A stretch of DNA of 64,000 nt, from positions 23,541 to 87,540 of the forward strand of contig JBAQFZ010000008.1 in assembly GCA_049287525.1 (NCBI GenBank), in the 5' to 3' direction. Shown here piece by piece: positions 1-64,000 of the stretch. The translations under genes were made by a program, and so were the position numbers. Origin of the DNA: Halobacteriota archaeon (GTDB taxonomy: Archaea > Halobacteriota > Syntropharchaeia > Alkanophagales > Methanospirareceae). Position 1 is the stretch's first letter, and every line of letters begins with the position of its first letter. Below the pieces are notes generated by a model. It made no database searches and was not told the origin of the DNA. It saw only the letters and a list, made by a program, of their open reading frames with translations.

Positions 1-383
1 CCCTCTAAGGTATTGATGGAGTATGAGCGTTCCTCCGCATGGGGAATACCCAAAAAAGTCGGCTCAACACCGAGAGATAGTACGAGATAATCATAAGAGA
101 TGTCTCCTGCGTCCCCAGCAGTCTTCACTATTTTACTCGTGAAATCAATGGATACAACTTCTTGATTTATGAATTTCGCACCTATCTTCGCGGCATATTT
201 ATTTAAAGCCGCGGATATACCGGCTGGTCTGACCTTGCCACTCAATATCTCTGGAAGTGCCGCCAAGTATTCAAATCTCGCCCGGCGGTCTATCATAGAA
301 ATATCGAGCTCTTTTGTGCGTTTCCGTAACGCCCTTACGACTTCTAGACCGGCAAAGCCACAGCCTATCACGACAACTTTCAT
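1..383 (-). CDS. FAD/NAD-binding pyridine nucleotide-disulfide oxidoreductase (NDH-2 / sulfide:quinone reductase-like); C-terminus outside window
   Basis: Manual reverse-strand translation from ATG at 383 gives MKVVVIGCGFAGLEVVRALRKR... (GxGxxG dinucleotide-binding motif). It reads open to the window edge. It is absent from the ORF track because it is truncated. Confidence 0.55.
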   Translation of the reverse strand, partial: MKVVVIGCGFAGLEVVRALRKRTKELDISMIDRRARFEYLAALPEILSGKVRPAGISAALNKYAAKIGAKFINQEVVSIDFTSKIVKTAGDAGDISYDYLVLSLGVEPTFLGIPHAEERSYSINTLE

Positions 384-413
384 TCTACCACAGGATGTAG
401 CGCAATTAACTTC

Positions 414-884
414 TTACAGTACCTTTCTCATCAGAATCGCACCTTCACCGTCTTTGTAATAAAACGGGATAAACCCAACCTCCTGAAAGCCCGTACTTCT
501 ATATAATCGCTGTGCTATCTGGTTCCTTGCCCGCACCTCCAGTCGCACAAACCCTACCTTTCGCTTCCTCAGCGTATTAAAAGCCGCTTTTAATAACACT
601 CGTCCCACACCCTGGCCTCTATATCTCGAATCCACCGCAAGTGCAAATATCCGCCCATCGCCCTCCTCCGTTAATACCAGAACCACGAACCCTATCACAC
701 TTTCATCTTTCTCTACCACCAGGAAACCCCCGTGCCATTCTTCATATAACTCCAGATACAATGCCGAATCGCCATCCAGCAATGATTCTTCTTCTATCTC
801 CATCACTCTTCTGATGTCTGGTAGTTCAAAAATCCGCATTTTTATCACGAGCCCTTTTGTCGTGCTAATCACCATCGGTTTCAT
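414..884 (-). CDS. GNAT family N-acetyltransferase (RimI-like)
   Basis: 156 aa; acetyl-CoA binding motif RGQGVGRVLL and typical GNAT topology. Confidence 0.75.
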   Translation of the reverse strand: MKPMVISTTKGLVIKMRIFELPDIRRVMEIEEESLLDGDSALYLELYEEWHGGFLVVEKDESVIGFVVLVLTEEGDGRIFALAVDSRYRGQGVGRVLLKAAFNTLRKRKVGFVRLEVRARNQIAQRLYRSTGFQEVGFIPFYYKDGEGAILMRKVL

Positions 885-942
885 ATTTCTATTCTTTTAT
901 ATCCTGGGATCAAGTATAATTTGTAGTTGTCATCTGGATATT

Positions 943-1236
943 TCATTCTTCTTGCTCCTCTTTAAGCGTATACCGGATCACGAGCTCGGCTATCTGCCTC
1001 ATCATCTCCGCGTTTAAGCAGCAATCAGCGCTACGCCTCTTTCCCGCCCGCATACACCATTTATCTATCACTTCGTTCTCACGTTCCATGTCTGCAAGAG
1101 GCCTGTTCATCCTCACTTTCACGTCCTTTGCCTGTTGCGCATATCGCATCCTTTTTGACAGTAGATCCGCAATGGCATCGTCTATTTCATCTATCCTCTC
1201 CCTTATCTCTCTCAGTTCCTCTTCACCCGATGTCAT
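943..1236 (-). CDS. chorismate mutase (AroQ class)
   Basis: The C-terminal 98 aa of ORF 943..1434 read MTSGEEELREIRERIDEIDDAIADLLSKRMRYAQQ..., an AroQ helical signature. The N-terminal 66 codons of the track ORF look like a spurious low-complexity extension. Confidence 0.65.
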   Translation of the reverse strand: MTSGEEELREIRERIDEIDDAIADLLSKRMRYAQQAKDVKVRMNRPLADMERENEVIDKWCMRAGKRRSADCCLNAEMMRQIAELVIRYTLKEEQEE

Positions 1237-1436
1237 CTCCCTCACATCACTTTTATACATAATGAGGCTAAAATAAGAACAGAGCATGATGTCGCTGCAA
1301 GATAACGAAGGCGAAGCAGAACAAAAGCCTCCGGATAGGTGGGAACGAACGGAGGTAAGCACAGGGATGAATAAGGGGAATAGAGGGCATAAGAAGTGCC
1401 GATGGGATAGAGCGGGTGATATAAATAGGTACAAAT

Positions 1437-2693
1437 ATGAGAATACGAGAGCGGGATATGGAGAAGAGAACCTTCAAGAGTCGTGTCTATTCCTTCTTCC
1501 AGAGCTTCTCCGATGTCTTCAGACAAGCGCCGTTTTCTCTGCTCTTTTGCGCGTTCACCGGTCTTCTGGCTGGAATTGCTTTGAGTGCGATGTCCGGTAT
1601 GTTGCAACTGCTTCCCGGTCTAATGATCCTCATTCCCCCTGCGATTGGTATGCGTGGTAATGTATATAGCGCACTCGTATCCCGATTGGGCACATCCATG
1701 CACCTCGGTCTTTTCTCACCTACGCTAAAAAAAGGAGGTGTGTTGCAGCTGAATGCGCATGCGTCTTTAATATTAACACTCATCTTCTCCATTATTCTCG
1801 GCTTCTTAGCGAAATTAGTAGCAGAAGCGTTTGGAGTATTTAGTATTCCGCTTCACGAATTCATCCTCATTTCGGTAATCGGCGGTTTAATCTCCGGCAT
1901 TGTGCTGCTCGGCATCTCTATTCTCGTATCTATTACCGGCTACAATAGAAATTGGAACATAGATAACGTGTCTTCGCCTATAATAACCTCCGCGGGTGAC
2001 ATGATTACCATACCGTCATTGTTCTTCGCTGCTAGCCTGATCTTAAAGCTAAACAAGCTCAAGTTCATGGGCTGGCTATCCCCGGTCACGCTATTATCTA
2101 TTTTATTCATCTCGCTATATTGTGCCGTAAAAGTGCTGAAATCAAACAATGTGGAATTAAGACGTATCCTGTTCGAAAGCATCCCGATGCTTCTCATCTG
2201 TGGCACTCTCTCCACGTTCGCAGGGATAATACTGAATATGAAGCTGGAACAACTGATTGCTAACACTGCCATTTTAGTCATGGTCCCGCCTTTTTTGGGT
2301 GTGAATAACGGATTAGGTGGCATATTAAGTGCACGACTCTCTTCTATGCTTCATATCGGTACGGTAAATCCCCAAAAGTTCCCGGATAGGCGTGTATCTG
2401 CTAATTTTACCGTGATATATCTCCTTTCCTTACTCATATTTTCAGTTGTTGGCGGAATGTCTTACGTTGTGACTCTTCCTGCGGGCACACAGGGAGTATT
2501 AGAACTGTTAGCCCTATCCATTTTGGGCGGTGTATTATGCACCACCTTTCTCAACTTCGCATCCTATTACATTGCTATAATCTCCTTCAGGTTTGGATTG
2601 GACCCGGACAACGAAACTATTCCTCTGATAACCAGCTTGACCGACGTCGTAGGTGTTTTATGCCTCCTGTTTGCGATGATGGTGATTCTGTAA
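1437..2693 (+). CDS. MgtE/SLC41-like divalent cation transporter (two MgtE-type membrane repeats)
   Basis: 418 aa polytopic membrane protein. GLDPDNETIPLITSLTDVVGVL resembles the MgtE PDN-motif membrane domain, and an internal duplicated repeat is visible. Confidence 0.55.
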   Translation: MRIRERDMEKRTFKSRVYSFFQSFSDVFRQAPFSLLFCAFTGLLAGIALSAMSGMLQLLPGLMILIPPAIGMRGNVYSALVSRLGTSMHLGLFSPTLKKGGVLQLNAHASLILTLIFSIILGFLAKLVAEAFGVFSIPLHEFILISVIGGLISGIVLLGISILVSITGYNRNWNIDNVSSPIITSAGDMITIPSLFFAASLILKLNKLKFMGWLSPVTLLSILFISLYCAVKVLKSNNVELRRILFESIPMLLICGTLSTFAGIILNMKLEQLIANTAILVMVPPFLGVNNGLGGILSARLSSMLHIGTVNPQKFPDRRVSANFTVIYLLSLLIFSVVGGMSYVVTLPAGTQGVLELLALSILGGVLCTTFLNFASYYIAIISFRFGLDPDNETIPLITSLTDVVGVLCLLFAMMVIL

Positions 2694-2750
2694 CCCACCG
2701 GTTTTTCTTTTGATAATGCTTTTGCTTTGCTAATGTAATGGAACCGCGAA

Positions 2751-3488
2751 GTGGTACAAAAGAAGAGGTTTGTTTCAATGCAACTACCAACGAAATATAG
2801 TAGTGGCTGTAAGAGCATAGACGAGCTGTTAGGTGGTGGATTCGAGGCAGGCACTGTAACACAGTTGTACGGTGAGGCGGGTAGTGGAAAGACCAATATA
2901 TGCCTCCAGGCAGCGATAGGCTGTGCAAAAAAGGGTAAGACTGTGATTTATATAGACAGTGAAGGCTTCTCACCGGAAAGGTTCATACAAATAGCACGCG
3001 CAGATCGCGAAGTAGAAGCAGTAGAACGCATAGCACGGCGGATTATGATATACGAACCACAGAGTTTCGAGCAGCAAATGTCGTGCATAAAAGAGATAGA
3101 GCAGGAGATAAAGGAGATGAAGGAGGTGGCACTCGTCATACTGGACTCAGCCACCCTATTTTATCGCTTAGAGCTGGACGATGAAAGAAGCATCTATTTG
3201 CGGCGTGTACTGGCGAACCAGATAATGAATCTGCTGGAACTCGCGCGCAATCATGACCTCGCGGTTATAATAACCAATCAGGTCTATACGGATATAGAGA
3301 ATGGTAAATTACGCCCTTCTGGTGGCTATGCACTGGAGCATCTATCGAAGATAATCGTGCAGCTTGAGAAAGCGGCGGAAGGGCGGGGCAAAAGAAAAGC
3401 GGTCTTAAAGAAGCACAGGTCTATGCCCGAAGATACCTCATGCGTCTTCTTTATTACGGGTCATGGCGTGGAAGATAGAAGCTCATGA
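2751..3488 (+). CDS. radB: DNA repair/recombination protein RadB
   Basis: Walker A motif GEAGSGKTNICLQ, RecA-like core, and ~230 aa length typical of archaeal RadB. Confidence 0.8.
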   Translation: MVQKKRFVSMQLPTKYSSGCKSIDELLGGGFEAGTVTQLYGEAGSGKTNICLQAAIGCAKKGKTVIYIDSEGFSPERFIQIARADREVEAVERIARRIMIYEPQSFEQQMSCIKEIEQEIKEMKEVALVILDSATLFYRLELDDERSIYLRRVLANQIMNLLELARNHDLAVIITNQVYTDIENGKLRPSGGYALEHLSKIIVQLEKAAEGRGKRKAVLKKHRSMPEDTSCVFFITGHGVEDRSS

Positions 3489-3601
3489 AAAATGATTGCT
3501 TGTTCAGGCACTTCTCTTCAATATTATTTCTCTGGTAAACCCTTCCTTTATTAAAGGCAGATTTTTTTTATGTTAAAACGGAAGAGAGGAAGGCGTGAAA
3601 A

Positions 3602-4030
3602 ATGGTAGGAGAAGAGGAGATAAAGCTGGGGTTTGTCGTATCCGAGTTTCACCGGGACATCACGTACCAGATGGAGATACTGGGGCAAGAGCACGCGGAT
3701 TTCCTGGGTGCGAACGTTTTCCGGACTCTATACGTTCCGGGAACTTTTGACATGCCGTTAGCCGTGAAGGAACTGCTATGCGATGAAGAAGTGGATGCCG
3801 TGGTTACATTGGGCTGTATAATAGAAGGAGCAACGAAACATGACGAGATAATAGCGGCACAGTTCACGAGAAAGATAATGGACCTTTCACTGGAGTACAA
3901 AAAACCCGTGGCTCTGGGTGTATCCGGACCCGGGATGACCCGGTTAGAAGCCCAGGAACGTGTAGATTATGCAAAAAGGGCGGTAGAATCGGCAGTGAAG
4001 ATGGTGAAGCGAATGAGGGAGATCAAATAA
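3602..4030 (+). CDS. ribH: 6,7-dimethyl-8-ribityllumazine synthase (archaeal type)
   Basis: Motifs GFVVSEFHRDIT, VPGTFDMPLAVKELL, VVTLGCIIEGATKHDE and GVSGPGMTRLEAQERVDYAKRAV match archaeal lumazine synthase throughout. Confidence 0.85.
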   Translation: MVGEEEIKLGFVVSEFHRDITYQMEILGQEHADFLGANVFRTLYVPGTFDMPLAVKELLCDEEVDAVVTLGCIIEGATKHDEIIAAQFTRKIMDLSLEYKKPVALGVSGPGMTRLEAQERVDYAKRAVESAVKMVKRMREIK

Positions 4031-4109
4031 ACAGTTCGGAGCAGGTTGGTTTTTTGCACCACCTGAGTTCTTTCGTTCTTATGTAGCCTCAGAACTCCAT
4101 ATAAATAGA

Positions 4110-5093
4110 ATGGAAACGATAAAATCTATATTGATTGCAGCTAGTTTATTATTCCTGGTGGTTGTAGCAGGGACAGTTGGCTTCTGGTATCTCGAAGGAC
4201 TCCCTCTCTTCGATGCTTTATACTTAACTATCACTACCGTTACCACGGTGGGATACGGCGATATCGTGCCGGAGACACAGGGCGGTAAAATATTCACGGT
4301 GGTATTGGTCATAGCAGGCACTGGCATAACCTTATATGCGCTAGTTGAGATAATGGGAGCAGTATTAGAAGGAAGATTAAGCAAAGCTTTTGGTCTCGCG
4401 AGGGTAAAGAGAAGCGTGGCGAAGATGAAGAACCATAAGATAATATGTGGCGGTGGACGTACCGGGAACATAGTAGCAGATGAATTTAGAAGAGCGGGTT
4501 TGACGTTTGTGGTGATTGAGCACGACCCGGAGATAGCAAAAAAACTGAGGCGGGATGATAGATCCGTAATAGAAGGAGATGCCACAAGTGATGAGATCTT
4601 GATAGAAGCGGGTGTGGAACATGCTTCCGGACTGGTGTCCACGCTGCCTTCGGATTGTAGCAATTTATTGCTCTGTATTACGGCAAGAGACCTGAACAAG
4701 AATATAGAGTTAGTTGCACGAGCGAGTTCTAAAGAGGCTGCTAAGAGATTATACAGCATAGGCGTGAAAAAAGTGGTGATTGTGGAAGAAATAGGTGGTC
4801 GCAGGTTAGCAAAGAGCTTAACAAAGCCGGCAATCGAGGCTTTCCTGGATTTCGCAACGAAGACAGGTGAAGCCTCTTTGGAGAGTCTAAAAGTGGAGCA
4901 CGGCACGAAGATTGCAAATAAGAAGATAAAAGACCTGAGGTTAAAGGAGAAGATAGGCGCGACTATTCTCGCTATCATACGGGATGATAAAGTCATATCG
5001 AACGTAGGGCCTGAGGACGAATTAAGAGAGGGCGATACCGTTGTGGTCATAGGAAAGAAAGAATCGGTCGAGAAGTTTGAGAAACTGGATTGA
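4110..5093 (+). CDS. MthK-like Ca-gated potassium channel (2TM pore + TrkA-N/RCK + TrkA-C)
   Basis: K+ selectivity filter TTVGYGD; RCK Rossmann motif IICGGGRTG; C-terminal TrkA-C domain. Confidence 0.85.
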   Translation: METIKSILIAASLLFLVVVAGTVGFWYLEGLPLFDALYLTITTVTTVGYGDIVPETQGGKIFTVVLVIAGTGITLYALVEIMGAVLEGRLSKAFGLARVKRSVAKMKNHKIICGGGRTGNIVADEFRRAGLTFVVIEHDPEIAKKLRRDDRSVIEGDATSDEILIEAGVEHASGLVSTLPSDCSNLLLCITARDLNKNIELVARASSKEAAKRLYSIGVKKVVIVEEIGGRRLAKSLTKPAIEAFLDFATKTGEASLESLKVEHGTKIANKKIKDLRLKEKIGATILAIIRDDKVISNVGPEDELREGDTVVVIGKKESVEKFEKLD

Positions 5094-5217
5094 TTCACTA
5101 TGACAGACAAACCGTTACAAAGATACAATGCTGGTGTAGAGATAGGGGTAGGGATAGAGAGCGATTTCGAGCGTTTCGGGAATATCTATCCGCTTGCTGA
5201 AGCCACCTCCTCACCTC

Positions 5218-5385
5218 CTATTTCTTTCGGAACTCGGCGTAGCCACATTTGCCACATGAATACCGATCTTTATGTTCCGCTAAAAACACGCCGGCTCCAC
5301 ATCTTGGACATATCTTCCGCGTCCTGCGTACTTTCACTTCGCCTTTTTCTTCTATCACTTCATAAAGCTTATGTATCCCTGCCAT
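5218..5385 (-). CDS. rps27ae: 30S ribosomal protein S27ae (zinc ribbon)
   Basis: Not in the ORF track (55 aa). Manual translation gives [55 protein letters not shown] with a C4 zinc ribbon. A GGAGG sits 10 nt upstream. The gene lies 6 nt downstream of S24e, as in archaeal operons. Confidence 0.8.
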
Positions 5386-5391
5386 AATCTC

Positions 5392-5700
5392 CTATTCCTC
5401 CTTGCCTGCGCCAAAATTACGCTCTATTATATGCTCTCGTTCTATCGCTTTTAACCTATCCTCCCTCTCATATACCTTTGCATACCCTACCGTCTCTCTC
5501 TTACCGAATTCCTGCCTCATCCAATCTATCACGAGCAGGTCGGAACCACACCGAAGCTCCTTTATTAAAACAGTTCGTGCTTCTTCTCTGCTCGGTGACG
5601 CCCCTCCCTCTTCCCCGTCTCCTTTGTACTTTAACCTGAAAAAAACTTCTCTACGCTTCAGTAATTCGTTATTCCACTCTTCTACGATTTCTATCTCCAT
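5392..5700 (-). CDS. rps24e: 30S ribosomal protein S24e
   Basis: MEIEIVEEWNNELLKRREVFFRLKYKG...GASPSREEARTVL matches the S24e family. Confidence 0.85.
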   Translation of the reverse strand: MEIEIVEEWNNELLKRREVFFRLKYKGDGEEGGASPSREEARTVLIKELRCGSDLLVIDWMRQEFGKRETVGYAKVYEREDRLKAIEREHIIERNFGAGKEE

Positions 5701-5706
5701 TTTCCT

Positions 5707-5892
5707 TTACCTCACTTTCAATGCGTACCGCCCTTCTTTATTCAACTCTAATCTCTGCGCTATCTCCGAACTCGCGGCATCTACAATCACCACATAACCG
5801 TTCCAGTCTTTACTGATGGAATTAGAGCCACACTTGCAGACCGATTTACCTTCTTCTACTATCCGATGACAATCCCTACATGCCTTCTCCAT
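5707..5892 (-). CDS. spt4: transcription elongation factor Spt4 (RNAP subunit E'' )
   Basis: 61 aa, zinc ribbon CRDC...CKCG, located directly downstream of rpoE as in archaea. Confidence 0.75.
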   Translation of the reverse strand: MEKACRDCHRIVEEGKSVCKCGSNSISKDWNGYVVIVDAASSEIAQRLELNKEGRYALKVR

Positions 5893-6461
5893 TACTCCGC
5901 TTCCACTTTCTGTTCTCTCTCACGCTCTTCCTCTAACCATTCTATCTTTCCCAGCCCCGGCTGACGCATCGTCAGACCAATTTTGCTGTCTCCAGGGTCC
6001 CTATCGTTCAACGAAATCGCGACTATCCTGGTTCGCACACGATCTCCCTCTCCTAAAGTCCTATTAGTCTCCTTACTCACGAGTTTTGCGCCCTTTTCGT
6101 CATACGAGATGTATTCGTCTATTATCTGGCTGATATGCAGCAAGCCATCTAAAGGTCCTATCTCTACAAACGCGCCAAATTCCACTATCTCCACTATTTG
6201 CCCTTCCACTATCTCCTGCATCCGTGGTCTAAAGACGAGTACATCAAAGACCGTTTCGTAATAAACGCCACTATCTCCTATCATTATCCGCCCTTCTTTC
6301 GTATCCACAACATCCAGTATCGCAATGAACATACCTACCTTCTTATCCATTCGCCCTTCCAGCTTCTCCTGTAATATCTCTTTCACGGTAAGCTGCAGAT
6401 TATCCCCCAATCTCTCCGCTGGCACCCTAACTACATCAATCGCTCTTATCTTTACGTACAT
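5892..6461 (-). CDS. rpoE: DNA-directed RNA polymerase subunit E (Rpo7, S1 domain)
   Basis: MYVKIRAIDVVRVP... N-terminal domain plus an S1-like fold; length 189 aa. Confidence 0.85.
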   Translation of the reverse strand: MYVKIRAIDVVRVPAERLGDNLQLTVKEILQEKLEGRMDKKVGMFIAILDVVDTKEGRIMIGDSGVYYETVFDVLVFRPRMQEIVEGQIVEIVEFGAFVEIGPLDGLLHISQIIDEYISYDEKGAKLVSKETNRTLGEGDRVRTRIVAISLNDRDPGDSKIGLTMRQPGLGKIEWLEEEREREQKVEAE

Positions 6462-8877
6462 CTATCTCCTTCTCCGCCTCTACTACATGTAACCTCGTGG
6501 CTATTATCGCATCCGGGTTCAGCGACATCGAGTCTATCCCACACTCGACCAGGAACTCTGCGAATTCCGGGAAATCACTCGGCGCCTGTCCACAAATCCC
6601 TATCTTCCTCTTCGGTTTGTGGTTGTGCGCTACATCTATGACATACTTTACCAATCGCTTCACCGCCTCGTTCCTTTCGTCGAATATGTGTGATACCAGG
6701 TCAGAATCACGGTCCAAACCCAGAGTCAATTGCGTTAAATCATTTGACCCTATGCTGAACCCATCAAACACATCCGCAAACTCATCTGCCATCACGACAT
6801 TAGAGGGGATTTCGCACATCACGTACACTTCCAGCCCATTTTCACCCTGTTTCAAGCCGAACTCATCCATCGTTTCTATCACTTTTCTGCCCTCTTCTGG
6901 TGTTCTACAAAAGGGAATCATCACTTTTACGTTTGTCAGTCCCATCTCATCTCTGACCTTCTTTATCGCTGCGCATTCCAATCCAAATGCCGCCTTGAAT
7001 TTATCATCATAATAGCGTGATGCTCCCCTCCACCCGAGCATCGGGTTACTTTCTTCCGGCTCGTAGAGATACCCACCGATTAAATTCCCATATTCGTTCG
7101 TCTTGAAGTCTGATAACCGCACAATCACTTCATTGGGATAGAATCCCGCTGCGATTCGCCCTATGCCCATTGCCAGATTGTCAACGAAGAATTGCACTTT
7201 ATCCGTATACGTGCTACTTCTCGCATCTATCATCTTTATTACCCGCGCTATCTTCTTATCTTCGCGCGCGCTATTCTTTAGCTTATCATAATTTACGAGT
7301 GCCAGGGGATGGATGCCGATATAAGAATTGATAATAAATTCCTCACGGGCTAAACCCACGCCGTCATTCGGAATTTGACCATGAGAAAAGGCGTTCTCCG
7401 GTACACTCACATTCATCATTATCCGTGTGCGTGGTCTGGGAAGTTGGTCCAATAGCACCTTATTTAACCGGTACTTCAATTTGCCCTCATATACCCTCCC
7501 TATACCCTCAGAACAGTCTACTGTAACCTCTTTCACATCTTTTAACACCCTTGTTCCCTTTACGGAGCCAATAACACACGGTATTCCAAGTTCGCGTGAA
7601 ATGATAGCGGCATGGCAGGTTCTTCCTCCTCTGTTCGTAACAAGCGCAGCAGCCATCTTCATTATCGGCTCCCAGTCAGGGTCCGTCATATCTGTCACCA
7701 GAACCTGTCCGGGCTCGAATTTATTGATTCCCCTGGCGTGCTCTATTACATTCACTCTACCCTGCCCGATTTTAGTACCAACCGCCTCACCCGTGACTAA
7801 CAGCCGCCCTTCTTCTTTAAGCAAATCCCTGTCCTCTTCGAGCACGTAAGTCTCGAGTACGGCAACGTCCCGTTGTGAATGTACCGTTTCAGGTCTCGCC
7901 TGGACTATGAACAGTTCATTGGTTATGCCATCCTTCGCCCATTCGATGTCCATCGGCTTGCCATAATGGTCTTCTATAATGCACGTCCAGCGCGCGAGTG
8001 TAAGCACTTCCTCATCACTCAACACGAACGTTTCCCGCTCATCGGGCGTGACTTTTCTTTGCTTTGTTCCCACACCATTCTCTTTATAAATCAATTTCTT
8101 CCGCTTTGCGCCTACTATCTTCCCCACGAGCGGTTTAAATCCTGATTTTAACGTGGGCTTAAAGACAAAAAACTGGTCGGGATTTACCGTACCTTGCACG
8201 ACATTCTCACCTAAGCCGTACGCACCGGTGATGTAAATAGCATCCTTAAATCCGGTTTCGGTATCTATGGAGAATATAACCCCCGCAGAGGCTAAATCGG
8301 AACGTACCATCTTTTGCACGCCAACAGAAAGGTACACGCTGAGATGATCAAATCCTTTGTCCACACGATAGGAAATCGCCCGATTTGTGAATAGAGAAGC
8401 AAAACATTCCATCACCTTCTCTATCAGTTCATCTTCGCCTCTTACATTTAAATACGTCTCTTGCTGACCTGCGAAACTCGCTGTCGGTAGATCCTCCGCG
8501 GTTGCACTGCTTCTCACTGCCACGTCCACATTTTCGCCATATCGCTTCTCCATCTCCCGGTATGCGGCTCTTATCTCCTCCTCAAGATCTGATGGACACG
8601 CGGCAGTCCTTATTAGCCGCCTTATTTTGCTGCCCCGTTTAGACAGGTTCGTCATGTCATGGGTGTCCAGATCCGCCAGCGTTTCTCTGATTTCTTCTAC
8701 TATTCCTGCTTCTCTAATCAGATATTTATATGCTTCGGCGGTGATGGCAAACCCGGAAGGGACGCCCACGCCCTTTGCTTGCAGGGTCCTTATCATCTCA
8801 CCGAGAGAAGCGTTTTTACCTCCAACCAATGCTATATCTTCTTTACCAACGGCATCAAACCATTTCACGAATTTCAT
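6436..8877 (-). CDS. ppsA: phosphoenolpyruvate synthase
   Basis: 813 aa; PEP-utilising enzyme mobile domain with GGRTCHAAIISRELGIPCVIG; N-terminal pyruvate phosphate dikinase domain; C-terminal TIM-barrel. Confidence 0.9.
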   Translation of the reverse strand: MKFVKWFDAVGKEDIALVGGKNASLGEMIRTLQAKGVGVPSGFAITAEAYKYLIREAGIVEEIRETLADLDTHDMTNLSKRGSKIRRLIRTAACPSDLEEEIRAAYREMEKRYGENVDVAVRSSATAEDLPTASFAGQQETYLNVRGEDELIEKVMECFASLFTNRAISYRVDKGFDHLSVYLSVGVQKMVRSDLASAGVIFSIDTETGFKDAIYITGAYGLGENVVQGTVNPDQFFVFKPTLKSGFKPLVGKIVGAKRKKLIYKENGVGTKQRKVTPDERETFVLSDEEVLTLARWTCIIEDHYGKPMDIEWAKDGITNELFIVQARPETVHSQRDVAVLETYVLEEDRDLLKEEGRLLVTGEAVGTKIGQGRVNVIEHARGINKFEPGQVLVTDMTDPDWEPIMKMAAALVTNRGGRTCHAAIISRELGIPCVIGSVKGTRVLKDVKEVTVDCSEGIGRVYEGKLKYRLNKVLLDQLPRPRTRIMMNVSVPENAFSHGQIPNDGVGLAREEFIINSYIGIHPLALVNYDKLKNSAREDKKIARVIKMIDARSSTYTDKVQFFVDNLAMGIGRIAAGFYPNEVIVRLSDFKTNEYGNLIGGYLYEPEESNPMLGWRGASRYYDDKFKAAFGLECAAIKKVRDEMGLTNVKVMIPFCRTPEEGRKVIETMDEFGLKQGENGLEVYVMCEIPSNVVMADEFADVFDGFSIGSNDLTQLTLGLDRDSDLVSHIFDERNEAVKRLVKYVIDVAHNHKPKRKIGICGQAPSDFPEFAEFLVECGIDSMSLNPDAIIATRLHVVEAEKEIDVRKDKSD

Positions 8878-8960
8878 GAGCTCTTCTCCCTATTTTTTAC
8901 ATCACACGCTGCGAGAAAGTTCATATTCATATAAATAGTATACATTTCACTATATATAAA

Positions 8961-9011
8961 AATAAGAGAGAATAAGAGAGAGGAATTAAAGCTACACTAC
9001 ACTACACTACA
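8961..9011. repeat. microsatellites in ppsA/argC intergenic: (ataagagaga)x2 and (ctaca)x4, with A/T-rich TATA-like boxes
   Basis: Direct reading gives aataagagagaataagagag ... ctacactacactacactaca. A TTTATATG-like TATA box lies ~26-35 nt upstream of the ppsA ATG on the minus strand. Confidence 0.5.
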
Positions 9012-9041
9012 ATGCAGCCAGGCATTTACGCAGCTCCGCAT

Positions 9042-10049
9042 TCAGGGCACCAATCCCGGGAACCACAGCCCTTCCTCTTCAACCAGCCCGAACATCACGT
9101 TCATATTCTGGACTGCCTGCCCGGAACCACCTTTAACCAGATTGTCTATTGCTGAAGTCACCACGACCCGATTGCTATCTGGCTCTATGGCAAAATTGAG
9201 GTCACAAAAGTTAGTCCCTCGCACCGCGTTCAATGATGGCGCCCCCTTCCTGAGTCGTATAAACTTCTTACCTGCGTAAAATCGGAGGTATATCGCTTCG
9301 AGTTCTTCCGTTCGTTTAAACCCGCTTCCTTTTAAGAAGACATGTGCGGTGGTAAGTATACCTCTGATCGCAGGGATGACATGCGGAGTGAAACTCACCT
9401 TCATGCCCAGCTCATTCCTCATCTCGGCTACATGCCGATGCTCCGTTATTTGATATGGTATGATATTCTCCGCAAGATTAGGGAAGTGAGTCATTTCTGA
9501 TGGTTCCGCACCCGCACCCGATATGCCTGACTTCGAATCGAATACTACCCCCTTCACCAGTCCCGTTTTCACCAGTGGGGCAACCGCAAGTATGGCACAT
9601 GTGGGATAGCATCCGGGATTCGCAACCAGATGGGCTTCTGCCACTTCGGGATGCAGTTCCGTCAGTCCGTATACCGCTTCTCGCTCCTCTTTGTCCTTGT
9701 GTTTACGGTTGTATACACGTTCATATTCTTCTCTCTTCAGCCGGTAGTCCGCACTCAGGTCTATCACCTTCGCACCTCGTTCCATTAACTCCGGCACGTA
9801 CTCCATTGCCGTTCCATGAGGCACCGCCACGAATACAATATCGCTTCTATCTGCTATCTCTCTCGTATCAACGTCTTCGTATTCGCATTCGATAAAAGGG
9901 AGAAGGTGTGGATACACATCGCATACTTTCTCGCCCTTGTATCTTCGGGACGTTACTACTGATATTTCTGCTTCAGGGTGCATCAGAAGCAGTCTTACTA
10001 ACTCAATGCCTGTGTATCCAGTTCCGCCGATTATGCCCACTTTTATCAT
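9042..10049 (-). CDS. argC: N-acetyl-gamma-glutamyl-phosphate reductase
   Basis: MIKVGIIGGTGYTGIELVRLL N-terminus; catalytic Cys in ANPGCYPT; 335 aa. Confidence 0.9.
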   Translation of the reverse strand: MIKVGIIGGTGYTGIELVRLLLMHPEAEISVVTSRRYKGEKVCDVYPHLLPFIECEYEDVDTREIADRSDIVFVAVPHGTAMEYVPELMERGAKVIDLSADYRLKREEYERVYNRKHKDKEEREAVYGLTELHPEVAEAHLVANPGCYPTCAILAVAPLVKTGLVKGVVFDSKSGISGAGAEPSEMTHFPNLAENIIPYQITEHRHVAEMRNELGMKVSFTPHVIPAIRGILTTAHVFLKGSGFKRTEELEAIYLRFYAGKKFIRLRKGAPSLNAVRGTNFCDLNFAIEPDSNRVVVTSAIDNLVKGGSGQAVQNMNVMFGLVEEEGLWFPGLVP

Positions 10050-10055
10050 TTGACT

Positions 10056-11447
10056 CTAAAAACCTTCCCTACCCATTAATGCGTACGTAAAGTTTTTACC
10101 CTCTTCTACACCAGGTTGATTGAAAGCGTTCACATTTAACAATTCACCCATAACCGTGGTCACTACCTCATAGAAATACATTAATTCGCCGATAGTAAAA
10201 GCATTTATCTCAGGTAAAATTATCGTTTTATTCGGTCTCTTGTAATTAGTCAATGCCAATTGGGTTGCAATTTGCTCTGTTTTTATCAGTTCTGCCAAAG
10301 AATGCCCACCAAGATACTTCAATTCATTATATCCCGAGAACAGGAGAGGTATCGCTACTCCATACTCGTATTGCTCGATTTTAATAAAGGTAATATTTTT
10401 ATCAAAAGGACCTTCATTAAATAATTGAAGCAAAGAGTGCTGGTCGGCAGCGCCAACAGCTTTCAATGGTGTACTTCCTGCATTAATTAGTTCGCCATCT
10501 CGTGATTTTTCCTTTCCCAGACTTTCTGCCCAGAGTTGTACGTACCAATTGACGATGTGACGGAGTTTACGTGAATATGGCATCAATACGGAGATGTTAT
10601 ACTTCTTCAGAGTTAATAATAGATATTCCAGAACGGCAAACAGATATGCCGGATTTTGCCACATATCTGATTGATTGCAAAGTTCAGCCATATAACGTGC
10701 TCCGGAAAGTAAATTCTTGACGTCTATTCCCAATACGGCAGCAGGAAATAAACCAACCGGCGAAAAGACTGAAAATCTGCCTCCCACGCGCTTTGGTATA
10801 TCTAAACAGAGAAAATTTTCTTCTTTTGCTACTTTCCTGAGTGCTCCAGCTCCATCACCTGCTCCATCACCTTCATCTGTGGTGATAATAAAGTGCTCAG
10901 CATAATCGCTCCCCACGGATTTTTTTATCATCTCATAACAAATCATAAAATTAGCCGCTGGTTCTGGTGTCGCCCCGGATTTACTAACAATATTGATTAA
11001 CGTTTTCTCCGGGTCAAGAACATCAATAAGACCCGCAGTTTCATCGGGGTCACAGTTATCTAGCGCGAAAAATCTTGGTCTCCCCCCCCTTTTTTCTTTT
11101 GGTAATAAATTATAATAAGGGTGGGATAATGCAGTATGTAAAGCAATACTGCCCCAGGTGGAGCCACCAATTCCGATAACTAAGAAATTTTCATATTTAA
11201 AAGCCTTTTCGTTTGCTAACGATATAATCCCATCCGCTACTTTTTCGTGGTACGGGAGGTCCATAAATTGCAATCTGCCTTCTTCTCTATCCCTTTTTAG
11301 TTTTTTAGCAATTACCTTGACTGTGTCTTCCATATTCTCTATCGCTTTAATCGCGATACCTCTTTCACTTCCTATACGGGATTCCATCACATTACTGAAC
11401 TCCAGCTTTAATCTCATTCTGCCCTGCCAATCGTTGCTCTTCTCCAT
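10056..11447 (-). CDS. pgi: glucose-6-phosphate isomerase
   Basis: 463 aa with PGI family motifs (GGRFSVFSPVGLFPAAVLGIDV and others). Confidence 0.8.
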   Translation of the reverse strand: MEKSNDWQGRMRLKLEFSNVMESRIGSERGIAIKAIENMEDTVKVIAKKLKRDREEGRLQFMDLPYHEKVADGIISLANEKAFKYENFLVIGIGGSTWGSIALHTALSHPYYNLLPKEKRGGRPRFFALDNCDPDETAGLIDVLDPEKTLINIVSKSGATPEPAANFMICYEMIKKSVGSDYAEHFIITTDEGDGAGDGAGALRKVAKEENFLCLDIPKRVGGRFSVFSPVGLFPAAVLGIDVKNLLSGARYMAELCNQSDMWQNPAYLFAVLEYLLLTLKKYNISVLMPYSRKLRHIVNWYVQLWAESLGKEKSRDGELINAGSTPLKAVGAADQHSLLQLFNEGPFDKNITFIKIEQYEYGVAIPLLFSGYNELKYLGGHSLAELIKTEQIATQLALTNYKRPNKTIILPEINAFTIGELMYFYEVVTTVMGELLNVNAFNQPGVEEGKNFTYALMGREGF

Positions 11448-11545
11448 TTTTCACCTGACCTGATAAATAATGCTAATAAACTTACAACCCAACCGTTTTT
11501 GTAAAAGAAAAAACTTCTTGCACTGCACTGCACAACTCAACTATC

Positions 11546-13675
11546 ATGAAACGAACCATGACGGTGATGAGTGCAATTTTAAAACACTGGACACTTAAAG
11601 CACTACCTCTTTCTCTGTTGCTTATTGCATCTCTCTTCTCGCGCCATCTCGCTCTCGTTTCCGCGATTATATTCACTCTTTTCGTCCCGGGCTACATAAT
11701 AGTAGAGTATTACTTCAAAGACTTGAATATACAGGAGAAAATACTATTATACCTGCTACTCAGCGTGTTGATTTCTACACAACTTATTTACTGCCTCTCG
11801 CTTGCTTTTGGCTATTCCGGGCATACGATTCTGATTGCATTTGCCGTTTTGCTTGCTTCTCTTATCCTTATCCCTATCCCTATCCTTATTCTCAAGCATC
11901 ACACGAAACGAGAACCCCAGAATTTACATCTACGCTCGCTGAAAGGTGTGCTGATAAGTGCCGTGATTGCGTTATTCGCTTTCTTCGTGCTCAGCCAAAG
12001 TGTCTGGGTCTGGTATCAGAACCGCATCATTTTGACTGGCTCTAACTGGCAAGATACGCCTATGCACTACGCGATAATCGAGAGCATAAATAACGGCAAC
12101 TTTCCACCGCAGATGCCTTATTACGCGGGCGTTGAGATGCGCTACCATTACCTCGTGGATTTTCACACTGCGATTTTAGAAGAAGCTTTTGGTGCGTTCC
12201 TACCGCGTTTAATCGTGTTTACAAACGCATTTTTCGTGTTCCTCTTTGCGCTATCGCTATACGTGCTCGCATCGTATCTGAAGAACGAAAGAGCCGGTGT
12301 TTATACTGTACTGCTCGGAACGCTTGGTGCCGGTTTCTCGTACTTTCTCTTCTTCCACGCACTCTTCTCCGGGCGGGTTGAACTCACGACGAATTATGCG
12401 TATGAATATGGTAAGTTCTTCACCGTGCCCCCAATATTTGATAATTTATTACAGCAGCGTCCTCAGCTCATGGGACTGCCCACGCTAACTACTGCTCTTT
12501 ATTTCTTCTACCGTGGTTCATCACGTTCACACGCAGGTAAGCGTGAAATAGCGCTAGCAGGCTTGTTAACGGGTCTATTGTTCCCTTTTCACATGCTCGC
12601 CTGCTTTTCCGCACTCCTGCTGTGCTCATTGCTGCTCTTAAAGAAGTTTTTATGCACCCGTTTAGAGAGCACGAGCACCAACTTTTATGAACTTTATTTC
12701 TTCGTATTCTCCCTGCCCCTTATCTTACCCCACCAGATTCCAATGTTTGTCGGGAACGGTCCGGGCGATAGCCTCATCGGACTAAACCTGCCATGGGCTT
12801 TTTATTTCGTAAAAGGCAGACCTCTTTTGTTTTATCTTGCCAATTTGGGCTTGCCCTTTTTACTCGCTATTGCCGGCTTCTTCAAGAAATCCGTACATCC
12901 ACACAGCTTCTTTGTCTATTCATGGCTGTTCTTAATGCTTGCACTTCCGAACTCCATCTCTTTTACACCAAATGTCTGGGATATGTATAAGTTCTTTCAC
13001 TATGCGTGGGTCGCAATTGCAATCGCTGCCGGCGGTTTTCTCGCGGATATTTCGCTTACCGGCATAATAAGAAGTCCAAGGCGCCGTAAGGTGTTAGTCA
13101 CAGCCGCAATTACGCTGCTGCTCGTCTTTTCTATCTTCACTTCCGCGTTAGTGGCGACCTGGAATTTATCTACCCGCTATTCCTGCGCGGATGCCTGCGA
13201 ATATGCGACTGGACTATGGGTACGCGAGAACATCCCGGAGCGGGCGGTATTCCTAACCTGGTACTCCATACATACGCCAGTGACCATGATAGGCGGGAGA
13301 CTGAGGGTGCTTGGTTATGTAAATTGGGCTTATGGACATGGATTTGATATGTGGGGGCGTATGGCGGATGTAGAACGTGCGTACAGAGGTAATATCTCAG
13401 AAACACGGGACGTTATGCGTAAATATGATGCAAACTACGTGTATGTAGGAGAAGAAGAACTGAAGAACGCACCGGGGTGTCTCAATAAATTTGAACATTG
13501 TAAGCAGCTTGAGCTGGTTTACGAGGACCTTTCGGGGAAGAACTATATATTTAAAAGTAGAACTCAGACGAACGCCACAGATGCATCCACCCATTTCAAT
13601 AACACATCCCATCTCCACACGAAATGTACCCGAAAAGTATATAATAGGTTAAAACAACCTGTAATTAGCATATAG
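11546..13675 (+). CDS. large polytopic membrane protein, putative GT-C-type glycosyltransferase or membrane remodelling protein
   Basis: 709 aa, about 13 predicted TM helices plus a C-terminal soluble domain. No confident family signature is visible by eye. Sits immediately upstream of the surface adhesin gene. Confidence 0.4.
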   Translation: MKRTMTVMSAILKHWTLKALPLSLLLIASLFSRHLALVSAIIFTLFVPGYIIVEYYFKDLNIQEKILLYLLLSVLISTQLIYCLSLAFGYSGHTILIAFAVLLASLILIPIPILILKHHTKREPQNLHLRSLKGVLISAVIALFAFFVLSQSVWVWYQNRIILTGSNWQDTPMHYAIIESINNGNFPPQMPYYAGVEMRYHYLVDFHTAILEEAFGAFLPRLIVFTNAFFVFLFALSLYVLASYLKNERAGVYTVLLGTLGAGFSYFLFFHALFSGRVELTTNYAYEYGKFFTVPPIFDNLLQQRPQLMGLPTLTTALYFFYRGSSRSHAGKREIALAGLLTGLLFPFHMLACFSALLLCSLLLLKKFLCTRLESTSTNFYELYFFVFSLPLILPHQIPMFVGNGPGDSLIGLNLPWAFYFVKGRPLLFYLANLGLPFLLAIAGFFKKSVHPHSFFVYSWLFLMLALPNSISFTPNVWDMYKFFHYAWVAIAIAAGGFLADISLTGIIRSPRRRKVLVTAAITLLLVFSIFTSALVATWNLSTRYSCADACEYATGLWVRENIPERAVFLTWYSIHTPVTMIGGRLRVLGYVNWAYGHGFDMWGRMADVERAYRGNISETRDVMRKYDANYVYVGEEELKNAPGCLNKFEHCKQLELVYEDLSGKNYIFKSRTQTNATDASTHFNNTSHLHTKCTRKVYNRLKQPVISI

Positions 13676-13703
13676 AAACAACATCGGAGAAAAGGAGGAT
13701 GAA

Positions 13704-15752
13704 ATGAAGGGAAGAGCGATATTTATTGCAGCGATTTTAGTGGTATCTATTGTTGCTTTGACGGGTGTTGTGAGCAGCGTAGCAGCGACGGAAAAGATAG
13801 ATTTGTTCCTGTTAATAGATGGATCTGGTAGTGTCGCGGCGGAGGACTATATAAATCAAACGAGCGGCTATGCCGCGGCTATTGATAATGAATCGATTGT
13901 TCCACAGGACGGCTCTGTCTCGATTTGCGTGATTATGTTCGGCTTTAAGCCGGGTGGTGTGTATAATCCTCAACTTATGCCTTATAATGTATATAATTAC
14001 GCTAAGGTGATTGTTCCTTACACCACAATCACGAACGCAGCGGTGGCAAAAAGTGTTTCCGAAACGATAAGTAATACGAAGCAGCCGGGGGATGGGACAC
14101 CAATAGAAGCGGCATTCCATGTAGCGATTGAGGAGTTAAAGAAAGCAGTCAAAGAGGGTAAAATTGAACTGAATAAATCTACACAAAAGATAGATATATC
14201 CTCAGATGGACGCCCAAACATGATGCACTTACGGGACTTCTATGGCAAATTTAGAGATGAAAAAGACAAAGAAGCGGTATACAAAGCGTTTGATGCGAGA
14301 ACCGAAGCAATAGCGGCAGGATTTGACGAAATCAATGCGCTTGGTGTGGACCTCAAAGACACAACACGGTCTTATCCGTATAACCGTGAATTCCTGGAAG
14401 ATATGGTTTTGCCACAGCCTTGTGACACAGAGCCGCCAGGCTTTTTCATGGAGACGAGCAGGGCGGATTTTCCGAAGACATTAAAAGAGAAGATAAAAAT
14501 AGAATTACACCCATTTATCAGCGTCAATAAGAGTGTCAGTAAAATATTATGCAATCCCGGTGATGTACTGACCTATACGATAAATTATAGCAACACGAAT
14601 AACGTAAACCTGACAGAAGTCGTTTTAACCGACCCGATTCCTGCTACTACTACTACTTTAGTCTCAGGAAGCATATCAAATGGGGGGACGGTATCGTTGG
14701 ATGGCGTGATTACCTGGAACATAGGCGAGTTGCACGTAGGAAAAGCGGGCACGCAGTCGTTCCAGGTAAGGGTTCACGACCATCTCACAAACGGGACGAT
14801 AATCACGAATACCGCCACGATAGCGAGCAATGAAACAGGACCGGTCAGCGACTCGGTGAACACGACTGTTATATCTCATCCACATATCAGCATCACTAAA
14901 AGCGTCGGTGAAATATTATGCAATCCCGGTGACGTGCTGCACTATACGATAAATTATAGCAACACGAATAACGTAAACCTGACAGAAGTCGTTTTAACCG
15001 ACCCGATTCCTGCTACTACTACTTTAGTCTCAGGAAGCATATCAAATGGGGGGACGGTATCGTCGGATGGCGTGATTACCTGGAACATAGGCGAATTGCA
15101 CGTAGGAGAATCGGGCATGCAGTCGTTCCGGGCAAGGGTTCACGACTCCCTCGCAAACGGGACGATAATCACGAATACCGCCACGATAGCGAGCAATGAA
15201 ACAGGACCGGTCAGCGCCTCGGTGACCACGACTGTTATAGTGCCGAAAATTTTTGAACTATCAGCCTATAAGGCGGTTGATAAGATGTTTGCATCACCAA
15301 ACGAGACGCTCTGCTACCAGATACAATACAAAAATACCGGAACGGAGACGCTCACGCACACTGAGGTAAAAGATACGATACCAGAGAACACCACTTACAT
15401 AGCGGGAAGCATGGGTCTAAACGGTGAAGGTCTAACCGATGGAGCCGGTGATGACGCAGGAAGCTATTACGCAGGGAACAAGACGTTGATATGGGATATA
15501 GGTACATTGGAACCCGGTGAAGGCGGGGATGCGACCTTTAAAGTCACAATAAACGCATTTGTACCCGGAGGAACAATCATACGCAACACCGCTATCCTGA
15601 CAACTAATGAGACATTACCTATTAATCGGACGGTAATAACAAAGGTCAGACCGCCGATACTACTACCAGTGCTGACGTCAGTGGGTATCGCGGTCTTGAT
15701 CGGGCTGCTGAGTCTGGTTGCAATACGCGGTATGAGTGGAAGGCGAAGATAA
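13704..15752 (+). CDS. secreted vWA-domain + DUF11-repeat surface protein with C-terminal TM anchor
   Basis: Signal peptide; vWA MIDAS motif DLFLLIDGSGSV; two near-identical ~122-aa DUF11-type repeats (CNPGDVL.YTINYSNTNNVNLTEVVLTDPIPATTT); C-terminal PPILLP + TM + RRR. Confidence 0.7.
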   Translation: MKGRAIFIAAILVVSIVALTGVVSSVAATEKIDLFLLIDGSGSVAAEDYINQTSGYAAAIDNESIVPQDGSVSICVIMFGFKPGGVYNPQLMPYNVYNYAKVIVPYTTITNAAVAKSVSETISNTKQPGDGTPIEAAFHVAIEELKKAVKEGKIELNKSTQKIDISSDGRPNMMHLRDFYGKFRDEKDKEAVYKAFDARTEAIAAGFDEINALGVDLKDTTRSYPYNREFLEDMVLPQPCDTEPPGFFMETSRADFPKTLKEKIKIELHPFISVNKSVSKILCNPGDVLTYTINYSNTNNVNLTEVVLTDPIPATTTTLVSGSISNGGTVSLDGVITWNIGELHVGKAGTQSFQVRVHDHLTNGTIITNTATIASNETGPVSDSVNTTVISHPHISITKSVGEILCNPGDVLHYTINYSNTNNVNLTEVVLTDPIPATTTLVSGSISNGGTVSSDGVITWNIGELHVGESGMQSFRARVHDSLANGTIITNTATIASNETGPVSASVTTTVIVPKIFELSAYKAVDKMFASPNETLCYQIQYKNTGTETLTHTEVKDTIPENTTYIAGSMGLNGEGLTDGAGDDAGSYYAGNKTLIWDIGTLEPGEGGDATFKVTINAFVPGGTIIRNTAILTTNETLPINRTVITKVRPPILLPVLTSVGIAVLIGLLSLVAIRGMSGRRR

Positions 15753-15797
15753 ATCGTCTTCCCTTTTTGCTTTTTCTTTTAATTTTTTATAGAATTT

Positions 15798-16418
15798 ATG
15801 AGCGTGCAAGCAAAGGGGAAAGTGCGAAACGCACAGCGCAAGAAGAGGGTAGCGCAAAACACTGAGGGTAACGGTAAAAGCCATGCTAATTTATTAACCG
15901 CGGTATTGGAAAAAGCAAAAGAGAACGAGGAAGCGATAAAATACGTGGCGCGTTTCTTAGCTCTTTGTTTCGCGTTCTACATTGTCTATTATATCATAAT
16001 AGTTAGCGACACTATGGTGATGGCTAATATGAGGCACGTTACCACCACAATTTTGGGTGCTATCTTCTCTTTAGCCGGGCTGAAAGTAGTAGAGAGGGCT
16101 GATGTGTTATCCATCAATGGCTTCTCAATGGAGATAATAGATGAATGCACCGCAGTTTTCTCCGCTATCGTTTATTGCTCCTGCGTATTAGCATATCCCG
16201 CAACGCTGAAGCAGAAAAGTCTTGGTATCCTCTTCGGCGTGCCAAGCCTGTATGCGATAAATATCCTTCGCATTTTCCTATTGGCTCTTGTTGGCATGCG
16301 CAATCCCGATATGTTTAAATTTATGCATGTGTATCTCTGGCAGGCGTCTTTTATCATATTCGTGGTCGTGCTCTTTCTGATATGGCTAAAGATGGGGGTG
16401 ACAGATGGCGAAGGATAA
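15798..16418 (+). CDS. exosortase/archaeosortase-family membrane protein (short form)
   Basis: 206 aa with about 5-6 TM helices. IDECTAVFS resembles the exosortase active-site Cys motif, and AINILRIF matches the ANxxR(V/I) motif of the EpsH/archaeosortase family. Lys-rich N-terminus. Confidence 0.45.
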   Translation: MSVQAKGKVRNAQRKKRVAQNTEGNGKSHANLLTAVLEKAKENEEAIKYVARFLALCFAFYIVYYIIIVSDTMVMANMRHVTTTILGAIFSLAGLKVVERADVLSINGFSMEIIDECTAVFSAIVYCSCVLAYPATLKQKSLGILFGVPSLYAINILRIFLLALVGMRNPDMFKFMHVYLWQASFIIFVVVLFLIWLKMGVTDGEG

Positions 16419-16971
16419 GGGCAAGAAGGGGAAGCGGCTAACAGGTACAAAAAAGGTGGATAAGCCGGCGGCAAATGGTAAATGTGATATTTTAAGTTTG
16501 AGCAGGAATCAAATTTTATTGTTCCTGCTGGAGTTTCTGGTTGTCGCCGTGGTATTTTTAGCTGTCTGGTACTACGTCGGGGAGTTCTATCAGAGTGCTA
16601 TTTTCTTCTTCGGGCGTCCCATTCTGCTTGCGATGGGCTGTCCTCCACTGCTCTTAGGTAGCTGTTTTTCTCATATCGCACAGGAAGGTGGATACCTTGT
16701 AAATTTCAATTTAGTGCCGTTCGTAGCATTAGCAATAGCAACGCCTGAGTTAATGCTGCGGAAGAGGCTTGAAATGCTTGCAATAGGCGTCCCGGTCCTA
16801 TTTCTTCTGCATCTCCTCGACCTCATGGCGCATTTCCCTGCTGATATTTACGATTCCGCGCTTGCCGAGATGGTGGTGTATTCAATAGGAGTCAGCGATG
16901 TAGCGGTGCCGTTTATTATATGGTTTGCAATAGCTGTCTCGTTCCGCAGTGCGAAGAAAGTAATTGCTTAG
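16405..16971 (+). CDS. membrane protein with Lys-rich N-terminus (possible second half or partner of the sortase-like protein)
   Basis: 188 aa with about 4 TM helices. Overlaps the upstream gene by 14 nt. N-terminus is MAKDKGKKGKRLTGTKK. Confidence 0.4.
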   Translation: MAKDKGKKGKRLTGTKKVDKPAANGKCDILSLSRNQILLFLLEFLVVAVVFLAVWYYVGEFYQSAIFFFGRPILLAMGCPPLLLGSCFSHIAQEGGYLVNFNLVPFVALAIATPELMLRKRLEMLAIGVPVLFLLHLLDLMAHFPADIYDSALAEMVVYSIGVSDVAVPFIIWFAIAVSFRSAKKVIA

Positions 16972-16972
16972 C

Positions 16973-17194
16973 TTATTTCTTCTTTATTGCATCTAATAAC
17001 CCATGAGCATAGTTTATACATCCAAAGGCAGTGAAGTAATCACCCTTATCAAGATAATACTTCGTATCCTCAAAGTATCCCTTAGCAAGCTCTACCACTT
17101 TCCCTGTCCTGTCATCGAGCGATAAAGAGCTCAGTTCTGTTATGCTCTTAACAAAAAGAGCGAGGTCCTTTTTTATCCTTTCCGCTTCTCTCAT
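16973..17194 (-). CDS. small conserved hypothetical protein
   Basis: 73 aa ORF in a tight convergent arrangement; no recognisable motif. Confidence 0.35.
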   Translation of the reverse strand: MREAERIKKDLALFVKSITELSSLSLDDRTGKVVELAKGYFEDTKYYLDKGDYFTAFGCINYAHGLLDAIKKK

Positions 17195-17232
17195 TTCTTT
17201 CGTAGCATGAATAAACTTATAATAGAACTAAG

Positions 17233-18195
17233 TTGATTATTACGACATTAGACAGAGAGGGGGTAAAAATGGTAGAACGACTAACAGAATCGGGGAAGAT
17301 CTGGTATAATGGCAAGTTTGTGGATTGGAAAGACGCCACGGTGCACGTGCTCTCGCATGGTTTGCATTACGGGTCCGGTGTGTTCGAGGGGATAAGGTGC
17401 TATGCCACGGACAAGGGTTCGTTTATCTTCAGGCTAAAGGAACATGTGGACCGGATGTACCGGTCAGCGGAGTTGTACCAGTTGGAGATCCCGTATTCGA
17501 AGGCGGAGCTGACAGAAGCGATAAAAGGAACGATTCGTATAAACGAACTTGATGCGTGCTACATAAGGCCTATCGCGTTCTATGGTCTCCATCACTTAGG
17601 CGTGAATCCAGCCGGCTGCCCCGTGGATTGTGCAATTGCCGTATGGCGTTGGGGCGCTTATCTTGGTGCGGATGCGTTAGAGACCGGTATAAGATGTACA
17701 ATCTCTTCATGGCGTAGAATAGACCCCCATACATTGCCTGTCACGTCAAAGGCAACGGGGCACTATCTGAATTCGATGTTAGCAGTGCGCGATGCGAAGG
17801 AACGCGGATTTGATGAGGCGATAATGCTTGACAATAACGGATATGTGGCAGAAGGTCCTGGCGAGAATATATTCACAGTTATAAATTCAACGCTATACAC
17901 GCCCGGAGTAGAATCTTCTATTCTGCCTGGTATTACCCGGGCGTCTGTAATCGAGCTTGCACGTGATATGGGGTATGAGGTGGTAGAGAAGTCCATAACG
18001 AAGGAGGAGTTATTGTCTGCCGCGGAAGTTTTTTTCACGGGCACTGCGGCAGAGGTGTCGCCGATACGCGCGATAGACAATGTAACAATAGGAGCAGGTA
18101 AGCGAGGAGAAGTGACTGGCGCGATACAAAAGAAGTTCTTTGACGTGGTGAATGCGAAAGAGGCACGATATATGAACTGGCTGGTACGGGTGTAA
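17233..18195 (+). CDS. ilvE: branched-chain amino acid aminotransferase
   Basis: 320 aa, class IV aminotransferase fold; EGIRCY and catalytic lysine region. Confidence 0.85.
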   Translation: MIITTLDREGVKMVERLTESGKIWYNGKFVDWKDATVHVLSHGLHYGSGVFEGIRCYATDKGSFIFRLKEHVDRMYRSAELYQLEIPYSKAELTEAIKGTIRINELDACYIRPIAFYGLHHLGVNPAGCPVDCAIAVWRWGAYLGADALETGIRCTISSWRRIDPHTLPVTSKATGHYLNSMLAVRDAKERGFDEAIMLDNNGYVAEGPGENIFTVINSTLYTPGVESSILPGITRASVIELARDMGYEVVEKSITKEELLSAAEVFFTGTAAEVSPIRAIDNVTIGAGKRGEVTGAIQKKFFDVVNAKEARYMNWLVRV

Positions 18196-18220
18196 AAGTC
18201 GTATTCGAATTCTTTTCCCG

Positions 18221-18354
18221 TATTTGTATAGCTACATAAAAAACCACAAGATTAACACAAGAAATTATAATTATTTTGGAATAAAGTAGCCAATAGTGTA
18301 CTGAAACTATGTTAATTTTATTCTTTTTCTCGTGAAAATCTGTGTTAATCTGTG
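18221..18354. mobile_element. MITE-like repeat copy 1 (short variant lacking the hairpin module)
   Basis: Shares gtatttgtatagctacataaaaaaccac[a/g]agat.cacaagattaacacaagaaatt... and the right inverted end tgtgttaatctgtg with the copies at 26.1, 29.6 and 43.6 kb. Confidence 0.6.
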
Positions 18355-18416
18355 TCTGTCTATAATTTATTTTCTCTTCTGTTTATTCAAAGACAATTAG
18401 CCAGCCGGATAAAACT

Positions 18417-19382
18417 TCAAACGATAACCTCCTCCCCCAATCTCGTGTCATCCAGCTCCTTAGTCCACCTGTTGAAATCCAGCCAGAGTATTACAGTAAT
18501 ACAGGTGAGGATAAGAAGATAAATGGCAACGACTATAAGCGTATCCAGCATTAACCGTTGATAAACTCTGTTTATCTCAGGTTTAAGCCCTTTTATATCA
18601 CCGAGCGCATTATCACGGTGTTTCTCATATAATTTCTCCGCGTGCTCATACGAATCCCGTGCTTTTATTATCTCCATAAATGCAGCGCCAAATAAGCTTG
18701 AAGAGGCGCTGCGGGCATTGTCAAGATACGACCTCGATGCCATTACATATTCTGATGCCCGTTCCATATCCCGTTTATACATCCGTTCATCACGTAGCGC
18801 CTCGAACTTCATCCGGCTTGCGTCACTGGGCATGCCACCCTCTCCGTATGAAGCCGAACTTATATACTCGTATTCTATCTTCACCTTTGTCACGTTCGTA
18901 TTGGTAGCCATGTCCTTGAAGTATCTTCCTTCGTCCCGGTAAAATCGCTTAAGTGCACGCTCGGCAAGCATTGGTATTCCATTCCTTTCCGCGGTGGCGT
19001 AGCTATTGAGTTTGATTATGGATGTGTTAATCGAATCAGCCATTTTTAGTGCTTCTTTATGGTCCGCGGGACTTTGACTCTCGCTTAACGGTGCCATCTT
19101 TTCAAACTTATCAACAATTGTGAGGAAGATATTTACCCACTCTTTTGTCGTATAGGTAACCTCTGAACCTTCCATACTCTGAATCACCGCCTGTACCTCT
19201 GCCTTTGCAAGTGATAACTCGTCATAGTCGTCAAATACCCCCGACTTGTTCAGCGATATTATATTCTGAAGCAGGTCCCTCTTCAGCGCGTCTGAGCCTG
19301 CCGCAGGTGTGGCGAAAGCCAGGAGGTTGATTATAATTATGGTTATAATCAGGACTAAGGCAATCAAACTTCGCGAGTTCAT
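18417..19382 (-). CDS. secreted/membrane-anchored helical protein (signal peptide + C-terminal TM)
   Basis: 321 aa; N-terminal hydrophobic signal and C-terminal TM segment LIVVAIYLLILTCITVILWL. Divergently transcribed from the FtsZ-like operon. Confidence 0.5.
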   Translation of the reverse strand: MNSRSLIALVLIITIIIINLLAFATPAAGSDALKRDLLQNIISLNKSGVFDDYDELSLAKAEVQAVIQSMEGSEVTYTTKEWVNIFLTIVDKFEKMAPLSESQSPADHKEALKMADSINTSIIKLNSYATAERNGIPMLAERALKRFYRDEGRYFKDMATNTNVTKVKIEYEYISSASYGEGGMPSDASRMKFEALRDERMYKRDMERASEYVMASRSYLDNARSASSSLFGAAFMEIIKARDSYEHAEKLYEKHRDNALGDIKGLKPEINRVYQRLMLDTLIVVAIYLLILTCITVILWLDFNRWTKELDDTRLGEEVIV

Positions 19383-19541
19383 GAGTATGGTGTTGTAATA
19401 TTATACTTGGCTATACTATGTAGCAGGTGCAATAAAAAATCCCGTTACTTACATACAGGCAAAAGGCAAAAAGCGAGCGAATTATTTATAGCAGTTTCCT
19501 ACCATAATAGAACTACCATATAAATCCTTTAGCTGCACAAT

Positions 19542-20492
19542 ATGACTATGCGATACCTGCTTGTTGGACTGGGGAATGCCGGAATTGCAATTCTTAACGC
19601 TCTACTGGAGTACAAAGAGATAAAGAGTGCAAAGCCAAAGCCGGTTATTATCCTGCTACGGTCCGAGAGCGAGGGAGTGGATAAGATAGCAACTGCGTTA
19701 GAGCGAGCAAAAGGCGGGGGCGTTGATTTCGCGCTTCTCTTCACGGGATTTAGCAATAGTAATAATAGTAATATATCAGCAGCGGAAATATTGAATGATC
19801 AAAAGATAAAGACGCTTTTTATTGGCATTCTGCCTGCGAATAGAAGAGAAGAGCAGGAGGAGATAGTAAGTGTATATTCGTCACTGGAGAAGCTAAAAGC
19901 GCATGTGAAATCATTTATAATCGTGGATAACCAGCGTATAGCGCACCATCCAAACTACAAGGAGTTTTATCCACGGTATAACAGGTATATCGCCTCGTGC
20001 CTCGTGGACATCCTCGCAGGGATTCGTGTAAAGGACAGGGCAAACGTGTCCGGGGCGCAATCTGCCCTCCTTCCCATAGAAGAAGTGGTAAAGGCACTGT
20101 CTTTCAATGCTGAGCCGGGCTATGTGGCGGTATCGCGCAGTTCAGAACTTACAAAGGGCTTGATGGGTTATATCGTCCCGTTTACAAGGCACAAACCGCT
20201 TGACCTCAGAACGCTGCTACGGGTTTCGCTGGAGAAGTTCAGCGTTTCTGATGCACCGATAGTCTGTGATAAGAGCGTTTGTTTCCTGCGTGTGCCGGAT
20301 TATTATGTCAGGAGTGGGGGTGTGGATAAGAAATTAATAGAGGAATTCTTGCTCACGTATTCAAAAGAGAGCCATCTCGCGGTATCCGTTACGGGGCGAA
20401 ACACGGTGGCGATCACTAATTTGTTCGTATATAAATTTGAGCAACTGGGTAGATTACGAGATATAAGGGGAGTTGCGCATGAGGCGATATAG
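19542..20492 (+). CDS. divergent FtsZ/tubulin-like protein with degenerate GTP-binding T4 loop
   Basis: YLLVGLGNAGIAILNALLEY aligns to the FtsZ T1 region IKVIGVGGGGNNAV. DFALLFTGFSNSNNSNISAAEIL aligns to the T4 region (GGGTGTG replaced). KTLFIGILPANRREE is cf. VTKPFxFEG. SFIIVDNQRIA is cf. FtsZ TIPNDKLL. Confidence 0.5.
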   Translation: MTMRYLLVGLGNAGIAILNALLEYKEIKSAKPKPVIILLRSESEGVDKIATALERAKGGGVDFALLFTGFSNSNNSNISAAEILNDQKIKTLFIGILPANRREEQEEIVSVYSSLEKLKAHVKSFIIVDNQRIAHHPNYKEFYPRYNRYIASCLVDILAGIRVKDRANVSGAQSALLPIEEVVKALSFNAEPGYVAVSRSSELTKGLMGYIVPFTRHKPLDLRTLLRVSLEKFSVSDAPIVCDKSVCFLRVPDYYVRSGGVDKKLIEEFLLTYSKESHLAVSVTGRNTVAITNLFVYKFEQLGRLRDIRGVAHEAI

Positions 20493-21810
20493 TGTAGTAC
20501 TTGCTCCGCTGGTGCTTTTAGGTTTGATTGCACTTGGTATCTTCATCTTCTTCAAGGGCGGGTCGGACCTTGCATTAATAACTATTATCTTTATCTTTAT
20601 CCCTGCAATGATAGGAGCGGCATTTATGGTTCGATACCTCGTTACGGTACGGAAAGGAAGTCTAAGGGAGAAGGTGATGGTGCGGGACGTGGAGGGTGTA
20701 GCGAACCGGTATGTAGAACAGATGCGGATTCTACACGATTTCGAGGATAAATACGGTATAAGCACGAGCGAATTCCGGCGCGAGCTGGAGAAGGTAAAAG
20801 AAGGTTTAGCCGAACTGGGCTGTGAGGTAAATGGAAGGGTAAGGATGGACCGTGTGAAGCAAAGGAGCGTGGTCTTTGCCGATGTTGAATGGGTGACTAA
20901 GATGTTCGATGGTATAAAAGAGCGGCATGAAGTCGTACTTTATTCCCGGATGATAGAAAGAAGCAGGGCTTATCTTGATGGGCTAAGAGCACTTGAAGAC
21001 GCAGGCTATGATGGTATCCGGGGCAACATAGAGCAGATAGAATCAAAGATAGTGGAGGACGAGAACCTGAAGAAGGATTCACTTGAACTCTCCATCTTCA
21101 TGAATGAGCTGGATTCACGCATAGAAGAAGCGCTGAGAACCTGTTTGCATGATGCACACGGTTTAGAGGCGGAAGGTCGGGAGACGGCAAATGCGGACAC
21201 CGCCCGAGTCAGGACTGATATGAAGCTGGTCGAACATAGCATAGAGCGAGGAAACTACGAGAGCGCATCAAAAGTATTGAATAGCGTGATTGGGAGATTG
21301 AGCCGGATGCTGGCGGATGTGTTTGAACAATATAAGACAGACACGCTTGCGCTGACTGCCGTAGTTGTTGACATGCTGGGAAAGGAAGAAGAAGAGGTGG
21401 AGGTGGCAGTGGTGGATAGGGAGAAGGATAAGAATATGAATAAGAATAAGAAAGAGATAGAAGCGCTGCGGGAACACATCGAGAAGTGCATGACGCCTTC
21501 AGAGATGCGAAAGCTGCGGGCGTATGGAGATGCGCTCATATTAAAAGCAATAACCGCTTTAGAGGCGACTTATAATAAGATATTCACGATTGAAGAGCAA
21601 ATACTGCGGGAGAACCCGGCAACGGAATTGTATCCCGTGGAATACTGGACCAGGGATAAGATAGGCGAGATAGAGGAACTCAGGTCAATGCCAAAATCGG
21701 AAGTCAGTGATTTTGTTCGCAGATACCGTCTCTTAGCATCCGATGCTATTTCGCGGTTGGTGTATGATTCCGAGAGCTTAAGAAGGCTATCTCGCAAGCA
21801 GCAGGCATAA
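20479..21810 (+). CDS. membrane-anchored coiled-coil protein (2 N-terminal TM helices + long helical cytoplasmic domain)
   Basis: An ATG at 20479 has a GGGGAG 7 nt upstream (the track uses TTG at 20473). It overlaps the stop of the upstream gene. The sequence is E/R/K-rich with heptad periodicity. Confidence 0.55.
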   Translation: MRRYSVVLAPLVLLGLIALGIFIFFKGGSDLALITIIFIFIPAMIGAAFMVRYLVTVRKGSLREKVMVRDVEGVANRYVEQMRILHDFEDKYGISTSEFRRELEKVKEGLAELGCEVNGRVRMDRVKQRSVVFADVEWVTKMFDGIKERHEVVLYSRMIERSRAYLDGLRALEDAGYDGIRGNIEQIESKIVEDENLKKDSLELSIFMNELDSRIEEALRTCLHDAHGLEAEGRETANADTARVRTDMKLVEHSIERGNYESASKVLNSVIGRLSRMLADVFEQYKTDTLALTAVVVDMLGKEEEEVEVAVVDREKDKNMNKNKKEIEALREHIEKCMTPSEMRKLRAYGDALILKAITALEATYNKIFTIEEQILRENPATELYPVEYWTRDKIGEIEELRSMPKSEVSDFVRRYRLLASDAISRLVYDSESLRRLSRKQQA

Positions 21811-21874
21811 TTTATTTTATATCACATACGCGGAAACTTAATAACTACCAGGAATAAATATCTTTAAAGAGGTC

Positions 21875-22315
21875 TTGAGTATGGAACCGTTGAGTATAGG
21901 AATACTTATTGTTGCCCTGTTGATCGCCGTGGAAGTGGTATTGATGCTGGTAAAATTAAAGGTGGACAAGATGCTGCTTCTTATGCCCGCCACCGGTGTG
22001 ATATGCGCCACTATCGCGTTTGTATTGAATGAATACCGTGATAAAATACCGTTAGCTGTGTCTGCCGCTCTTGTTGTGATATACGTTATGCTTGCCGTGG
22101 GCGTAGTATTGGGACTACTTGGAATTTTGGTATGGCTAAAAGGGGAGCAGGAAGCGAAGAAGATAATCAGCACGGCAAAAGGAATAGATAGCGCAGTTGC
22201 CCGAATTGACAGCGATATGAAGGGAAGCGAGCTGGAATTAGAGCATTTCGACGACGAGATGAGCGCGATAAAGACGAAGATGGCGGATTACGAGACGAAA
22301 GATAAGGAGGTCTGA
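21875..22315 (+). CDS. small membrane protein (3 TM) with C-terminal coiled-coil
   Basis: 146 aa; hydrophobic segments followed by KGSELELEHFDDEMSAIKTKMADYE. Confidence 0.5.
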   Translation: MSMEPLSIGILIVALLIAVEVVLMLVKLKVDKMLLLMPATGVICATIAFVLNEYRDKIPLAVSAALVVIYVMLAVGVVLGLLGILVWLKGEQEAKKIISTAKGIDSAVARIDSDMKGSELELEHFDDEMSAIKTKMADYETKDKEV

Positions 22316-22326
22316 TCGCGAGAGAG

Positions 22327-25017
22327 ATGGAGAAGGGTGAGGATACGGTAAACCGGATAGTAATAGGAATCGGTGGGCAGGGAGGCAGTATTGTAAACAA
22401 CCTGTTAAGGATGCTCAAGACAAAGACCGGGAAGGTGCCGAAGAATGAGGAGTTTTTGATTATTGATACCGATCAGGCATCAGCAAATGCGTGCACCGAA
22501 GTAGAAGAGCGAAGGAAGATAATACTGAGCAGACCCGATACGATATTGATGAAGAACGCGAACAGATGGCTGCCGGACCCATATCTTGCGGCTGCCGGCG
22601 CGGGATGCGGACAGCACCGGATATATGGCAGGGCGATGTATAACGTGCATCGCGAGCGGATATTCAGTGCGATAGGAACAGCCGCATCGGAATTGCGTAA
22701 CCGGACTGGTGGTAAGGACTTCTTCATTCTGATGGTCTGCGCATTGGGCGGGGGGACCGGTTCGAGTATGCTGCTCGACGTGGCGATAGACATCCGGGAT
22801 TGGATTTCAAAACAGTTTGGGTCAGAACCGGTGATGTTCGGAATAGGTATTCTACCTTCGAGCAAGGAGTCCGTGCTCCCGACTGGTAATGCCCTCGGTG
22901 CACTGAAGGAGCTCCATTTCCTCATGTCACATACCGGAGACATCATAATAGACGACAAGAATTATTCTAATCCATTCAAGCTGTTCTTCCTTTTAGGTCG
23001 TGACCTTCAGGGGCAGAACCGAGATGAGGAACTGGAAAGGGCGATACCAAGGTTCCTTCTCGACCTTGGTTTCTTGCCTGGCGGGACGGTAGAGACGAAG
23101 GGCAAGTGGCTTGACCTGAACGACCTGCAGAACCGTGCAAGGGGCTACGAGAACCGGTTTGATTCCCTGGGTTATTATGAATGCGTATTCCCCAGCGATA
23201 AATTGTTCCTTTATTATGACATCGAGGATGAGATACCGGTAGTCAGGCAGCGACTGGTAGAGATAGAGGCGCGAACCGCGGATATACGCGATAAAATAGT
23301 CTTGCAGCGAGGCGAACTGGAACGGTTTGAGGGCAGGATAAGAGATGCTCAGCGAGAGATAGATAGATACGAATCGGGGGGTGGACTGCTGTCGCACGTA
23401 AATGAGGGCGCAATCCGAGATGCGAAGGCGAAACTGGAAAGAGCGAAGAAGAAGTTATCGGATTTGAAAGAAGGCGTGTTCAACCTTGAGATACGGGTAA
23501 GTGATGCGGAAGAGGAGAAGCGGGTGATGGAGCGTAAGTTAGAACGGCTTGAGGCGTTAAAGAACAAGCTGCTCCGGGAGATAACCACGCCGGCGAATAC
23601 GCGAAGTTATCACCAGATAGAGCTTTCGGAGGATGAAGTGCGCGGCTTAAAGAAGAGCAGGGAAGACCTGAAGAATCTATCGTTCTTAGAGATTATGAAT
23701 AAACTGGATAGGGCGGAGGAATATTTCCGATGGACGCATTCGCCGATAAATGAAGGGGACGTGATATTCAATCCAATGGTAAACTACCGACATGCCATCG
23801 AGAATACCATGACCTCGAAATATATAGGCATCCTGAACGATTACGGATTCCTGACGGTAGATGCGCAGGGTAATGTGGTGAACGAGGAGGAGAAGTTCGG
23901 GCATTTCATCGCGGTATTGAGCACGAGGGCGGATAATTTCGATGATGGTCGGCTTGGCGGTGGCGCGTTTAAGAGCATGGTGACGGCACGATTCGCAAAA
24001 GATGCAGACGTGTTAAAATTGGATGCGCCGGCGCGTGCACACAGTTTCGCTATATACACGCTTATGATTGGACTGCAACCCTGGGCGTCAGGTCCAGGAC
24101 TACCGCCGCGACTGCGTGAATTTGAATGGATAGAGAAGGCGTATAAAGAGAGTGAGTTCTCTAAGCTACAAAGACATCATTCATTCTTTTACGGGACTAA
24201 TAAGCCGTTCTCTATGATTACTGATATACCGTACACACCGGGTGCCGAGGATAAGAATAGGGATATGGTGACGAACTACTGGCAGAATTACGAGATAATA
24301 GAGCCCGGGGTCTTATGGGATAATGTGCCTATCATGCTTGCGCAATGCCTGAAGATGTTTGATGATCTCTTAGTCGGGCTGGATATAGCAAGCGATATAA
24401 AGAACGTGCGGGTTCCGGACCCGGAGAGCTACTCAATCGCGAACCTCACGATGCTGGTTCACGAACTGGAAACCGCAGGTAGAAGTATGGAGAAGGTGAA
24501 TCAATGGACTAAAGAAGCAGGACGTGGGTTTACACATCTGAAAGACGAACTTGACGACTTGATAGTCCGGTTAAAGGGTACGGATGCCGGGCGACCTGCG
24601 GAAGACAAAGCGGGTAAGATGCTCCGGATGATTGACGATTCTAAGCGGGACATGGAGATATTGCTGGACCGGATTGATGATATGTCAAACAGCTTCAGTA
24701 ACGAGATAGAAGCATTCGTGGAAGGGGCAAAGGACTTTATCGGTAAGATTCCCTCGGGTGAGACCACATCAAGTGTGATAAGGCAGATAACAAAAGCGGA
24801 GACGGAGATTTCAAGGATACGAGAGAGCAGTATGAAAGCGGCGAAAGGGATAAGAGAGATGAGCAGTCCTCTGGCAACGCTGTTAGCAGCATTAAAAGAG
24901 CTGAAGGGAATAGTGGAACCAGAAGGAGAAGTCGAGGCGGGAGTAATGGAAGTGCATGGCGGTAAGGAGATGGAACTGCCTGATTTATCTACGGACATAA
25001 GGAGGAAAGAAGATTGA
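22327..25017 (+). CDS. FtsZ/tubulin-superfamily GTPase fused to ~600-aa coiled-coil extension
   Basis: T1 is IVIGIGGQGGSIVN. T2-like is LIIDTDQASA (cf. FtsZ NTDAQAL). T3 is AAGAGCGQH. T4 is the canonical ALGGGTGSS. IIIDDKNYSNP is cf. FtsZ IPNDKL. A long E/R/K-rich helical region follows. Confidence 0.7.
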   Translation: MEKGEDTVNRIVIGIGGQGGSIVNNLLRMLKTKTGKVPKNEEFLIIDTDQASANACTEVEERRKIILSRPDTILMKNANRWLPDPYLAAAGAGCGQHRIYGRAMYNVHRERIFSAIGTAASELRNRTGGKDFFILMVCALGGGTGSSMLLDVAIDIRDWISKQFGSEPVMFGIGILPSSKESVLPTGNALGALKELHFLMSHTGDIIIDDKNYSNPFKLFFLLGRDLQGQNRDEELERAIPRFLLDLGFLPGGTVETKGKWLDLNDLQNRARGYENRFDSLGYYECVFPSDKLFLYYDIEDEIPVVRQRLVEIEARTADIRDKIVLQRGELERFEGRIRDAQREIDRYESGGGLLSHVNEGAIRDAKAKLERAKKKLSDLKEGVFNLEIRVSDAEEEKRVMERKLERLEALKNKLLREITTPANTRSYHQIELSEDEVRGLKKSREDLKNLSFLEIMNKLDRAEEYFRWTHSPINEGDVIFNPMVNYRHAIENTMTSKYIGILNDYGFLTVDAQGNVVNEEEKFGHFIAVLSTRADNFDDGRLGGGAFKSMVTARFAKDADVLKLDAPARAHSFAIYTLMIGLQPWASGPGLPPRLREFEWIEKAYKESEFSKLQRHHSFFYGTNKPFSMITDIPYTPGAEDKNRDMVTNYWQNYEIIEPGVLWDNVPIMLAQCLKMFDDLLVGLDIASDIKNVRVPDPESYSIANLTMLVHELETAGRSMEKVNQWTKEAGRGFTHLKDELDDLIVRLKGTDAGRPAEDKAGKMLRMIDDSKRDMEILLDRIDDMSNSFSNEIEAFVEGAKDFIGKIPSGETTSSVIRQITKAETEISRIRESSMKAAKGIREMSSPLATLLAALKELKGIVEPEGEVEAGVMEVHGGKEMELPDLSTDIRRKED

Positions 25018-26096
25018 GGCGTATATTATCTTATAGCTCGCTTGCCGTTCTGGCACCTGTACTTGTACTTGTAGTTCTGTTTTCATGCGTGGGAATGAGT
25101 ATTGCTGCTGCTGCGGTTCAGGACGTGCTGAAGCTGAACGAAGGGCAGTCGTATGTCCGCAATTTAGAGCCGAGCAGGGTAGCGAGAATTAGCTATGACG
25201 CGTTTTTGAATAGCAATCAATTTGAAGGGGATACGCTTGAATTTCATATCTTCGTGGATAAGGTAGAGAAGGCACCCATTTTAGATGATTATGTCTTAAA
25301 ACTGGAGACAAATCTGGAGAATCCCGAATGGAAATTCGGCGATGACCTCTATCACTCTGCCGAGGTGATTGTATGGGAGGGCGAAGAAGCGCACACGCGC
25401 ATGGTTCCCGAGATTATACTATCTGGTGAGGTTCCCGCACCGATAATAACCATAAAAGAGCCGGGGTTCAACTACGATATTGATGGTATAGGGCAGGATA
25501 AGGTATATGTCAAATTAACTGTCGGGACGGTAAAGGAAAAGGAGGGGGCGACATTGAAGACCATCATCCAGAAACTGGAGCCGACAATGACGTTCTTCTC
25601 CACGAATGAGGGGATACAGAGCGCGAAGAGCGAGATGGATGAGAACCTGGAAGTGGCAAAAGGCAAGATTGGGGAGACGGAATTAGGAAAGGATATAGAA
25701 GAGCTCTACAAAAATGGGCATCCGGGTTGGGCATCTAAATTATCAACCGATTATAAGGCGCTATCGGTAGTGGCAGAGCCACCGCCAATTATGCTTTATG
25801 CCCTCGCCGCGATGATACTCGGGTTGATATTAGGTGCGGGATTCGTGTATGTGTATGTCTCGCGAGGCGGCGGCAAAGGTGTGGACGTGAGTGAGATTTC
25901 GTCAGAGCTGGATGATACTTCAGGTAGAATAGCAGAGAAGTCGGGTGCAATCAATGCGATTTCAACGAGGTTTGCGCGCAGCGCAGATGAAGAGCAGAGG
26001 GGCGCGGCGAGGGAGTTGCTAAAGATAAGAGCGAGTTTGAATGAGCTCGCGAATGAACTGAGGGCAATTGCAGATAGGATAAGGGGTTCGAGATAA
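25014..26096 (+). CDS. signal-peptide protein with ~230-aa extracellular domain, one TM and C-terminal cytoplasmic coiled-coil
   Basis: A TTG start overlaps the stop of the upstream gene (tTGA), with GGAGG 8 nt upstream. A TM helix (LYALAAMILGLILGAGFVYVYV) is followed by a helical tail. Confidence 0.55.
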   Translation: MRRILSYSSLAVLAPVLVLVVLFSCVGMSIAAAAVQDVLKLNEGQSYVRNLEPSRVARISYDAFLNSNQFEGDTLEFHIFVDKVEKAPILDDYVLKLETNLENPEWKFGDDLYHSAEVIVWEGEEAHTRMVPEIILSGEVPAPIITIKEPGFNYDIDGIGQDKVYVKLTVGTVKEKEGATLKTIIQKLEPTMTFFSTNEGIQSAKSEMDENLEVAKGKIGETELGKDIEELYKNGHPGWASKLSTDYKALSVVAEPPPIMLYALAAMILGLILGAGFVYVYVSRGGGKGVDVSEISSELDDTSGRIAEKSGAINAISTRFARSADEEQRGAARELLKIRASLNELANELRAIADRIRGSR

Positions 26097-26126
26097 TTAA
26101 GCGATGGCTGCAGGAGAAAATGAAAC

Positions 26127-26333
26127 GTATTTGTATAGCTACATAAAAAAACCACGAGATTTCACAAGATTAACACAAGAAATTGAGATTATTAGCGGAT
26201 AAAGTAGCCAATAGTATACTGAAACTATGTTAATATCATTCTTTTTCTCGTGAAATAAACCCATTCTGGGTTTTAGAAGAAACCCGTAGGGTTTCCTGTG
26301 GACGTGGGCAGAGCCCACGAGTGTTAATCAGTG
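26127..26333. mobile_element. MITE-like repeat copy 2 (full, with two hairpins)
   Basis: Left module ccacgagatttcacaagattaacacaagaaattga; hairpins gaaacccgtagggtttc and cgtgggcagagcccacg; right inverted end gtgttaatcagtg. Confidence 0.6.
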
Positions 26334-26424
26334 TCTATAAAGACGCGGGCTTATCTGGTGCTTAGAATATGGTATTTCGCAAGAGCCAAGAGCTATACAC
26401 CTATGTTAGTTAAGTTCGTCCTCA

Positions 26425-26976
26425 CTATTTTCTTAATAGAGTCCAGTCAACGCAGCCGGGCTTATACCTGCGCCTTAACGCATCCTTTCGGCTGCTGCTT
26501 TCGCATTCTTCTATCTCGGTATCTATAATTTCGCGCACCACCGCAGCCACTTCTGCTACGCGCTTATCGCTGGTGTCCACCTCGTAGACCACAGCGCAGA
26601 GTTCAACCGCTTCTGTTAATATGATGTCCAGCGTTTCCGCATCCACATTCTCATCTCTCTTTCGCGCGGAGAAGCCTCTTTGCATTAGCCGTTTGGAGAG
26701 CAACAAAGGATTTGCACGCAGCACGATTACTACATCCGGGTTCAGTAGATGTGCTAAGTGGCTCTCTATCAGTAAAAAAGGTTTACGCACCTGTTGCAGG
26801 TATTCTTCTATTTTAGCGAGGTCTGCGATAAAGGAACCCCTTTCGGTATCTATACCGGTGTAGAATCCTTTTTCTTCTATTACACTATTCAAATCTATAT
26901 ATTCATATTCAAGCCCAAGTGCTTTGCATACACTTGTCTTTCCGGTGCCCGGAGTTCCGGTGATGGCGAGTCTCAT
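26425..26976 (-). CDS. adenylate kinase isoenzyme 6 / Fap7-like NTPase
   Basis: P-loop ITGTPGTGKTSV; motifs SHLAHLL, VVIVLRA and VDTSD; 183 aa, typical of archaeal Fap7/AK6. Confidence 0.7.
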   Translation of the reverse strand: MRLAITGTPGTGKTSVCKALGLEYEYIDLNSVIEEKGFYTGIDTERGSFIADLAKIEEYLQQVRKPFLLIESHLAHLLNPDVVIVLRANPLLLSKRLMQRGFSARKRDENVDAETLDIILTEAVELCAVVYEVDTSDKRVAEVAAVVREIIDTEIEECESSSRKDALRRRYKPGCVDWTLLRK

Positions 26977-27190
26977 AACTTCTATTTACCGAGAAAACCA
27001 TAAAGTTTTATATAGCAGGTACGAGATAGGATAGAAGAGGGGAAAAAGGGGAGAGATGCCGGGAAGAGAAGAAGCGGAGAAGAAGATAAGCAAAGGGCGG
27101 AAGGATAATGCTAATCAGAAGGGAAGAACAGGCAAAGTTTTATATATCCCCTTTTTGATAGAAGAGATTAGGAGGTGAGAACGAAAAAAA

Positions 27191-29476
27191 ATGGAAACAA
27201 AAAAGAGAGGAGGAACGATAACAGGTATTGCTCTGGTAGCGATTATGGTCGCTTCAGTTATGCTCGCAATGGTCGCGAGCACCGCAGCGTACAGCACAGG
27301 CGGAAAATACAATATCATTAACAACTCAACAACACCACCTGCACAACAAGTACTGACAGGACAGGATCTGAAATTCATAAAGGGTACTGATGCTCTTGAG
27401 TGGACATCGGCACCGACAGTAATGCAGTATGGATCTAATGGTAACCAAGAACATACGTATCCATCGGCAGTGGGAGACGGTGGGGACTTTTACATCGACA
27501 ACGTGGACTGGGGTACGTCAGGTACATTTTATGTGAACGGTGGTGCGACCGTAAGTGCTGCCTACTGCGCACAGCTTTCTGTCAGTGACCCAAAAATACC
27601 GCTGCAGCTAAAAGTAGGTGATAAGATAGTGACGTCACTTGCCAAGGGTACGCCAGGATTTCACACAGATGTTGGAGGTAGAAATCTGTTCCCCGAGGAT
27701 GGTGTAGACCTCGTGATTATGGGTCCCAACGGGCAGATAACAACAAAGAACGGCCAGAATTTTAAAGGCATAAATGTGAGTACATTGACCGATTATACAA
27801 GTGTGAACTTTATTAACACCACAGGCTGGGACGTAGGGCATTACACCTTCCAGGTGAAGACCAAACCGGAAAACGCATGTGGCCTGGATACACAGAGCAC
27901 ACTGCGGGAGATGAACATAATAAAAGCTGCGGTAACAATAACAGCGGAGCCGACAGAAGTAGCGGAACTCACAACCGTGAAACTCACAGTAACTGGTGTT
28001 GCCGGTACGCCGATAAATGTACTAGAAGACACTTTAAGTCCGCATGCTTATTTCCCTGCAGGGCTTAATGACAACCAGGGACCAAAGAATAACAATTTCA
28101 CTGATACAATAGACAGTGACGGCACGCGGACCTACGCAGTGGAGTTCAACGATACCGGTGCATACACAATTAAAGTGACGGATTTAAACGATCTATCAGG
28201 AGATACATATGACACCGTTGACATTACCGTTACAGAGAAGGGAGTTACCTTTGACGTGCCAAGCACAGTAGTTATCGGGCAGCGGTTTACGATAAAAGGG
28301 ACTGCAAATACAGGCAATATGGTTACGGTTGCCGTGGATGACGAGGTGGTGTTGAAACTGAATAATATCGTAATAGACGAGAACAACGAATTCTCGGAGG
28401 AGATAGATACAAGCGCAGATGCAGCACCCGGGGCATTCAAGCTTCCAGGTTCTGTGAGGTTGAAGGCGTACATTGACTATCCAGGGGGCACTGGTCCGGT
28501 ACTCCAAGGCATAACAGACGATGGCTCGTTTGCGATATTAATGACAAAAGGCGAATTAACGGCTGAACTGTCAACAAAAAGCGTAGCGAAGGGCGATGAT
28601 TTCACAATCATCGGTAAGGCAAAAGGCTCAAAGAACGTGAATATATTGATAGTCGCACCAAAGGGTTTCAGTGGTTCAAACATAGAAACAAACGGTAAGG
28701 AGATGTATTACACATCAACGTCTGTCACAACTACCGATGATAGTTTCTACAAGAAGATCACCGTGAACGATGACGTGAACTCGGGCAAATATCTCGTGAT
28801 GATACTCAGCGCGGGAAGCGACGACAAATGGGGAAAGAGCGGTTACGATACACTTTATAACCCAAGTAAGCCAACGGATACTAATACCGCTTTAGGTCAG
28901 TATACATTAAGCACCAGGACACAGGAAGGGATGTTGGAGATAGTAAAAGATATGAGTGCTTTAAGCGATGACCTCCTGTGGATAGGGCTCGTAAACGTGG
29001 AATCGCCGTATGTGATTCTTAACCCAATAGCAGAGGTGAACATTGGAGAACCTATGGAAGTAACAGGAACTACAAACAGAAAGGATGGATATACCATAGT
29101 TGTCACAGCTAAAGGACCGACAGAGCTAACTCCGGCGACCGTACCGGTACATAACAGTACGTTCAACGCAACGTTAGACACTTCAGATGCTAAGGTAGGC
29201 GTGTACGTAGTGACGGCAGACGATGGTGATGGTAATACAGATACAGAGCAGGTGAGCATAGGAGGAGCAGCAGTACCGGCTGAGACGCCACTAACATCGC
29301 CAGCAGCAGAAACACCAATGCCAACAGCAGAAGCACCAACGCCAGCAGCAGAAACACCAATGCCAACAGAAGAAGCACCAACACCAACACCAAAACCAGT
29401 ACCAGGATTCGTAGGTGTGTTCGCCATTGCAGGCTTGTTAGCGGTTGCCTACCTATTACTGAGGAGAAGGAAGTAG
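27191..29476 (+). CDS. PGF-CTERM surface (S-layer-like) glycoprotein
   Basis: Signal peptide; 700-aa beta-rich ectodomain; Thr/Pro-rich linker AETPMPTAEAPTPAAETPMPTEEAPTPTPKP; PGF motif + TM + RRRK at the C-terminus (archaeosortase A sorting signal). Confidence 0.8.
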   Translation: METKKRGGTITGIALVAIMVASVMLAMVASTAAYSTGGKYNIINNSTTPPAQQVLTGQDLKFIKGTDALEWTSAPTVMQYGSNGNQEHTYPSAVGDGGDFYIDNVDWGTSGTFYVNGGATVSAAYCAQLSVSDPKIPLQLKVGDKIVTSLAKGTPGFHTDVGGRNLFPEDGVDLVIMGPNGQITTKNGQNFKGINVSTLTDYTSVNFINTTGWDVGHYTFQVKTKPENACGLDTQSTLREMNIIKAAVTITAEPTEVAELTTVKLTVTGVAGTPINVLEDTLSPHAYFPAGLNDNQGPKNNNFTDTIDSDGTRTYAVEFNDTGAYTIKVTDLNDLSGDTYDTVDITVTEKGVTFDVPSTVVIGQRFTIKGTANTGNMVTVAVDDEVVLKLNNIVIDENNEFSEEIDTSADAAPGAFKLPGSVRLKAYIDYPGGTGPVLQGITDDGSFAILMTKGELTAELSTKSVAKGDDFTIIGKAKGSKNVNILIVAPKGFSGSNIETNGKEMYYTSTSVTTTDDSFYKKITVNDDVNSGKYLVMILSAGSDDKWGKSGYDTLYNPSKPTDTNTALGQYTLSTRTQEGMLEIVKDMSALSDDLLWIGLVNVESPYVILNPIAEVNIGEPMEVTGTTNRKDGYTIVVTAKGPTELTPATVPVHNSTFNATLDTSDAKVGVYVVTADDGDGNTDTEQVSIGGAAVPAETPLTSPAAETPMPTAEAPTPAAETPMPTEEAPTPTPKPVPGFVGVFAIAGLLAVAYLLLRRRK

Positions 29477-29518
29477 AGACTTCGCAAGGCTGAAAACCGA
29501 AACCTAAAAAAGAAAGAA

Positions 29519-29556
29519 TTGTGGGGGTGTTTTTTTTTAATCCCCTTTTTTTATTT
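29519..29556 (+). terminator. putative terminator (G/C stem with oligo-T tracts)
   Basis: gtgggggtgtttttttttaatccccttttttt follows the surface protein stop codon. Confidence 0.45.
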
Positions 29557-29899
29557 TGTATTTTTATAGAACCGCGAGATTACACAAGATTAACACAGAG
29601 GGAAAAAGTGGAAGATACGACTGAAAAGTGGCTTTATAGGGACTTAACACAAAAGATTATCGGTGTAGCGATGGAAGTGCATCGTGAATTAGGCACTGGC
29701 TTTCTTGAATATGTTTATGAGGAGGCTTTATGTTATGAGCTAAATTTGGGAGAGATTCATTTTGAAAGACAGAAAGAACTCGATAAGTTAGAGATGAAAA
29801 GAAGAATCTTGTGAAACAAACCCTTTCAGGGTTTTAGAAGAAACCCGTAGGGTTTCCTGTGGACGTGGGCAGAGCCCACGATGTGTAATCTTGTGGTTA
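29553..29899. mobile_element. MITE-like repeat copy 4 carrying a truncated GxxExxY gene between its left end and hairpin module
   Basis: Left end accgcgagattacacaagattaacacagag; right end hairpins plus the inverted end gatgtgtaatcttgtggtta. The internal ~220 bp differ from the other copies and encode the GxxExxY fragment. Confidence 0.55.
29608..29814 (+). pseudogene. GxxExxY family protein, C-terminally truncated remnant
   Basis: A GTG start with GAGGG upstream gives ...IIGVAMEVHRELGTGFLEYVYEEALCYELNLGEIHFERQKEL, then terminates early relative to ~125-aa family members. Confidence 0.4.
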
Positions 29900-30014
29900 T
29901 AAAAGGAGCTAAACAAATACGAGCTTTTTATTCACTAATAAATATTATTCCTGCTCTTACAAGCGAAAAAAAGGATTATATTATGCTGCTAAGTTCATAT
30001 AATTAATTAAATTA

Positions 30015-30086
30015 GCCCCAGTGTGGTAATGGAAATCCATTGGGCCTGCGGAGCCTAATATCCGGGTTCGATTCCCGGCTGGGGCA
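30015..30086 (+). tRNA. tRNA-Arg (anticodon GCG)
   Basis: Manual cloverleaf: 7-bp acceptor GCCCCAG/CTGGGGC, D-stem TGGT/TCCA, anticodon stem TGGGC/GCCTA, loop CTGCGGA, T-arm CCGGG-TTCGATT-CCCGG, discriminator A; no encoded CCA. Confidence 0.8.
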
Positions 30087-30107
30087 TTCATCTCAATTCA
30101 ACTTAAT

Positions 30108-30887
30108 TCAAATCAATTCAATTTTGAACACGCGCGCGAAATTGCGCTCTATTGCTGCGTCCACGGACTCGAACTCGAGCTTCTTTTGCCGTGCTATCTC
30201 TTCGTACACCACCTTTACGTGCTGTGGCACATTCCTTTCTTCCGCTACATCAGGAGAGAGATAAGGTGCATCTGTCTCTGTAAACAAATAAGAAAGCGGT
30301 ATTCTATTCGCGACCTTCTTCATGCTCTTGCTTCGCACTATTGATGCAGGCAGCGAGATGTAATAACCTTCTTCACATATCAGTGCCGCAAGCTGCGGCT
30401 TGCCCGTGAAGCAATGAAAAACCGCTTTCGGGATGTCCGCATCCGAAACGAGCTTCAAACCGTCCTCTATCGCTTCGCTGCCCGTACCCCGCAGATGAAG
30501 CACAACCGGTAAATCGAGCTCCTTCGCAAGCTCAAGAAACTCTTCAAATACTGCTCTTGTACGCTTTATCTTTAACGGGTCGCGTACCCGGTGGTAGTCA
30601 AGCCCTATTTCGCCTATGCCCACTATTCTACTTTTGTTCTTGCTTATGAACTCTTGATAATCCTCTATCTCATGGGCTGTTCGGTCTGCCACGTGTATCG
30701 GATGTAGCCCAAGCGAAACGAATACGAAGCCGGTATGCAATTCTGCAAGTTCTAACGCCTTCTTTGCATCTTCCGGGTCCACGCCACTTGTGACCACGCC
30801 CTTTAATTCCTGCTTGCCCGCCTCTATCACCTGCTCACGGTCCGTGTCGTAATCCGCAAACGTCAGATGGCAGTGTATGTCTATCAT
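30108..30887 (-). CDS. tatD: TatD family metal-dependent hydrolase/DNase
   Basis: MIDIHCHL N-terminus; conserved His/Glu/Asp metal ligands; 259 aa. Confidence 0.85.
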   Translation of the reverse strand: MIDIHCHLTFADYDTDREQVIEAGKQELKGVVTSGVDPEDAKKALELAELHTGFVFVSLGLHPIHVADRTAHEIEDYQEFISKNKSRIVGIGEIGLDYHRVRDPLKIKRTRAVFEEFLELAKELDLPVVLHLRGTGSEAIEDGLKLVSDADIPKAVFHCFTGKPQLAALICEEGYYISLPASIVRSKSMKKVANRIPLSYLFTETDAPYLSPDVAEERNVPQHVKVVYEEIARQKKLEFESVDAAIERNFARVFKIELI

Positions 30888-30932
30888 TTTAATCTCCTTA
30901 AACTGATTAGGAGTTTTATAATGATAAACAAG

Positions 30933-30968
30933 ATACAGGATACAGGATACAGGATGCAGGATACAGGA
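30933..30968. repeat. heptamer array (CAGGATR)x5, left flank of four-helix-bundle gene
   Basis: caggatacaggatacaggatgcaggatacaggagg; its final unit supplies a GGAGG RBS 7 nt before the ATG. Confidence 0.6.
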
Positions 30969-30973
30969 GGGAA

Positions 30974-31354
30974 TTGATGGGTATTCAGACGTATAATGAC
31001 CTGGAAATCTATCAGTTAAGTCATGAGCTGGCAGTTGAAATACATAAGCTGAGCCTTAGCCTCCCGAAAATCGAGTTATACGAAGAAGGGAGCCAATTGA
31101 GGAGATCAGCTAAGGCAATCCCGGTGAATATCGTTGAGGGATTTGGCCGCCGCCGATACAAAAATGATTTTATCCGATTCCTCACTTTTGCTCTGGCATC
31201 CTGCGACGAAACAAAAGAGCATCTAAAAATACTGCGTGAGACCGAAGCTCTCACTGATAATGATATTTTTGATAACTTTATACAGAAGTACGAAGAATTA
31301 GGGCGAAAAATCTACACTTTCATTAAAGCTGTGGAATCTGGTCATAAATCATAG
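30974..31354 (+). CDS. four-helix-bundle protein (family often found in 23S rRNA intervening sequences)
   Basis: DLEIYQLSHELAVEIHKLSLSLPKIELYEEGSQLRRSAKAIPVNIVEGFGRR is a typical signature. ATG at 30977 (track lists TTG at 30974). Confidence 0.65.
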   Translation: MMGIQTYNDLEIYQLSHELAVEIHKLSLSLPKIELYEEGSQLRRSAKAIPVNIVEGFGRRRYKNDFIRFLTFALASCDETKEHLKILRETEALTDNDIFDNFIQKYEELGRKIYTFIKAVESGHKS

Positions 31355-31400
31355 TCATGTATCTTGCATCCTGCATCTTGCATCTTGCATCTTGCATCCC
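31350..31400. repeat. inverted heptamer array (GCATCYT)n, right flank of cassette
   Basis: tcatgtatcttgcatcctgcatcttgcatcttgcatcttgcatcc; it is the reverse complement of CARGATG units. Confidence 0.6.
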
Positions 31401-31420
31401 AGCAGCCAAACATCCATAAA

Positions 31421-32440
31421 ATGAGATACGTAACCTTCTCCCGGAATGTATTCATACCGGTAACGAACGTATGCCGGAATGCCTGTGCGTACTGTGTGTA
31501 CCGTGCTCGCAGTCCCGACGCCGCTTATTTAGTGCGTAAGGCGGATTTTTTCGCACTCGTGAATAGAACAAAACTAGAAGCAACCGAAGCGCTTTTTACG
31601 GCAGGCGAGAAGCCCGAACTCGCCAACCCCGGGTTTTTCACGTGGCTTCATAATGCTACCGGCTGCTCTACCCTTGTCGAATACACGAAAGAGCTGTGTA
31701 AACTTGCGATTACGCATGGATTACTGCCTCATTGTAATCTGGGCGTATTGAGCGCGGACGAACTCGAAGCGTTACGAGACGTGAATGCCTCTATGGGCTT
31801 GATGCTCGAAACCACGGCAGAGCTCGATGCGCATAAGAACTCGCCGGGCAAAGTGCCGGAAGAGAGATTGAAGATGATTGCAGAAGCAGGAAAGCTTAAG
31901 ATTCCGTTCACTACTGGCTTGTTGATTGGCATAGGCGAGACGCCAGAGGACCGCATCCGTTCTCTGGAAGCTATTAAGTCGTTACATGAGATATACGGAC
32001 ATATCCAGGAAGTTATTATCCAGCCCTTCGTGCCCAAACCGTTCACGCAGATGGCAAACACGGGCTCGCCTAGCTTTGAGGCATTGAAAGAAGCTGTACG
32101 TGCGGCGAGAAGGATATTGCCAGCGGAAATCGCGATTCAGGTGCCCCCTAATTTGACCTCGCCACGTGAATTAATAGAACTTGGTGCTTCGGACCTGGGT
32201 GGCATTTCAGAGCGGACTATTGACTATATAAATCCCGAATCGCCATGGCCTCGTGAGGACGAGCTCAGGCAGCTAGTTTATCCGTTTTTACTGCGAGAAA
32301 GATTGCCGATATATCCCGGCTTTATCAAAAAGGGCTGGTATAGTGAGGAGATACGTCCTTTGATAGAGCGATATGCGGGTGAGGACGGGTTGAGAAGAAT
32401 CCATAATTTCATTAAAGATGTGGAATTTGGTCATACATAG
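31421..32440 (+). CDS. cofG: 7,8-didemethyl-8-hydroxy-5-deazariboflavin (FO) synthase subunit 1, radical SAM
   Basis: MRYVTFSRNVFIPVTNVCRNACAYCVY carries the CxxxCxxC cluster motif. The track ORF start at 31364 reads through the upstream repeat array and is rejected. Confidence 0.85.
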   Translation: MRYVTFSRNVFIPVTNVCRNACAYCVYRARSPDAAYLVRKADFFALVNRTKLEATEALFTAGEKPELANPGFFTWLHNATGCSTLVEYTKELCKLAITHGLLPHCNLGVLSADELEALRDVNASMGLMLETTAELDAHKNSPGKVPEERLKMIAEAGKLKIPFTTGLLIGIGETPEDRIRSLEAIKSLHEIYGHIQEVIIQPFVPKPFTQMANTGSPSFEALKEAVRAARRILPAEIAIQVPPNLTSPRELIELGASDLGGISERTIDYINPESPWPREDELRQLVYPFLLRERLPIYPGFIKKGWYSEEIRPLIERYAGEDGLRRIHNFIKDVEFGHT

Positions 32441-32478
32441 ATCATAGTCCTGCATCCGGCATCTTGCATCCTGCATCC
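32441..32478. repeat. second copy of the inverted heptamer array after cofG
   Basis: atcatagtcctgcatccggcatcttgcatcctgcatcc is near-identical to 31350-31400. The preceding ~45 nt (ttcattaaagatgtggaatttggtcata) duplicate the 3' end of the four-helix-bundle gene. Confidence 0.6.
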
Positions 32479-32517
32479 TAACGGCTATACAAATACAATT
32501 AGCTATATTTATCATTC

Positions 32518-33729
32518 ATGCGCGCTGACCAAACAGTCACAAAAGTGGTTATAATCACCGCAATCTGTGTCTTTAGCACGCAATTTGGTGTTACTGTGAT
32601 TGCACCGCTGCTTGGCATGTGGGTAATAGCATCAGACATCCCCCAGCAGTTCCTTGTAGCGGGTTTGATAATCGCGGTGTTCGCGCTTGCAAGTCTGGCT
32701 CTTAACATTCCAGGCGGTATTATATCCGATAAATGGGGCAGGAAACCCTTGATTGTAGCAGGGCTTATCCTTTACGCCGTTGCCGCGCTGCTATTCCCGC
32801 TTTCCATGAGCCCTTATGATTGGATATTTGTAAGAGCTTTACAAGGCGCGGGTGCTGGCTTCTTCTTTCCCGCAGTCACTGCTTTGCTTGCCGACATCAC
32901 GACTCGCGAGGAGCGAGGGCATGCGTTTAGCATCTACAACATGGGTTTGGGCATTGGTTTGGCAGGGGGTCCAATTTCAGGCGGGCTCCTCTTTGTAATC
33001 TACGGTATTTTCATGCCATTTCTCTTTTGCGCAGTCTTCGCATTTATAAGCGTGGTCCTGGTGCTGCTCTTTGTTCGAGAGCCGAACCGGGAAATAAGGG
33101 CAAAAGAGAAGAGGGGGAAGAGGGGCGAATGGTTAGCCGTGGGTGCGCGGGAACGAAAGGTATTGACTCTTTGCTGTCTCCTGGTATTCTTCGGTCAGGG
33201 CGTGGCATCCGTGATGAGCGGGTTGTTCTCGCCTTTTGCTGTCGCGGAGTTACATATTTCTGAAGCGCTCATCGGCGCGATTCTTTCTGTGATGTTCGTG
33301 ACGTTCACATTACTGCAACCGGGCTTTAACCGGCTGATGACGCGAATAGGGGAAGTCAATCTCGCGGTTACCGGCTTGTTCTTCTGCGTTTGCGGCTTGA
33401 TTATGCTCTATTCGGCGACCTGTGTATTAGCATTGTTTATAATGTGCGTATTCCTGGGTGCAGGTATAGGTGCGATTTTACTTGGCATGTTAACATTAGC
33501 ATCGAAAGTGGCGGGCAAAGGAGAGGAAGGGAAAGTAATGGGCATTTATTACACGACGTTCTATGCCAGTCTTGGTTCTATTCCGGTAGTTTGTGGTGCG
33601 CTCGCAGACATAGTCGGAGCACGCTTGCTATTCTTAGGGTATGCCGGACTTTTACTCGTGTTGATGCTTATAGTTGTAGTGTGGGAGGTGTATTCCCGAT
33701 CCCGAGAACCACCGTATTGTCGCTTCTAA
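32518..33729 (+). CDS. MFS transporter
   Basis: 403 aa, 12 TM; MFS motif GIISDKWGRKP. Confidence 0.75.
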   Translation: MRADQTVTKVVIITAICVFSTQFGVTVIAPLLGMWVIASDIPQQFLVAGLIIAVFALASLALNIPGGIISDKWGRKPLIVAGLILYAVAALLFPLSMSPYDWIFVRALQGAGAGFFFPAVTALLADITTREERGHAFSIYNMGLGIGLAGGPISGGLLFVIYGIFMPFLFCAVFAFISVVLVLLFVREPNREIRAKEKRGKRGEWLAVGARERKVLTLCCLLVFFGQGVASVMSGLFSPFAVAELHISEALIGAILSVMFVTFTLLQPGFNRLMTRIGEVNLAVTGLFFCVCGLIMLYSATCVLALFIMCVFLGAGIGAILLGMLTLASKVAGKGEEGKVMGIYYTTFYASLGSIPVVCGALADIVGARLLFLGYAGLLLVLMLIVVVWEVYSRSREPPYCRF

Positions 33730-34608
33730 ACCTTCTTCTAAACGGTAACATGGCTCATAGCCAAATTCTGCTTTTGCTTTTGATATATCAGCTAAGGAAT
33801 GCCGCACGTCTCCTTGTCTGGGCGCCTCAAACACCACACTTAGTTCTTTGCCCATGAGTTTCATCACGAGTTCTGCAAGTTCCTGTATGCTTATTCGCGT
33901 GCCCGAAGCGATATTGAACACACCTGTTGTATCAGTTTGCATAGCGCGGATGTTCGCGGTCACCACGTCTTTAACAAAGGAGAAATCACGCGTTTGCTGC
34001 CCATCCCCATAAATCACGGGTGGCTCGTTAAGACGGATTCTACTCACAAACCGCGGAATAACAGCGGCATAATCTGAGTACGGGTCCTGTTTGGGTCCAT
34101 AAACGTTGAAATAACGTAATGCAACCGTTTTTAAGCCGTAAACGTCATTAAAAACGGTGCAGTAGTACTCCCCGGTAAGCTTGGTCACGGCGTAAGGCGA
34201 CAACGGGTTTGGAGTCATCTCCTCCCTCTTGGGTAGCGCCGGCGTATCGCCATAGACGGAACTGGAAGAAGCATAAATCACCTTCTTTACGCCACAATTC
34301 TTCGCTGCCACCAGCACATTCAGTGTTCCATTTATATTCGCGTTATTCGATGCAATCGGGTCGTTTACGCTCCTTGGGACTGAAGGAATCGCAGCCTGAT
34401 GGAATACGTAATCCACATCTTTTAATACCGTCTGCAAGAGCACTAAATCAGTAACGCTACCTTTAACGAATTTTATAGCTAAATCGCGGGTATTATCACG
34501 CGTTCCCGTGGATAAATCGTCCAGAACGATGACTTCGTTCGTCTTCGAGAGTTCAGCCGCAATATTTGCGCCTATGAATCCCGCGCCCCCGGTTATGACT
34601 ATTCTCAT
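33652..34608 (-). CDS. NAD-dependent nucleotide-sugar epimerase/dehydratase (GalE/UDP-glucuronate epimerase-like)
   Basis: MRIVITGGAGFIGANI Rossmann motif; catalytic YxxxK (YAVTK). Confidence 0.85.
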   Translation of the reverse strand: MRIVITGGAGFIGANIAAELSKTNEVIVLDDLSTGTRDNTRDLAIKFVKGSVTDLVLLQTVLKDVDYVFHQAAIPSVPRSVNDPIASNNANINGTLNVLVAAKNCGVKKVIYASSSSVYGDTPALPKREEMTPNPLSPYAVTKLTGEYYCTVFNDVYGLKTVALRYFNVYGPKQDPYSDYAAVIPRFVSRIRLNEPPVIYGDGQQTRDFSFVKDVVTANIRAMQTDTTGVFNIASGTRISIQELAELVMKLMGKELSVVFEAPRQGDVRHSLADISKAKAEFGYEPCYRLEEGLEATIRWFSGSGIHLPHYNYKHQHE

Positions 34609-34616
34609 CTCGCTGC

Positions 34617-35315
34617 CTAAAACCCTAACGCCTCCTCGATTCTGCCCAATTCCGCGCCTGTCGTCTCGTCTCCGGCAGCATAGCCCTTCGTATTCGCAAG
34701 TAACGCCGCGCCTATCACAGGTACGCCGAAATTTACGCTCCCTATCTCTACCGGTAACTCATATATCTCCTCTAAAAATTCTAGCTCCTCCCGCGTGGCA
34801 TTCTTATGCGCCAGGATACCCCGGTTTGTGGCAACAGCAGCCATACCCACTGTTTTTAACCCGCCTATCGTACCTTTATAGACTCTCACACCCAGTGTAG
34901 CCTTTACCACGTCCAGCGCATCTTGCGATAAACCCGGATGCACCAGCGCAACGGTATCGTTTGCGAGTATGACGTTGCCCGCCGCACTTATCCTATCGCG
35001 AGCCGGCAGTCTGTTTATGGTCACCTCTAACCCCACCGCCTGTGCTGACTCTTTTACACGCTCTATCTCGCTATCCAGCGTGTACTGAGAGACGATGAGC
35101 CCTTTTGTGTTACCCACAGCTAAACAGCCAGCTAAAGACGTCTCGGCGATGAGAGTCCTTATTACTTTCGTCTGTAATGTTCGCCCCAGCTCTACCGCTA
35201 AACTTCCAGGGACATTATGGGGTAAAAGAAGCAAGGATTCGGTGCACGCTGCGAAAATACCTATATATGGACTCCCATCCACATTGAAAGTTCGCTCTAT
35301 CCCCCGCATCATCAT
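34617..35315 (-). CDS. eif6: translation initiation factor 6 (aIF6)
   Basis: 232 aa; pentein repeats; C-terminus GDETTGAELGRIEEALGF matches aIF6. Conserved archaeal operon L39e-L31e-aIF6. Confidence 0.8.
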   Translation of the reverse strand: MMMRGIERTFNVDGSPYIGIFAACTESLLLLPHNVPGSLAVELGRTLQTKVIRTLIAETSLAGCLAVGNTKGLIVSQYTLDSEIERVKESAQAVGLEVTINRLPARDRISAAGNVILANDTVALVHPGLSQDALDVVKATLGVRVYKGTIGGLKTVGMAAVATNRGILAHKNATREELEFLEEIYELPVEIGSVNFGVPVIGAALLANTKGYAAGDETTGAELGRIEEALGF

Positions 35316-35578
35316 TATTCTACAAGCTCAGCTCGGACTATATTCTCCTCCGTTGTTACCTTCACTCTTATCCGGGTTGGCGGCTTCTTCGCACCGCGTT
35401 CCCACACCGTTTCGTTTATTTTTGTATCTAAAACGATGTACTCAGATTTTGTATGCCGCATCAGGTATTCCCTGATCAGCGTTATTGCCCTGTTGCTCCG
35501 CTTCCACCTCGGTGCCTTCTTCACATCTCGCAACGGTATTGTATAAATCCGCCCCTCTTCTACTCCTTCTTCTGTCAT
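35315..35578 (-). CDS. rpl31e: 50S ribosomal protein L31e
   Basis: The real start is MTEEGVEEGRIYTIPLRDVKKAPRWKRSNRAITLIREY... The track's longer N-terminal extension overlaps L39e in another frame and is rejected. Confidence 0.75.
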   Translation of the reverse strand: MTEEGVEEGRIYTIPLRDVKKAPRWKRSNRAITLIREYLMRHTKSEYIVLDTKINETVWERGAKKPPTRIRVKVTTEENIVRAELVE

Positions 35579-35601
35579 CTTATTATCTATCACCCACCAC
35601 T

Positions 35602-35760
35602 TCACGCTTTCAGCTTCGTACGCCTCCAATGCCGCCTCTTCGGATGTGTCGTCACTCTTCTGTTCGTTTTTACCATTATCCACGCCGGTACACGTCGGTT
35701 CTGCCTGTTCGCCTTACAAAGCCGGAGCTTCCTGCCTTTCGTGTTCTTACCTATCGACAT
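35602..35760 (-). CDS. rpl39e: 50S ribosomal protein L39e
   Basis: Not in the ORF track (52 aa). Manual translation gives [52 protein letters not shown]. Confidence 0.8.
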
Positions 35761-35832
35761 TGTTTAGGTAATATCAGTGTTTGTTATTAATAAATTAAGT
35801 GGATTATTAAATGTATAGAGTGAGTCAGTCAG

Positions 35833-36216
35833 ATGGTGAAGATGAAATTGGGAGTGTCGCAGGAGTTCAGTGCGGCTCATTCGCTGCCGCGACATCCGGG
35901 TAAATGCAAAGCTCTTCATGGGCATACGTATAAGGCAGAAATAGTAGTAGAAGGGGAGAAGAAAGAAGGTACGGGGTGTGTGGCGGATTTCGCAGAAGTG
36001 AAAGCAGAGGTAAGCGAAGTGCTTGAGCTCGTTGACCATAAGCATCTGAACGAGATAATAGCGTACCCAACAAGCGAGAATATAGCCTTATTTCTGAAAC
36101 AGCAGCTGGAGAAGCAGTTGAAGGACTCTAATTTAGGCATTTCGCTCTTATCAATAAAATTATGGGAAGGTAGCGACAAATGGGTGATGATAGAGTCAGA
36201 GTCTGAGTCGCACTGA
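35833..36216 (+). CDS. queD: 6-pyruvoyl-tetrahydropterin synthase family / QueD-like
   Basis: 127 aa; Zn-binding CxxxHGH motif (CKALHGHTY); EFSAAHSL. Confidence 0.8.
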   Translation: MVKMKLGVSQEFSAAHSLPRHPGKCKALHGHTYKAEIVVEGEKKEGTGCVADFAEVKAEVSEVLELVDHKHLNEIIAYPTSENIALFLKQQLEKQLKDSNLGISLLSIKLWEGSDKWVMIESESESH

Positions 36217-36279
36217 ATGCTACACCTGCCGCCATCGTCCGTCTCCAAATATTGTACCTACCCCTCCGATTGATTCTGG

Positions 36280-37527
36280 TTAAAGAACGTTTGTCAACTC
36301 GTTCACTATCTCTTCCGCGATTATTCGCTTTGCTCCTTTCACATGCTTTGGATTCTCTAAGCCCTCTCTTAATATGAATACCTCGTTATCTTCAGTTCCT
36401 ATTCCACCCCTGCCCACGTCATTTGCAACTACCATTGCAAGGCGATAGCGCTTCATCTTCTCCCGTGCCCTTACTATCAGTTCCTGCTCTGATACGTTCG
36501 TCTCCGCTTTGAAACCCACGATAACGAGTTCCGGGAATTCTGTGCGCACTTCTTCTATCAGCTTCGGTGCTGGCACGAGCCGCAGATGGTACTCCTCTAC
36601 CGACGGGATTTTCACGTCTAACGAATTACCGATGAAATCCGAGATAGCTGCTGAGGATATAAGCGCATCGTATCCTTTGCCTCCCTCGTTAGCCACACGC
36701 AGTTCGTTAACGCAGGCATCAATCATTTCTCGTGCTGTTTCCACCTCCACTTCTTTTATTCCACCCAAATTACGCGCTCTATTATGAACAAGTGTAACTT
36801 CTGCCCCCTCTTTATATGCCGCCATCGCAAGTTCAACTCCGGTTCGTCCGGAACTTCGGTTTGTTAAGACCCGTATCGGGTCTATCGGCACGATAGTCGC
36901 CCCGCCAGTAATGAGGATGCGTCTTCCCCGCAGTTTCTTTGATGAAAGTACACGCACCACGTTAAGAAGTATGTCTTCAGTCGAGGCGATTTTCGCAAGC
37001 CCTTCTTCCAGTTTTGGCTCTATGACGGTGACACCAAGCTTTATCAGCTTATCACTGTTCTCTATCAGCACCGGACTCTTATATATGGTCTCGTGCATCG
37101 CAGGCACCACGATAATCGGGATGTGCGAGCCAAAGGCTGTGGTTGCAAATGCGGTCACCGTGGTGTCCGAGATACCAGTAGCGATTTTGCTTAACGTGTT
37201 TGCTGTGCATGGAGCCACGATAAACAGGTCCGCGGTGCCCTCCATCCCTAAGAACTCCACATGCTCTATATTACCCATTAGTTTCGTTATCACTTCATGC
37301 CCCGTGGCGTAATGAAGCGTATAAGGATGAATTATCTCGGTTGCCGCTTCACTCATCACGCCGTACACGTCTGCACCATGCCGTATCAATTCGCGTGCAA
37401 GCTCAACGGTTCTTACTGCGGCGATAGAGCCCGTAACACCCAGAACTATCTTTTTACCCCACAGCGACTGACTCTTTGTACCTCTTATCCTCAGTGTCGG
37501 GTGCGGTCCCCTATCTCTTTCTGCCAT
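36280..37527 (-). CDS. coaBC: bifunctional phosphopantothenoylcysteine decarboxylase / phosphopantothenate-cysteine ligase
   Basis: 415 aa; N-terminal flavoprotein KKIVLGVTGSIAAVRTVELAREL; C-terminal CoaB domain. Confidence 0.9.
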   Translation of the reverse strand: MAERDRGPHPTLRIRGTKSQSLWGKKIVLGVTGSIAAVRTVELARELIRHGADVYGVMSEAATEIIHPYTLHYATGHEVITKLMGNIEHVEFLGMEGTADLFIVAPCTANTLSKIATGISDTTVTAFATTAFGSHIPIIVVPAMHETIYKSPVLIENSDKLIKLGVTVIEPKLEEGLAKIASTEDILLNVVRVLSSKKLRGRRILITGGATIVPIDPIRVLTNRSSGRTGVELAMAAYKEGAEVTLVHNRARNLGGIKEVEVETAREMIDACVNELRVANEGGKGYDALISSAAISDFIGNSLDVKIPSVEEYHLRLVPAPKLIEEVRTEFPELVIVGFKAETNVSEQELIVRAREKMKRYRLAMVVANDVGRGGIGTEDNEVFILREGLENPKHVKGAKRIIAEEIVNELTNVL

Positions 37528-37537
37528 AATGAATGAA

Positions 37538-37610
37538 TGGACCGGTCGGGATTTGAACCCGATGCCTCTCGCACGCCAAGCGAGTGATCTTCCAACTGAT
37601 CTACCGGCCC
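37538..37610 (-). tRNA. tRNA-Ala (anticodon GGC)
   Basis: Reverse complement GGGCCGGTAGATCAGTTGGAAGATCACTCGCTTGGCGTGCGAGAGGCATCGGGTTCAAATCCCGACCGGTCCA. G3:U70 Ala identity pair present; anticodon loop TTGGCGT; no encoded CCA. Confidence 0.8.
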
Positions 37611-37701
37611 GTGATTATTAATACTGTTTTTTCCCGGGTATATAAATTTAAATTTCTTTTTATAGCCTTTCCTTGAAGTACTCATTATTACATATATAAA
37701 C

Positions 37702-38511
37702 ATGCCATCTTTGCGTGAGGTAGGAGGAGCAGAGCACGGAACCAAAGCGAATATCATTGCAGTTGCAGGAAAAGGGGGTACAGGGAAGACCGTAATAGCC
37801 TCGTTAATACTGAAATTCCTGACAGAAAACGGAGCAGGGCAAGTGCTTGCGATAGATGCCGACCCAGCATCTAACCTGCCCAGCACGTTAGGCGTGAGGG
37901 TGAATAAGACTTTAGGAGATGTGAGAGAGGAGATAGCAACGCCAGGCGGGGTATTCTTCTCTGAAGATATGCCCACAGACATGCTTCTTGAATATAAAAT
38001 AGAGGAGATAATGCGGAATACACCCCGGTTCTCTGTATTAGTTATGGGTCGGTCCGAAGGTCCGGGCTGCTATTGTCTGATAAACGATATGCTGCGGCAT
38101 TTCATTGATAAGCTCTCTGCTCGATTCGCTACTATCCTGATAGATTGCGAAGCGGGCTTAGAGCATCTGAGCCGGAGAACGACCAGGGACGTGGATATCA
38201 TGCTGGTGGTAAGCGACCCGACAAAACGAGGCATAGACACAGCTTCCGCAATAAAGGAAATAGCGGAGAAGCTGCATATTAACTTCGGGCGGATATATCT
38301 TGTGCTGAATAAAGTAACGGATGATGAGGCGGAGAAGACGGTTCTATCGGGGCTGGTAAAGGATAGTGGGCTTACGCTTCTGGGTTCGGTTCCTGAAGAT
38401 GAGAATGTAAGAGCATATGATTTAGTAGGAAAACCTATAATAGCACTGCCAGAAGATTCTAAAGCGGTTGTCGCCGTGAAACGGATATTTGACCGGATTT
38501 GTGAAGGATGA
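37702..38511 (+). CDS. cooC: CooC/AcsF-type Ni-insertion ATPase (MinD/ParA family)
   Basis: Deviant Walker A AVAGKGGTGKT; ~260 aa; CxC motif GPGCYC typical of CooC. Confidence 0.7.
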   Translation: MPSLREVGGAEHGTKANIIAVAGKGGTGKTVIASLILKFLTENGAGQVLAIDADPASNLPSTLGVRVNKTLGDVREEIATPGGVFFSEDMPTDMLLEYKIEEIMRNTPRFSVLVMGRSEGPGCYCLINDMLRHFIDKLSARFATILIDCEAGLEHLSRRTTRDVDIMLVVSDPTKRGIDTASAIKEIAEKLHINFGRIYLVLNKVTDDEAEKTVLSGLVKDSGLTLLGSVPEDENVRAYDLVGKPIIALPEDSKAVVAVKRIFDRICEG

Positions 38512-38529
38512 AGGAGATATTGAATAACG

Positions 38530-38952
38530 ATGGAATATAATATCTTGCTTGTGGATGACAAAGGACCAATACATAAACTCCTGCCACTTTTTCTGGCGAT
38601 GCACAGGAGGCATACGTTCAAAGTGCACTCTGCCCTCCATGGCGAGGCAGGCGTTAAGATGTACCACAAACTGTCAGGTACTGGTCAGAAGCCGGACATC
38701 GTGCTGATGGACATCAAAATGCCTGTGGTGAACGGTGTGGAAGCAACCAAACGGATAATGGATTACGATCCAGAGGCAAACATCTACCTGTTCACTGCCT
38801 ATGCCAATACCGAGGTGGAACAAAACGCGCTCAACGCGGGTGCTCGCGGAACAATAAGCAAATCAGCAGAGTGGTCTGAGATAGTAGCAGAGATAGTGAA
38901 TATTCTGGAATCTGCATCTGCATCTGCATCTGATAGAACAGTCAGTACCTGA
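38530..38952 (+). CDS. stand-alone response regulator receiver domain with SASASAS tail
   Basis: LLVDD, LMDIKMP, conserved T and K of the REC fold. The C-terminal tail is encoded by (gcatct)x4. Confidence 0.7.
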   Translation: MEYNILLVDDKGPIHKLLPLFLAMHRRHTFKVHSALHGEAGVKMYHKLSGTGQKPDIVLMDIKMPVVNGVEATKRIMDYDPEANIYLFTAYANTEVEQNALNAGARGTISKSAEWSEIVAEIVNILESASASASDRTVST

Positions 38953-39319
38953 CTTTTGTTATCTTTTCCACACGCATCATGGGATACTCCAGTTCAGATT
39001 CGTATAATAGCCTCGCATCTACTTCCACCTCTCCATACACGACCACCACTTTTACGTCCAGCATCTCGCCGCTTAACTCACAATACTGGAATTGATTCAC
39101 ATTCGCTCTTACCTTCTCCCGGTCTATATGCACTTCCACGGCGTTCACGCATGGCTGAAGTGATACGCTCTTCTCGATCGCGCTCTCCAGCACAGCCGCA
39201 GTTTCCACACTCACTGGTGTGCCTATAAACTGATGGTAAAGAGCGCCCAATTTGATGCCAGCCTCGAATACTGCTTTGTCGCTATCTGAAATCTCACCCG
39301 TTACTCTTTTAGCTTCCAT
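38942..39319 (-). CDS. small conserved archaeal protein (possibly COG2098/MptD-like)
   Basis: 125 aa; AGIKLGALYHQFIGTPVS motif. The family assignment is from memory only. Confidence 0.3.
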   Translation of the reverse strand: MEAKRVTGEISDSDKAVFEAGIKLGALYHQFIGTPVSVETAAVLESAIEKSVSLQPCVNAVEVHIDREKVRANVNQFQYCELSGEMLDVKVVVVYGEVEVDARLLYESELEYPMMRVEKITKVRY

Positions 39320-40026
39320 TCCGCTTTCCTTAATATTCCCCTCAGCGTTTGCACCTCTCTCGCAGTTAGTTCCGCTCTGCCAAGGATTCTTCTAAGCATG
39401 AGCATTGTCTTCTGCTTCTTCTGCTCCTTATAGCCTATCTCGTCCAGAAAGGTTTTTACGTGCGTAAATAACCGCTCTTTAGTCTCTACACTCGCTAATT
39501 CCAAGCCCGTCTGCGTAGCAGCTACTGCGTTCAATTCGTACAGGAGTATGGAAACGGCATGCGAGAGGTTCATCACCGGATAGGTAGTACTCGTGGGTAT
39601 AAAAACAACGAACTCGCACCGCATAAGCTCTTTATTCAACAGTCCAGTGTCTTCTCTACCAAATAGCAGTGCTAATACACCCGTTTTGCCCTTTAGCTTT
39701 GCTTTCAAGTCGTATGGCGTTAAATAAGGCATTCTAAGGTGCTTATTTAGAGAGACGCCGTGCCTCGATGTAGTGCCTACCACAATAGCAGAGTCCTTAA
39801 TCGCTTCTTCCACGGCATTCACGATTCGAGCCCGGGCTAGCACATCGTCTGCATGGGAAGCGACAGCAATCGCTTTTGTGCCAATAGCAGTAGGGTTTAC
39901 CAGGTAAAGGTCAGTTAACCCGAAGTTCTTCACCACCCGTGCCACAGCCCCTATGTTCTCTTCTATCTTCGGCTCTACAAGAATTGTACGAATAATCATC
40001 ATCCATCTATATAACATAACACACAT
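39301..40026 (-). CDS. SpoU/TrmH-class RNA 2'-O-methyltransferase
   Basis: MMIIRTILVEPKIEENIGAVARVVKNFG is a SPOUT N-terminal motif. The likely start is the internal MM, about 8 codons downstream of the track start. Confidence 0.75.
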   Translation of the reverse strand: MCVMLYRWMMIIRTILVEPKIEENIGAVARVVKNFGLTDLYLVNPTAIGTKAIAVASHADDVLARARIVNAVEEAIKDSAIVVGTTSRHGVSLNKHLRMPYLTPYDLKAKLKGKTGVLALLFGREDTGLLNKELMRCEFVVFIPTSTTYPVMNLSHAVSILLYELNAVAATQTGLELASVETKERLFTHVKTFLDEIGYKEQKKQKTMLMLRRILGRAELTAREVQTLRGILRKAEWKLKE

Positions 40027-40056
40027 TACATATAGAAATTAATTGTAAGGGCAGAA

Positions 40057-40884
40057 ATGACGAGATTAGCATTCAAATTCGGGTTCCTCGGTACCAATTA
40101 TCACGGATTTCAGATTCAGCCACAGTCCGAGCTGCCGACAATAGAGGGAAAACTATTCGAGGCTTTGAAGGAGCTTGGTATTTTAGAAGACCGGGCAGCC
40201 GCGAATTATGCCGCTGCCGGTAGAACCGATAGGGGCGTACATGCGCTTGCGCAGGTCGTCTCCTTCGACACGTCAAACACAGACGTGACGCCTCGAATGA
40301 TAAACAGTATGCTACCTGATGATATATGGATGTATGCAGTGGCAAAGCCGGATTCCGACTTCGATGCACGCCGGGATGCAGTAAGTAGAGAATACCGCTA
40401 TTTCATGACTTCAGAAGCCGAGCTGGATATAAGCGGCATGCGAGATGCTGCGGAACTGTTCATCGGCGTTCATGATTTCTCTAATTTCGCGTATCGCAGT
40501 GAGACTGATAGCCCTATAAGAGAGATAAAGCGGATAGCGATAGGAACGAAAGAAGGAAGACCGCTTGTCGTCATAATAGATATAGAAGCGAACGGTTTTC
40601 TACGTAAGATGGCGCGGAAGATAGTAGCCGCGTTGAGCATAGTTGGCAGTGGCATGAGGGACAGGAGCTGGATAGAGTCACTGCTGGATTTACGGCTAAC
40701 AGAGGGAATCATGCCCGCACCTGCTTTCGGTCTTATTCTAAAGAACGTTTCGTATCCTGCCACGAAGTTTGAGGTGGATGTTTACGCCCTGCGGAGATTA
40801 GAGGCGCGATTAAAGGCTGATTTGTACTTCCATGCTATACAGACCGCAGTGCTGGAGGAGATGATAGGATGTATCTCGCAGTAA
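40057..40884 (+). CDS. truA: tRNA pseudouridine(38-40) synthase
   Basis: GTNYHGFQIQP and catalytic GRTDRGVHA motifs. Confidence 0.85.
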   Translation: MTRLAFKFGFLGTNYHGFQIQPQSELPTIEGKLFEALKELGILEDRAAANYAAAGRTDRGVHALAQVVSFDTSNTDVTPRMINSMLPDDIWMYAVAKPDSDFDARRDAVSREYRYFMTSEAELDISGMRDAAELFIGVHDFSNFAYRSETDSPIREIKRIAIGTKEGRPLVVIIDIEANGFLRKMARKIVAALSIVGSGMRDRSWIESLLDLRLTEGIMPAPAFGLILKNVSYPATKFEVDVYALRRLEARLKADLYFHAIQTAVLEEMIGCISQ

Positions 40885-41324
40885 AATTGGATGATTACGA
40901 AACATACATGGAACTCACGCGGGTAATCCATGAGATGGAGATGGATGAGTTTGTGGATGCCGTGATCGTTGAAGGCGTCCACGATAAGGCGGCATTGCGG
41001 GAAATGGGGGTCACGAAGGAGATAGCGATGTGCTCTTCGGGTCCTTACTCGTATGCCGGGTTCGTTGATTACCTGACGGGTAGATACAGGCGCATTACCA
41101 TTCTTACTGACTATGATCGAGCAGGGAAGAGGCTAAACAAGAAACTGACAACTCGACTGGAGCGGGAGGGCGTAAAGGTAGAGAAGCGATACCGGGATAA
41201 GATAGGGATGATACTGGTACTCCGGGGGTTTCATGAGATAGAATCCATGACTCCTCTCAAAAGGAGAGCTTCTGCCTGGCTCAAAACTTATGAGTTCTTT
41301 TTGCACCTTCGAGATCCGCGATAG
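40869..41324 (+). CDS. small Toprim-domain protein
   Basis: VIVEGVHDKAAL (Toprim E) and ILTDYDRAGKRL (DxD) motifs; 151 aa. Confidence 0.6.
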   Translation: MYLAVKLDDYETYMELTRVIHEMEMDEFVDAVIVEGVHDKAALREMGVTKEIAMCSSGPYSYAGFVDYLTGRYRRITILTDYDRAGKRLNKKLTTRLEREGVKVEKRYRDKIGMILVLRGFHEIESMTPLKRRASAWLKTYEFFLHLRDPR

Positions 41325-41481
41325 GGGGAAAGATTTTATTGATTACATTTTCCATTATTAATTTCAATCTCGTGATTGCTGCTGAATTGGTTATAAATGC
41401 CGCTGGCTGGACTGTATCACATGTTAAATGGCTGGGCATGTCCTGAAAGTCCTTTTAACCTCCCGGATGCAACAATTGATG

Positions 41482-42540
41482 TTATGTTTCCGATACCTCC
41501 TCAATCCCCAATCGTGTTAGGAGTGTAGAAAATAGCTCCTGTTTAAAGTTCGCATATGCCACTTTATTCGGCACGACAATAGCGAGTTTACGCTCTGAAT
41601 ATTCGGGATACGCCTCCTTGAACACATGTTTTATCCCTCCTATCCATCTCGGTAGCTCACTGGTTACGAATACCACTGGCTGCTCTCTCCATTCTCTAAC
41701 GTCATATCTTGACAATTTATCTTTCACCATCAGATGAAGCGTATCTCTCGCCGCGGATACATCTCCGGTAAGAGCTATAAAGTCCTCTTCCATAGTGAAC
41801 CCGCTGAAATAGCCGCTTACGGTCTTCAATTCTTCGTTTGTGAATTTAGACCACTCTGCAAGTCCTTCTTCCCGCGCTTTTGCTTCTTCGTGCGATTGCG
41901 CGATAATCACCCCTATTTGCGTTTCCAGCTCTTTTGTCATGGGCATCTTATACAGCTCCTTCTCTCTAAACGCTACTAACTTAGCTGTGGCAGTCCTTAG
42001 TTCCTCGTCGCTTTGATGATACAGCCGTAAGAATTCATGCCTTGGCTTTCTTTGCCCATAAACACAGATATTCCTGGCGATGAACTCTGTCTCTAAAGTC
42101 TGAAAGACCTCAGGTGAAAACATATCGCTCATATCTGCTTTTATGAGTTCATATTGCGTGAAACCCGGAATTCCGTGTATCCCTATCTTCAACAGTAGTT
42201 CTATCATTGTTAGCGTGGCATTATTCCCCGCTTCTACTATCTGCGCTAATTTCGGTGGCTCTGCTAAAAAGCGTGATGCAAGCTCCTCGAATGTCTTTTC
42301 ATGCCCCGCTGGACAAATGTACTCGTCATAAGGTCCTGTTCCTAAAATCCGCTTCCGCCTCAATGATTTTAATAAGCCCATGCACTCCCGCTCTTTCCCC
42401 CGTAATGCTGCGAAGTTTCTCGTGAGCGCTTCTTCCGAGGCATACTCCTTCAGTAAATGGACCAATCCCAGTAGTGTTCTGGCATCCTCGTCTCTCTCCG
42501 TTACACTTAAGACCAAATTCTTATATTCTTCTGGTTTCAT
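41482..42540 (-). CDS. conserved hypothetical protein
   Basis: 352 aa soluble ORF with coding-like composition; no family recognised. Confidence 0.45.
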   Translation of the reverse strand: MKPEEYKNLVLSVTERDEDARTLLGLVHLLKEYASEEALTRNFAALRGKERECMGLLKSLRRKRILGTGPYDEYICPAGHEKTFEELASRFLAEPPKLAQIVEAGNNATLTMIELLLKIGIHGIPGFTQYELIKADMSDMFSPEVFQTLETEFIARNICVYGQRKPRHEFLRLYHQSDEELRTATAKLVAFREKELYKMPMTKELETQIGVIIAQSHEEAKAREEGLAEWSKFTNEELKTVSGYFSGFTMEEDFIALTGDVSAARDTLHLMVKDKLSRYDVREWREQPVVFVTSELPRWIGGIKHVFKEAYPEYSERKLAIVVPNKVAYANFKQELFSTLLTRLGIEEVSET

Positions 42541-42556
42541 ATTCTCTCTCTCCTAT

Positions 42557-43504
42557 TTATCCACACAATAACCTATCCACAAGCCATTCCGCATCAAACT
42601 TCTGCAGGTCTTCGTAGCCCTGCCCCGTGCCCAGGAATATTATGGGCTTAGAAGTGGCATGAGCAATGGAAATAGCCGCACCGCCTTTTATATCTATGTC
42701 TAACTTGGTTAGTATCGAGGCATCTATGCCTATGATTTCATCGAATCGCTTTGCTCTTTCTACAGCATCGTTCCCCGCAACCGCTTCATCCACAAATATC
42801 ACCATGTCCGGCTCCGTTACACGGCATATCTTCTTTAACTGCTCCATGAGATTCACAGAGGTGTGCATTCGCCCCGCGGTATCCGCCAGAACTACATCTA
42901 CTCTATTTGCTTTCGCATATTTCACTGCATCATAAACAACCGCGGTCGGGTCAGCGCCATACTGATGTTTTATCACCTTTATGCCCAAATTGGACGCATG
43001 AAGCTCTATCTGTTCAGTCGCACCCGCTCTGTAAGTATCCGCAGAAGCAATAACCACCGAATGCCCGGTAGAAAGCAACTTCTTCGCTACCTTCGCGATA
43101 GTTGTCGTCTTCCCCGTGCCATTCACACCGACGAACGCGATTTTTACCGGCTTTTCACTATTTGCCACGAACTCATCAAAATCAAGCTTTCCCGCGGAGA
43201 GGAGGTCTAACAACGCATTCCTTATCGCGGTACTCACTAATTCACCCGTGTCGGTGCCCCATTTCACACGCTTCTTCTCCAGTTCCCTCTTCACACCTGA
43301 AATCAACTCTTCCACCACAGGAAATGCCGCGTCACTTTCCAGTAACGCCATTTCTAACTCTTCTAGAGGTGTTTTCAGGTCATTCTCATCTAAAACCGTC
43401 TCACCACCTAATGTCGCCTTACCCTTATCTATTATTTTCTCCTTTATTCTCTCCGCTACCGTTTTAGTAAAGTTCTGTAGCCTGTTTTGCAGCTTCTCAA
43501 ACAT
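42557..43504 (-). CDS. ftsY: signal recognition particle receptor FtsY
   Basis: SRP GTPase motifs GVNGTGKTTTIAKVA, DTAGR and TKLD. Confidence 0.9.
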   Translation of the reverse strand: MFEKLQNRLQNFTKTVAERIKEKIIDKGKATLGGETVLDENDLKTPLEELEMALLESDAAFPVVEELISGVKRELEKKRVKWGTDTGELVSTAIRNALLDLLSAGKLDFDEFVANSEKPVKIAFVGVNGTGKTTTIAKVAKKLLSTGHSVVIASADTYRAGATEQIELHASNLGIKVIKHQYGADPTAVVYDAVKYAKANRVDVVLADTAGRMHTSVNLMEQLKKICRVTEPDMVIFVDEAVAGNDAVERAKRFDEIIGIDASILTKLDIDIKGGAAISIAHATSKPIIFLGTGQGYEDLQKFDAEWLVDRLLCG

Positions 43505-43620
43505 CGCTTCTCTCTTTCTCTCTCTCTTCGCCCCTGCGGATAAATATTACAAGTGGATAATAAAAGAGAAGCGATAGCTTGTGTTAAACCGGATTTAACT
43601 ATAATATTACATTATTACGC

Positions 43621-43833
43621 GTATTTGTATAGCTGATGTAAAAACCACGAGATTTCACAAGATTAACACAAGAAATTGAAATTAATAATGGATAACGTAA
43701 TCAATAAAGCACTGAAATTTGGTTACTATTATTATTATTCTCTCGTGAAATAAACCCATTCTGGGTTTTAGAAGAAACCCGTAGGGTTTCCTGTGGACGT
43801 GGGCAGAGCCCACGATGTATAATCTTGTGGTTA
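43621..43833. mobile_element. MITE-like repeat copy 3 (full, with two hairpins)
   Basis: gtatttgtatagctgatgtaaaaaccacgagatttcacaagattaacacaagaaattgaa ... gaaacccgtagggtttc ... cgtgggcagagcccacgatgtataatcttgtggtta. Confidence 0.6.
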
Positions 43834-43906
43834 GCTAAACAAATAAAAAAAATAAAAAGGGATAAGTTTTGGGTTATCCCCGGTATCTAGCTCTTTTATT
43901 GCTTTT

Positions 43907-44107
43907 TTATTGTAGTGCTTCGTCTATATCTTCCTTTTTTACTGTTTTGCGTCCAGCATGTTTGGCAAGGCTTACGGCTTTCTTTGCTATTTCCATGCCT
44001 TTTTCCTCTAATACCTCTACCAATGCCATACTTGCCTCTTCGCTTACTCTCTCCGCACCTGCATTTCTCACTAATCGCGTCACAGGTGCAATTGGTATTT
44101 GTGCCAT
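43907..44107 (-). CDS. archaeal histone (HMf-like)
   Basis: MAQIPIAPVTRLVRNAGAERVSEEA...LAKHAGRKTVKKEDIDEAL is the histone fold signature. The start is taken at the internal Met. Confidence 0.8.
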   Translation of the reverse strand: MAQIPIAPVTRLVRNAGAERVSEEASMALVEVLEEKGMEIAKKAVSLAKHAGRKTVKKEDIDEALQ

Positions 44108-44177
44108 TTGCATCACCATGATTACGTAATAGGATGGTCTATATAAGCTTTTCGATAGTTAACCCTCTACAACCTTA

Positions 44178-46688
44178 TCAAAACCAATGTCCTAATGTCT
44201 TTTGCCCGACATCATCAAAAGATGAGGCGTCATAACCGAAGAGTTGCAACACCCTATGTGCAACAGGTATTACCTGATGATATACATAATACGTGACGTC
44301 AAGCGAGTATTCGCGCCTCTCTGCGTATATTACGTTCCCCTCGCTCTTCTCTATGATGCCCACGGGGAAAGCACGGTCACTCGTCTTCCCCGCACCTTTT
44401 ATGATAACATAAGGTATTTTCGACCCCACTTCGTATGCAATGCGCAAGGGAGAAGCGAATGCACGCTCTGCCGCGATAACATGTGTCTGCTTTGTCTCAT
44501 AACCGCTTATCTTTCTGGTGAGTGTTTTGTAGATTATTAGCATATTTAACGGTATTTTACCACTCCTTAAGTCTCGTATGACGTTTTTAACATATTTAGA
44601 TGCTGCTTCAGGGTCTTTTTCTCTCAATATCAGGTCTATCACTTCCGTCTGCACCTCCTTCGCCAGTTCACACCAGTCCCCACGGCGCACTTCCAACCCA
44701 CGGACTACGATTTCACCTTTATCAGTAAGCGCGGCATACCGCTTCTTCTTACCGGTAAAGAAAATAGCTTTGAAGAAGTCCTGTATCTCCAGCTCAAGCG
44801 GGAACTCCTTCGAAATCTGTTCTGAAACTTCTCGCGCCTTCTCCCGTATCGTGCCTTGCCTATCGCCGGGTTCGTCATCGGGCAGCTTGGCGAAGACGCT
44901 ATCTGTATCGCCGTAAATGACTTCTAAGCCAAGCGCCTCCGCTACTTCCACCGTACGCTTTATAAAGTACCGCCCCCATGCCGTGGTCGCCTCAGCACAT
45001 TCTCGCTTGTAAAATTTCGCGGCACTCCACCCGGTATAGCCATAAAAGCTGTTCGTGAGGATCTTGATACTCTGCTGTTGTATATCCAACAACCGGTATT
45101 CTGGCATGTCTTTGGTATATCTCTTCATCTCGCTCTTTATCCTTCTCCTTCTCGTGATTAAATCAGTCATTATACTCTTAAAGAACCCATCCGGCGTCTT
45201 CCTGAATGCGTGCCCCACCTCCGGTGCGATATACAAATCATTGCTGGCTGCTTCTTCCCCAGGGACCACAAAAGTATCGGGCGAGACATTAAAGGAGATC
45301 ATAATGGTGGGATACATGGAGGAGAAGTCGAGCGCGATAACATCCTCATGCAGCCCCTTTACAGGCGGCAGTACGAACCCACCCTCGAACGATTTCGCAC
45401 CCCCGCCCTTCGGTGGTACCAGTTCCCCCCTTTTAAACGCCTCTAAGGTCAGAAAAGATTCTACCTGACGACCCCGGCCCATCTTCGCTAATTCGTCCAG
45501 GGGATAACCCACCATCCGGGAGAGTTCAATTTGCAGTGGTAACACCTTTTTCGCGATACCCAGCGTGCTAACTGCATCTGCTTTCGCATACGCGTATAGA
45601 CGCTCACGAGCGGCGTTATTAAGCCAGCATTCAGTAATCTCTCGCGGTGACAAATTCACCCGGGCGTCTTTTTTCATCACACCGAGAAATTCTGATACAT
45701 TCTCCAGCGTTTTCACCTTCACGCTGTCCAGGTCTCGCTTTGCCAGCTTAAACAGGTCAACGTTCAGCATGCCGGTGATATTTACACTCGGTAGCGCACC
45801 GACTTTATCGTATTGAACCTCACTGCCATCTGCACCCAGTTTCATGCGAATACCATGCAAATCTGCCCGTTCCTTTATGTACGCCCAGTCAAAACTGTCG
45901 GAATTATAGCCCACGATTATATCGGGTCTGAACTGCGTCACGAAGCCCAAAAAATCGGTTAATACCCGTCTGTCATCCCGGGCTCGATATTCTACCTCCG
46001 TCATCACAAATAACTCCGAGTTGACTTTGTTTTCCGTCTGGTATGCCACGGAAATGATGATTATAGGGTCCCTCTTTGGCGATGGCATACCCACCGAAGT
46101 TGACGCCATCTCACAATCGAATGCTGCGATTTTGAGCTCCGGCAACGCGCTCTCTACCTGCTTATTGTATCTTACGTTTGAAGCGAGAATAGCCGTATCG
46201 GCATAGTCCAATGCGAGTTCTTCTCCTTCTATGCGTATACCGTCACAGGGGCGCAGTTGCTGGTCTATCAAATATCGAATAGCAAACAGGATATCAGCTT
46301 CCAGCACGTTAAGACCCACTTTTATTACTGCCTCTCGCAACAGAGGCACGTGTCGTGGCTGCCATGCGAAGATCTTCAGTACCTCTCGCCTCATCCCGAG
46401 TAATTTCCGCTGACATATCTCCACCCGCTTTATTCTTATCTCGCCACTATCTTTATATATACTAATACTCTCAACCGCGGCTTTTTTCTCTTCCGCATCT
46501 CTATCATGAGCATAAAACCGTGAGTAATCGGGCATCGCATAGAAATATGGCTCGAAATGCCTGTCTAACACGACAAAATCCTCGCCTTCTTTGTCCTTGC
46601 ACCACAATCGAATCACGGGCTTTTCTTTTCCAGCCTCGTCTTTCTCCGTTACGTAGTCAATATCGAGTAAAAAACCCTCTTTAATCAT
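44178..46688 (-). CDS. polB: family B DNA polymerase
   Basis: 836 aa; exonuclease motifs; polymerase motif YGDTDS (IYGDTDSVFA); KxxxNSxYG region. Confidence 0.9.
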   Translation of the reverse strand: MIKEGFLLDIDYVTEKDEAGKEKPVIRLWCKDKEGEDFVVLDRHFEPYFYAMPDYSRFYAHDRDAEEKKAAVESISIYKDSGEIRIKRVEICQRKLLGMRREVLKIFAWQPRHVPLLREAVIKVGLNVLEADILFAIRYLIDQQLRPCDGIRIEGEELALDYADTAILASNVRYNKQVESALPELKIAAFDCEMASTSVGMPSPKRDPIIIISVAYQTENKVNSELFVMTEVEYRARDDRRVLTDFLGFVTQFRPDIIVGYNSDSFDWAYIKERADLHGIRMKLGADGSEVQYDKVGALPSVNITGMLNVDLFKLAKRDLDSVKVKTLENVSEFLGVMKKDARVNLSPREITECWLNNAARERLYAYAKADAVSTLGIAKKVLPLQIELSRMVGYPLDELAKMGRGRQVESFLTLEAFKRGELVPPKGGGAKSFEGGFVLPPVKGLHEDVIALDFSSMYPTIMISFNVSPDTFVVPGEEAASNDLYIAPEVGHAFRKTPDGFFKSIMTDLITRRRRIKSEMKRYTKDMPEYRLLDIQQQSIKILTNSFYGYTGWSAAKFYKRECAEATTAWGRYFIKRTVEVAEALGLEVIYGDTDSVFAKLPDDEPGDRQGTIREKAREVSEQISKEFPLELEIQDFFKAIFFTGKKKRYAALTDKGEIVVRGLEVRRGDWCELAKEVQTEVIDLILREKDPEAASKYVKNVIRDLRSGKIPLNMLIIYKTLTRKISGYETKQTHVIAAERAFASPLRIAYEVGSKIPYVIIKGAGKTSDRAFPVGIIEKSEGNVIYAERREYSLDVTYYVYHQVIPVAHRVLQLFGYDASSFDDVGQKTLGHWF

Positions 46689-46802
46689 TTCTGGTCAACT
46701 TCCTCTTCTCTTCTCTTCTCATTTCCTCATTATATCTCGCGTTAATTACATTTTTAAAGCGGGAGCAGTTAAATCATCACTAACTAATGCGAATCGGAAG
46801 AG

Positions 46803-47948
46803 ATGAAGAATATAATTGTGGGCGGAGGAAGAGCCGGGAAAGAATTAGCAGCACAGTTGCCAGGGTCCGTGATTATCGAAATAGACGCCAGTAAACGGGA
46901 TGAGCTTTCTGAATTAGCGGGTGTGCAGGTGATAATAGGAGATGGAAGTGATGAGGAGCTATTAAAGCACGTGGGTCTGGCTGATGCTAAGGTGTTTATC
47001 GCGCTCACGAACAGTGATGATTTAAACTACCGGGCTGCGGCTATTGCGAAGCGACATGGCGTTCCCCGGATAATGGTTCGTGTGGAAGACCCGGGGGATA
47101 GGGCACGGTTCAATGAACTGGGTATTGAGCACATTATAGTACCCCAAAAGATGGTTGCCAATCTCGTTGCTGACATGATGATGCACTCCGAGGAGCGAGG
47201 TAGGTCATTCAAGAAAATCCTGGTCCCTATTCTCAGTAAAGATACGGTGAATCGGGCGTTCAAAGAAGCGTTGTTGATCAGTTCCATTGCGATGGGGGGA
47301 ATAACAGCGGTTATGTCTGGCGATATAGATGGGAAAGAGATGGAAAACCTGGCGATGGAGATGGGTGTACCACTCAAGATATTCCCGGAAAAGGAAATAC
47401 AGAAGGGCATCATAAAGAAGCACCTGCGTAATCCCGGGTGTATCATATTAGACACAATAAAGGCGCACTTTTATTTCCCGGATTGTATAATAATAGACCA
47501 GGAAGAGCTTGGCTTCTTCGCTCGGTTGTTTGGACGGAGTATCGTATTGAAATTGATACGGGCTGCATCTCAGCCAGTTCTTGTAGCACGGACGTTTAGA
47601 TATTACGAGCAGGTGCTTACCCTTCTAGATGCTTCAGACACCGCAGAGCGAGTAGGACTGCATTCGGTTCAGATAGCGCATTTATGCGGTGCAGACATGA
47701 ATCTACTTGTTCTTGAGGATGTGCCTGAGGAGGTAATAGACGGGATACGGAATAACGGGAAAAGATGGAACGTACGCATTATTGAGAAGCGGGTAGAAGG
47801 GAATCCAATGATAGAAGCGGTAAAAGAGGTAAAAAGTGGTAATTACGAGCTTACTGTGCTTTCATGGAAAGGGTCGGGAGTTATTCGTGCGGACCTGATA
47901 AAGAAGATAGTAAATGATGCGCCCGGTTCTGTTCTAACGGTGGTATGA
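46803..47948 (+). CDS. TrkA-N (RCK) domain fused to UspA-like domains; regulatory partner of the downstream antiporter
   Basis: IIVGGGRAGKELA Rossmann motif; USP-like alpha/beta repeats; 4-nt ATGA overlap with the next gene. Confidence 0.55.
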   Translation: MKNIIVGGGRAGKELAAQLPGSVIIEIDASKRDELSELAGVQVIIGDGSDEELLKHVGLADAKVFIALTNSDDLNYRAAAIAKRHGVPRIMVRVEDPGDRARFNELGIEHIIVPQKMVANLVADMMMHSEERGRSFKKILVPILSKDTVNRAFKEALLISSIAMGGITAVMSGDIDGKEMENLAMEMGVPLKIFPEKEIQKGIIKKHLRNPGCIILDTIKAHFYFPDCIIIDQEELGFFARLFGRSIVLKLIRAASQPVLVARTFRYYEQVLTLLDASDTAERVGLHSVQIAHLCGADMNLLVLEDVPEEVIDGIRNNGKRWNVRIIEKRVEGNPMIEAVKEVKSGNYELTVLSWKGSGVIRADLIKKIVNDAPGSVLTVV

Positions 47949-49111
47949 TGCCGATGACTATAACCCTAAGCCCACATATACTCTTATTAACGATAGCGGT
48001 CTTCGCGTTCATTATCCCTATTCTTTCGGGTAGAATCGGTGTTCCCGCGGTGGTAGGCGAAATCATCTTCGGCCTCTTCCTGGGTACGCTGGGTTTATCA
48101 CTCGATACAGAAGGACTTATAGTTATAGACTTCCTTGCAGGCTTTGGACTGATATTTCTGATGTTCTTAGTAGGGCTGGAGATAGATTTCTCGAAGGTAG
48201 AGGTTTACGGTGTGAAACCATTTCTCATTGGCTTTTGTATCTTCATCATCACGCTTGGGCTCTCGATATTTATGACACTAAAACTGGGCTATGGGTTGTA
48301 TCTTGCGCTTATTCTCTCAACTTCTGCGGTTGGGCTGACAGTGCCAACGATAAGAGAATTAGGGATGTTAAAGAGCGATTTCGGACAGACAATCCTCATA
48401 GCAGCATTCATTGCGGATTTCGCCACGGTATTGCTCGTGACGTTGTACACACTGCATTTTGAAAAGGGGTTCACATGGGAGATGTCTTTGATTGTGCTCG
48501 TGTTCGGTCTCTTTTTTATGATATATTACGTGGGTAAGCACGTAATCTGGCATTATCCGGAGCGATTATCCGCATGGTTCAAGTCGAACCAGCCATCGGA
48601 GATAGGCGTAAGAGCCGCCTTCGCATTATTGCTCGTATTCGTTGCTCTATCAGAGATAGCAGATGTAGAAGCCATACTGGGTGCGTTTCTTGCCGGAGTG
48701 ATGCTTGCACTGTTGTTCCGTGGGGGGACAGTACTCGAGCAGAAATTGTATGGTATCGGGTATGGATTCCTGATACCGATTTTTTTTATAAACGTAGGAA
48801 TGCGGTTTGACGTAGGTGCATTGTATGAACGTGGAATTTATCTAATTATTGCTAAGATTCTTCTTATCGCACTCGTGGTGAAGATAGTGCCGTCACTGCT
48901 TTTGGTCTTTCGGCATTCGTTGCAGGATAGCATTTCCGCTGGCGTTCTGCTCTCTTCGAGATTGAGCTTGATAATCGCAATGGCTGCGGTTGGTGTAGAA
49001 CTGGGACTGATAGAACGGGGAATGGAATCGGCGATTATAGTGCTTGCGATAATAACGAGTATAAGTTGTCCGACGATGTTCAGGCGGATGCATCAAGTAG
49101 AATGTGCATAA
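47945..49111 (+). CDS. cation:proton antiporter (CPA1/CPA2, Na+/H+ exchanger family)
   Basis: 388 aa, about 11-12 TM; Na_H exchanger-like topology. Confidence 0.7.
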   Translation: MMPMTITLSPHILLLTIAVFAFIIPILSGRIGVPAVVGEIIFGLFLGTLGLSLDTEGLIVIDFLAGFGLIFLMFLVGLEIDFSKVEVYGVKPFLIGFCIFIITLGLSIFMTLKLGYGLYLALILSTSAVGLTVPTIRELGMLKSDFGQTILIAAFIADFATVLLVTLYTLHFEKGFTWEMSLIVLVFGLFFMIYYVGKHVIWHYPERLSAWFKSNQPSEIGVRAAFALLLVFVALSEIADVEAILGAFLAGVMLALLFRGGTVLEQKLYGIGYGFLIPIFFINVGMRFDVGALYERGIYLIIAKILLIALVVKIVPSLLLVFRHSLQDSISAGVLLSSRLSLIIAMAAVGVELGLIERGMESAIIVLAIITSISCPTMFRRMHQVECA

Positions 49112-49117
49112 TATAAT

Positions 49118-49140
49118 AAAGCTCGCGTTTTTTTTTTATG
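49118..49140. terminator. bidirectional oligo-T terminator between convergent genes
   Basis: gctcgcgtttttttttt (a T10 run) lies between the antiporter stop and the hisA stop. Confidence 0.4.
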
Positions 49141-49162
49141 GAACTGGTTGAACTCAGGAAGT

Positions 49163-49921
49163 TTATAGACGCTCAGGTATTCCAATACCAACTACACCAA
49201 TCACGTGCTTGAAGTTTATTTTACCGGTATACAATGCGCTACCTAACACTACCCCGCTTGCCCCCACCTCTTTTATCCACATCACATCTTCTACACTACT
49301 TACACCACCTGCTATTACCACAGGAACGTTGGCAGCCCCCACGAACTCCTCTATAATACCTTTATCTATACCTTTCATCAACCCTTCCACATCTATGTTC
49401 GTGAATAGCAGACTGCCAGCACCCAGCTCTTCTGCTTTCTTCACCACATCCTTCGCCTCCAGTCCTGTTACTTCTCGCCATCCATCTATCGCCACTTTAC
49501 CCGCTCTTGCGTCCAGTGCGACCATCACTCGTTCAGAGGAGAACTCATCTGCTATCTGTTCTATAAGCTGTGGTGATTTCAATGCAGCAGTGCCAAATAT
49601 TATTCGATTCACGCCTATTTTAAGGAGCATAACTGCTGCTTTGTAAGACCGGATTCCGCCACCCACCTGAGTTCTTGCATTGCTCTTTACACCTTCTGAT
49701 TCAGTTATCGCTTTAATCAAGCCGAAATTACGCTGCTCTTCCATGAACGCGCCATCCAGGTCTATTATATGCAATCGTTTCGCACCCTGCACAACCCATT
49801 CTCTCGCGATTCCCACCGGGTTATCAGCCGAGAATATTACCGCCCCCTTCTTACCCTGCTGCAATTGGACACAGCTGCCTCCTTTCAAATCTACTGCCGG
49901 AATTACCTCAAATTCTTCCAT
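49163..49921 (-). CDS. hisA: ProFAR isomerase (1-(5-phosphoribosyl)-5-[(5-phosphoribosylamino)methylideneamino]imidazole-4-carboxamide isomerase)
   Basis: MEEFEVIPAVDLKGGSCVQL is the HisA N-terminus. The track's 14-codon N-terminal extension is rejected. Confidence 0.8.
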   Translation of the reverse strand: MEEFEVIPAVDLKGGSCVQLQQGKKGAVIFSADNPVGIAREWVVQGAKRLHIIDLDGAFMEEQRNFGLIKAITESEGVKSNARTQVGGGIRSYKAAVMLLKIGVNRIIFGTAALKSPQLIEQIADEFSSERVMVALDARAGKVAIDGWREVTGLEAKDVVKKAEELGAGSLLFTNIDVEGLMKGIDKGIIEEFVGAANVPVVIAGGVSSVEDVMWIKEVGASGVVLGSALYTGKINFKHVIGVVGIGIPERL

Positions 49922-50013
49922 GATAGTTGTGGGTACGTTCGAGTATATAAAAACGTATAGCAAAAGAGAAAGAAAGTGTCTTTTTATGAGGTGGTTTTAT
50001 ATCTATCGGATGG

Positions 50014-51042
50014 ATGGAGATGAAGATGAAGGAAGAGCAGATTCAGGAGGAAGTGCGGTATTTCAACTGCCAGCTATCAGAGCTGATCGAGCAAAAAATG
50101 CGGTGCGAATCCAATAAAATCTTATTTGATGCACTGAATTATATAAGAGAGACCGGGGGGAAGCGGCTTCGTCCTATTATCTGTCTTCTATCGGCGGAAG
50201 CGGTTGGCGGCTCACGGGATAAGGCTTTATCCACCGCAATAGCGATTGAACTACTCCATAACGCTACTCTTGTTCATGATGACATAATAGACGAGAATTA
50301 CGTACGCCGTAAGAAACCCTCGAATCCCATGAGATATGGCGAAAAGCGGGCAATAGTCATAGGTGACCTCTTGCTCGGGCTTTCTTGCGAGATGCTGGGA
50401 AGATGCGGCGAGCCGGAAGTCATAAGATTGGTCACCCGTGCTATCTCTGATATCGCTATGGGGCAGTATCTGGAGTTCACGTTGAGGTTACAGGACTTAC
50501 AGGAAGCGACAGAGCATTTATACATGGAGATAGCGGAGTTAAAAACTGCATCTGCATTTATGGCGAGTGCCGAAGCGGGAGCGATGCTCGGTTGTGGCAG
50601 CGAGCTGGAAAGTGAGAAACTACGTAATTATGGTAAAAATATGGGCATGGCATACCAGATTCAAGATGATGTCTTAGACATCTGCGGTGACCCTACGATG
50701 ACCGGTAAAACCGTAGGTCTGGACATTAAAAACGGAGAAAGAACGATTCTTGTAATCCACGCATTGAGTCATTCAAACCCATCAGAGCGGGCGTATATAG
50801 AAGAAATCATGACGAGGAAGGGGGATGTGGGCAGTTCCGAGATTGCCCGAGTCAGAGAGATTTTCATAACATCGCGTTCAATTCACTATGCCATTACGCT
50901 ATCCAATGGACTTGTAAAGGGCGCGAAAAATAGTATAGAAGGGCTCGAAGATTCGGAAGCAAGGAGAAAACTACTGTTCATTGCGGATTTGGCTGCGAGG
51001 AGAATAGAAGAGCAAGCAATGGATACATTTATACGTCAATGA
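50014..51042 (+). CDS. idsA: polyprenyl (geranylgeranyl) diphosphate synthase
   Basis: First DDxxD in LVHDDIIDE and second in QIQDDVLD. Confidence 0.85.
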   Translation: MEMKMKEEQIQEEVRYFNCQLSELIEQKMRCESNKILFDALNYIRETGGKRLRPIICLLSAEAVGGSRDKALSTAIAIELLHNATLVHDDIIDENYVRRKKPSNPMRYGEKRAIVIGDLLLGLSCEMLGRCGEPEVIRLVTRAISDIAMGQYLEFTLRLQDLQEATEHLYMEIAELKTASAFMASAEAGAMLGCGSELESEKLRNYGKNMGMAYQIQDDVLDICGDPTMTGKTVGLDIKNGERTILVIHALSHSNPSERAYIEEIMTRKGDVGSSEIARVREIFITSRSIHYAITLSNGLVKGAKNSIEGLEDSEARRKLLFIADLAARRIEEQAMDTFIRQ

Positions 51043-51051
51043 AGAGATGTT

Positions 51052-51777
51052 TTACTTTGACCTCATCTTCTCGGTCATCCTTTCAAATTGCTCAGACGGT
51101 TCCGCCCTCCCTGCTGTACTGAACTCAACCGCCTCTGCAATACCTCTTAGCCGCTCCCACGGAATTGATGCGACCATAATATCAGGGTCCCACCGTTCCA
51201 GCCTCCTTGCGCTTATGTCCCCAACCGAGAGGTTGAAGTTCCCTGATACAAGAGGATAGGTGATCATGCTCCAGCAGAGCGAGCCTCTCATCTCGATAGA
51301 TGGGGTTTTTCCATCCCAGAATTGATTTAAGGTAATGAGCCTTGATGCCTGCTCGGCGTTTATAAGCATGAGGATAAGGTCAGGATGAAATATTCCGGTC
51401 ATAGCAGGATAAAGAAATATCTTCTTTGAAAGACCATAGGGTGGTCTTGCAATCTTCTCAACCTCTACACTCGACCTTATCGCGGTTTTAACGTCATACC
51501 AGAGCTTTTCTCCTTCAACAAGCATCTTCCATGGTATTTCCCTCTTCTGGGTGAGACCAAGATGCGTCTTTCCTCCGTGACAGGCACAGCTCTCCTCTGT
51601 AAGCAGTATGACTTTCCCCTCAGAAGCCGCCAGTATCGCACCACACACGGTATAGCTCTCTATTTCAATCTCAACTCCCGGGTCTTCGTCGGCGTATTTT
51701 ACCCCAACTGGCTCTTTTTCTATGTCTAAAGTCTCTACAATAGTTTTAACGTGTTTGATATATTCTTCCTCTTCCAT
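51052..51777 (-). CDS. conserved archaeal protein, DUF169/COG2043-like
   Basis: 241 aa; cysteine pair CACHGG; length and composition typical of DUF169. Confidence 0.4.
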   Translation of the reverse strand: MEEEEYIKHVKTIVETLDIEKEPVGVKYADEDPGVEIEIESYTVCGAILAASEGKVILLTEESCACHGGKTHLGLTQKREIPWKMLVEGEKLWYDVKTAIRSSVEVEKIARPPYGLSKKIFLYPAMTGIFHPDLILMLINAEQASRLITLNQFWDGKTPSIEMRGSLCWSMITYPLVSGNFNLSVGDISARRLERWDPDIMVASIPWERLRGIAEAVEFSTAGRAEPSEQFERMTEKMRSK

Positions 51778-52352
51778 CTACACCGCCTCCTTCAATCGCA
51801 TATTTCGAAATATTCAGGAACCAATATCCATCTTTCAATATCTTTTCGCTATTGACTATTCTTATCCGGTTTTTGAACCCAGGTCCATCAATAACAAATG
51901 TGTGGTATTCACCAAATTCACCACAGTAATCGAGTCCTTTATGAGAACTACGTAAATCGCTTACAAATTCGTTATCTATCTTTCGTCCAAGCCACTCTTT
52001 GTCAAATAAATCTGCTTTAGCACTCACTACAATCGCCTCAAATCCTGCACCTATAAAGTCTGTTATGATTTGCTCGGAATCGCAGTTCCAAAATTACTTT
52101 TTTAAATTCTTGCTCATACGATATAAAATCTCTTTGAAGAATTGGAATTCCAATCGCTTGTGATTGCGCAGAGAGCAGTTCAGGATTTAGTTCATGAGAC
52201 CCGCTTCTCTTCATATCTCTAAAACTCAAGAGATAGGAGACATCATACCCTTCTGAAATTGCTTTATAACATGCAAAACAACCATCTTTTCCTCCAGTCC
52301 AGGAGACAACAAGCTTGTTGTTAATTTTATCTAAAGTACTACCAGTTTTCAT
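51746..52352 (-). pseudogene. PP-loop ATP pyrophosphatase (MJ0570 / diphthine-ammonia ligase-like), split by frameshift
   Basis: ORF 52038..52352 has the PP-loop SWTGGKDG. ORF 51746..52027 carries the family C-terminal part GEYHTFVIDGPGF in another frame. Confidence 0.5.
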
Positions 52353-52449
52353 TTCCCGTACCTAATATTATACAGAGTCTGCACCCATATAAATTTAGGT
52401 TTTTGTTTAGTACCCAATGCTTGCATAATCAACCTCCTTTTTTCTGATG

Positions 52450-52812
52450 TCACGCTAATCTAATAGCGGGAATCCAATCGCTATATCTTCTCCCGTTTGC
52501 ATCCACAAACTCCGTGCAGGTTATGAATCCCGTGGAAGTTGAATGATTACCGGTATGATGAATCTGCGGATAAGAACCTGTTTCTATGACGTAGGTGTAT
52601 TCATTGTTTTTATACAGCGTGACAGAAGGAGTAATTGTTATGTTATGCCAGTCGCTCGAATAGCCGTTCCCGGTGCCACTTGCTATCAAGTCGCCATTTT
52701 CATATATCTTGATAGACTCGGTGTGCCCACCAGTGCCTGCACATGGATAGGTGTACACCCTGCTAAATCTGATGTCGTAAGACGGTATGATTTTGCCGTC
52801 GTGCTTGCCCAT
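52450..52812 (-). other. detached C-terminal domain ORF of surface-protein paralog A
   Basis: MGKHDGKIIPSYDIRFSRVYTYPCAGTGGHTESIKIYENGDLIASG... is about 85% identical to the last 120 aa of the intact paralog at 56371..59433. Confidence 0.55.
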
Positions 52813-52884
52813 GATGCTTGGATATGGGTTAGGTGGCGAACCTGTGTCAAATATTTTCTCTTCCGGGGGTTTAATGTAATTATT

Positions 52885-55800
52885 TCAGGATTCCATCAGT
52901 GGATAATAATCTTTATCGGGATCTATGATGTATGGATTATCCCAAATACCATCATTATTGGCATCCGTGGAAGTGAAATTATGCCAGTAGTTGCCGAGAT
53001 AGTTTGTGTAAGTACTACCCATGTAAGTGTAGTTTATTTTTTCGGGTGAGTTCCAGATGTTTGTTGATTTGTAGGAATAAACATTTTCGGTGTTGTTTAT
53101 GAAATTGTTGAGATATATTTTGTTGCTGTTTGAATACCAGATGGAGATGCCGTAATGGTTGTTTGAGGAGCAATTGTTATTTGAAATGCTATTGTTGTTA
53201 GAATCCAAGAAGAGGTAGATGCCATTCCGGTTGTTTGAGCAGTCGTTGCTCGATATGCTATTGTTGTTAGAATCTGAGAGGTAGATGCCATCTGAGTTGT
53301 GTGAGCAGTTATTGTTCTTTATGGTAATGTAGGAGGAGTAAGCGGTTTGTATGCCGATACTTGCATTATTTAAGTTCTGATTTTCAACTAAAATGTTTTT
53401 GCAATTAATGAGTATGACCTGACCTGCACCATCAGGAATTATTCCTCCTTCGATGCCCCTCCAGTAATAAACTGGTTTCCCATTCACTGTGTTGCTTTTG
53501 TCTATCTCATGCTCGTAATGGGTTGGTAAATAACCCCGAATAACTATTCCGTTCCCCAGCATGATATTACCTGTTAATTTGTTGGTGCTTGAATACGAGA
53601 GGTAGATGCCATTCCCGCTATTATTTTCTGCCGTGTTATTTGCTATTGTGCTCCCGCTTGATGACAAAAGTCTAATACCCTGGTAATGGTTAGAGTTTGC
53701 TATGTTATTGCAAATCTCATTACTGGTTGATAAGTTTAGAGAGATCCCGTGGTAGTCATTGTTTGAGGCGTCATTATCGTTTATCCTGTTGTTGTTTGAC
53801 TTCTTAAGGAGGTAGATGCCATCGACTCTGTTGTTCTTAGCCGTGTTGTTTTCGATGCTATTATTATTAGACGACCATAATAGAATGCCACTTTCATTAT
53901 TTGAATTGACAACGTTGCCTGTAATTGCATTGCGATTACTGGATTCGCGCAATCGAATTCCATCAAATTTGTTGTTATTTGCTGTGTTGTTTTCGATGCT
54001 ATTATTGTTAGATGACCATAATAGAATGCTGCCACCACCCGAGATGTTTGAGCAATTGTTGCTCGATATGCTGTTGTTGTTAGAATATGAGAAATAGATG
54101 CCATAGTTTTCGTTGTCCCCGGCAGTATTGTTTGTAACATTGTTATTATTACTAGATTCGTGTAACCAGATGCCATGTTTATTATCAGAGGCTAAGTTTT
54201 CTATTAAAGTGTTATTGTTAGATGCCCACAATAGAATGCCACTTTCATTATTTGCGTTGACTACGTTGCCTTTAATTGTATTGTGATTACTGGTTTCGCG
54301 CAATCGAATTCCATCAAATTTGTTGTTATTTGCTGTGTTGTTTTCGATGCTATTATTGTTAGATGACCATAATAGAATGCTGCCACCACCCGAGGTGTTT
54401 GAGCAATTGTTGCTCGATATGCTGTTGTTGTTAGAATATGAGAAATAGATGCCATCGTTTTCGTTGTCCCCGGCAGTATTGTTTGTAATATTGTTATTAA
54501 TAGATTTGTATAACCAGATGCCATATTTATTATCAGAGGCTAAGTTATCTATTAAAGTGTTATTGTTAGATGACCACAATAGAATGCCACTTTCATTATT
54601 TTGCATTACGACATTATTAGTTATCCAGGAGTTATTGGATTTGTAGAGGTATATTCCATAAAGACCATTTTGAACTGTTAGCCCAGAAATTGAAGTGTTA
54701 TCCACAGTAATAAATATACATGATTGAGCAGTATTGGCTGCTTGTATTATAGAATCCCCATTTGGGGCATAGATTGTTAGAGGTTTATTTATTACCAGGT
54801 TCTCATTATAAGTTCCAGGATAAACTTCTATTGTGTCGCCGGGCATAGCAGCTTCCACTGCCTCTTGTATAGTTAGATATTCTTCGGGAACACAGATCTT
54901 TTTTGGGACGTGTGTCTTTAATTTGATAAGAGTGAGATTGCTTGCCGTATCATCTTCAGGCCATAATAGTGGATGCTGTGGATTCGGGTAGAAGTTTTCT
55001 GAATATTCAACTATTTTTGGAAAAGAGTAATCACTTAATTCTCGAATGGAGATTCTACTATCACCATCAAGGTCTGCAGCTCCCCACAATCCCTGTACAA
55101 TATAATAAGTAAATACGCCATTTTTCAATGCACTTGCCCATATTCCTGTTTCATTCATTCTGCTGGATGCTAATACCATACAATTGGCTTTTTCAAGGTC
55201 CATAGCGAATCCATCGAGTTCATACGTATTATACGTTTCTGTTGCCTCGCTTATTTGATATGGAGTGAGAACCCCTCCACTATAACATGCACTTAAAATT
55301 GCTACTGCTTTCTTTGCTTTCACCTCACCAATCCATTCTTCAAGTTCGTCATCTATTATCTCAGCGTCAAAAACTCTTAGTGACTCGTCAATACCATCAG
55401 CCTCGTCGCCATTATGATCAAGTGTATCATTATCTCCATGTCCGGAGAAAAAGAATAGACAGGTATCCTCCGTACCAGCGTTATTAGCCATCCACTGTAT
55501 CGCATTCCTGATGTTTGCCTTTGTTGCACTTTCATTAACTAAAAATCGGATATGGCTCGCCTCCCAATTATCTGATGCTCGAGTGAGAACATTGTATATA
55601 TCATGTGCATCCTGATACGCGTATACAGATGTAGCTCCAACTATAACAGCCCAATATTCCTCTGCTGGAGTGACAGTAGCTTCTTCGAATGTTATGCCGG
55701 TATAATTAGCATTTAAGGAGATGCCCTCGCCCTCAATTTCCCCACAGACCGACCCGTTGAAAAACAATCCAAGCATAAGCATCAGTCCTATAACGAAAAT

Positions 55801-55893
55801 CGTCGCAATCTTACCCAGTAAGCCTGTTTTTCTTTCCTCGGGTCCTCTTATCCAATTCTTCATAGCCGGTTTTCGTTGAGAATTCTTTTTCAA
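52885..55893 (-). CDS. secreted legumain-like (C13) peptidase domain + PbH1 parallel beta-helix repeat protein, paralog A (C-terminal domain separated by stop)
   Basis: Signal/TM; His-Gly FFFSGHG and Cys ILSACYSGG catalytic dyad of the caspase/legumain fold; over 20 Asn-rich 23-aa PbH1 repeats; a TGA where the paralog reads through. Confidence 0.6.
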   Translation of the reverse strand: MKKNSQRKPAMKNWIRGPEERKTGLLGKIATIFVIGLMLMLGLFFNGSVCGEIEGEGISLNANYTGITFEEATVTPAEEYWAVIVGATSVYAYQDAHDIYNVLTRASDNWEASHIRFLVNESATKANIRNAIQWMANNAGTEDTCLFFFSGHGDNDTLDHNGDEADGIDESLRVFDAEIIDDELEEWIGEVKAKKAVAILSACYSGGVLTPYQISEATETYNTYELDGFAMDLEKANCMVLASSRMNETGIWASALKNGVFTYYIVQGLWGAADLDGDSRISIRELSDYSFPKIVEYSENFYPNPQHPLLWPEDDTASNLTLIKLKTHVPKKICVPEEYLTIQEAVEAAMPGDTIEVYPGTYNENLVINKPLTIYAPNGDSIIQAANTAQSCIFITVDNTSISGLTVQNGLYGIYLYKSNNSWITNNVVMQNNESGILLWSSNNNTLIDNLASDNKYGIWLYKSINNNITNNTAGDNENDGIYFSYSNNNSISSNNCSNTSGGGSILLWSSNNNSIENNTANNNKFDGIRLRETSNHNTIKGNVVNANNESGILLWASNNNTLIENLASDNKHGIWLHESSNNNNVTNNTAGDNENYGIYFSYSNNNSISSNNCSNISGGGSILLWSSNNNSIENNTANNNKFDGIRLRESSNRNAITGNVVNSNNESGILLWSSNNNSIENNTAKNNRVDGIYLLKKSNNNRINDNDASNNDYHGISLNLSTSNEICNNIANSNHYQGIRLLSSSGSTIANNTAENNSGNGIYLSYSSTNKLTGNIMLGNGIVIRGYLPTHYEHEIDKSNTVNGKPVYYWRGIEGGIIPDGAGQVILINCKNILVENQNLNNASIGIQTAYSSYITIKNNNCSHNSDGIYLSDSNNNSISSNDCSNNRNGIYLFLDSNNNSISNNNCSSNNHYGISIWYSNSNKIYLNNFINNTENVYSYKSTNIWNSPEKINYTYMGSTYTNYLGNYWHNFTSTDANNDGIWDNPYIIDPDKDYYPLMES

Positions 55894-56123
55894 ACCTTTA
55901 CCCTCTCCTTCACAAGTTCCACTTTTGAGAACTTAAAACTCATCTCCGCAACTGAAGAAGGACTTAATCTCTCTTTTGCATCCAGTATCTCTATACCAAT
56001 TATTTCGTTATTTTTATCAAAGTCAATGATTATCCCTTCTCTGATCTCCTCGCTTATTTCATATTCCCCTTCCCTAAATTTTATATACATCGCATCCGCT
56101 TCAGGGTCGTATCTTATTTCCAT
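55890..56123 (-). CDS. DUF2283 family protein (putative antitoxin)
   Basis: MEIRYDPEADAMYIKFREGEYEISEEI is the DUF2283 signature. Confidence 0.5.
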   Translation of the reverse strand: MEIRYDPEADAMYIKFREGEYEISEEIREGIIIDFDKNNEIIGIEILDAKERLSPSSVAEMSFKFSKVELVKERVKV

Positions 56124-56127
56124 TTTC

Positions 56128-56364
56128 TCACCTCCTTAAATACCTCCTTGGGTCAGCCCTATATGCCGAAATAACAATTATTTCTTCCCCATCCTTTTCA
56201 TAAATAACTCTCAAAAGTTTATCATCAAACACTCTATGTGCTATTTTCCGATTACCATATCTATTAACGACTTCTATTGGATTCTTTATTGTCATTTCCA
56301 CTTCCTTTTTACTAATTTTCCGCTCCTTTAATTGCTCTTCTGCATGTTTGTAATATTTTATCAT
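56128..56364 (-). CDS. DUF4258 family protein (putative toxin)
   Basis: 78 aa; MIKYYKHAEEQLKERKISKKEVE...; paired 4 nt from the DUF2283 gene. Confidence 0.5.
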   Translation of the reverse strand: MIKYYKHAEEQLKERKISKKEVEMTIKNPIEVVNRYGNRKIAHRVFDDKLLRVIYEKDGEEIIVISAYRADPRRYLRR

Positions 56365-56370
56365 TCTTTA

Positions 56371-59300
56371 CTAAAGAAACAACTTAATAGCTGGTATCCA
56401 GTCATAATAAATTCTCCCATTAGCGTCAATGAATATATCGCAAGTGATTGTTCCCATGCCATTGGCTACTTCTAAGCTCTCGGTATGGTGAATCTGCGGA
56501 TAAGAGCCTGTTTCTATGACGTAGGTGTATTCATTGTTTTTATACAGCGTGACAGAAGGAGTAATTGTTATGTTATGCCAATCGCCTGCATAGCCGTTCC
56601 AGGTGCCGCTTGCTATCAATTCGCCATTTTCATATATCTTGATAGACTCGGTATGCCCACCAGTGCCTGCACATGGATAGGTGTACACCCTACTAATTCT
56701 GATGTCGTAAGACGGTATGATTTTGCCTTCATGTCTGCCCATGATGCTTGGATATGGGTTCGCAGACGAACCAGTGTCAAATATCTTCTCCTCTTCAGCA
56801 GGTTTAACATAATTCTCCCAGGGCATAACCAGTGGCTGGTAGTCCTTATCCAAATCTAAATCTATGATGTATGGATTATCCCAAATACCATCATTATTGG
56901 CATCCGTGGAAATGAAATTATGCCAGTAGTTGCCGAGATAGTTTGTGTAATTACTACCTTTATAAGTGTATATTATTTTTTCGGGTGAGTTCCAGATGTT
57001 TGTTGAATTCTCGGAATAAACATTTTCGGTATTGTTTATGAAATTGTTGAGGTAGATTTTGTTGCTGGTGGTGTTCTGAAGGACAATGCCTCCAATGCTG
57101 TTGCCTATATTGTTTCCGGTAACAGCATTGCGGGTAGAATAGTTGAGGAATGAGATGCCGAGTTCGTTACCGGTGACTTCATTGTCAGTAATTGTGTTGC
57201 CATCAGAATACTCGAGGATGGAAATACCCATGACGTTGTCGCTAATAGTATTGCCGGTGATGGCGTTGCTGTTAGATTCGTATAGAGAAACGCCACCCCA
57301 TTCATTGATGAGGTAGTTGTTCTGTATTCTTGAGTTACTGGTGTTGAAGAAACCAATACCTACGAAGTTGTTTATAAGATTCAAGTCTTTTACTGTGATA
57401 TTGTCGCAGGAGATGCAGTAAACTGTGCCTGCGTTCGAGGACGAATCAATGACATTACCAGAAGCGCCTACAAGGTAGTAAATTGGCTTTCCATCTACGA
57501 GGTTGCTGGTATCAATGTCGTTGTTAAAGTCTGAGTAGCTATCGCCATCAGTTCCAAAGTTCCAGAGATTACCCATCATCAAATTATTCCTTAAAGTATT
57601 GTTGCTGGAATCCACCACATAGATGCCACTTAGGCTGTTGTTACTGGCATTGTTGTCTGTAACTATGTTGCTGTTTGATGCGTTAAGATAGATGCCACTC
57701 TCTCGATTGTTATCTGCCGTGTTGTTTGCGATTATGTTCTCGTTTGATGTCCAAAGTCCAATACCCTCGTAATAGTTAGAGTTTGCAATGTTATTGCGAA
57801 TCTCATTACTGGTTGAAAAGTTTAAAGATATACCGTTGTAGTCATTGTTTGAGACATAATTATCAGTTATCCGGTTATTGGCGGACTCATTGAGATAGAT
57901 GCCATTATCTCGATTGTTCTCTGCCGTGTTGTCTGCGATTATGTTCTCGTTTGATGACAAAAGTGCAATACCCTCGTAATAGTTAGAGTTTGCAATGTTA
58001 TTGCGAATCTCATTACTGGTTGATGAGTTTAGAGATATCCCGTTGTAGTCATTGTTTGAGACATAATTATCAGTTATCCGGTTATTGGCGGACTCCTCGA
58101 GATAGATGCCATTCTCTCGATTGTTATCTGCCGTGTTGTTTGCGATTATGTTCTCGCATGATGACAAAAGTACAATACCCTGAGCGAGATTGTTTAAGGC
58201 CTCGTTATTGGTTATTTTATTGTTGTTTGAGCCAAATAGGTATAGTCCAAAAAAACCATTTTGAAATGTTAGCCCAGAAATTGAAGTGTTATCTACAGTA
58301 ATGAATATACATGGTAAAGTCCGATCAGCTTGTATTATCGAATGCCGAGCTCGGGCATTTATTATCAGTGGTTTATTTATAATCAAGTTCTCATAATAAG
58401 TGCTAAGAAAAGTCCCAGGATAAACTTCTATTGTGTCTCCGGGCATAGCAGCTTCCACAGCTTCCGGAATCGTGCGATATTCCGCGGGAACACTGATCTT
58501 TTTGGGGACGTACGTCTTTAATTTAATAAGAGTGAGATTGCTTGCCGTATCATCTTCAGGCCATAATAGTGGATGCTGTGGATTCGGGTAGAAGAATTCT
58601 GAATATTCAACTGTCCTTGGAAAAGAGTAATCACTTAATTCTCGAGCGGAAATTCTACTATCACCATCAAGGTCTGCTGCTCCCCACAATCCCTGTACAA
58701 CATAATATGTAAATACGGAATTTTTCAATTCAAATGCGATCCATCCAATTTCATTCATTCTGCTGGACGCTAATACCATGCAATTGGCTTTTTCAAGGTC
58801 CATGGCGAATCCAAATCCATCGAGCTCATTCGACGTTTCTATTGCCTCGCTTATTTGATATGGAGTGAGAACTCCTCCACTATGGCATGCCTCTAAAATT
58901 GCAACGACTTTCTTTGCTTTCACCTCACCAATCCATTCTTCAAGTTCGTCATCTATTATCTCAGCGTCAAAAGTAATTAGTGACTCGTCAATACCATCAG
59001 CCTCGTCACCATTATAATCAATTGTATCATTTTCTCCATGTCCGGAGAAAAAGAATAGACAGGTATCCTCCGTACCAGCGTTATTAGCCATCCACTGTAT
59101 CGCATCCCTGATGTTTGCCTTTGTTGCACTTTCGTTAACTAAAATTTGGATATGGCTCGCCTCCCAATTATCTGATGCGCGAGTGAGAACATTGTACATA
59201 TCCCGTGCATCATGATACGCGTATACAGTAGTAGCTCCCACTATAACAGCCCAATATTCCTCTGCTGGAGTCTCAGTAGCTTCTTCGAATGTTATGCCGG

Positions 59301-59433
59301 TATAATTAGCATTTAAGGAGATGCTATCGCCCTCAATTTCCCCACAGACCGACCCGTTGAAAAACAATCCAAGCATCAGCATCAGCCCTATAACGAAAAT
59401 CTTTACAATCTTATCCATCGCTTCTTCTTCCAC
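56371..59433 (-). CDS. secreted legumain-like (C13) peptidase domain + PbH1 beta-helix repeat surface protein, intact paralog B
   Basis: 1020 aa; FFFSGHG / ILEACHSGG dyad; PbH1 repeats; conserved ~120-aa C-terminal domain. Confidence 0.7.
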   Translation of the reverse strand: MEEEAMDKIVKIFVIGLMLMLGLFFNGSVCGEIEGDSISLNANYTGITFEEATETPAEEYWAVIVGATTVYAYHDARDMYNVLTRASDNWEASHIQILVNESATKANIRDAIQWMANNAGTEDTCLFFFSGHGENDTIDYNGDEADGIDESLITFDAEIIDDELEEWIGEVKAKKVVAILEACHSGGVLTPYQISEAIETSNELDGFGFAMDLEKANCMVLASSRMNEIGWIAFELKNSVFTYYVVQGLWGAADLDGDSRISARELSDYSFPRTVEYSEFFYPNPQHPLLWPEDDTASNLTLIKLKTYVPKKISVPAEYRTIPEAVEAAMPGDTIEVYPGTFLSTYYENLIINKPLIINARARHSIIQADRTLPCIFITVDNTSISGLTFQNGFFGLYLFGSNNNKITNNEALNNLAQGIVLLSSCENIIANNTADNNRENGIYLEESANNRITDNYVSNNDYNGISLNSSTSNEIRNNIANSNYYEGIALLSSNENIIADNTAENNRDNGIYLNESANNRITDNYVSNNDYNGISLNFSTSNEIRNNIANSNYYEGIGLWTSNENIIANNTADNNRESGIYLNASNSNIVTDNNASNNSLSGIYVVDSSNNTLRNNLMMGNLWNFGTDGDSYSDFNNDIDTSNLVDGKPIYYLVGASGNVIDSSSNAGTVYCISCDNITVKDLNLINNFVGIGFFNTSNSRIQNNYLINEWGGVSLYESNSNAITGNTISDNVMGISILEYSDGNTITDNEVTGNELGISFLNYSTRNAVTGNNIGNSIGGIVLQNTTSNKIYLNNFINNTENVYSENSTNIWNSPEKIIYTYKGSNYTNYLGNYWHNFISTDANNDGIWDNPYIIDLDLDKDYQPLVMPWENYVKPAEEEKIFDTGSSANPYPSIMGRHEGKIIPSYDIRISRVYTYPCAGTGGHTESIKIYENGELIASGTWNGYAGDWHNITITPSVTLYKNNEYTYVIETGSYPQIHHTESLEVANGMGTITCDIFIDANGRIYYDWIPAIKLFL

Positions 59434-59714
59434 GTATCATCATCACCTATTGAGGTGAGGTATTTTTGGTTTTTATTTTTATCAGGAGATTCAGCAACGA
59501 TAGGAGTACTAACTACAGTGGGAGTTGCACTGATTGCTGTTATGGCAGCAATTACGGGAGATTCAGCAGAGTATCCCGAATATATCTGAGTCGCGTTCTC
59601 GAAAGAGTCGCCGCCGCCTAAAGATCCTGCGCTTGCTGTCTGAATGCCAAACGATATTACCACTATTAACATGCCAAACAGGGCTATTGCCCGCATATTT
59701 TCCTTATGTTTCAT
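59403..59714 (-). CDS. small secreted protein (signal peptide), uncertain
   Basis: 103 aa with an N-terminal hydrophobic signal; overlaps the start of paralog B by 31 nt. Confidence 0.3.
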   Translation of the reverse strand: MKHKENMRAIALFGMLIVVISFGIQTASAGSLGGGDSFENATQIYSGYSAESPVIAAITAISATPTVVSTPIVAESPDKNKNQKYLTSIGDDDTWKKKRWIRL

Positions 59715-59818
59715 TTTTTACATATCACCTTCTTTTCCTTTTATACCTTTTCTGCCAGAGGTATTTAAAAGCTATTCGATTTATTTATAGTCATTTTCAC
59801 CATCTCATTTTTGAGAGC

Positions 59819-62545
59819 TCATTTCGAGCGATGTTTTTTTAACGCTTTCCAAGCCTCCACCGCAATGAAAATAGTAATACTCACAGCGAGAGCAATACTC
59901 CAATCGAGAGGAGTTAATGGCTCTGTATGAAAGAACCATCCTGTAAATGGTATTTGTATTGCGAAGATCATGAGAAGGATGGAGCATATTACACCTAATA
60001 TCAACCATTTATTAGAGAAGATGCCTACTCTTAGCAAAGAATGTCTTTCCGAACGGCAATTAAACGCGTTTATCATCTCGTATAGAATGAAGGTTGCGAA
60101 TACCACCGTTTGCGCCTTCTCTACCTCTTTACTATCATAACCTGATAGATATTTCAAGAATATTCCCATGCAGCCGATGAATATTACCACAGACATAAGT
60201 ATTAGCAGATGAAGCGTTCTTTTTGTAAATACACCCTCATCAGGGTCTCTTGGTTTCCTTTCCATTATATCCCGGTCAGGTGGGTCAATGCCCAGGCCCA
60301 TTGCGGGTAAATCCTCTATTACCATATTTGCCCATAGTATCTGTATTGCAATGAGTGGGAATGGAAGCCCGAAGAAGAAAGCACCTGCCAACAGACATAC
60401 TTCGGCAAAGCCGTAAGAGAGTATATAGGTGAGATATTTCTTCACGTTATCATAAATGGCTCTGCCTTCTTGTATTGCAGCCACGATGGTCGCGAAATTA
60501 TTATCGGTCAATACCATATCAGATGCCTCTTTCGCTACATCGGTTCCTGAGTTCATTGCTATCCCTATATCACTTCTTTTTAAAGCCGGTGCATCGTTTA
60601 TTCCATCACCGGTCATAGCAACCACATCACCATTTCTCTTTAGCGCTTCCACTATTCTCAATTTGTGCTCCGGAGATACCCTTGAATAAACACCGACGTT
60701 GCCAACAATTTCATCAAGCTCTTCTTCGCTCATCTTCTCCAGCTCTGCTCCTGTCAGCACTTTTTCACCGCTAAACATGCCAAGTTCCTCGGCGATTGCC
60801 ATAGCTGTTAGTTTATGGTCTCCGGTTATCATAATAGGCTTTATTCCCGCTTTTTTGCAGCGCTCTATCGCATCTCGCGCCTCTTCTCTCGGTGGATCCG
60901 CCAAACCAAGCAATCCAACAAAAGTGAGGTCCTTTTCTATATCTTCTGCGGTGTATTCCTCCTTTTCTCCGTCAGGTAATTCCCTGTACGCAACTGCTAT
61001 TACCCGCAATGCTTCAGCAGCCATCTTATCGCTTATATTTAACACATCTCTTCTACCGTCATCCTTTATCTCTTCTATTACTGCTTCTCCTTCGTTATCC
61101 CGGTAAATGCTGGTGGAAAGCGTGAGCAATACTTCGGGCGCGCCTTTCACGTATGCTACTCTTTTACCCTCTACCGAATCGTAATGAATCGTGGTCATTC
61201 TCTTCCTTTCACGTTCAAACGGTATCTCACCTACTCGCCTGTATCTCTTATCCCATTCCTCCTTCTTCAAACCTGCTTTCTCCGCTGCTACAACTAACGC
61301 GCCTTCCGTTGGGTCTCCATGTATCTTATAGCCATCTCCTTCCTTTACCAGCCTTGAGTCATTGCACAACGCAGCGATTTGAACCGCCATTCTCAAATCC
61401 TCATATGGTTCTATTTTTTCCCCTTTCGAGAGAAAATCACCTTTTGGCGCATAGCCCGCACCCGTAACTTCTATCATCTTCCCTCCAACATATACGCTGC
61501 GGACGGTCATTTCGTTCTTTGTCAGCGTTCCGGTTTTATCTGAGCATATAGCAGTTATGCAGCCTAATGTTTCAACAGCCGGCAATTTCCTTATTATCGC
61601 TCGCTTCCTCGCAATTCTCTGCACGCCCAGCGCCAGAGTCCCGGTAATGATAAGAGGCAATGTTTCTGGTACTAACGCCACCGCCAAGCTTATGCACCAT
61701 ATAAGCATCTCGAGGAAATTACGTCCTTTGAGCACACCTATTAGTAATATCGTTATACTGATAGCCACATACGCAATGCTCAGCCATCTCCCGATTTCAT
61801 TTATTCTCCTTGTCAGCGGCGTTTCTTCCTCTTTCGTACCAACCAGCATTCTCGCAATCTTACCGAGTTCGGTTCGCATACCGGTTGCAGTTACCACCGC
61901 TTTACCCCGCCCATATGTTACGGTCGTCCCCGAATAGACCATATTTCCCCGCTCTGCGATTAATACGTCCTCATTAAGCACCACCACTTCCTTCTTCACA
62001 GCAGCTGATTCACCTGTAAGGGGTGATTCGTCCAGCTTTAAATTCACTTCCTCTATCAATCTTGCATCAGCAGCTACCCGGTCTCCAGCCCGGAGAACCA
62101 TAATATCACCGGGAACTATCTCCATAGAGGGTATCTTGACTTCGTTCCCGTCTCTCATAACGCTGGTAGTAGGCGCAGCTATCTCCTTCAACGCTTTAAT
62201 CGCCTTTTCAGACCGGTATTCGAAGAAGAAGCCTAAAACGACACAAAGAATAACTGCTGCGAATATAACAGTTGCGTCTATACCGTGCCCTAATGCTGCT
62301 GATATTGCAGTAGCAACCAGAAGTATAAGGATAAGAGCATTTTTGAACTGCGAGAGGAAGATTCTAAGCATTGTAAATCTCTTCTCTTCCGTTATTTCAT
62401 TCGTGCCGAACTTATTTTGCCTTATTTTCACCTCTGTGGGGTTGAGCCCTTCTTTCGAAGATTGGAGCTCTTGCAAAGCTTCTTCTGGCGCTATCAAATG
62501 CCATTGTGGATTCTCTTCTTCTAAATCTGCTAAACCTGTTTTCAT
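59819..62545 (-). CDS. cation-transporting P-type ATPase (P2-type, Ca2+/Mg2+-ATPase-like)
   Basis: Phosphorylation site CSDKTGTLT; hinge TGDGINDAPAL; 10 TM; 908 aa. Confidence 0.9.
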   Translation of the reverse strand: MKTGLADLEEENPQWHLIAPEEALQELQSSKEGLNPTEVKIRQNKFGTNEITEEKRFTMLRIFLSQFKNALILILLVATAISAALGHGIDATVIFAAVILCVVLGFFFEYRSEKAIKALKEIAAPTTSVMRDGNEVKIPSMEIVPGDIMVLRAGDRVAADARLIEEVNLKLDESPLTGESAAVKKEVVVLNEDVLIAERGNMVYSGTTVTYGRGKAVVTATGMRTELGKIARMLVGTKEEETPLTRRINEIGRWLSIAYVAISITILLIGVLKGRNFLEMLIWCISLAVALVPETLPLIITGTLALGVQRIARKRAIIRKLPAVETLGCITAICSDKTGTLTKNEMTVRSVYVGGKMIEVTGAGYAPKGDFLSKGEKIEPYEDLRMAVQIAALCNDSRLVKEGDGYKIHGDPTEGALVVAAEKAGLKKEEWDKRYRRVGEIPFERERKRMTTIHYDSVEGKRVAYVKGAPEVLLTLSTSIYRDNEGEAVIEEIKDDGRRDVLNISDKMAAEALRVIAVAYRELPDGEKEEYTAEDIEKDLTFVGLLGLADPPREEARDAIERCKKAGIKPIMITGDHKLTAMAIAEELGMFSGEKVLTGAELEKMSEEELDEIVGNVGVYSRVSPEHKLRIVEALKRNGDVVAMTGDGINDAPALKRSDIGIAMNSGTDVAKEASDMVLTDNNFATIVAAIQEGRAIYDNVKKYLTYILSYGFAEVCLLAGAFFFGLPFPLIAIQILWANMVIEDLPAMGLGIDPPDRDIMERKPRDPDEGVFTKRTLHLLILMSVVIFIGCMGIFLKYLSGYDSKEVEKAQTVVFATFILYEMINAFNCRSERHSLLRVGIFSNKWLILGVICSILLMIFAIQIPFTGWFFHTEPLTPLDWSIALAVSITIFIAVEAWKALKKHRSK

Positions 62546-62902
62546 ATCATCGTATTGCTGATTTTATTTTATAATTAGAAGGGTATGTATTTGTTAGCAG
62601 ATAAAGTAAAAATGGCAATAAATGGCAGGCAATCTATGTGCTCTGGCACTGGGGTGATATATGCAAGTAATGCGGATATCCCGAAGGTAGAAGAAATCGG
62701 GGCAAGAGCAAGATTAAGATTATAATGATCCCTAAAAACATAAAAGATAGAACATATCATCAAAGCAAGAGAATAAATTAATAGTATTTATTTAGCTCAC
62801 CGCAAACAAAGCTCATTGACGAGCAATTTTTTTAGCTCATTATAGACATCTTTTCCCTGTAACCGCCACGTGGCGAAGACCGAAGCGATGTACTGGTAAT
62901 AT

Positions 62903-63232
62903 TCAGCGCCAATAGTTTTTACCGAGAACCCGTATCCCCGTCTCGTCCATATAATTCCACTCCGCAGTTCTGACTTTGTCGATATTTAAGGAATACGCAG
63001 TCTTGCAGGCTCCTCCTACACGGAGGATAGCATCCTGAATGCCCTTAGGTGTGATGTCGAAGGCATAGAAGGTCTTCGGGAGCCAAAAAGTCATGCCGTG
63101 CATAATCCTGAAACGATCGACCCCCAGATCGTTGAGACCGTGAGAAAGATTAAAAGAGATGCTGGCAGAGAGGGAATGGGAGGATGTAGGGGGATTGGTG
63201 ATGGTTTTGGAAGAGGTTATCTCAGCATACAA
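62903..63232 (-). pseudogene. IS630-family transposase remnant
   Basis: The C-terminus WNYMDETGIRVLGKNYWR matches the start of the IS630 DDE domain, then terminates. The surrounding 0.8 kb is non-coding or degraded. Confidence 0.3.
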
Positions 63233-63359
63233 TGATGCTCCGCATCAAGGGTTGGATGGTCTATCTCCAGACGGGTATGAGCGGACACTCATGTGTATGG
63301 CATCCGGTTGACTATAACAATTCCCCGTGCACTCTGCGGTTAATCAGACAAGCCACTTC

Positions 63360-64000
63360 TCACATTGTAAACCGCTTATATATCCTCGTTATTTTTTCAG
63401 GCAGTTTTACAACATCATTTATCACTACCCATCTGCTATTGGCATACATTCGTGGCAAATACTCCGCTGCTTCACGATCAACAGTAATACAAAACGACTT
63501 GATACCATACCGTTGGGCTTCTTTCAATGCCATTCTCGTGTCTTCAATCGCGTAATTTCCGTGATAATCCCGATCTAACGGCTTACCATCGCTCAATAGA
63601 ATAAGCAGCTTTCTCTTCTCTTCCCTTCTTCTCAATTTAGTTGTTGTGTGCCTAATAGCCGGTGCAATTCTCGTAGATTGCTTATTCGTCATTGTAGATA
63701 TTTTGCACTGTACTATCGGGGCATAAGAGTCCTCAAAATCTTTGATTAAAAAAAACACCACATTATCGCGTCCATACCCGGAGAACCCGTAAATAGCAAA
63801 AGCATCGCCTAATTCTTTCAATGCTTCCGACATTAATATCAATGCTTCCTTTTCACATGTTATTGTTGCTCCTACTGTACTACCACTCATGTCAACGAGA
63901 AAAGCAACTGCTATATCTCGCGTTCTTCTTTCGGTTCGTACGTAGTTTCTTTCGGAAGGTGAGAGCCTTAGTCGCTTATCAATAAAATATTGAACCGCTG
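63360..64000 (-). CDS. vWA-domain protein (CoxE/NorD-like), N-terminus outside window
   Basis: The frame stays open upstream of the track Met to the window edge. MIDAS motif AVAFLVDMSGST; later LLILLSDGKP. Confidence 0.6.
   Translation of the reverse strand, partial: AVQYFIDKRLRLSPSERNYVRTERRTRDIAVAFLVDMSGSTVGATITCEKEALILMSEALKELGDAFAIYGFSGYGRDNVVFFLIKDFEDSYAPIVQCKISTMTNKQSTRIAPAIRHTTTKLRRREEKRKLLILLSDGKPLDRDYHGNYAIEDTRMALKEAQRYGIKSFCITVDREAAEYLPRMYANSRWVVINDVVKLPEKITRIYKRFTM

Follow-up and report, generated by a model that had tools for sequence, protein, structure and literature searches.

A probable three-gene cassette for surface-protein sorting in an ANME-1 archaeon

No ANME-1 archaeon has been isolated in pure culture, and there is little understanding of the cell envelope of these organisms or of how they make contact with partner cells (PMC9012536, PMC5244752). 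The stretch of 64,000 nucleotides analysed here (the window), from an ANME-1 (Methanophagales) archaeon, contains three ORFs on the plus strand, coding for a large adhesin-like surface protein and for two small membrane proteins of 206 and 188 aa. The question raised by this locus is whether the three genes belong together, i.e., whether the surface protein is processed by an enzyme of its own, and what the second membrane protein has to do with it. We consider it probable that adhesin, sortase and partner form a sorting cassette. The features are collected in Table 1. An earlier note on this DNA had placed the three ORFs correctly, as well as the overlap of the two membrane-protein genes, which amounts to 14 nt. 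The T-rich spacer in front of the sortase gene may attenuate read-through from the adhesin gene.

Table 1. Features of the cassette (window positions, residue numbers of the respective protein, and evidence).
Feature	Residues	Position	Strand	Evidence
Adhesin precursor gene, 682 aa		13704..15752	+	ORF call; Pfam and NCBIfam domains
Hydrophobic N-terminal signal peptide, MKGRAIFIAAILVVSIVALTGVVSSVAAT	1-29	13704..13790	+	hydropathy
vWA-like (DUF1194) domain	32-268	13797..14507	+	PF06707 42.1 bits, cut-off 27
MIDAS DGSGS	39-43	13818..13832	+	
CLIPPER/DUF11 repeat 1, first duplicate	269-390	14508..14873	+	repeat search, alignment
CLIPPER/DUF11 repeat 2, second duplicate	392-512	14877..15239	+	alignment
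CLIPPER/DUF11 repeat 3, old copy	519-648	15258..15647	+	alignment
Signature motif LPVLTSVG	654-661	15663..15686	+	orthologue tails; unrelated cargo with the same motif
Transmembrane helix, GIAVLIGLLSLVAI	661-674	15684..15725	+	hydropathy; conserved in orthologues
Basic cytoplasmic cluster RGMSGRRR	675-682	15726..15749	+	sequence, orthologue tails
T-rich 45-nt spacer, TTTTTGCTTTTTCTTTTAATTTTTT		15753..15797	+	sequence
Short archaeosortase, ArtB/XrtH branch, 206 aa		15798..16418	+	HMMs, invariant residues, hydropathy, AF2 model
Sortase Cys117	117	16146..16148	+	
Sortase Arg158	158	16269..16271	+	
Sortase His177	177	16326..16328	+	
Partner membrane protein, 188 aa		16405..16971	+	linkage, fusion, hhalign, NF041730, AF2 model

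The adhesin and its C-terminal tail

Behind its signal peptide the adhesin has a vWA-like head, then three CLIPPER/DUF11 domains that make up a stalk, and finally a C-terminal sorting signal. The NCBI entry identical to it bears the name 'DUF1194 domain-containing protein'. The signal peptide gives a sub-threshold match to the surface-glycoprotein model TIGR04207 and, since it has no twin-arginine motif, is presumably of Sec type. The vWA MIDAS (DxSxS) described earlier is found in a head that passes the vWA-like DUF1194 model; on the generic VWA models PF00092 and PF13519 the adhesin scores below the cut-offs. The stalk was recognized in three stretches by both PF01345 (120 bits, cut-off 24.6) and TIGR01451 (118 bits).

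Repeats 1 and 2 of the stalk form a tandem duplication with a period of 366-369 nt (TRF score 1262), and repeat 3 shares 34% identity with either of them. The two duplicates are identical at 337 of 366 nucleotides (92%) over the whole unit, with one 3-nt indel, and at 86% of the protein sequence; they differ by 19 non-synonymous and 7 synonymous changes (dN/dS 0.87, dS approximately 0.08). The duplication pointed out in the earlier note is real, with the second repeat coordinate at 14910, one base from the 14911 given there, but the claimed DNA identity of 96% holds in the best 100-nt windows only. Its description as very recent was overstated, considering this degree of divergence and the fact that proteins related to the adhesin have homogenised duplications of their own. 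The repeat profile matches the CLIPPER structure 9IFR_A (E 3.8e-5) with the isopeptide Lys inside the alignment. A Lys invariant in the three repeats (K276, K399, K523) aligns with the 9IFR_A residue corresponding to Lys-715, and a nearly invariant Asp aligns with the LND motif, the Asn being outside the aligned stretch. The stalk domains are probably stabilised by isopeptide bonds, for which K276, D310 and N369 are the candidate residues in repeat 1.

The adhesin ends in RPPILLPVLTSVGIAVLIGLLSLVAIRGMSGRRR. The PPILLP stretch, helix and RRR that had been read as a tripartite sorting signal are all present, but PPILLP is not the conserved motif: it is out of register with LPVLTSVG, and its last Pro is all that the two have in common. 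LPVLTSVG stands directly before the helix, and it is this stretch that aligns with the family consensus [V/L]-P-x-x-x-P-x-G. Motif, helix and Arg cluster are kept in all 24 close adhesin orthologues (consensus [V/L]P[VL][LI]xPxG), so the tail is conserved among homologous adhesins. The window adhesin is the only one of the 24 with Ser for the second Pro, its copy reading LPVLTS where the 23 other orthologues, and neighbouring cargo, have [V/L]PxxxP; given this replacement, it could be a poorer substrate. The same tail was found on unrelated cargo beside related sortases at 10 of 16 surveyed loci, and a further case is next to a fused sortase of ANME-2. The cargo comprises proteins of VWA, Choice_anch_L, CARDB-type, SdrD_B-type and PQQ beta-propeller kinds together with unannotated ones. 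Five of the 16 loci had no motif-bearing cargo close by, and within the 64-kb window the tail is carried by one protein only.

None of the curated CTERM signal models accepts the window tail. It gave no match to VPXXXP-CTERM (TIGR04143, cut-off 30; tails of relatives 12.7-17.6 bits), to either model of IPTL-CTERM (TIGR04174, cut-off 20.5, relatives 7.5 bits; PF18203, cut-off 20.8, relatives 17.7-18.6 bits) or to PGF-CTERM (TIGR04126, cut-off 24.5). The last model does accept the S-layer-like protein at 27191-29476, used as positive control (25.3 and 32.4 bits), which agrees with the earlier view that the adhesin tail is distinct from the PGF-CTERM of that protein.

The sortase and its partner

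The 206-aa protein passes the cut-offs of the superfamily signature TIGR04178 (58.5 bits, cut-off 23), of PF09721 (38.2 bits, cut-off 25.7) and, by less than 5 bits, of the XrtH model TIGR04177 (90.7 bits, cut-off 86), and its proposed membership of the exosortase family is thereby upheld. On the ArtB model TIGR04144 it reaches 100.5 bits, below the cut-off of 150, and on the ArtA model TIGR04125 only 34.7 bits with a cut-off of 75, aligning to positions 73-199 of 271. All 36 aligned homologues match TIGR04178; the best of them on the ArtB model (E 6e-36) is likewise below its cut-off. In an alignment of 149 sequences, i.e., the window sortase and its 148 nearest cluster representatives, 68 attain approximately the XrtH cut-off level, and the 148 include genuine ArtB members (best E 5e-67). 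By these profile scores the enzyme lies between archaeosortase B and exosortase H. Its naming differs by database: the identical protein is 'exosortase H' at NCBI, and many homologues are ArtB at JGI.

The DECTA Cys motif noticed earlier is present and holds Cys117. The Arg of the proposed ANxxR motif is Arg158, but the protein reads A-I-N-I-L-R-I and the motif is NxxR. C117, R158 and H177 are invariant across the 36 homologues; in the alignment of 149, R158 is invariant and C117, N155 and H177 are each at least 90% conserved. The invariance of the catalytic residues indicates that the enzyme is under selection. According to hydropathy, a basic N-terminal tail is followed by four hydrophobic segments, and the AF2 model is of low confidence (pLDDT 67). 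The N-termini of both small membrane proteins, remarked upon before as Lys-rich, contain 8 (206-aa protein) and 10 (188-aa protein) Lys and Arg among the first 30 residues and are Lys/Arg-rich in homologues as well. In our literature searches we found no biochemistry for members of this sortase clade and no text using XrtH, 'exosortase H' or IPTLxxWG, and ArtB/VPXXXP-CTERM was mentioned by two papers only, in passing.

The 188-aa protein had merely been mentioned in the earlier note as a second membrane ORF and was assigned no role there. A partner of this family was found at 15 of the 16 surveyed loci, adjoining or overlapping the sortase gene at 14, and the overlap of the two genes is conserved from ANME-1 to Archaeoglobus; at one related locus the partner gene was absent within 10 kb. 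Single polypeptides with the sortase domain in front and the partner domain behind it account for 21 of the 148 nearest cluster representatives. These fusion proteins, which come from Methanosarcinales and ANME-2 MAGs, represent 21 independent 50%-identity clusters with the same domain order and match the partner HMM with E-values down to 3.5e-18. Gene fusion shows the association of sortase and partner, and the 188-aa protein belongs to the sorting system as an integral part that is conserved and at times fused to the enzyme.

The four-segment hydropathy pattern and the basic N-terminal tail are common to sortase and partner. Alignment of the two profiles by hhalign was in register with weak scores (E 1.7e-4, probability 50%), the score of 35.8 exceeding the maximum of 28.5 obtained in 62 reversed or shuffled composition-preserving controls. 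The partner HMM also matches stand-alone sortase domains in register, and it and a pacearchaeosortase model match each other in register. In all probability the 188-aa protein is thus a sortase paralogue that has no Cys and is catalytically dead. NF041730 (XrtH-associated membrane protein) was matched by 21 of 44 partner-family members, always over the same segment and always below the cut-off of 35 bits (best 31.2, window partner 11.8), and the partner is probably a distant relative of the 'exosortase H-associated membrane protein' of NCBI. Its AF2 model has a pLDDT of 82.

There is a fair chance, although somewhat short of even, that the short four-helix sortases of the ArtB/XrtH branch are obligate two-part machines, pseudo-symmetric and with about eight helices, in which the Cys-less duplicate would bind the substrate helix or a lipid acceptor. 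Catalytic subunit and Cys-less duplicate would then occur either as overlapping genes or as one fused chain. Literature searches returned no description of such a pseudoenzyme-partner architecture for the exosortase/archaeosortase superfamily.

Alternative readings and proposed mechanism

The sortase might instead be a general archaeosortase of ANME-1, taking the role of ArtA and processing the abundant PGF-CTERM proteins of S-layer-like and Invasin_D3 type too, or only these. ArtA is absent from the 64-kb window, and nine related loci have a PGF-CTERM Invasin_D3 gene either close in front of the sortase or upstream of its cargo genes. At L005, L022 and L024 it is the immediate neighbour with no VPxxxPxG protein in view, but the stretches of L022 and L024 end approximately 2.4-3.1 kb downstream of the sortase, and cargo may lie beyond. 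An ANME-1 metagenome reported to have four PGF-CTERM and two 'EpsH-related' proteins but no ArtA domain also fits (Timmers et al. 2017, PMC5244752); this metagenome is, however, incomplete, and another ANME-1 dataset in the same table has two ArtA domains. Considering the low score on the ArtA model (34.7 bits), the clear difference between PGF-CTERM and VPxxxPxG signals, and the way in which the VPxxxPxG tail tracks the sortase across cargo families and orders, we regard a general archaeosortase as improbable.

We hold it for very improbable that the tail is a mere membrane anchor, with the adhesin an uncleaved type I protein and the sortase inactive or serving other proteins. Such a reading attributes the conserved gene order to other reasons. 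It would agree with the failure of all curated sorting-signal models on the window tail and with the lack of the second Pro, which is present in every other orthologue. A bare anchor, however, needs no P-x-x-x-P-x-G conserved at constant spacing from the helix, the motif is common to unrelated cargo beside these sortases in different archaeal orders, and the enzyme is under selection as judged by its catalytic residues. Similarly, the 188-aa protein could be an unrelated small membrane protein, e.g., transporter-like or an assembly factor, that is merely co-transcribed. To this we give little credence in view of the same-order fusions in 21 independent clusters, the gene overlap conserved as far as Archaeoglobus, an hhalign score above all 62 controls, and the mutual match with the pacearchaeosortase model.

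The reading as a dedicated sortase-substrate pair, put forward in the earlier note, is supported by the family membership of the enzyme and by the conserved tail, and the sortase most likely trims the adhesin tail and anchors the adhesin to the cell. According to the proposed mechanism, the adhesin would be exported via its N-terminal signal peptide and held in the membrane by the C-terminal helix and Arg cluster, which would place LPVLTSVG at the outer face, with the vWA/MIDAS head displayed on the three-domain CLIPPER/DUF11 stalk. Cys117 of the sortase, together with Arg158 and His177, would cleave at the motif in the tail or close to it, and the new C-terminus of the adhesin would be transferred to an anchor, probably a membrane lipid by analogy with ArtA of Haloferax volcanii. 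The partner would be a fixed companion of the sortase, probably in a heterodimer, holding the substrate helix or the acceptor.

The cassette offers one concrete surface adhesin of ANME-1 together with the enzyme that probably anchors it. Curated models give inconsistent names to the enzyme and recognize neither the sorting signal nor the partner, and dedicated [V/L]PxxxPxG-CTERM and partner models would improve annotation in Methanophagales, Archaeoglobi and Methanosarcinales. In addition, the sortase-partner fusions lead to a testable hypothesis on how the small members of a structurally uncharacterised enzyme family are built.

Comparison with known systems

ArtB (TIGR04144) with its VPXXXP-CTERM signal (TIGR04143) is known from Methanohalophilus mahii and other Methanosarcinales. 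The host is archaeal in both cases, ArtB is the best model for the window enzyme in raw bits, and the tails of orthologues and neighbouring cargo read V-P-x-x-x-P before the helix. However, the enzyme remains well below the 150-bit cut-off and the tails at or below 17.6 bits with a cut-off of 30; here a Gly is conserved two residues past the second Pro, and the window copy has Ser at that Pro. With the XrtH system the cassette shares an enzyme above the TIGR04177 cut-off, a small adjoining membrane partner detectably related to NF041730, and DUF11 cargo, which is typical of both; bacterial DUF11 homologues end in IPTLSEWG-type tails. The IPTLxxWG signal and the present one agree at positions 2 (Pro), 4 (Leu/Ile) and 8 (Gly). 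The differences are the archaeal host, a signal with Pro at position 6 and without Trp, the failure of the window tail on both IPTL-CTERM models, a partner below the NF041730 cut-off, and the higher raw score on the ArtB model.

ArtA of Haloferax volcanii was the only archaeosortase with experimental work found in our literature searches. It serves as the model for the cleavage and subsequent lipid attachment proposed here (PMC9263693, PMC7157517), and requires a conserved Cys and two Arg residues for activity (PMC9263693). Superfamily, tripartite signal logic (motif, transmembrane helix, basic cluster) and the conserved Cys and Arg are shared, whereas ArtA, with a model length of 271, is a far longer protein, its signal motif is different, and the further components reported for its pathway are PssA/PssD homologues and not a sortase paralogue (PMC9263693). 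In the window, the PGF-CTERM system has a representative of its own in the protein at 27191-29476. The adhesin itself resembles the CLIPPER (DUF11) fibrillar adhesins (PMC12617251; 9IFR) in its head, tandem stalk and C-terminal sorting domain, while its stalk of three domains is short. The adhesin/sortase system is recognisably a variant of a protein-sorting system already known, and not a new kind.

Gene order and the adhesin

The four genes between 11546 and 16971 in the table below lie head to tail on the + strand, and the nearest relatives belong to ANME-1/Methanophagales. A GGAGGA ribosome-binding site precedes the adhesin gene, and a T-rich spacer of 45 nt separates it from the sortase gene, within the 3' end of which GGGGGTGA is found just 5' of the partner start. 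Identical proteins from a Halobacteriota archaeon MAG are in NCBI, where the adhesin is called "DUF1194 domain-containing protein", the sortase "exosortase H" and the partner "hypothetical protein". The 709-aa protein encoded upstream, which ends 28 nt before the adhesin start, has no Pfam family and matched the Chlor_Arch_YYY domain only weakly (39 bits, cut-off 300); a TATA-like GTATATAATAGG lies inside the 3' end of its gene, about 60 nt 5' of the adhesin start. This protein is probably not a member of the cassette, since related loci lack the gene at that position.

Features of the window discussed in the text
Feature	Position	Strand	Remark
Polytopic membrane protein, 709 aa	11546-13675	+	ORF
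Secreted protein (adhesin), 682 aa	13704-15752	+	ORF
CLIPPER domain 1	14508-14873		Tandem duplication, copy 1
CLIPPER domain 2	14877-15239		Tandem duplication, copy 2
Membrane protein (sortase), 206 aa	15798-16418	+	ORF
Membrane protein (partner), 188 aa	16405-16971	+	ORF; 14-nt overlap with sortase gene
S-layer-glycoprotein-like protein, 761 aa	27191-29476	+	
Low-GC stretch	52450-59433	-	GC 0.38-0.40 vs about 0.46 elsewhere
120-aa ORF	52450-52812		In low-GC stretch
Protein of about 1,000 aa	52885-55893		In low-GC stretch
Protein of about 1,000 aa	56371-59433		In low-GC stretch

The adhesin begins with a hydrophobic signal peptide (residues 1-29), followed by the vWA-like family DUF1194 (residues 32-268; 42.1 bits, cut-off 27), with the MIDAS sequence DGSGS at residues 39-43, and then by three DUF11 domains (120 bits). 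DUF11, now renamed CLIPPER, is a CnaA-like domain that builds the stalks of fibrillar adhesins and contains an intramolecular Lys-Asn isopeptide bond (PMC12617251). A single-sequence search of the PDB with the full adhesin gave no match. The repeat profile matched the crystallised CLIPPER domain 9IFR_A (E 3.8e-5), the invariant Lys of the repeats being aligned to its bond-forming Lys, with the Asn partner beyond the aligned stretch.

CLIPPER domains 1 and 2 constitute the tandem duplication. Over the whole unit, identity is 92% at the DNA level (337/366, with one indel of 3 nt) and 86% in protein, and the 96% reported in the earlier note was reached in the best 100-nt windows only; domain 3 is 34% identical to each copy. 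Between the copies there are 19 non-synonymous and 7 synonymous changes (dS 0.084, dN/dS 0.87), and the duplication, described in that note as very recent, is real but not exceptionally recent. Most adhesin orthologues have two CLIPPER domains and no duplication. A unique recent event was ruled out by the 660-aa orthologues P0189 and P0190. Their identity to the window adhesin is only about 55%, yet in each of them the first CLIPPER domain is likewise duplicated, with copies 95% and 82% identical, respectively. Thus, either these tandem duplications are independent and the first CLIPPER domain was duplicated repeatedly, or they were homogenised by conversion.

In the low-GC stretch elsewhere in the window, the 120-aa ORF has nearly the same C-terminal end as the 1,020-aa protein, ...F[VI]DANGR.Y.DWIPAI[RK]L, which suggests that this C-terminal module is duplicated or mobile.

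The sortase and its membrane partner

The 206-aa protein scored above the cut-offs of two general family models, with 58.5 bits on the exosortase/archaeosortase signature (cut-off 23) and 38.2 on Pfam Exosortase_EpsH (cut-off 25.7), as expected from the motifs noticed earlier. Among specific models, archaeosortase B scored best and failed (100.5 bits, cut-off 150), while exosortase H was narrowly passed (90.7, cut-off 86). The same behaviour was seen in 36 of 36 aligned homologues, and the names given by NCBI (exosortase H) and JGI (archaeosortase B) are in conflict. We aligned the window sortase with its nearest 50%-identity representatives, 149 sequences altogether; the XrtH level was reached by 68 of them, and genuine ArtB members were present as well (best E 5e-67). 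With both kinds mixed in one set, sequence comparison places the clade between archaeosortase B and exosortase H. A search of the rest of the 64-kb window for a second sortase, a second partner copy or ArtA found none.

None of Cys117 (in DECTA), Arg158 (in NILR) and His177 varies among the 36 homologues. In the larger and more diverse set of 149 sequences Arg158 remains invariant, and conservation of the other two is at least 90%. C-terminal cleavage by Haloferax volcanii ArtA depends on the conserved Cys and two Arg and precedes lipid attachment (PMC9263693). The hydropathy profile has four hydrophobic segments after a basic N-terminal tail, and with the N-terminus inside the cell the three residues would lie near the outer face, where the substrate motif would sit. 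No solved structure was sequence-related to the sortase or the partner, and the AF2 model of the sortase was excluded from fold searches because of its low confidence (pLDDT 67, pTM 0.49).

The partner has no Pfam domain and is unnamed in every source. Its gene lies directly 3' of the sortase gene, or overlaps it, in 14 of 16 loci, ranging from ANME-1 to Archaeoglobus. In one locus, from an ANME-1 relative (L019, 10631-12500), an insertion of some 1.9 kb separates the two; it consists of small genes, one of them for a VapB-type antitoxin. One of the 16 loci has no partner gene within 10 kb. Among the 148 nearest sortase representatives, 21 have both domains in one chain of 288-448 aa, the sortase preceding the partner, with partner-HMM E-values down to 3.5e-18; the MAGs from which they come include Methanosarcinales and ANME-2 ("Ca. 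Methanogaster"). Such fusions, in which the domains follow the order of the two genes, argue strongly that sortase and partner act together.

The partner is probably a diverged copy of the sortase, to judge from a number of signals that are each weak but agree with one another. The two gave an in-register profile-profile match (E 1.7e-4, probability 50%, score 35.8), whereas 62 reversed or shuffled controls scored at most 28.5. Over the window ORFs, the sortase HMM picked up only the partner besides the sortase (E 0.0023), and stand-alone sortase domains were matched end to end by the partner HMM. One partner-family member matched the pacearchaeosortase model over nearly its full length, and partner hydropathy resembles that of the sortase in its four-segment pattern and basic N-terminal tail. 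The partner lacks the sortase Cys, having N100-F-N102 in that region, and has H136 and D139 at the positions of sortase N155 and R158. The NCBI "exosortase H-associated membrane protein" model was matched by 21 of 44 partner-family members, always in the same segment and at best with 31.2 bits (cut-off 35); the partner is therefore related to that protein, not an equivalog.

The partner homologues P0135, P0144 and P0147 and the ANME-2 fusion P0457 (residues ~330-390; L025, 10001-11173) continue at the C-terminus into an additional cytoplasmic stretch, which has a zinc-finger-like motif, CPxCG...H...H (e.g., YFCPVCGAEEEKVDIAKHIRAVHG), and is missing from the window partner. The ANME-2 contig of L025 (Ca. 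Methanogaster; PQXF01000017.1; 57.7 kb) has two paralogous fusions, of 389 and 390 aa. The locus around one of them consists mostly of very large PQQ/PKD/CARDB surface proteins, with genes for a MotA/ExbB-like and a DUF2149 protein just upstream of the fusion.

The adhesin tail and its proposed processing

The adhesin ends in ...KVRPPILLPVLTSVGIAVLIGLLSLVAIRGMSGRRR. Its tail is kept in all 24 close orthologues as [V/L]-P-[V/L]-[L/I]-x-P-x-G, followed by a helix with a GLLS core and an Arg cluster, which upholds the earlier expectation of conservation among homologous adhesins. The motif reads LPVLTSVG in the window adhesin, the only one of the 24 with Ser at the second-Pro position. Relative to the helix, P(-6), P(-2) and G(0) are fixed, while prolines further upstream shift between orthologues; the previously proposed signal PPILLP, which has just its final Pro in common with the conserved motif, was consequently rejected. 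The same tail occurs beside related sortases on unrelated proteins (plain VWA, Choice_anch_L, CARDB-type, SdrD_B-type and unannotated), and in an ANME-2 locus on a PQQ beta-propeller protein and a 1,678-aa protein. Of 16 surveyed loci, 10 encode at least one tail-bearing protein no more than 10 kb from the sortase; the 64-kb window has none besides the adhesin.

None of the curated signal models accepted the tails of the adhesin or its relatives. Best scores in relatives were 17.6 bits for VPXXXP-CTERM (cut-off 30), 18.6 for Pfam IPTL-CTERM (cut-off 20.8) and 22 for "midcut-by-XrtH" (cut-off 45), and the window adhesin gave only a faint match to the last of these. The adhesin tail gave no match to the PGF-CTERM model, which the S-layer-glycoprotein-like protein at 27 kb passed as a control (25.3 bits, cut-off 24.5); the tail was therefore rejected as a PGF-CTERM variant, and the genome encodes two distinct signals, as first supposed. 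The 27-kb protein also gave a sub-threshold match to the MEMAR_RS02690 S-layer family.

We consider it likely that the genes form a dedicated sorting cassette with the adhesin as sortase substrate; the exact role of the partner is less certain. The adhesin would be exported and then held by its own tail, after which a two-part sortase would cut at LPVLTSVG and transfer the product to an anchor. Conservation and fusion data contradict both a tail serving as a plain, uncleaved anchor and a partner unrelated to the sortase. The main rival, to which we give little credence, is that the enzyme is a general archaeosortase of ANME-1 that handles PGF-CTERM proteins too; it draws on a conserved PGF-CTERM Invasin_D3 gene upstream in many loci and on one report in which ArtA was not found in an incomplete ANME-1 metagenome (PMC5244752).

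As to the upstream genes, a conserved pair recurs in related loci L001, L002, L005, L017, L019-L022 and L024, where a giant protein of 1,350-1,590 aa (no or faint Pfam matches) is followed by an Invasin_D3 protein of 240-370 aa with a PGF-CTERM tail. The Invasin_D3 gene is the immediate neighbour of the sortase in L005, L022 and L024.

Relation to known sorting systems

The type of system is already known and its enzyme already annotated. Current models miss the signal variant, the archaeal partner family, the sortase-partner fusions and the probable paralogy of partner and sortase. Literature searches gave no paper that uses the terms XrtH, 'exosortase H' or IPTLxxWG. Compared residue by residue, the adhesin-tail motif unites VPxxxP with the Pro, Leu and Gly of IPTLxxWG. 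Distant bacterial DUF11 homologues have classic IPTLSEWG-type tails.

Follow-up and report, generated by a model that had tools for sequence, protein, structure and literature searches.

MITEs of ANME-1 archaea with arms derived from a GxxExxY nuclease-gene cassette

Background

MITEs are short DNA transposons without an encoded transposase. Prokaryotic examples, such as the Correia/NEMIS elements of Neisseria and the SM elements of Sulfolobus, measure 100-400 bp and are present in tens of copies per genome. Mobile insertion cassettes, such as MIC231 of Bacillus cereus, combine IS-like ends with a non-transposase passenger and are presumably mobilised in trans; in the case of MIC231 the cognate transposase has been identified, that of IS231. 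The palindrome-associated elements derived from IS200/IS605 and the REP/RAYT systems are also short, hairpin-bearing, multi-copy and intergenic, and have neither terminal inverted repeats (TIRs) nor target-site duplications (TSDs); those of IS200/IS605 type carry a subterminal hairpin at either end. Lastly, the intervening sequences (IVSs) in the 23S rRNA genes of Coxiella and Leptospira are selfish elements of about 430 nt in which an inverted repeat of about 28 bp surrounds a small, decaying ORF; their distribution is sporadic and transposition has long been suspected (PMC4990558).

The window analysed here, a 64-kb stretch of DNA, holds four copies (c1 to c4) of a repeat that invites comparison with each of these systems. 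Its family shares with Correia/NEMIS and SM elements the size range, the copy number, the lack of a transposase, the TIRs, a TSD of fixed length and the intergenic location. Unlike them, it has no known parent IS, each of its ends combines a 13-bp terminal repeat with three direct units of about 10-11 nt, and the source of its arms is the DNA flanking a nuclease gene, not an IS that encodes a transposase. The layout of c3, of locus L117 and of the cassettes in L116-L204 is that of MIC231; however, no cognate transposase is known for the ANME-1 cassette, and its passenger, unlike ordinary cargo, nearly always belongs to one nuclease family across very distant hosts. The cassette resembles the 23S rRNA IVS in that an inverted repeat encloses a small, decay-prone ORF of unknown function, but the IVS product is the four-helix-bundle S23p whereas that of the cassette is a PD-(D/E)XK protein, and the IVS resides inside rRNA, from which RNase III cuts it, whereas the ANME-1 elements lie between protein genes. 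In contrast to IS200/IS605-type elements and REP/RAYT, the family has a TIR and an 8-bp TSD, and its hairpins stand on one side only and, within the DNA fetched, in this genome only. No description of the ANME-1 element was found in the searchable literature, and the evidence supports c1-c4 as members of a new MITE family, of a kind itself known, with a nuclease-cassette origin.

Results and discussion

Four copies in the window

A repeat search of the window recovered the copies as families D11, D12, D18 and D19 (28-111 nt, 74-100% identity). All four lie on the + strand (Table 1), near the positions at which a first-pass annotation had placed a four-copy family within about 26 kb; the spans it gave were roughly right and are corrected in the table. 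The copies measure about 150-363 bp and have GTATTT[G/T]TATAG plus CACAAGATTAACACA in common, so that the left module described for all of them stands. The right end GATGTGTAATCTTGTGG, described as equally general, is confined to c3 and c4, while c1 and c2 finish in the variant GTGTTAATCwGTGTCT. A TIR is present as proposed, but the length of about 15 bp assigned to it is too short: that repeat is the inner array, and the element really terminates in an outer 13-mer, GTATTTGTATAGC, which had escaped recognition and recurs inverted at the right ends of c3 and c4. These are the only copies in the window to have kept both outer ends; c1 has no outer right 13-mer. Clusters of array units occur nowhere in the window outside the copies and in none of 50 window shuffles, so chance is excluded.

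Table 1. Coordinates of the repeat copies and associated features in the window
Feature	Position	Strand	Description
c1	18220..18370	+	Short canonical form, without hairpins; outer 13-mer 18220-18232; shortened left array 18244-18263; type-A middle; right array TTCTCGTGAAAATCTGTGTTAATCTGTGTC 18327-18356; decayed tail to ~18370
c2	26127..26340	+	Outer 13-mer 26127-26139; left array 26150-26181; type-A middle; first right unit TTCTCGTGAAA 26245-26255; variant right array AGTGTTAATCAGTGTCTATAA 26320-26340
c2 hairpins	26257-26273, 26279-26295, 26303-26319	+	
c3	29558..29920	+	Gene-remnant form; outer 12-mer GTATTTTTATAG 29558-29569, adjoining left array 29570-29599; right array 29882-29898; outer right 13-mer 29908-29920
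c3 start signals	29598-29610	+	Shine-Dalgarno-like GAGGG, then GTG start
c3 pseudogene	29608..29814	+	GxxExxY/PDDEXK_3, internally deleted; PF13366 E=1.8e-14
c3 hairpins	29818-29834, 29840-29856, 29864-29880	+	
Solo outer 13-mer	32484..32496	-	Exact GTATTTGTATAGC; no CACrAGATT array beside it; adjoins 7-nt tandem array
c4	43621..43846	+	Most complete type-A copy; outer 13-mer 43621-43633; left array 43643-43674; then middle; first right unit 43740-43750; right array 43816-43832; outer right 13-mer GCTAAACAAATAA 43834-43846
c4 hairpins	43752-43768, 43774-43790, 43798-43814	+	
Three-hairpin module (c4)	43751..43815	+	65 nt

All four copies are intergenic and sit at gene ends, as the first-pass annotation had it: c1 and c2 each between convergent genes, c3 following a PGF-CTERM protein gene and preceding a tRNA-Arg gene, and c4 between the 3' end of polB and the 5' end of ftsY. 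None of the four has a TSD. Because intact duplications are lacking and the right ends of two copies have decayed, c1-c4 are probably old copies, now immobile relics. The solo 13-mer, whose membership of the family is tentative, could be either the relic of an end or a match by chance.

The family in ANME-1 genomes

One pattern scan of genomes matched at least 115 further stretches. The 80 matches listed come from 19 assemblies, nearly all of them ANME-1/Methanophagales, with up to 17 loci in a single MAG among the matches listed. The pattern matched none of 2.9 million viral contigs, and a viral origin is rejected on that basis. Family copies have a modal length of 161-162 bp and occur in either orientation relative to neighbouring genes. 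Their terminal 13-bp inverted repeat pairs GTATTTGTATAGC with GCTAAACAAwTAC, and inside each end lie three direct CACrAGATT units of about 10-11 nt, inverted between the arms. The arms are almost invariant among copies and the middle is variable; type-A and type-B copies contain no ORF, and c3 has only a truncated nuclease pseudogene.

A perfect 8-bp TSD borders 30 of the 83 complete copies, against 4/1660 in a shuffled-pair control, and 11 more copies match at seven of eight positions; at offsets of 6, 7, 9 and 10 bp, perfect matches numbered 0-1. The duplicated sites follow an N-W6-N pattern and are 74% A+T, compared with 57% in the background. With a size below about 600 bp, no transposase gene, TIRs, a TSD of fixed length family-wide and many dispersed copies, the family has the properties of MITEs, and the non-autonomous transposon, one of three identities that the first-pass annotation had offered, is borne out. 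That annotation had also named two findings that would speak against a dispersed element, namely copies unique to the genome within duplicated flanks, or the lack of any TIR or TSD pattern; neither was found. That gene flanks were duplicated segmentally in this genome, a reading for which the presence of four copies in one orientation inside 26 kb is the sole support, retains virtually no credibility: the flanks of c1-c4 are unrelated, and the stretches found elsewhere occupy unrelated sites with TSDs, so that the copies in other genomes and their duplications refute it.

Filled and empty sites were compared for L082/L107 and L077/L074; the sites differ, though not cleanly, the spacers being mosaics of nested small elements. 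For the pair L085/L105, the indel in L085 is unrelated to the element. At L082:1042-1167 a 126-bp element has the same outer ends and no arrays, and the outer 13-mer may be an integral part of the ends of the cassette or may represent a transposon layer of its own.

The search for a cognate transposase that the first-pass annotation proposed was run on about 0.77 Mb of flanking DNA and yielded no autonomous element or partner with matching ends. Every long end-pair there has housekeeping genes inside, and those in L077, L049, L013 and L024 were rejected as an autonomous element for that reason (for example, RIO kinase, pyridine nucleotide oxidoreductase, ribosomal L15e, HisB and RFC). An end-like site in L102 adjoins a Kazal-like repeat protein and was likewise set aside, and the apparent 'long element' of about 910 bp that L039 and L042 contain proved to be a MITE copy split by an ORF-less group II intron.

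The hairpin module

Perfect hairpins had been reported, correctly, for the fuller copies, although as two rather than three: c2-c4 each carry three GC-rich hairpins with a 7-bp stem and a 3-nt loop, AAACCCnnnnGGGTTT having been missed. Together they form a 65-nt module within the right array, between unit 1 and units 2-3, which in c3 lies just 3' of the stop codon of the gene remnant. The module is identical in c2 and c4 (65/65), whereas identity drops to 82% over the adjoining 131 aligned columns, and in c3 it matches at 62/65 positions; it has been copied among this genome's copies, most likely by gene conversion. Within the 772 kb of DNA fetched, the module occurs in the window's copies only, with partial matches alone elsewhere (L055:5811-5945 and L031:~740), and in other lineages L031 and L117 have different GC-rich hairpins at its position. 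The hairpins are a local add-on, seen in this genome's copies alone, and not, as had been supposed, a defining trait of the family.

These observations bear on the two other identities suggested for the element. A host terminator or insulator module, retained at gene 3' ends for its hairpins, would fit the location of all four copies at gene ends, the three perfect GC-rich hairpins and the complete identity of the module between c2 and c4. It is nevertheless very unlikely, since most family members lack hairpins, both orientations relative to neighbouring genes occur, archaeal termination depends on oligo-T tracts and not on hairpins, and the AT-rich 8-bp target preference accounts for the location with no need for a host function.

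A family of small structured RNA genes, with the TATA-like left terminus as promoter and the hairpins as functional RNA, is likewise very unlikely. The left terminus GTATTTGTATAG does resemble a TATA box and, in c3 as in L117, stands 5' of the Shine-Dalgarno sequence and start codon; type-A middles have a mean MFE on the + strand of -13.1 vs -9.7 kcal/mol (lower in 52/64 copies), and c4 folds with z = -5.9. However, folding is equally good or better on the reverse strand (z = -6.7), as it would be for a DNA palindrome. Rfam reports only two tRNAs at gathering scores in the window and nothing for c4 at E up to 1. RNAalifold supplies no support from covariation: 62 copies give -7.7 kcal/mol, all of it from pairing within the TIR and with a single compensatory pair, and 64 middles give 0.0 kcal/mol. 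A column-pair scan was uninformative; many spurious helices arise from a composition rich in G/T and A. Furthermore, the TSDs point to spread by insertion, and the family at large is without hairpins.

Origin of the arms

The gene remnant of c3, annotated by NCBI as 'GxxExxY protein' (MFZ2070125.1), retains profile positions 2-49 of 117 together with the C-terminal KLEMKRRIL, and its stop codon lies within the first right-array unit, AATCTTGTGA. The homologues nearest to it, ANME-1 fragments of 38-115 aa, differ in their internal deletions and retain both termini in every case. Seven related loci, including L116, L119, L199, L201, L203 and L204, also have the codons for RRIL and stop within the first right-array unit. 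At the other end the left array stands directly 5' of the Shine-Dalgarno sequence and ATG, and L117 presents the outer 12-mer, left array, Shine-Dalgarno sequence, ATG and full-length gene in that order. A reconstructed full-length relative scores 157.9 bits against TIGR04256; nearly all copies of the gene in the ANME-1 clade are pseudogenes.

Sequence comparison thus shows that the MITE arms descend from a slightly larger cassette, in which the same ends surround a gene for a GxxExxY PD-(D/E)XK nuclease of about 128 aa, and that the right arm corresponds to the 3' end of that gene. Copy c3 derives from the cassette by internal deletion, and c1, c2 and c4 represent the amplified form without the gene. 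In L150 a different ORF, of 282 aa, lies between the same arrays; it has no Pfam or NCBIfam match and might, at a guess, be Rpn-like. GxxExxY may thus be one cargo among several.

We consider it very likely that c1-c4 are ANME-1 (Methanophagales) MITEs which arose from the arms of a GxxExxY cassette and would be mobilised by a transposase acting in trans. The CACrAGATT units are inferred to be protein-binding sites, and the transposase would bind both ends and insert the element at AT-rich sites through cuts staggered by 8 bp, with gap repair then yielding the 8-bp duplication. The AT-rich target preference would explain why copies are found in spacers at gene ends.

GxxExxY genes outside ANME-1

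Clustered at 50% identity, the GxxExxY family (PF13366/TIGR04256) comprises 12,594 cluster representatives; the function of PDDEXK_3 is listed as 'Unknown' (PMC3424549). In other prokaryotes, 38 of 61 GxxExxY loci (62%) score at least 15 for flanking inverted short-repeat arrays, whereas none of 74 controls, windows offset by 1300 nt, does so (Mann-Whitney p = 1e-17). These arrays consist, in unrelated organisms, of 2-4 short direct repeats in inverted arrangement; the unit sequence varies by lineage (the units of the L157-type cassette are CACGGATTA) and the architecture is kept. The genes outside ANME-1 are intact in 40/42 cases, with ORFs of 121-171 aa, and mini versions without a gene adjoin GxxExxY genes. 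Inspection by eye of gene-carrying relatives outside ANME-1 revealed no TSD. The protein shows weak Cas4/endonuclease similarity at its catalytic core and has no PDB relative by sequence; an AlphaFold2 model from 13 sequences (pLDDT 42.6) is too low in confidence for use.

The constancy of this architecture while unit sequences change, the intactness of the genes outside ANME-1, the neighbouring gene-less minis, the resemblance of the catalytic core to Cas4 and the lack of any other transposase in the flanking DNA would all suit a separate class of tiny mobile element, in which the GxxExxY nuclease recognises the arrays and drives mobility or maintenance with no DDE transposase, intact copies serving the gene-less ones in trans. 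We regard this as unlikely. The ANME-1-clade genes are nearly all pseudogenes, yet the TSDs of the MITEs are fresh and perfect; we know of no strand transfer by a hydrolytic PD-(D/E)XK nuclease; the arrays of L150 hold a different ORF; and joint divergence of arrays and protein is also expected under simple co-inheritance. Possible, though doubtful, is the wider proposal that GxxExxY genes are the working genes of very widespread selfish cassettes of about 0.5 kb, whose nuclease would read the arrays and of which the ANME-1 MITEs would be gene-less derivatives. Such a class could be kin to the ORF-bearing 23S rRNA intervening sequences.

Conclusions

ANME-1 archaea are uncultured methane oxidisers known only from fragmented MAGs. 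A recurrent repeat of about 160 bp breaks their assemblies, yields spurious small ORFs, such as the fragments annotated as 'GxxExxY protein', and marks sites of recent rearrangement in their genomes. The element is of an ordinary kind; its value lies in what it tells of how the GxxExxY gene family sits in genomes. A large family of unknown function is tied to a fixed DNA context, the inverted arrays of short repeats, and the presence of this context at well over half of the sampled genes and at no control makes GxxExxY function directly testable, as binding or cutting of the protein's own arrays.

Copies of the element in the window

Reading and aligning the sites bore out a plus-strand repeat at four positions, with the spans corrected as tabulated below. 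GTATTT[G/T]TATAG and CACAAGATTAACACA are common to all four copies (c1 to c4), while the right end GATGTGTAATCTTGTGG, which the first-pass annotation ascribed to the copies at large, is present in c3 and c4 only, c1 and c2 ending in GTGTTAATCwGTGTCT. Because the outer 13-mer GTATTTGTATAGC has an inverted second copy at the right side of c3 and c4, the element is longer than that annotation described; c1, which had passed for a partial copy, has the family's standard form. The reported placement in spacers at gene ends holds for all four. Clusters of array units (layout in the table) occur in the window only within c1 to c4, and none arose in 50 shuffles.

Neighbouring genes, which include those for an archaeosortase-like protein, a PGF-CTERM protein, a family-B DNA polymerase and FtsY, together with a tRNA-Arg(GCG) in the window, identify the window as archaeal chromosome. 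In conserved genes its identity to Methanophagales MAGs is 81-82%, and NCBI lists the ORF of c3, in a 'Halobacteriota archaeon' MAG, as MFZ2070125.1. No target-site duplication (TSD) lies beside any of the four copies and the right ends of c1 and c2 are divergent, for which reasons the window copies look like old, immobile relics.

Element copies, layout of the usual copy, and 7-nt tandem arrays of the window
Feature	Window position	Strand	Description
Copy c1	18220-18370	+	corrected span
Copy c2	26127-26340	+	corrected span
Copy c3	29558-29920	+	corrected span
Copy c4	43621-43846	+	corrected span
Usual copy, part 1			outer 13-mer, then about 6 nt and A-run
Usual copy, part 2			left array CCACGAGATTyCACAAGATTAACACAAGAA
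Usual copy, part 3			variable middle, ~70 nt
Usual copy, part 4			right array TTCTCGTGrAAATCTGTGTAATCTTGTGGTT
Usual copy, part 5			optional ATAAAAAGGA, then outer right GCTAAACAAwTAC
ACAGGAT x5.9	30928-30968		spacer
ATCTTGC x5.4	31361-31398		spacer
TCCTGCA x4.6	32448-32479		spacer

Other repeats are present in the window. The ATCTTGC and TCCTGCA arrays follow adjacent genes that are alike at their 3' ends (30974-31354 and a radical-SAM gene, 31364-32440), and a solo exact outer 13-mer stands after the TCCTGCA array on the minus strand (32484-32496). A 10-nt repeat, ATTCAACTCA x3.6 (30086-30121), starts at the final base of the tRNA-Arg(GCG), and the PGF-CTERM protein gene has, close to its C-terminal end, an in-frame 21-nt repeat (x4.7; 29299-29396). 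Between c1 and c2, a plus-strand gene block with raised G+C (47-50%) and strongly positive GC skew (19542-26096) encodes two FtsZ/tubulin-like proteins, one a weak match to PF00091 (19542-20492), the other matching PF13809 Tubulin_2 (E=4.5e-23, in 22327-25017). Two paralogous blocks of ~3.6-3.9 kb at 52551-59417, 89-94% identical, low in G+C (38-40%) and with internal periodic repeats of 69, 207 and 351 nt, are probably repeat-rich surface-protein genes.

A transposon family in ANME-1 genomes

Scanning species-representative genomes with the pattern GTATTTKTATAG-N(10-30)-CACAAGATTAACACA matched at least 115 stretches. Those listed, 80 in number, are spread over 19 assemblies, almost all of them ANME-1/Methanophagales, and a single MAG has as many as 17 of the listed loci; the same pattern gave no match in viral contigs. 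Copies are usually 161-162 bp long, and their layout makes each arm a terminal inverted repeat plus three direct ~10-11-nt CACrAGATT units. One copy, in ANME-1 GoMg2, holds an ORF-less group II intron between its right array and outer 13-mer (L039:6745-7503; Rfam RF00029, 55.9 bits; RF02012, 33.9 bits), of which the same MAG has a second copy, 86% identical (L042:3581-4496).

A perfect 8-bp direct repeat flanks 30 of 83 complete copies and a further 11 match at 7/8 positions, against 4 perfect matches in 1660 when flanks were re-paired at random; at repeat lengths of 6, 7, 9 and 10 bp there were 0-1 perfect matches. TSDs are found chiefly beside copies of the majority form, type A (38/62). A+T makes up 74% of the duplicated 8-mers against a background of 57%, with an AT-rich core at positions 2-7, and a preference for such targets explains why copies lie in spacers at gene ends. 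These data demonstrate inverted ends, 8-bp duplications, an AT-rich target and many dispersed copies, and they uphold the initial proposal of a non-autonomous transposon.

As far as can be told, the copies are not an RNA gene, the small structured RNA also proposed at first. Rfam recognized two tRNAs and nothing else in the window, and found no match to c4 even at E up to 1. RNAalifold on 62 copies recovered only pairing of the inverted ends (-7.7 kcal/mol, one compensatory pair), and 64 distinct middles share no consensus structure. The two strands of c4 fold equally well (z = -5.9 and -6.7), as a DNA palindrome would. The plus strand of the middles is more stable by 3.5 kcal/mol on average, a weak, unexplained hint that may only reflect G/T richness.

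Perfect hairpins do occur in the window, numbering three rather than the two reported, each of 7 bp with a 3-nt loop, in a 65-nt module of c2 to c4. They are no family feature: no copy outside the window has them, and across the 772 kb covered, related hairpins occur only in loci L055 and L031. Since L031, L117 and the window have different GC-rich hairpins at one and the same place, between units 1 and 2 of the right array, the module is the downstream region of the gene-carrying lineage. The modules of c2 and c4 are identical (65/65) and the adjoining 131 aligned columns only 82% so, a contrast suggesting that gene conversion may have carried the module from copy to copy within this genome.

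Origin from a GxxExxY nuclease cassette

The interior of c3 matches PF13366 (PDDEXK_3; positions 2-49 of 117, E=1.8e-14), the GxxExxY nuclease family. Among 5.8 billion proteins searched, its closest relatives are, with few exceptions, fragments 38-115 aa long of ANME-1 or archaeal origin, which retain both termini and differ in their internal deletions (for example 54, 59, 71 and 105 aa). Locus L117 holds a near-intact parent, in which the outer 12-mer, left array, GAAGGG and ATG lead into a ~128-aa gene that has a single frameshift; a GC hairpin follows the stop codon. Reconstruction of the protein gives a complete TIGR04256 'GxxExxY protein' (157.9 bits). In L116, L119, L199, L201, L203 and L204 the gene's final codons, AGA AGA ATC TTG TGA, are unit 1 of the right array, so the right arm of the MITE is homologous to the gene's 3' end. 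These observations show that the MITE descends from a nuclease cassette.

Nearly all GxxExxY genes of the ANME-1 clade are pseudogenes. Two otherwise intact genes (L116:1089-1502 and L199:1501-1899) are each interrupted by one in-frame TAG, at positions two codons from each other (AQLLN*LK, AQL*NYLK), and from sequence are read as probable pseudogenes.

The GxxExxY family at large

At E up to 0.001 this large family comprises 12,594 cluster representatives; its function is given as unknown (PMC3424549), and its mobility finds no mention in the searchable literature. Many relatives (e.g. P0066, P0071, P0073) are ~250-290 aa long with two matched stretches, tandem two-domain versions of the nuclease. 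Protein alignment against metagenomes yielded at least 553 relatives; most of the 80 loci kept are 43-58% identical to the query and hence from other organisms. For the 61 whose flanks are long enough, the two sides of the gene give a best inverted match with a median score of 16, and 38 (62%) score 15 or more; 74 control windows shifted by 1300 nt had a median of 8 and a maximum of 11, none reaching 15 (p = 1e-17). The matching segments are arrays in which 2-4 direct units follow one another, with a unit sequence that changes from lineage to lineage (for example CACGGATTA, CACAGAGGA, CACGAATT, CGCAGAGA), outside ANME-1 often with an extra unique outer segment. In contrast to the ANME-1 clade, the ORF (121-171 aa) is intact in 40 of 42 such genes. 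By eye, no duplications were seen beside these non-ANME cassettes.

Gene-less 'mini' elements of ~65-135 bp with a left and a right array (L121, L122, L199, L201, L212; L055:5811-5945, with hairpins related to the window's; L077:~4240-4310) stand in tandem beside GxxExxY genes and inside one another, making these spacers mosaics of nested small elements.

Mobilization and relationships

A transposase acting in trans would move the elements, the repeat units being its putative binding sites and the target cuts presumably staggered by 8 bp; no such partner was found in the flanking DNA examined. That the GxxExxY nuclease itself mobilizes them, a rival idea supported by the array architecture conserved across hosts, is rather unlikely: the ANME-1 genes are pseudogenised, and in L150:3024-4270 the CACGGATGAAA arrays that flank the neighbouring GxxExxY gene also bracket an unrelated 282-aa ORF (3341-4189) with no Pfam or NCBIfam match, so that arrays can hold different kinds of cargo. 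A 126-bp element at L082:1042-1167 shares the outer ends and has no arrays, which suggests that the outer repeat may be a transposon layer of its own, entered once by a cassette; bearing on this idea, unique outer segments are also common in non-ANME cassettes.

A known parent apart, the element has every testable defining feature of a MITE, and it represents a new family within a known kind. In organisation it stands closest to bacterial and archaeal MITEs and mobile insertion cassettes; akin in layout are the ORF-bearing 23S rRNA intervening sequences, elements of unresolved origin in which a ~28-bp inverted repeat goes with a small, decaying ORF (PMC4990558). What makes the family interesting is its origin, together with the general setting that it reveals for GxxExxY genes.

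Follow-up and report, generated by a model that had tools for sequence, protein, structure and literature searches.

An ANME-1 archaeal variant of FtsZl1, a system predicted to remodel membranes, with a tubulin-superfamily GTPase, membrane proteins and a degenerate tubulin

Comparison of genes and gene order identified a cluster in the genome of a methane-oxidising ANME-1 (Methanophagales) archaeon as a variant of FtsZl1, a system for which membrane remodelling has been predicted, and not as an entirely new kind of system. The cluster lies in a 64,000-nucleotide stretch of DNA, here called the window. An earlier note on this DNA had described five genes (A-E) whose arrangement it could not match to a described system; its suggestion of a link to FtsZl-1 proved correct. 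We found no description of this exact gene set in the literature that we searched. By its distribution among genomes, C-D-E is a conserved autonomous core, next to which A-B forms a separate module together with U and, in most cases, V. The features of the locus are as follows.

18417..19382, minus strand: U (open reading frame and topology script)
19383..19541, no strand: AT-rich stretch of 159 bp between U and A; from its sequence, the presumed site of promoters for U and for A-B
19542..20492, plus strand: A, 316 aa
20479..21810, plus strand: B, alternative TTG start at 20473, 445 aa from 20473
21811..21880, plus strand: B-C spacer with TATA-like element TTTTATAT
21881..22315, plus strand: C, 146 aa from TTG 21875 (open reading frame and topology script)
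22327..25017, plus strand: D, 896 aa
25014..26096, plus strand: E, 360 aa, TTG start

The open reading frame listing of the window contained A-E on the plus strand with the positions and lengths reported previously. The A and B genes overlap, as had been described, by 14 nt if B begins at ATG 20479 or by 20 nt if it begins at TTG 20473; the ATG, which is preceded by GGGGAG, is the more likely start. Shine-Dalgarno-like sequences are present at both the C/D and the D/E junctions: C and D are separated by 11 nt, not the 12 nt given previously, with AAGGAGG upstream of D, whereas the TTG start of E, as originally stated, overlaps the D stop codon (TTGA, 4 nt), with AAGGAGG 8 nt upstream of E. C probably starts at ATG 21881 because its orthologs begin with MEP or MDP.

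The proposal that the five genes form a single coupled operon did not hold. An AT-rich spacing of 64 nt containing the TATA-like element separates B from C without coupling between them, and C-D-E is autonomous in many ANME-1 genomes. The spacer is a candidate internal promoter of C-D-E: of the 37 loci examined, full as well as C-D-E-only, most had TATA-like elements at a distance of 45-70 nt upstream of C. The conserved cluster is also larger than five genes, as the divergent gene U (here on the minus strand) accompanies A-B throughout and a seventh gene, V, is usual elsewhere. Scanning the window for further tubulin-family open reading frames identified none besides A and D. The flanks consist of housekeeping genes and lack ftsA, sepF and min, in agreement with the earlier note, and a downstream AAA_18 gene is common to divergent lineages. 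PGF-CTERM surface proteins are also encoded within the window.

D matched the Pfam family Tubulin_2 (PF13809) with 82.5 bits, above the family threshold, and an ANME-1 ortholog of D (GI 268325165) is present in the founding alignment of FtsZl1 (Makarova & Koonin 2010, PMC2875224). D scored below the gathering score of PF00091 (Tubulin) and far from the NCBIfam FtsZ cut-off. On these sequence grounds D is a true FtsZl1 member and, as had been claimed, an FtsZ/tubulin-superfamily GTPase. The following features were assigned within D, all on the plus strand.

22348..23193, residues 8-289: GTPase domain through H7-T7-H8-S7 (invariant columns, motif alignment, secondary structure)
Residues 14-19: T1, GIGGQG (motif alignment)
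22747-22767, residues 141-147: T4, GGGTGSS (motif alignment)
P177, E181 and N188: T5/T6 (motif alignment)
23107-23127, residues 261-267: T7-like WLDLNDL (motif alignment)
23194..23586, residues 290-420: antiparallel coiled-coil hairpin inserted in the tubulin fold
23587..24303, residues 421-659: alpha/beta domain with additional helices; completes the tubulin C-terminal domain
24304..24924, residues 660-866: C-terminal long-helix bundle (topology script, secondary structure)

A disordered tail (residues 867-896) follows the helix bundle. The T1, T4 and T5/T6 residues were invariant across the family alignment. WLDLNDL/WLDFADI, which was assigned as T7 by motif similarity and by its position in the AF2 model, was kept in 14 of the 16 D-family sequences, being divergent in P0076 and absent from P0077. 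Alignment and model together indicate that D has a complete two-domain tubulin/FtsZ fold with intact nucleotide-binding loops and a T7-like acidic loop. Mean identity between D and its orthologs was 80%, whereas U, A, B, C and E from these genomes reached 57-63%. Within ANME-1 the GTPase and T7 regions were the most conserved (91-95% identical) and the C-terminal helix bundle less so (66%), a pattern that suggests polymer-like constraint. About 40 species-representative genomes of ANME-1 carry D, with identities of 73-89% that indicate vertical inheritance, and the context of the cluster likewise appears to be chromosomal and vertically inherited.

The description of A as a divergent FtsZ-like protein was supported by both profile and structural searches. 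A reached 24 bits on PF00091, short of the Pfam cut-off, and came nowhere near the NCBIfam FtsZ cut-off; its profile matched solely FtsZ/CetZ chains in the PDB, the best at 4e-6. The AF2 model of A (pLDDT 86.5, pTM 0.87) gave TubZ, CetZ2, CetZ and CetZ1 (TM 0.74 to CetZ1) as the top full-length Foldseek matches, and TubZ and PhuZ were among the structural matches of both A and D. When aligned with intact relatives, A kept a T1-like GxGxAG, but the T2/T3 segment and the T7 acidic motif were missing and FTGFSNSNNSN stood in place of the GGGTGSG box. These comparisons indicate that A has a full tubulin/FtsZ fold that has lost its nucleotide-binding signatures and is likely a pseudo-GTPase. The A clade is rare, with 37 representatives in 1.84e9 proteins, and its longer members are intact, with a G-box and T7 of their own. 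A and D had been called paralogs. Their common superfamily was confirmed, but close paralogy was not: the A-D profile alignment was confined to the S4-H6 core, and the two proteins appear to be very distant.

Transmembrane (TM) and heptad assignments for the remaining proteins came from a crude hydropathy/heptad script rather than a trained predictor. The TM helices previously attributed to B, C and E were found in each; the long coiled-coils also attributed to them fit D and, in C and E, the tails, but less so B and the bulk of E. C is predicted to be a small multi-pass membrane protein. The scan placed its TM peaks at residues 8-26 and 66-84 (numbered from TTG 21875), a weaker hydrophobic stretch at about 34-56 was read by eye outside the scan peaks as a third segment, and the C-terminal ~60 aa form a charged heptad-like tail. 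Wherever a locus offers enough sequence, C immediately precedes D, and its profile weakly matched positional equivalents of shared architecture in L050, L006 and L048. E is a predicted type-I membrane protein comprising a signal peptide with an AxA-type site, a conserved non-coiled ectodomain of about 225 aa ending in GHPGWA, a TM helix (259-277) and a cytoplasmic heptad-like tail of about 70 aa. E homologs lie 3' of D in ANME-1, Syntrophoarchaeum and loci L003, L004 and L005 (24-29% identity), and one is inverted in L006; all are annotated as hypothetical, none has a Pfam domain, and a PDB search with E returned no match. The likeness between the coiled-coil tails of C and E and the D hairpin is only compositional.

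In B, two N-terminal TM helices precede a charged, helical domain of about 390 aa that is predicted to be cytoplasmic, and the script detected just two short heptad-like stretches in the protein. Its homologs are limited to ANME-1 and Syntrophoarchaeum, and searches of Pfam, the PDB and PADLOC gave nothing beyond coiled-coil noise. U, divergently transcribed from A, is a predicted type-I membrane protein with an N-terminal signal/TM segment (6-24), a helical ectodomain of about 250 aa, a second TM helix (281-299) and a short cytoplasmic tail with the conserved sequence RWxxELDDTRLGEE; it had no match in Pfam or the PDB. U accompanies A-B in all full loci, including that of Syntrophoarchaeum (45% identity), and its profile matched a protein beside an intact A-like tubulin in L055 (E 2e-11). 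V, which is not in this window, is in most relatives a secreted multi-Ig protein with Ig/fn3-like repeats.

The same gene order recurred in dozens of species-level genomes, placing the cluster far beyond chance. All ANME-1 loci of sufficient sequence contained C-D-E, which makes C and E obligate neighbours of D, and D-E recurred in three distant loci, from Altiarchaeales and two other lineages, as well as in L059. The earlier question of whether all five genes co-occur elsewhere had a divided answer: divergent U followed by A-B-C-D-E, usually with V, was found in about 17 ANME-1 species and in Syntrophoarchaeum, whereas about 11 ANME-1 species, from at least two clades, had C-D-E without A-B-U at the locus. 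This distribution suggests that A-B-U is dispensable or separable. It would also fit two unrelated neighbours, C-D-E being an FtsZl1 system and U, V, A and B a separate tubulin system in which A does not act on D. The TATA-like element in the B-C spacer, the remote kinship of A and D, and the possibility that intact members of the A clade polymerise alone are consistent with such an arrangement. We nevertheless consider it rather unlikely. The order and orientation of U, A-B and C-D-E are retained from ANME-1 to Syntrophoarchaeum, whose D is 65% identical; C-D-E followed A in every A locus examined; and a looser linkage reappears in L055, which encodes U-like and V-like proteins, an intact A-like tubulin, a T2 tubulin, a C-like protein and a D-type protein. 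Intact small (T2) tubulins adjoin D in other lineages too (L003, L005, L050 and L055), and A lacks the motifs required of an autonomous GTP-dependent polymer.

We favour, with moderate confidence, the reading that the locus encodes a cytoskeleton-like, membrane-anchored archaeal variant of the FtsZl1 system in which the A-B-U-V module modulates or localises a D filament. Sequence features and structural models suggest how such a system might function. D would polymerise head-to-tail in a GTP-dependent manner on the cytoplasmic face of the membrane, where the tails of C and E would tether it, probably by helix-helix contacts with the D hairpin or C-terminal bundle, and the E ectodomain would couple the filament to the cell envelope. 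The accessory proteins A, B, U and V would modulate or localise the filament; A, for example, might bind to or cap one of its ends and not hydrolyse GTP. In the cell, the system most likely remodels the membrane or envelope or provides a scaffold related to shape or the septum; DNA segregation and defence are less likely. Membrane remodelling was predicted for FtsZl1 by Makarova & Koonin 2010 (PMC2875224).

The large conserved ectodomains of E and U and the Ig/fn3-like repeats of V could instead belong to a secretion-like machine that assembles envelope or surface structures, with D serving as a GTPase switch or static scaffold and the ectodomains and V acting outside the cell. Surface proteins near several loci, namely PGF-CTERM proteins in this window and at L006 and beta-helix proteins at L018 and L051, are in keeping with this idea, and secretion roles have been proposed for other vWA-linked archaeal membrane clusters (Makarova et al. 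2015, PMC5898192). However, the neighbouring surface proteins show no synteny across loci, the conserved cluster contains no secretion ATPase, translocon or sortase component, and D retains the full set of elements that a polymerising tubulin should have, the T7-like loop among them, and shows polymer-like sequence conservation; we therefore regard this explanation as doubtful. Anti-virus defence or abortive infection built on a tubulin-like NTPase is very improbable. Uncharacterised multi-gene NTPase clusters often prove to be defence systems, and D gave weak PADLOC matches to JetC, LmuB and DndD, but these were confined to coiled-coil segments (E 1e-2 to 1e-5), none of six proteins matched a PADLOC defence family, and high conservation, near-universal vertical presence in ANME-1 and housekeeping neighbours are the opposite of patchy, fast-evolving defence islands. 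Least credible is plasmid, virus or mobile-element DNA segregation of the TubZ/PhuZ type, which the structural matches of A and D and the related large FtsZ-like genes on Borg elements (10.1101/2024.11.05.622173) would favour, as a small DNA-binding partner is absent, every partner is a membrane protein, the cluster is flanked by chromosomal housekeeping genes whose synteny is conserved, inheritance appears vertical, and 2.9 million viral contigs contained no D relatives.

Comparison with known systems bore out the earlier conclusion that the locus is not canonical FtsZ, CetZ or TubZRC. Paired tubulins (alpha/beta-tubulin, BtubA/B, Asgard AtubA/B, archaeal FtsZ1/FtsZ2) differ from A and D, which are very distant and three-fold different in size; alpha-tubulin still binds GTP, whereas A has no nucleotide-binding signature, and C-D-E occurs without A in many genomes. 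TubZRC and PhuZ share the tubulin-superfamily fold, but the present locus has no TubR-like DNA-binding adaptor or centromere, its partners are membrane proteins, and its context is chromosomal, with no viral homologs. CetZ genes typically stand alone, outside membrane-protein operons. Compared with CetZ, an archaeal cell-shape protein (PDB 3zid, 4b45, 4b46), A lacks the GTP-binding signature and T7 loop, and D, which is 2.5 times longer, additionally carries the coiled-coil hairpin and helical bundle.

Large FtsZ/tubulin-like proteins of Borgs, Methanoperedens and haloarchaea, for which a role in membrane remodelling or division has been suggested (10.1101/2021.07.10.451761; 10.1101/2024.11.05.622173), resemble D in that their match to CetZ2 (4b45) is split between the two ends of the protein by a long coiled-coil. 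With a length of about 1,057 aa, these proteins are encoded on extrachromosomal elements or within FtsZl1 operons of the classical type, and they are at best ~25-27% identical to D (L051); neither the C-D-E triad nor a pseudo-tubulin partner has been reported for them. The classical archaeal FtsZl1 type was seen in Methanoperedens (L051).

Published FtsZl1 operons differ from the present locus, which has no vWA protein, membrane-associated P-loop GTPase, A1, OmpA/MotB or Ser/Thr kinase; function therefore transfers only loosely from those operons. The downstream partner here is the type-I membrane protein E, which has no known domain, and a second tubulin-fold protein (A) is linked together with B, U and V. 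FtsZl1 proteins were reported as not alignable beyond H5 (Makarova & Koonin 2010, Biol Direct 5:33, PMC2875224), whereas a T7-like loop and C-terminal tubulin domain are identifiable in the D subfamily. The likeness lies in D itself, with its N-terminal FtsZ-like GTPase domain, extended coiled-coil and helical C-terminus; in the small membrane protein directly upstream of D, at the 'A2' position of published archaeal operons; and in the membrane association of the partners in both.

In this window, from an ANME-1 (Methanophagales) archaeon, five co-directional open reading frames (ORFs), A to E, were found by ORF calling exactly as an earlier note on this DNA had described them, and a further gene, U, diverges from A. 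The topologies listed for B, C, E and U are predictions from a simple hydropathy and heptad script plus alignments (for B, from the script).

18417–19382, minus strand: U, signal or transmembrane (TM) segment, ~250-aa helical ectodomain, TM helix, short conserved cytoplasmic tail
19542–20492, plus strand: A, 316 aa, tubulin-fold protein
20479–21810, plus strand: B, two N-terminal TM helices, ~390-aa charged helical domain
21881–22315, plus strand: C, TM peaks at residues 8–26 and 66–84, third weaker hydrophobic segment by eye, ~60-aa heptad-like tail
22327–25017, plus strand: D, 896 aa, tubulin-superfamily GTPase homolog
25014–26096, plus strand: E, 360 aa, signal peptide (AxA-type sites), ~225-aa conserved ectodomain, one TM helix, ~70-aa heptad-like cytoplasmic tail

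The overlap of A and B proposed in that note was borne out, and its extent is 14 nt if B starts at the more plausible ATG at 20479, seven nucleotides past GGGGAG. A short gap does separate C from D, although it measures 11 nt rather than 12 nt; AAGGAGG lies ahead of D. E begins with a TTG that overlaps the D stop codon (TTGA), again with AAGGAGG upstream, in agreement with the GGAGG reported previously. However, to call the five genes one translationally coupled operon was an overstatement. The 64-nt AT-rich spacer between B and C holds a TATA-like sequence, TTTTATAT, and the arrangement is better described as a C-D-E core with an adjacent A-B/U module. A TATA-like element (GTATTTAAATACTC, AAGTATATAAA or CATTAAAATACTC) was found 45–70 nt 5′ of C in most of 37 loci, including loci with the full cluster and loci with C-D-E only. 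The element within 21811–21880 is likely to be an internal promoter, and its recurrence fits a separate transcription unit for C-D-E. A bacterial sigma-70 and terminator scan was uninformative in this archaeon.

The window genes flanking the cluster are housekeeping genes (ilvE-type aminotransferase, PEP synthase, ASD, PGI, AAA_18 kinase, TatD and eIF-6), and, as noted before, ftsA, sepF and min are not among them. Profiles of A and D did not match any other ORF in the window. Downstream of the cluster, 27191–29476 encodes a surface protein of 761 aa that carries the PGF-CTERM sorting signal. Large surface proteins are also encoded near D-type genes at four homologous loci, L006 (PGF-CTERM), L003, L018 and L051, and they are not orthologous between loci.

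Sequence comparison places D in the FtsZ-like 1 (FtsZl1) family of Makarova and Koonin 2010 (PMC2875224; also PMC9871819), which corresponds to Pfam Tubulin_2 (PF13809). D matched this model over residues 11–238 with 82.5 bits (gathering score 27), and among its 77 homologs PF13809 is annotated wherever precomputed annotation exists. An NCBI MAG protein labelled ‘tubulin-like domain-containing protein’ shows 100% identity to D. The founding FtsZl1 alignment (Additional file 2) contains GI 268325165 (‘uncultured archaeon’), the N-terminus of which, TVNRVAIGIGGQGSSIVNNILRTLKHKTG...KAPRNEEFLIIDTDP, matches the ANME-1 D orthologs of loci L033 and L049 almost residue for residue. This near-identity settles the family membership of D, which was thus already on record. 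The earlier suggestion of a possible relation to FtsZ-like families was right but understated, since the 2010 family already held an ANME-1 sequence. At L033 (3992–6469) the D ortholog is broken into ORFs of 368 and 441 aa, which may reflect a frameshift, a pseudogene or a MAG assembly error. Two other contigs carrying ANME-1-type D genes, L034 (MAXT01000297.1, binned as ‘Desulfuromonadales bacterium’, 87% identity) and L013 (DYFG01000126.1, binned as ‘Nitrosotalea sp.’, 80% identity), are almost certainly mis-binned ANME-1 contigs.

The GTP-binding residues of D are conserved throughout a family alignment of 16 sequences with identities down to 26%. G141-G142-G143-T144-G145-S146 of the GTP-binding box GGGTGSS and the T1 glycines G14, G16, G17 and G19 are invariant, and P177, E181 and N188 (T5/T6 positions), D47, R98 and G101 are invariant or nearly so. 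An AF2 model of D (pLDDT 82, pTM 0.74), together with a heptad scan for the two helical regions, gave the following predicted architecture.

Residues ~9–232: Rossmann-like GTPase domain
After the GTPase domain: short helix, loop, helix 264–271, strand 278–287
Residues 290–420: antiparallel helical hairpin of 130 residues (helices 290–349 and 360–420)
Residues 421–659: alpha/beta domain
Residues 660–863: long-helix bundle, followed by a disordered tail

The hairpin and the helical bundle agree with the account of FtsZl1 proteins given in PMC2875224. Because the structural alignments of D span more residues than stand before the hairpin, the tubulin C-terminal domain must come after it. The modelled tubulin fold of D thus appears to be complete but split by the hairpin, and Foldseek concurs. 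For Borg and haloarchaeal homologs, a 2024 preprint on Borgs likewise described a split match in qualitative terms. Just ahead of helix 264–271 is the motif WLDLNDL (variants WLDFADI and WLDMADL), in which D263 and D266 are at least 90% conserved. As it is similar to NxDxxD, the T7 consensus of FtsZ, and to IDFNDI, which intact A relatives have, we infer from motif and position in the model, rather than from residue-level superposition, that it is the T7-like ‘synergy’ loop of D. In 2010 the T6-H7 region and C-terminal domain of FtsZl1 could not be identified (PMC2875224). When the N-terminal 295 aa of D were compared with PDB sequences, the match spanned S4-H6 only and did not place T7. The mean identity of D orthologs to the window protein is 80% versus 57–63% for U, A, B, C and E, and the GTPase and T7 regions are 91–95% identical within ANME-1. 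Such an excess is the pattern expected for a self-assembling polymer subunit.

The second tubulin homolog, A, is of a different kind. Among PDB sequences its family profile matched chains of FtsZ and CetZ alone (best E 4e-6), and Foldseek aligned the whole of its AF2 model (pLDDT 86.5, pTM 0.87) with TubZ, CetZ2, CetZ, CetZ1 (TM 0.74), FtsZ and tubulins. These full-length matches identify A, as modelled, as a genuine two-domain tubulin/FtsZ-fold protein. Structure prediction of A and D, the check that the earlier note had proposed, therefore supported the tubulin/FtsZ fold for both. A keeps a T1-like GxGxAG, and a stretch of about 90 residues covering T2/T3 is gone. At the G-box the window protein has FTGFSNSNNSN (consensus FSGLxxSxxT), and the T7 region is variable, of low confidence in the model and devoid of conserved acidic residues. 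The Syntrophoarchaeum ortholog has a closer G-box, AGLGGEIGGT. Among 1.84 billion representatives, scanned exhaustively with HMMER, only 37 relatives of A were returned at E ≤ 0.001. Many of the longer ones (370–540 aa) retain GGGTGSG and an IDxxDI T7 motif, whereas the short forms nearest A have neither. This loss indicates that, within a rare tubulin clade, A is a reduced branch and is probably nucleotide-dead. A profile–profile comparison of A with D aligned 58 columns of the S4-H6 core only, so the two are not close paralogs.

The remaining cluster proteins are predicted membrane proteins, and the earlier reading of folds and membrane association was largely right. B, C, E and U matched nothing in Pfam or NCBIfam, profiles of B, E and U gave only coiled-coil or designed-helix noise among PDB sequences, and a PADLOC search of the cluster proteins returned coiled-coil matches only. 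The E ectodomain ends in an almost invariant GHPGWA in the alignment, and the E profile retrieved only ANME-1-type ‘hypothetical proteins’. The top match, P0178 (JGI), has 546 aa compared with about 350 aa for the usual E; fusion or duplication could explain this, as could a gene-calling artefact on its 2.3-kb contig. Extra small genes overlap the 3′ end of E at L001 (13608–14498, 296 aa; Syntrophoarchaeum) and L004 (13774–14310, 178 aa), with no counterpart in ANME-1.

To what extent these genes are inherited together was assessed with 60 gathered loci, onto the first 54 of which the six window proteins were mapped. The C-D-E order is kept in every ANME-1 locus with sufficient sequence. Co-occurrence of the five genes, a check proposed in the earlier note, holds for C-D-E in this sense but for A-B only in some loci. 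About 17 ANME-1 species representatives have the full arrangement, with U divergent from A-B-C-D-E, and so does Candidatus Syntrophoarchaeum (D 65% identical). In about 11 ANME-1 species, C-D-E is instead preceded by 3–9 kb of unrelated genes. Since these C-D-E-only loci fall into at least two separate D clades, U-A-B would have parted from, or been lost by, an ancestrally full cluster more than once. D-E follows a small multi-TM gene in Altiarchaeales (L003), in two metagenomic lineages (L004 and L005) and at L059; at L006, E is inverted. In almost every full locus, and at L055, U is followed by a seventh gene, V, which encodes ~805–846 aa with Ig/fn3-like repeats; the regions L032:2931–7195, L047:3595–6934 and L001:4042–7402 can be compared with 17233–19382 of the window. 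No V homolog was found anywhere in the window, where the ilvE-type aminotransferase adjoins U instead, which looks like lineage-specific loss or relocation. The strongest rival to a joint function is that U/V/A/B and C-D-E are merely adjacent systems. The C-D-E-only loci are what such independence would produce; on the other side, C-D-E follows A in every A locus that was looked up. We consider mere adjacency possible but unlikely.

Small tubulins also occur beside FtsZl1 outside ANME-1. One such clade, here called T2 (421–461 aa, mutual E 1e-28 to 1e-69), has an intact GGG(T/S)GxG, and its genes adjoin D-type FtsZl1 genes in four non-ANME lineages.

L003:3372–4757, minus strand: T2 gene
L005:7156–8499, minus strand: T2 gene
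L050:4002–5279, minus strand: T2 gene (Desulfurococcaceae)
L055:6680–7945, minus strand: T2 gene

A single 10-kb contig, L055 (ENA ERZ27271186 k141_1857050, 2255–10472), has three tubulin-superfamily genes: an intact A-like gene (404 aa), the T2 gene (421 aa) and a D-type gene truncated by the end of the contig. Genes resembling U, V and C are present on it as well. L004 is a fifth, more distant case, in which a vWA gene and a 476-aa tubulin (5000–6430) are followed by three more genes and then D and E; the vWA gene ties this subfamily to the association with vWA in the literature. In these gene neighbourhoods FtsZl1 repeatedly occurs beside a small tubulin, and the small tubulin of the window is a degenerate one. 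We found no mention of this link in the 2010 paper (PMC2875224) or in the other literature searched.

We propose the following working model. D appears to have all that a polymerising tubulin-superfamily GTPase needs and is inferred to form a GTP-dependent filament. Its constant partners C and E, membrane proteins with charged helical cytoplasmic tails, would hold this filament at the inner face of the membrane, and the E ectodomain would reach the envelope. A has no canonical GTP binding or activation, its translation is coupled to that of membrane protein B, and it is accompanied by U and V, both of which have large predicted extracellular parts; A-B-U(-V) can therefore be read as an accessory or localising module of the filament, with A perhaps an end-binding or capping subunit. 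Membrane remodelling (the 2010 proposal), envelope or shape scaffolding, and septation are candidate cellular roles. In its most specific form, A and D, and perhaps also B and U, would make up a composite cytoskeleton. Its membrane-tethered FtsZl1 filaments, linked to the envelope via E and U (and V in relatives), would be capped, nucleated or decorated along their sides by nucleotide-dead A. We consider this form possible but unlikely.

Other functions were judged less probable. A role in envelope assembly or in a secretion-like process, with D not dynamic, would make use of the same ectodomains of E and U, while the conservation of D is of the kind expected for a polymer; we regard this role as rather improbable. 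A defence system would be very improbable, as PADLOC families were not matched and the genes are inherited vertically with high conservation. DNA segregation, the partition role of some tubulin homologs such as TubZ, is very unlikely given that there is no DNA-binding partner, that the context is chromosomal and syntenic, and that viral homologs were not found.

If confirmed, a membrane-anchored D filament would be a new class of tubulin-family filament in the prokaryotic cytoskeleton; if not, the D system is a well-defined member of a known uncharacterised family. FtsZl1 is among the most divergent FtsZ/tubulin branches and has been purely bioinformatic since 2010; no FtsZl1 structure was found, nor any functional study in the literature searched. 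The apparently complete fold and T7-like loop of D make GTP-driven polymerisation a concrete prediction, and the smallest partner set, two membrane proteins, is reconstitutable. A, as a degenerate homolog, would be a rare prokaryotic pseudo-tubulin. The composite system, if real, would be a trans-envelope tubulin-based machine apart from FtsZ rings, CetZ, TubZ and microtubules, and the association of FtsZl1 with small tubulins, A-like or T2, would be an ancient and general archaeal design. ANME-1 archaea are uncultured and central to marine methane oxidation, and their cell biology is essentially unexplored. With C-D-E as a compact, highly conserved version of FtsZl1, the locus offers a tractable, well-conserved entry to an unstudied tubulin-superfamily branch in an ecologically important archaeon.

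Among known systems, canonical FtsZ is excluded by scores far below the cut-off of the FtsZ equivalog model (NCBIfam TIGR00065; D 14.6 bits, A 12 bits, cut-off 295.2), and tubulins sensu stricto (BtubAB, artubulin, Odin/Asgard tubulin) by scores under the PF00091 cut-off of 33 (D 31.3 bits, A 24.1 bits); neither protein matched FtsZ_C or Tubulin_C in the Pfam search. As the earlier note had anticipated, the locus is neither CetZ nor TubZRC. CetZ proteins are stand-alone, of ~350–400 aa and with intact GTP loops; the fold is similar, but A lacks T2/T3, the G-box and T7, and D differs in its length of 896 aa and its hairpin insertion. TubZRC systems have a TubR-like DNA-binding adaptor and centromeric repeats next to their tubulin gene; here the cluster proteins have no DNA-binding domain in Pfam or NCBIfam, B, C, E and U are predicted membrane proteins, the context is neither viral nor plasmid-like, and the D profile found nothing in viral contigs.

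The closest comparison is with the published FtsZl1 operon, in which a vWA protein or a diverged (membrane-associated) P-loop GTPase is encoded beside FtsZl1, further published partners being OmpA, a Ser-Thr kinase and A1-A2; neither vWA nor P-loop GTPase is next to D in the window. None of the six cluster proteins matched a VWA, GTPase, OmpA or kinase model in Pfam or NCBIfam, U, A, B, C and E contain no Walker A or MIDAS motif, and the one DxSxS in D is a chance match in a C-terminal helix. At 13704–16415 the gene of a secreted 682-aa protein with DUF1194 (vWA-clan) and DUF11 repeats precedes that of an exosortase/archaeosortase-like membrane protein; the two form a separate surface-protein sorting pair that is not syntenic with the cluster elsewhere. 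The DUF1194 protein was considered as the ‘missing’ vWA partner, being 2.7 kb upstream of U and 3.8 kb from A, and was dropped given the four unrelated genes between, the exosortase-like neighbour and the lack of synteny in other loci. The idea that E is a degenerate version of the membrane GTPase of published operons was likewise rejected, as E has no Walker A and its profile misses the GTPase of L051. Partners of the published type do occur in distant relatives, at L004 (vWA), L051 (TM plus Walker A) and L054 (vWA-like, Hsp70). The Methanoperedens locus (L051:7869–13927) is a classical archaeal FtsZl1 operon, with a TM protein, FtsZl1 (862 aa), a TM protein with Walker A (GPRKSGKT) and a 343-aa gene. 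C resembles ‘A2’ (e.g. MA2710), which is encoded immediately upstream of archaeal FtsZl1, in position, size class and membrane nature, and the C profile did not match the upstream TM protein of L051. No description of the locus was found in the literature on ANME-1, Syntrophoarchaeum or CetZ with tubulin/FtsZ. Relative to these systems, what appears to be new is the C-D-E operon variant, which has neither vWA nor P-loop GTPase, the split but complete tubulin fold and T7-like loop that the model suggests for D, and the linkage of FtsZl1 to small tubulin homologs, one of them degenerate.
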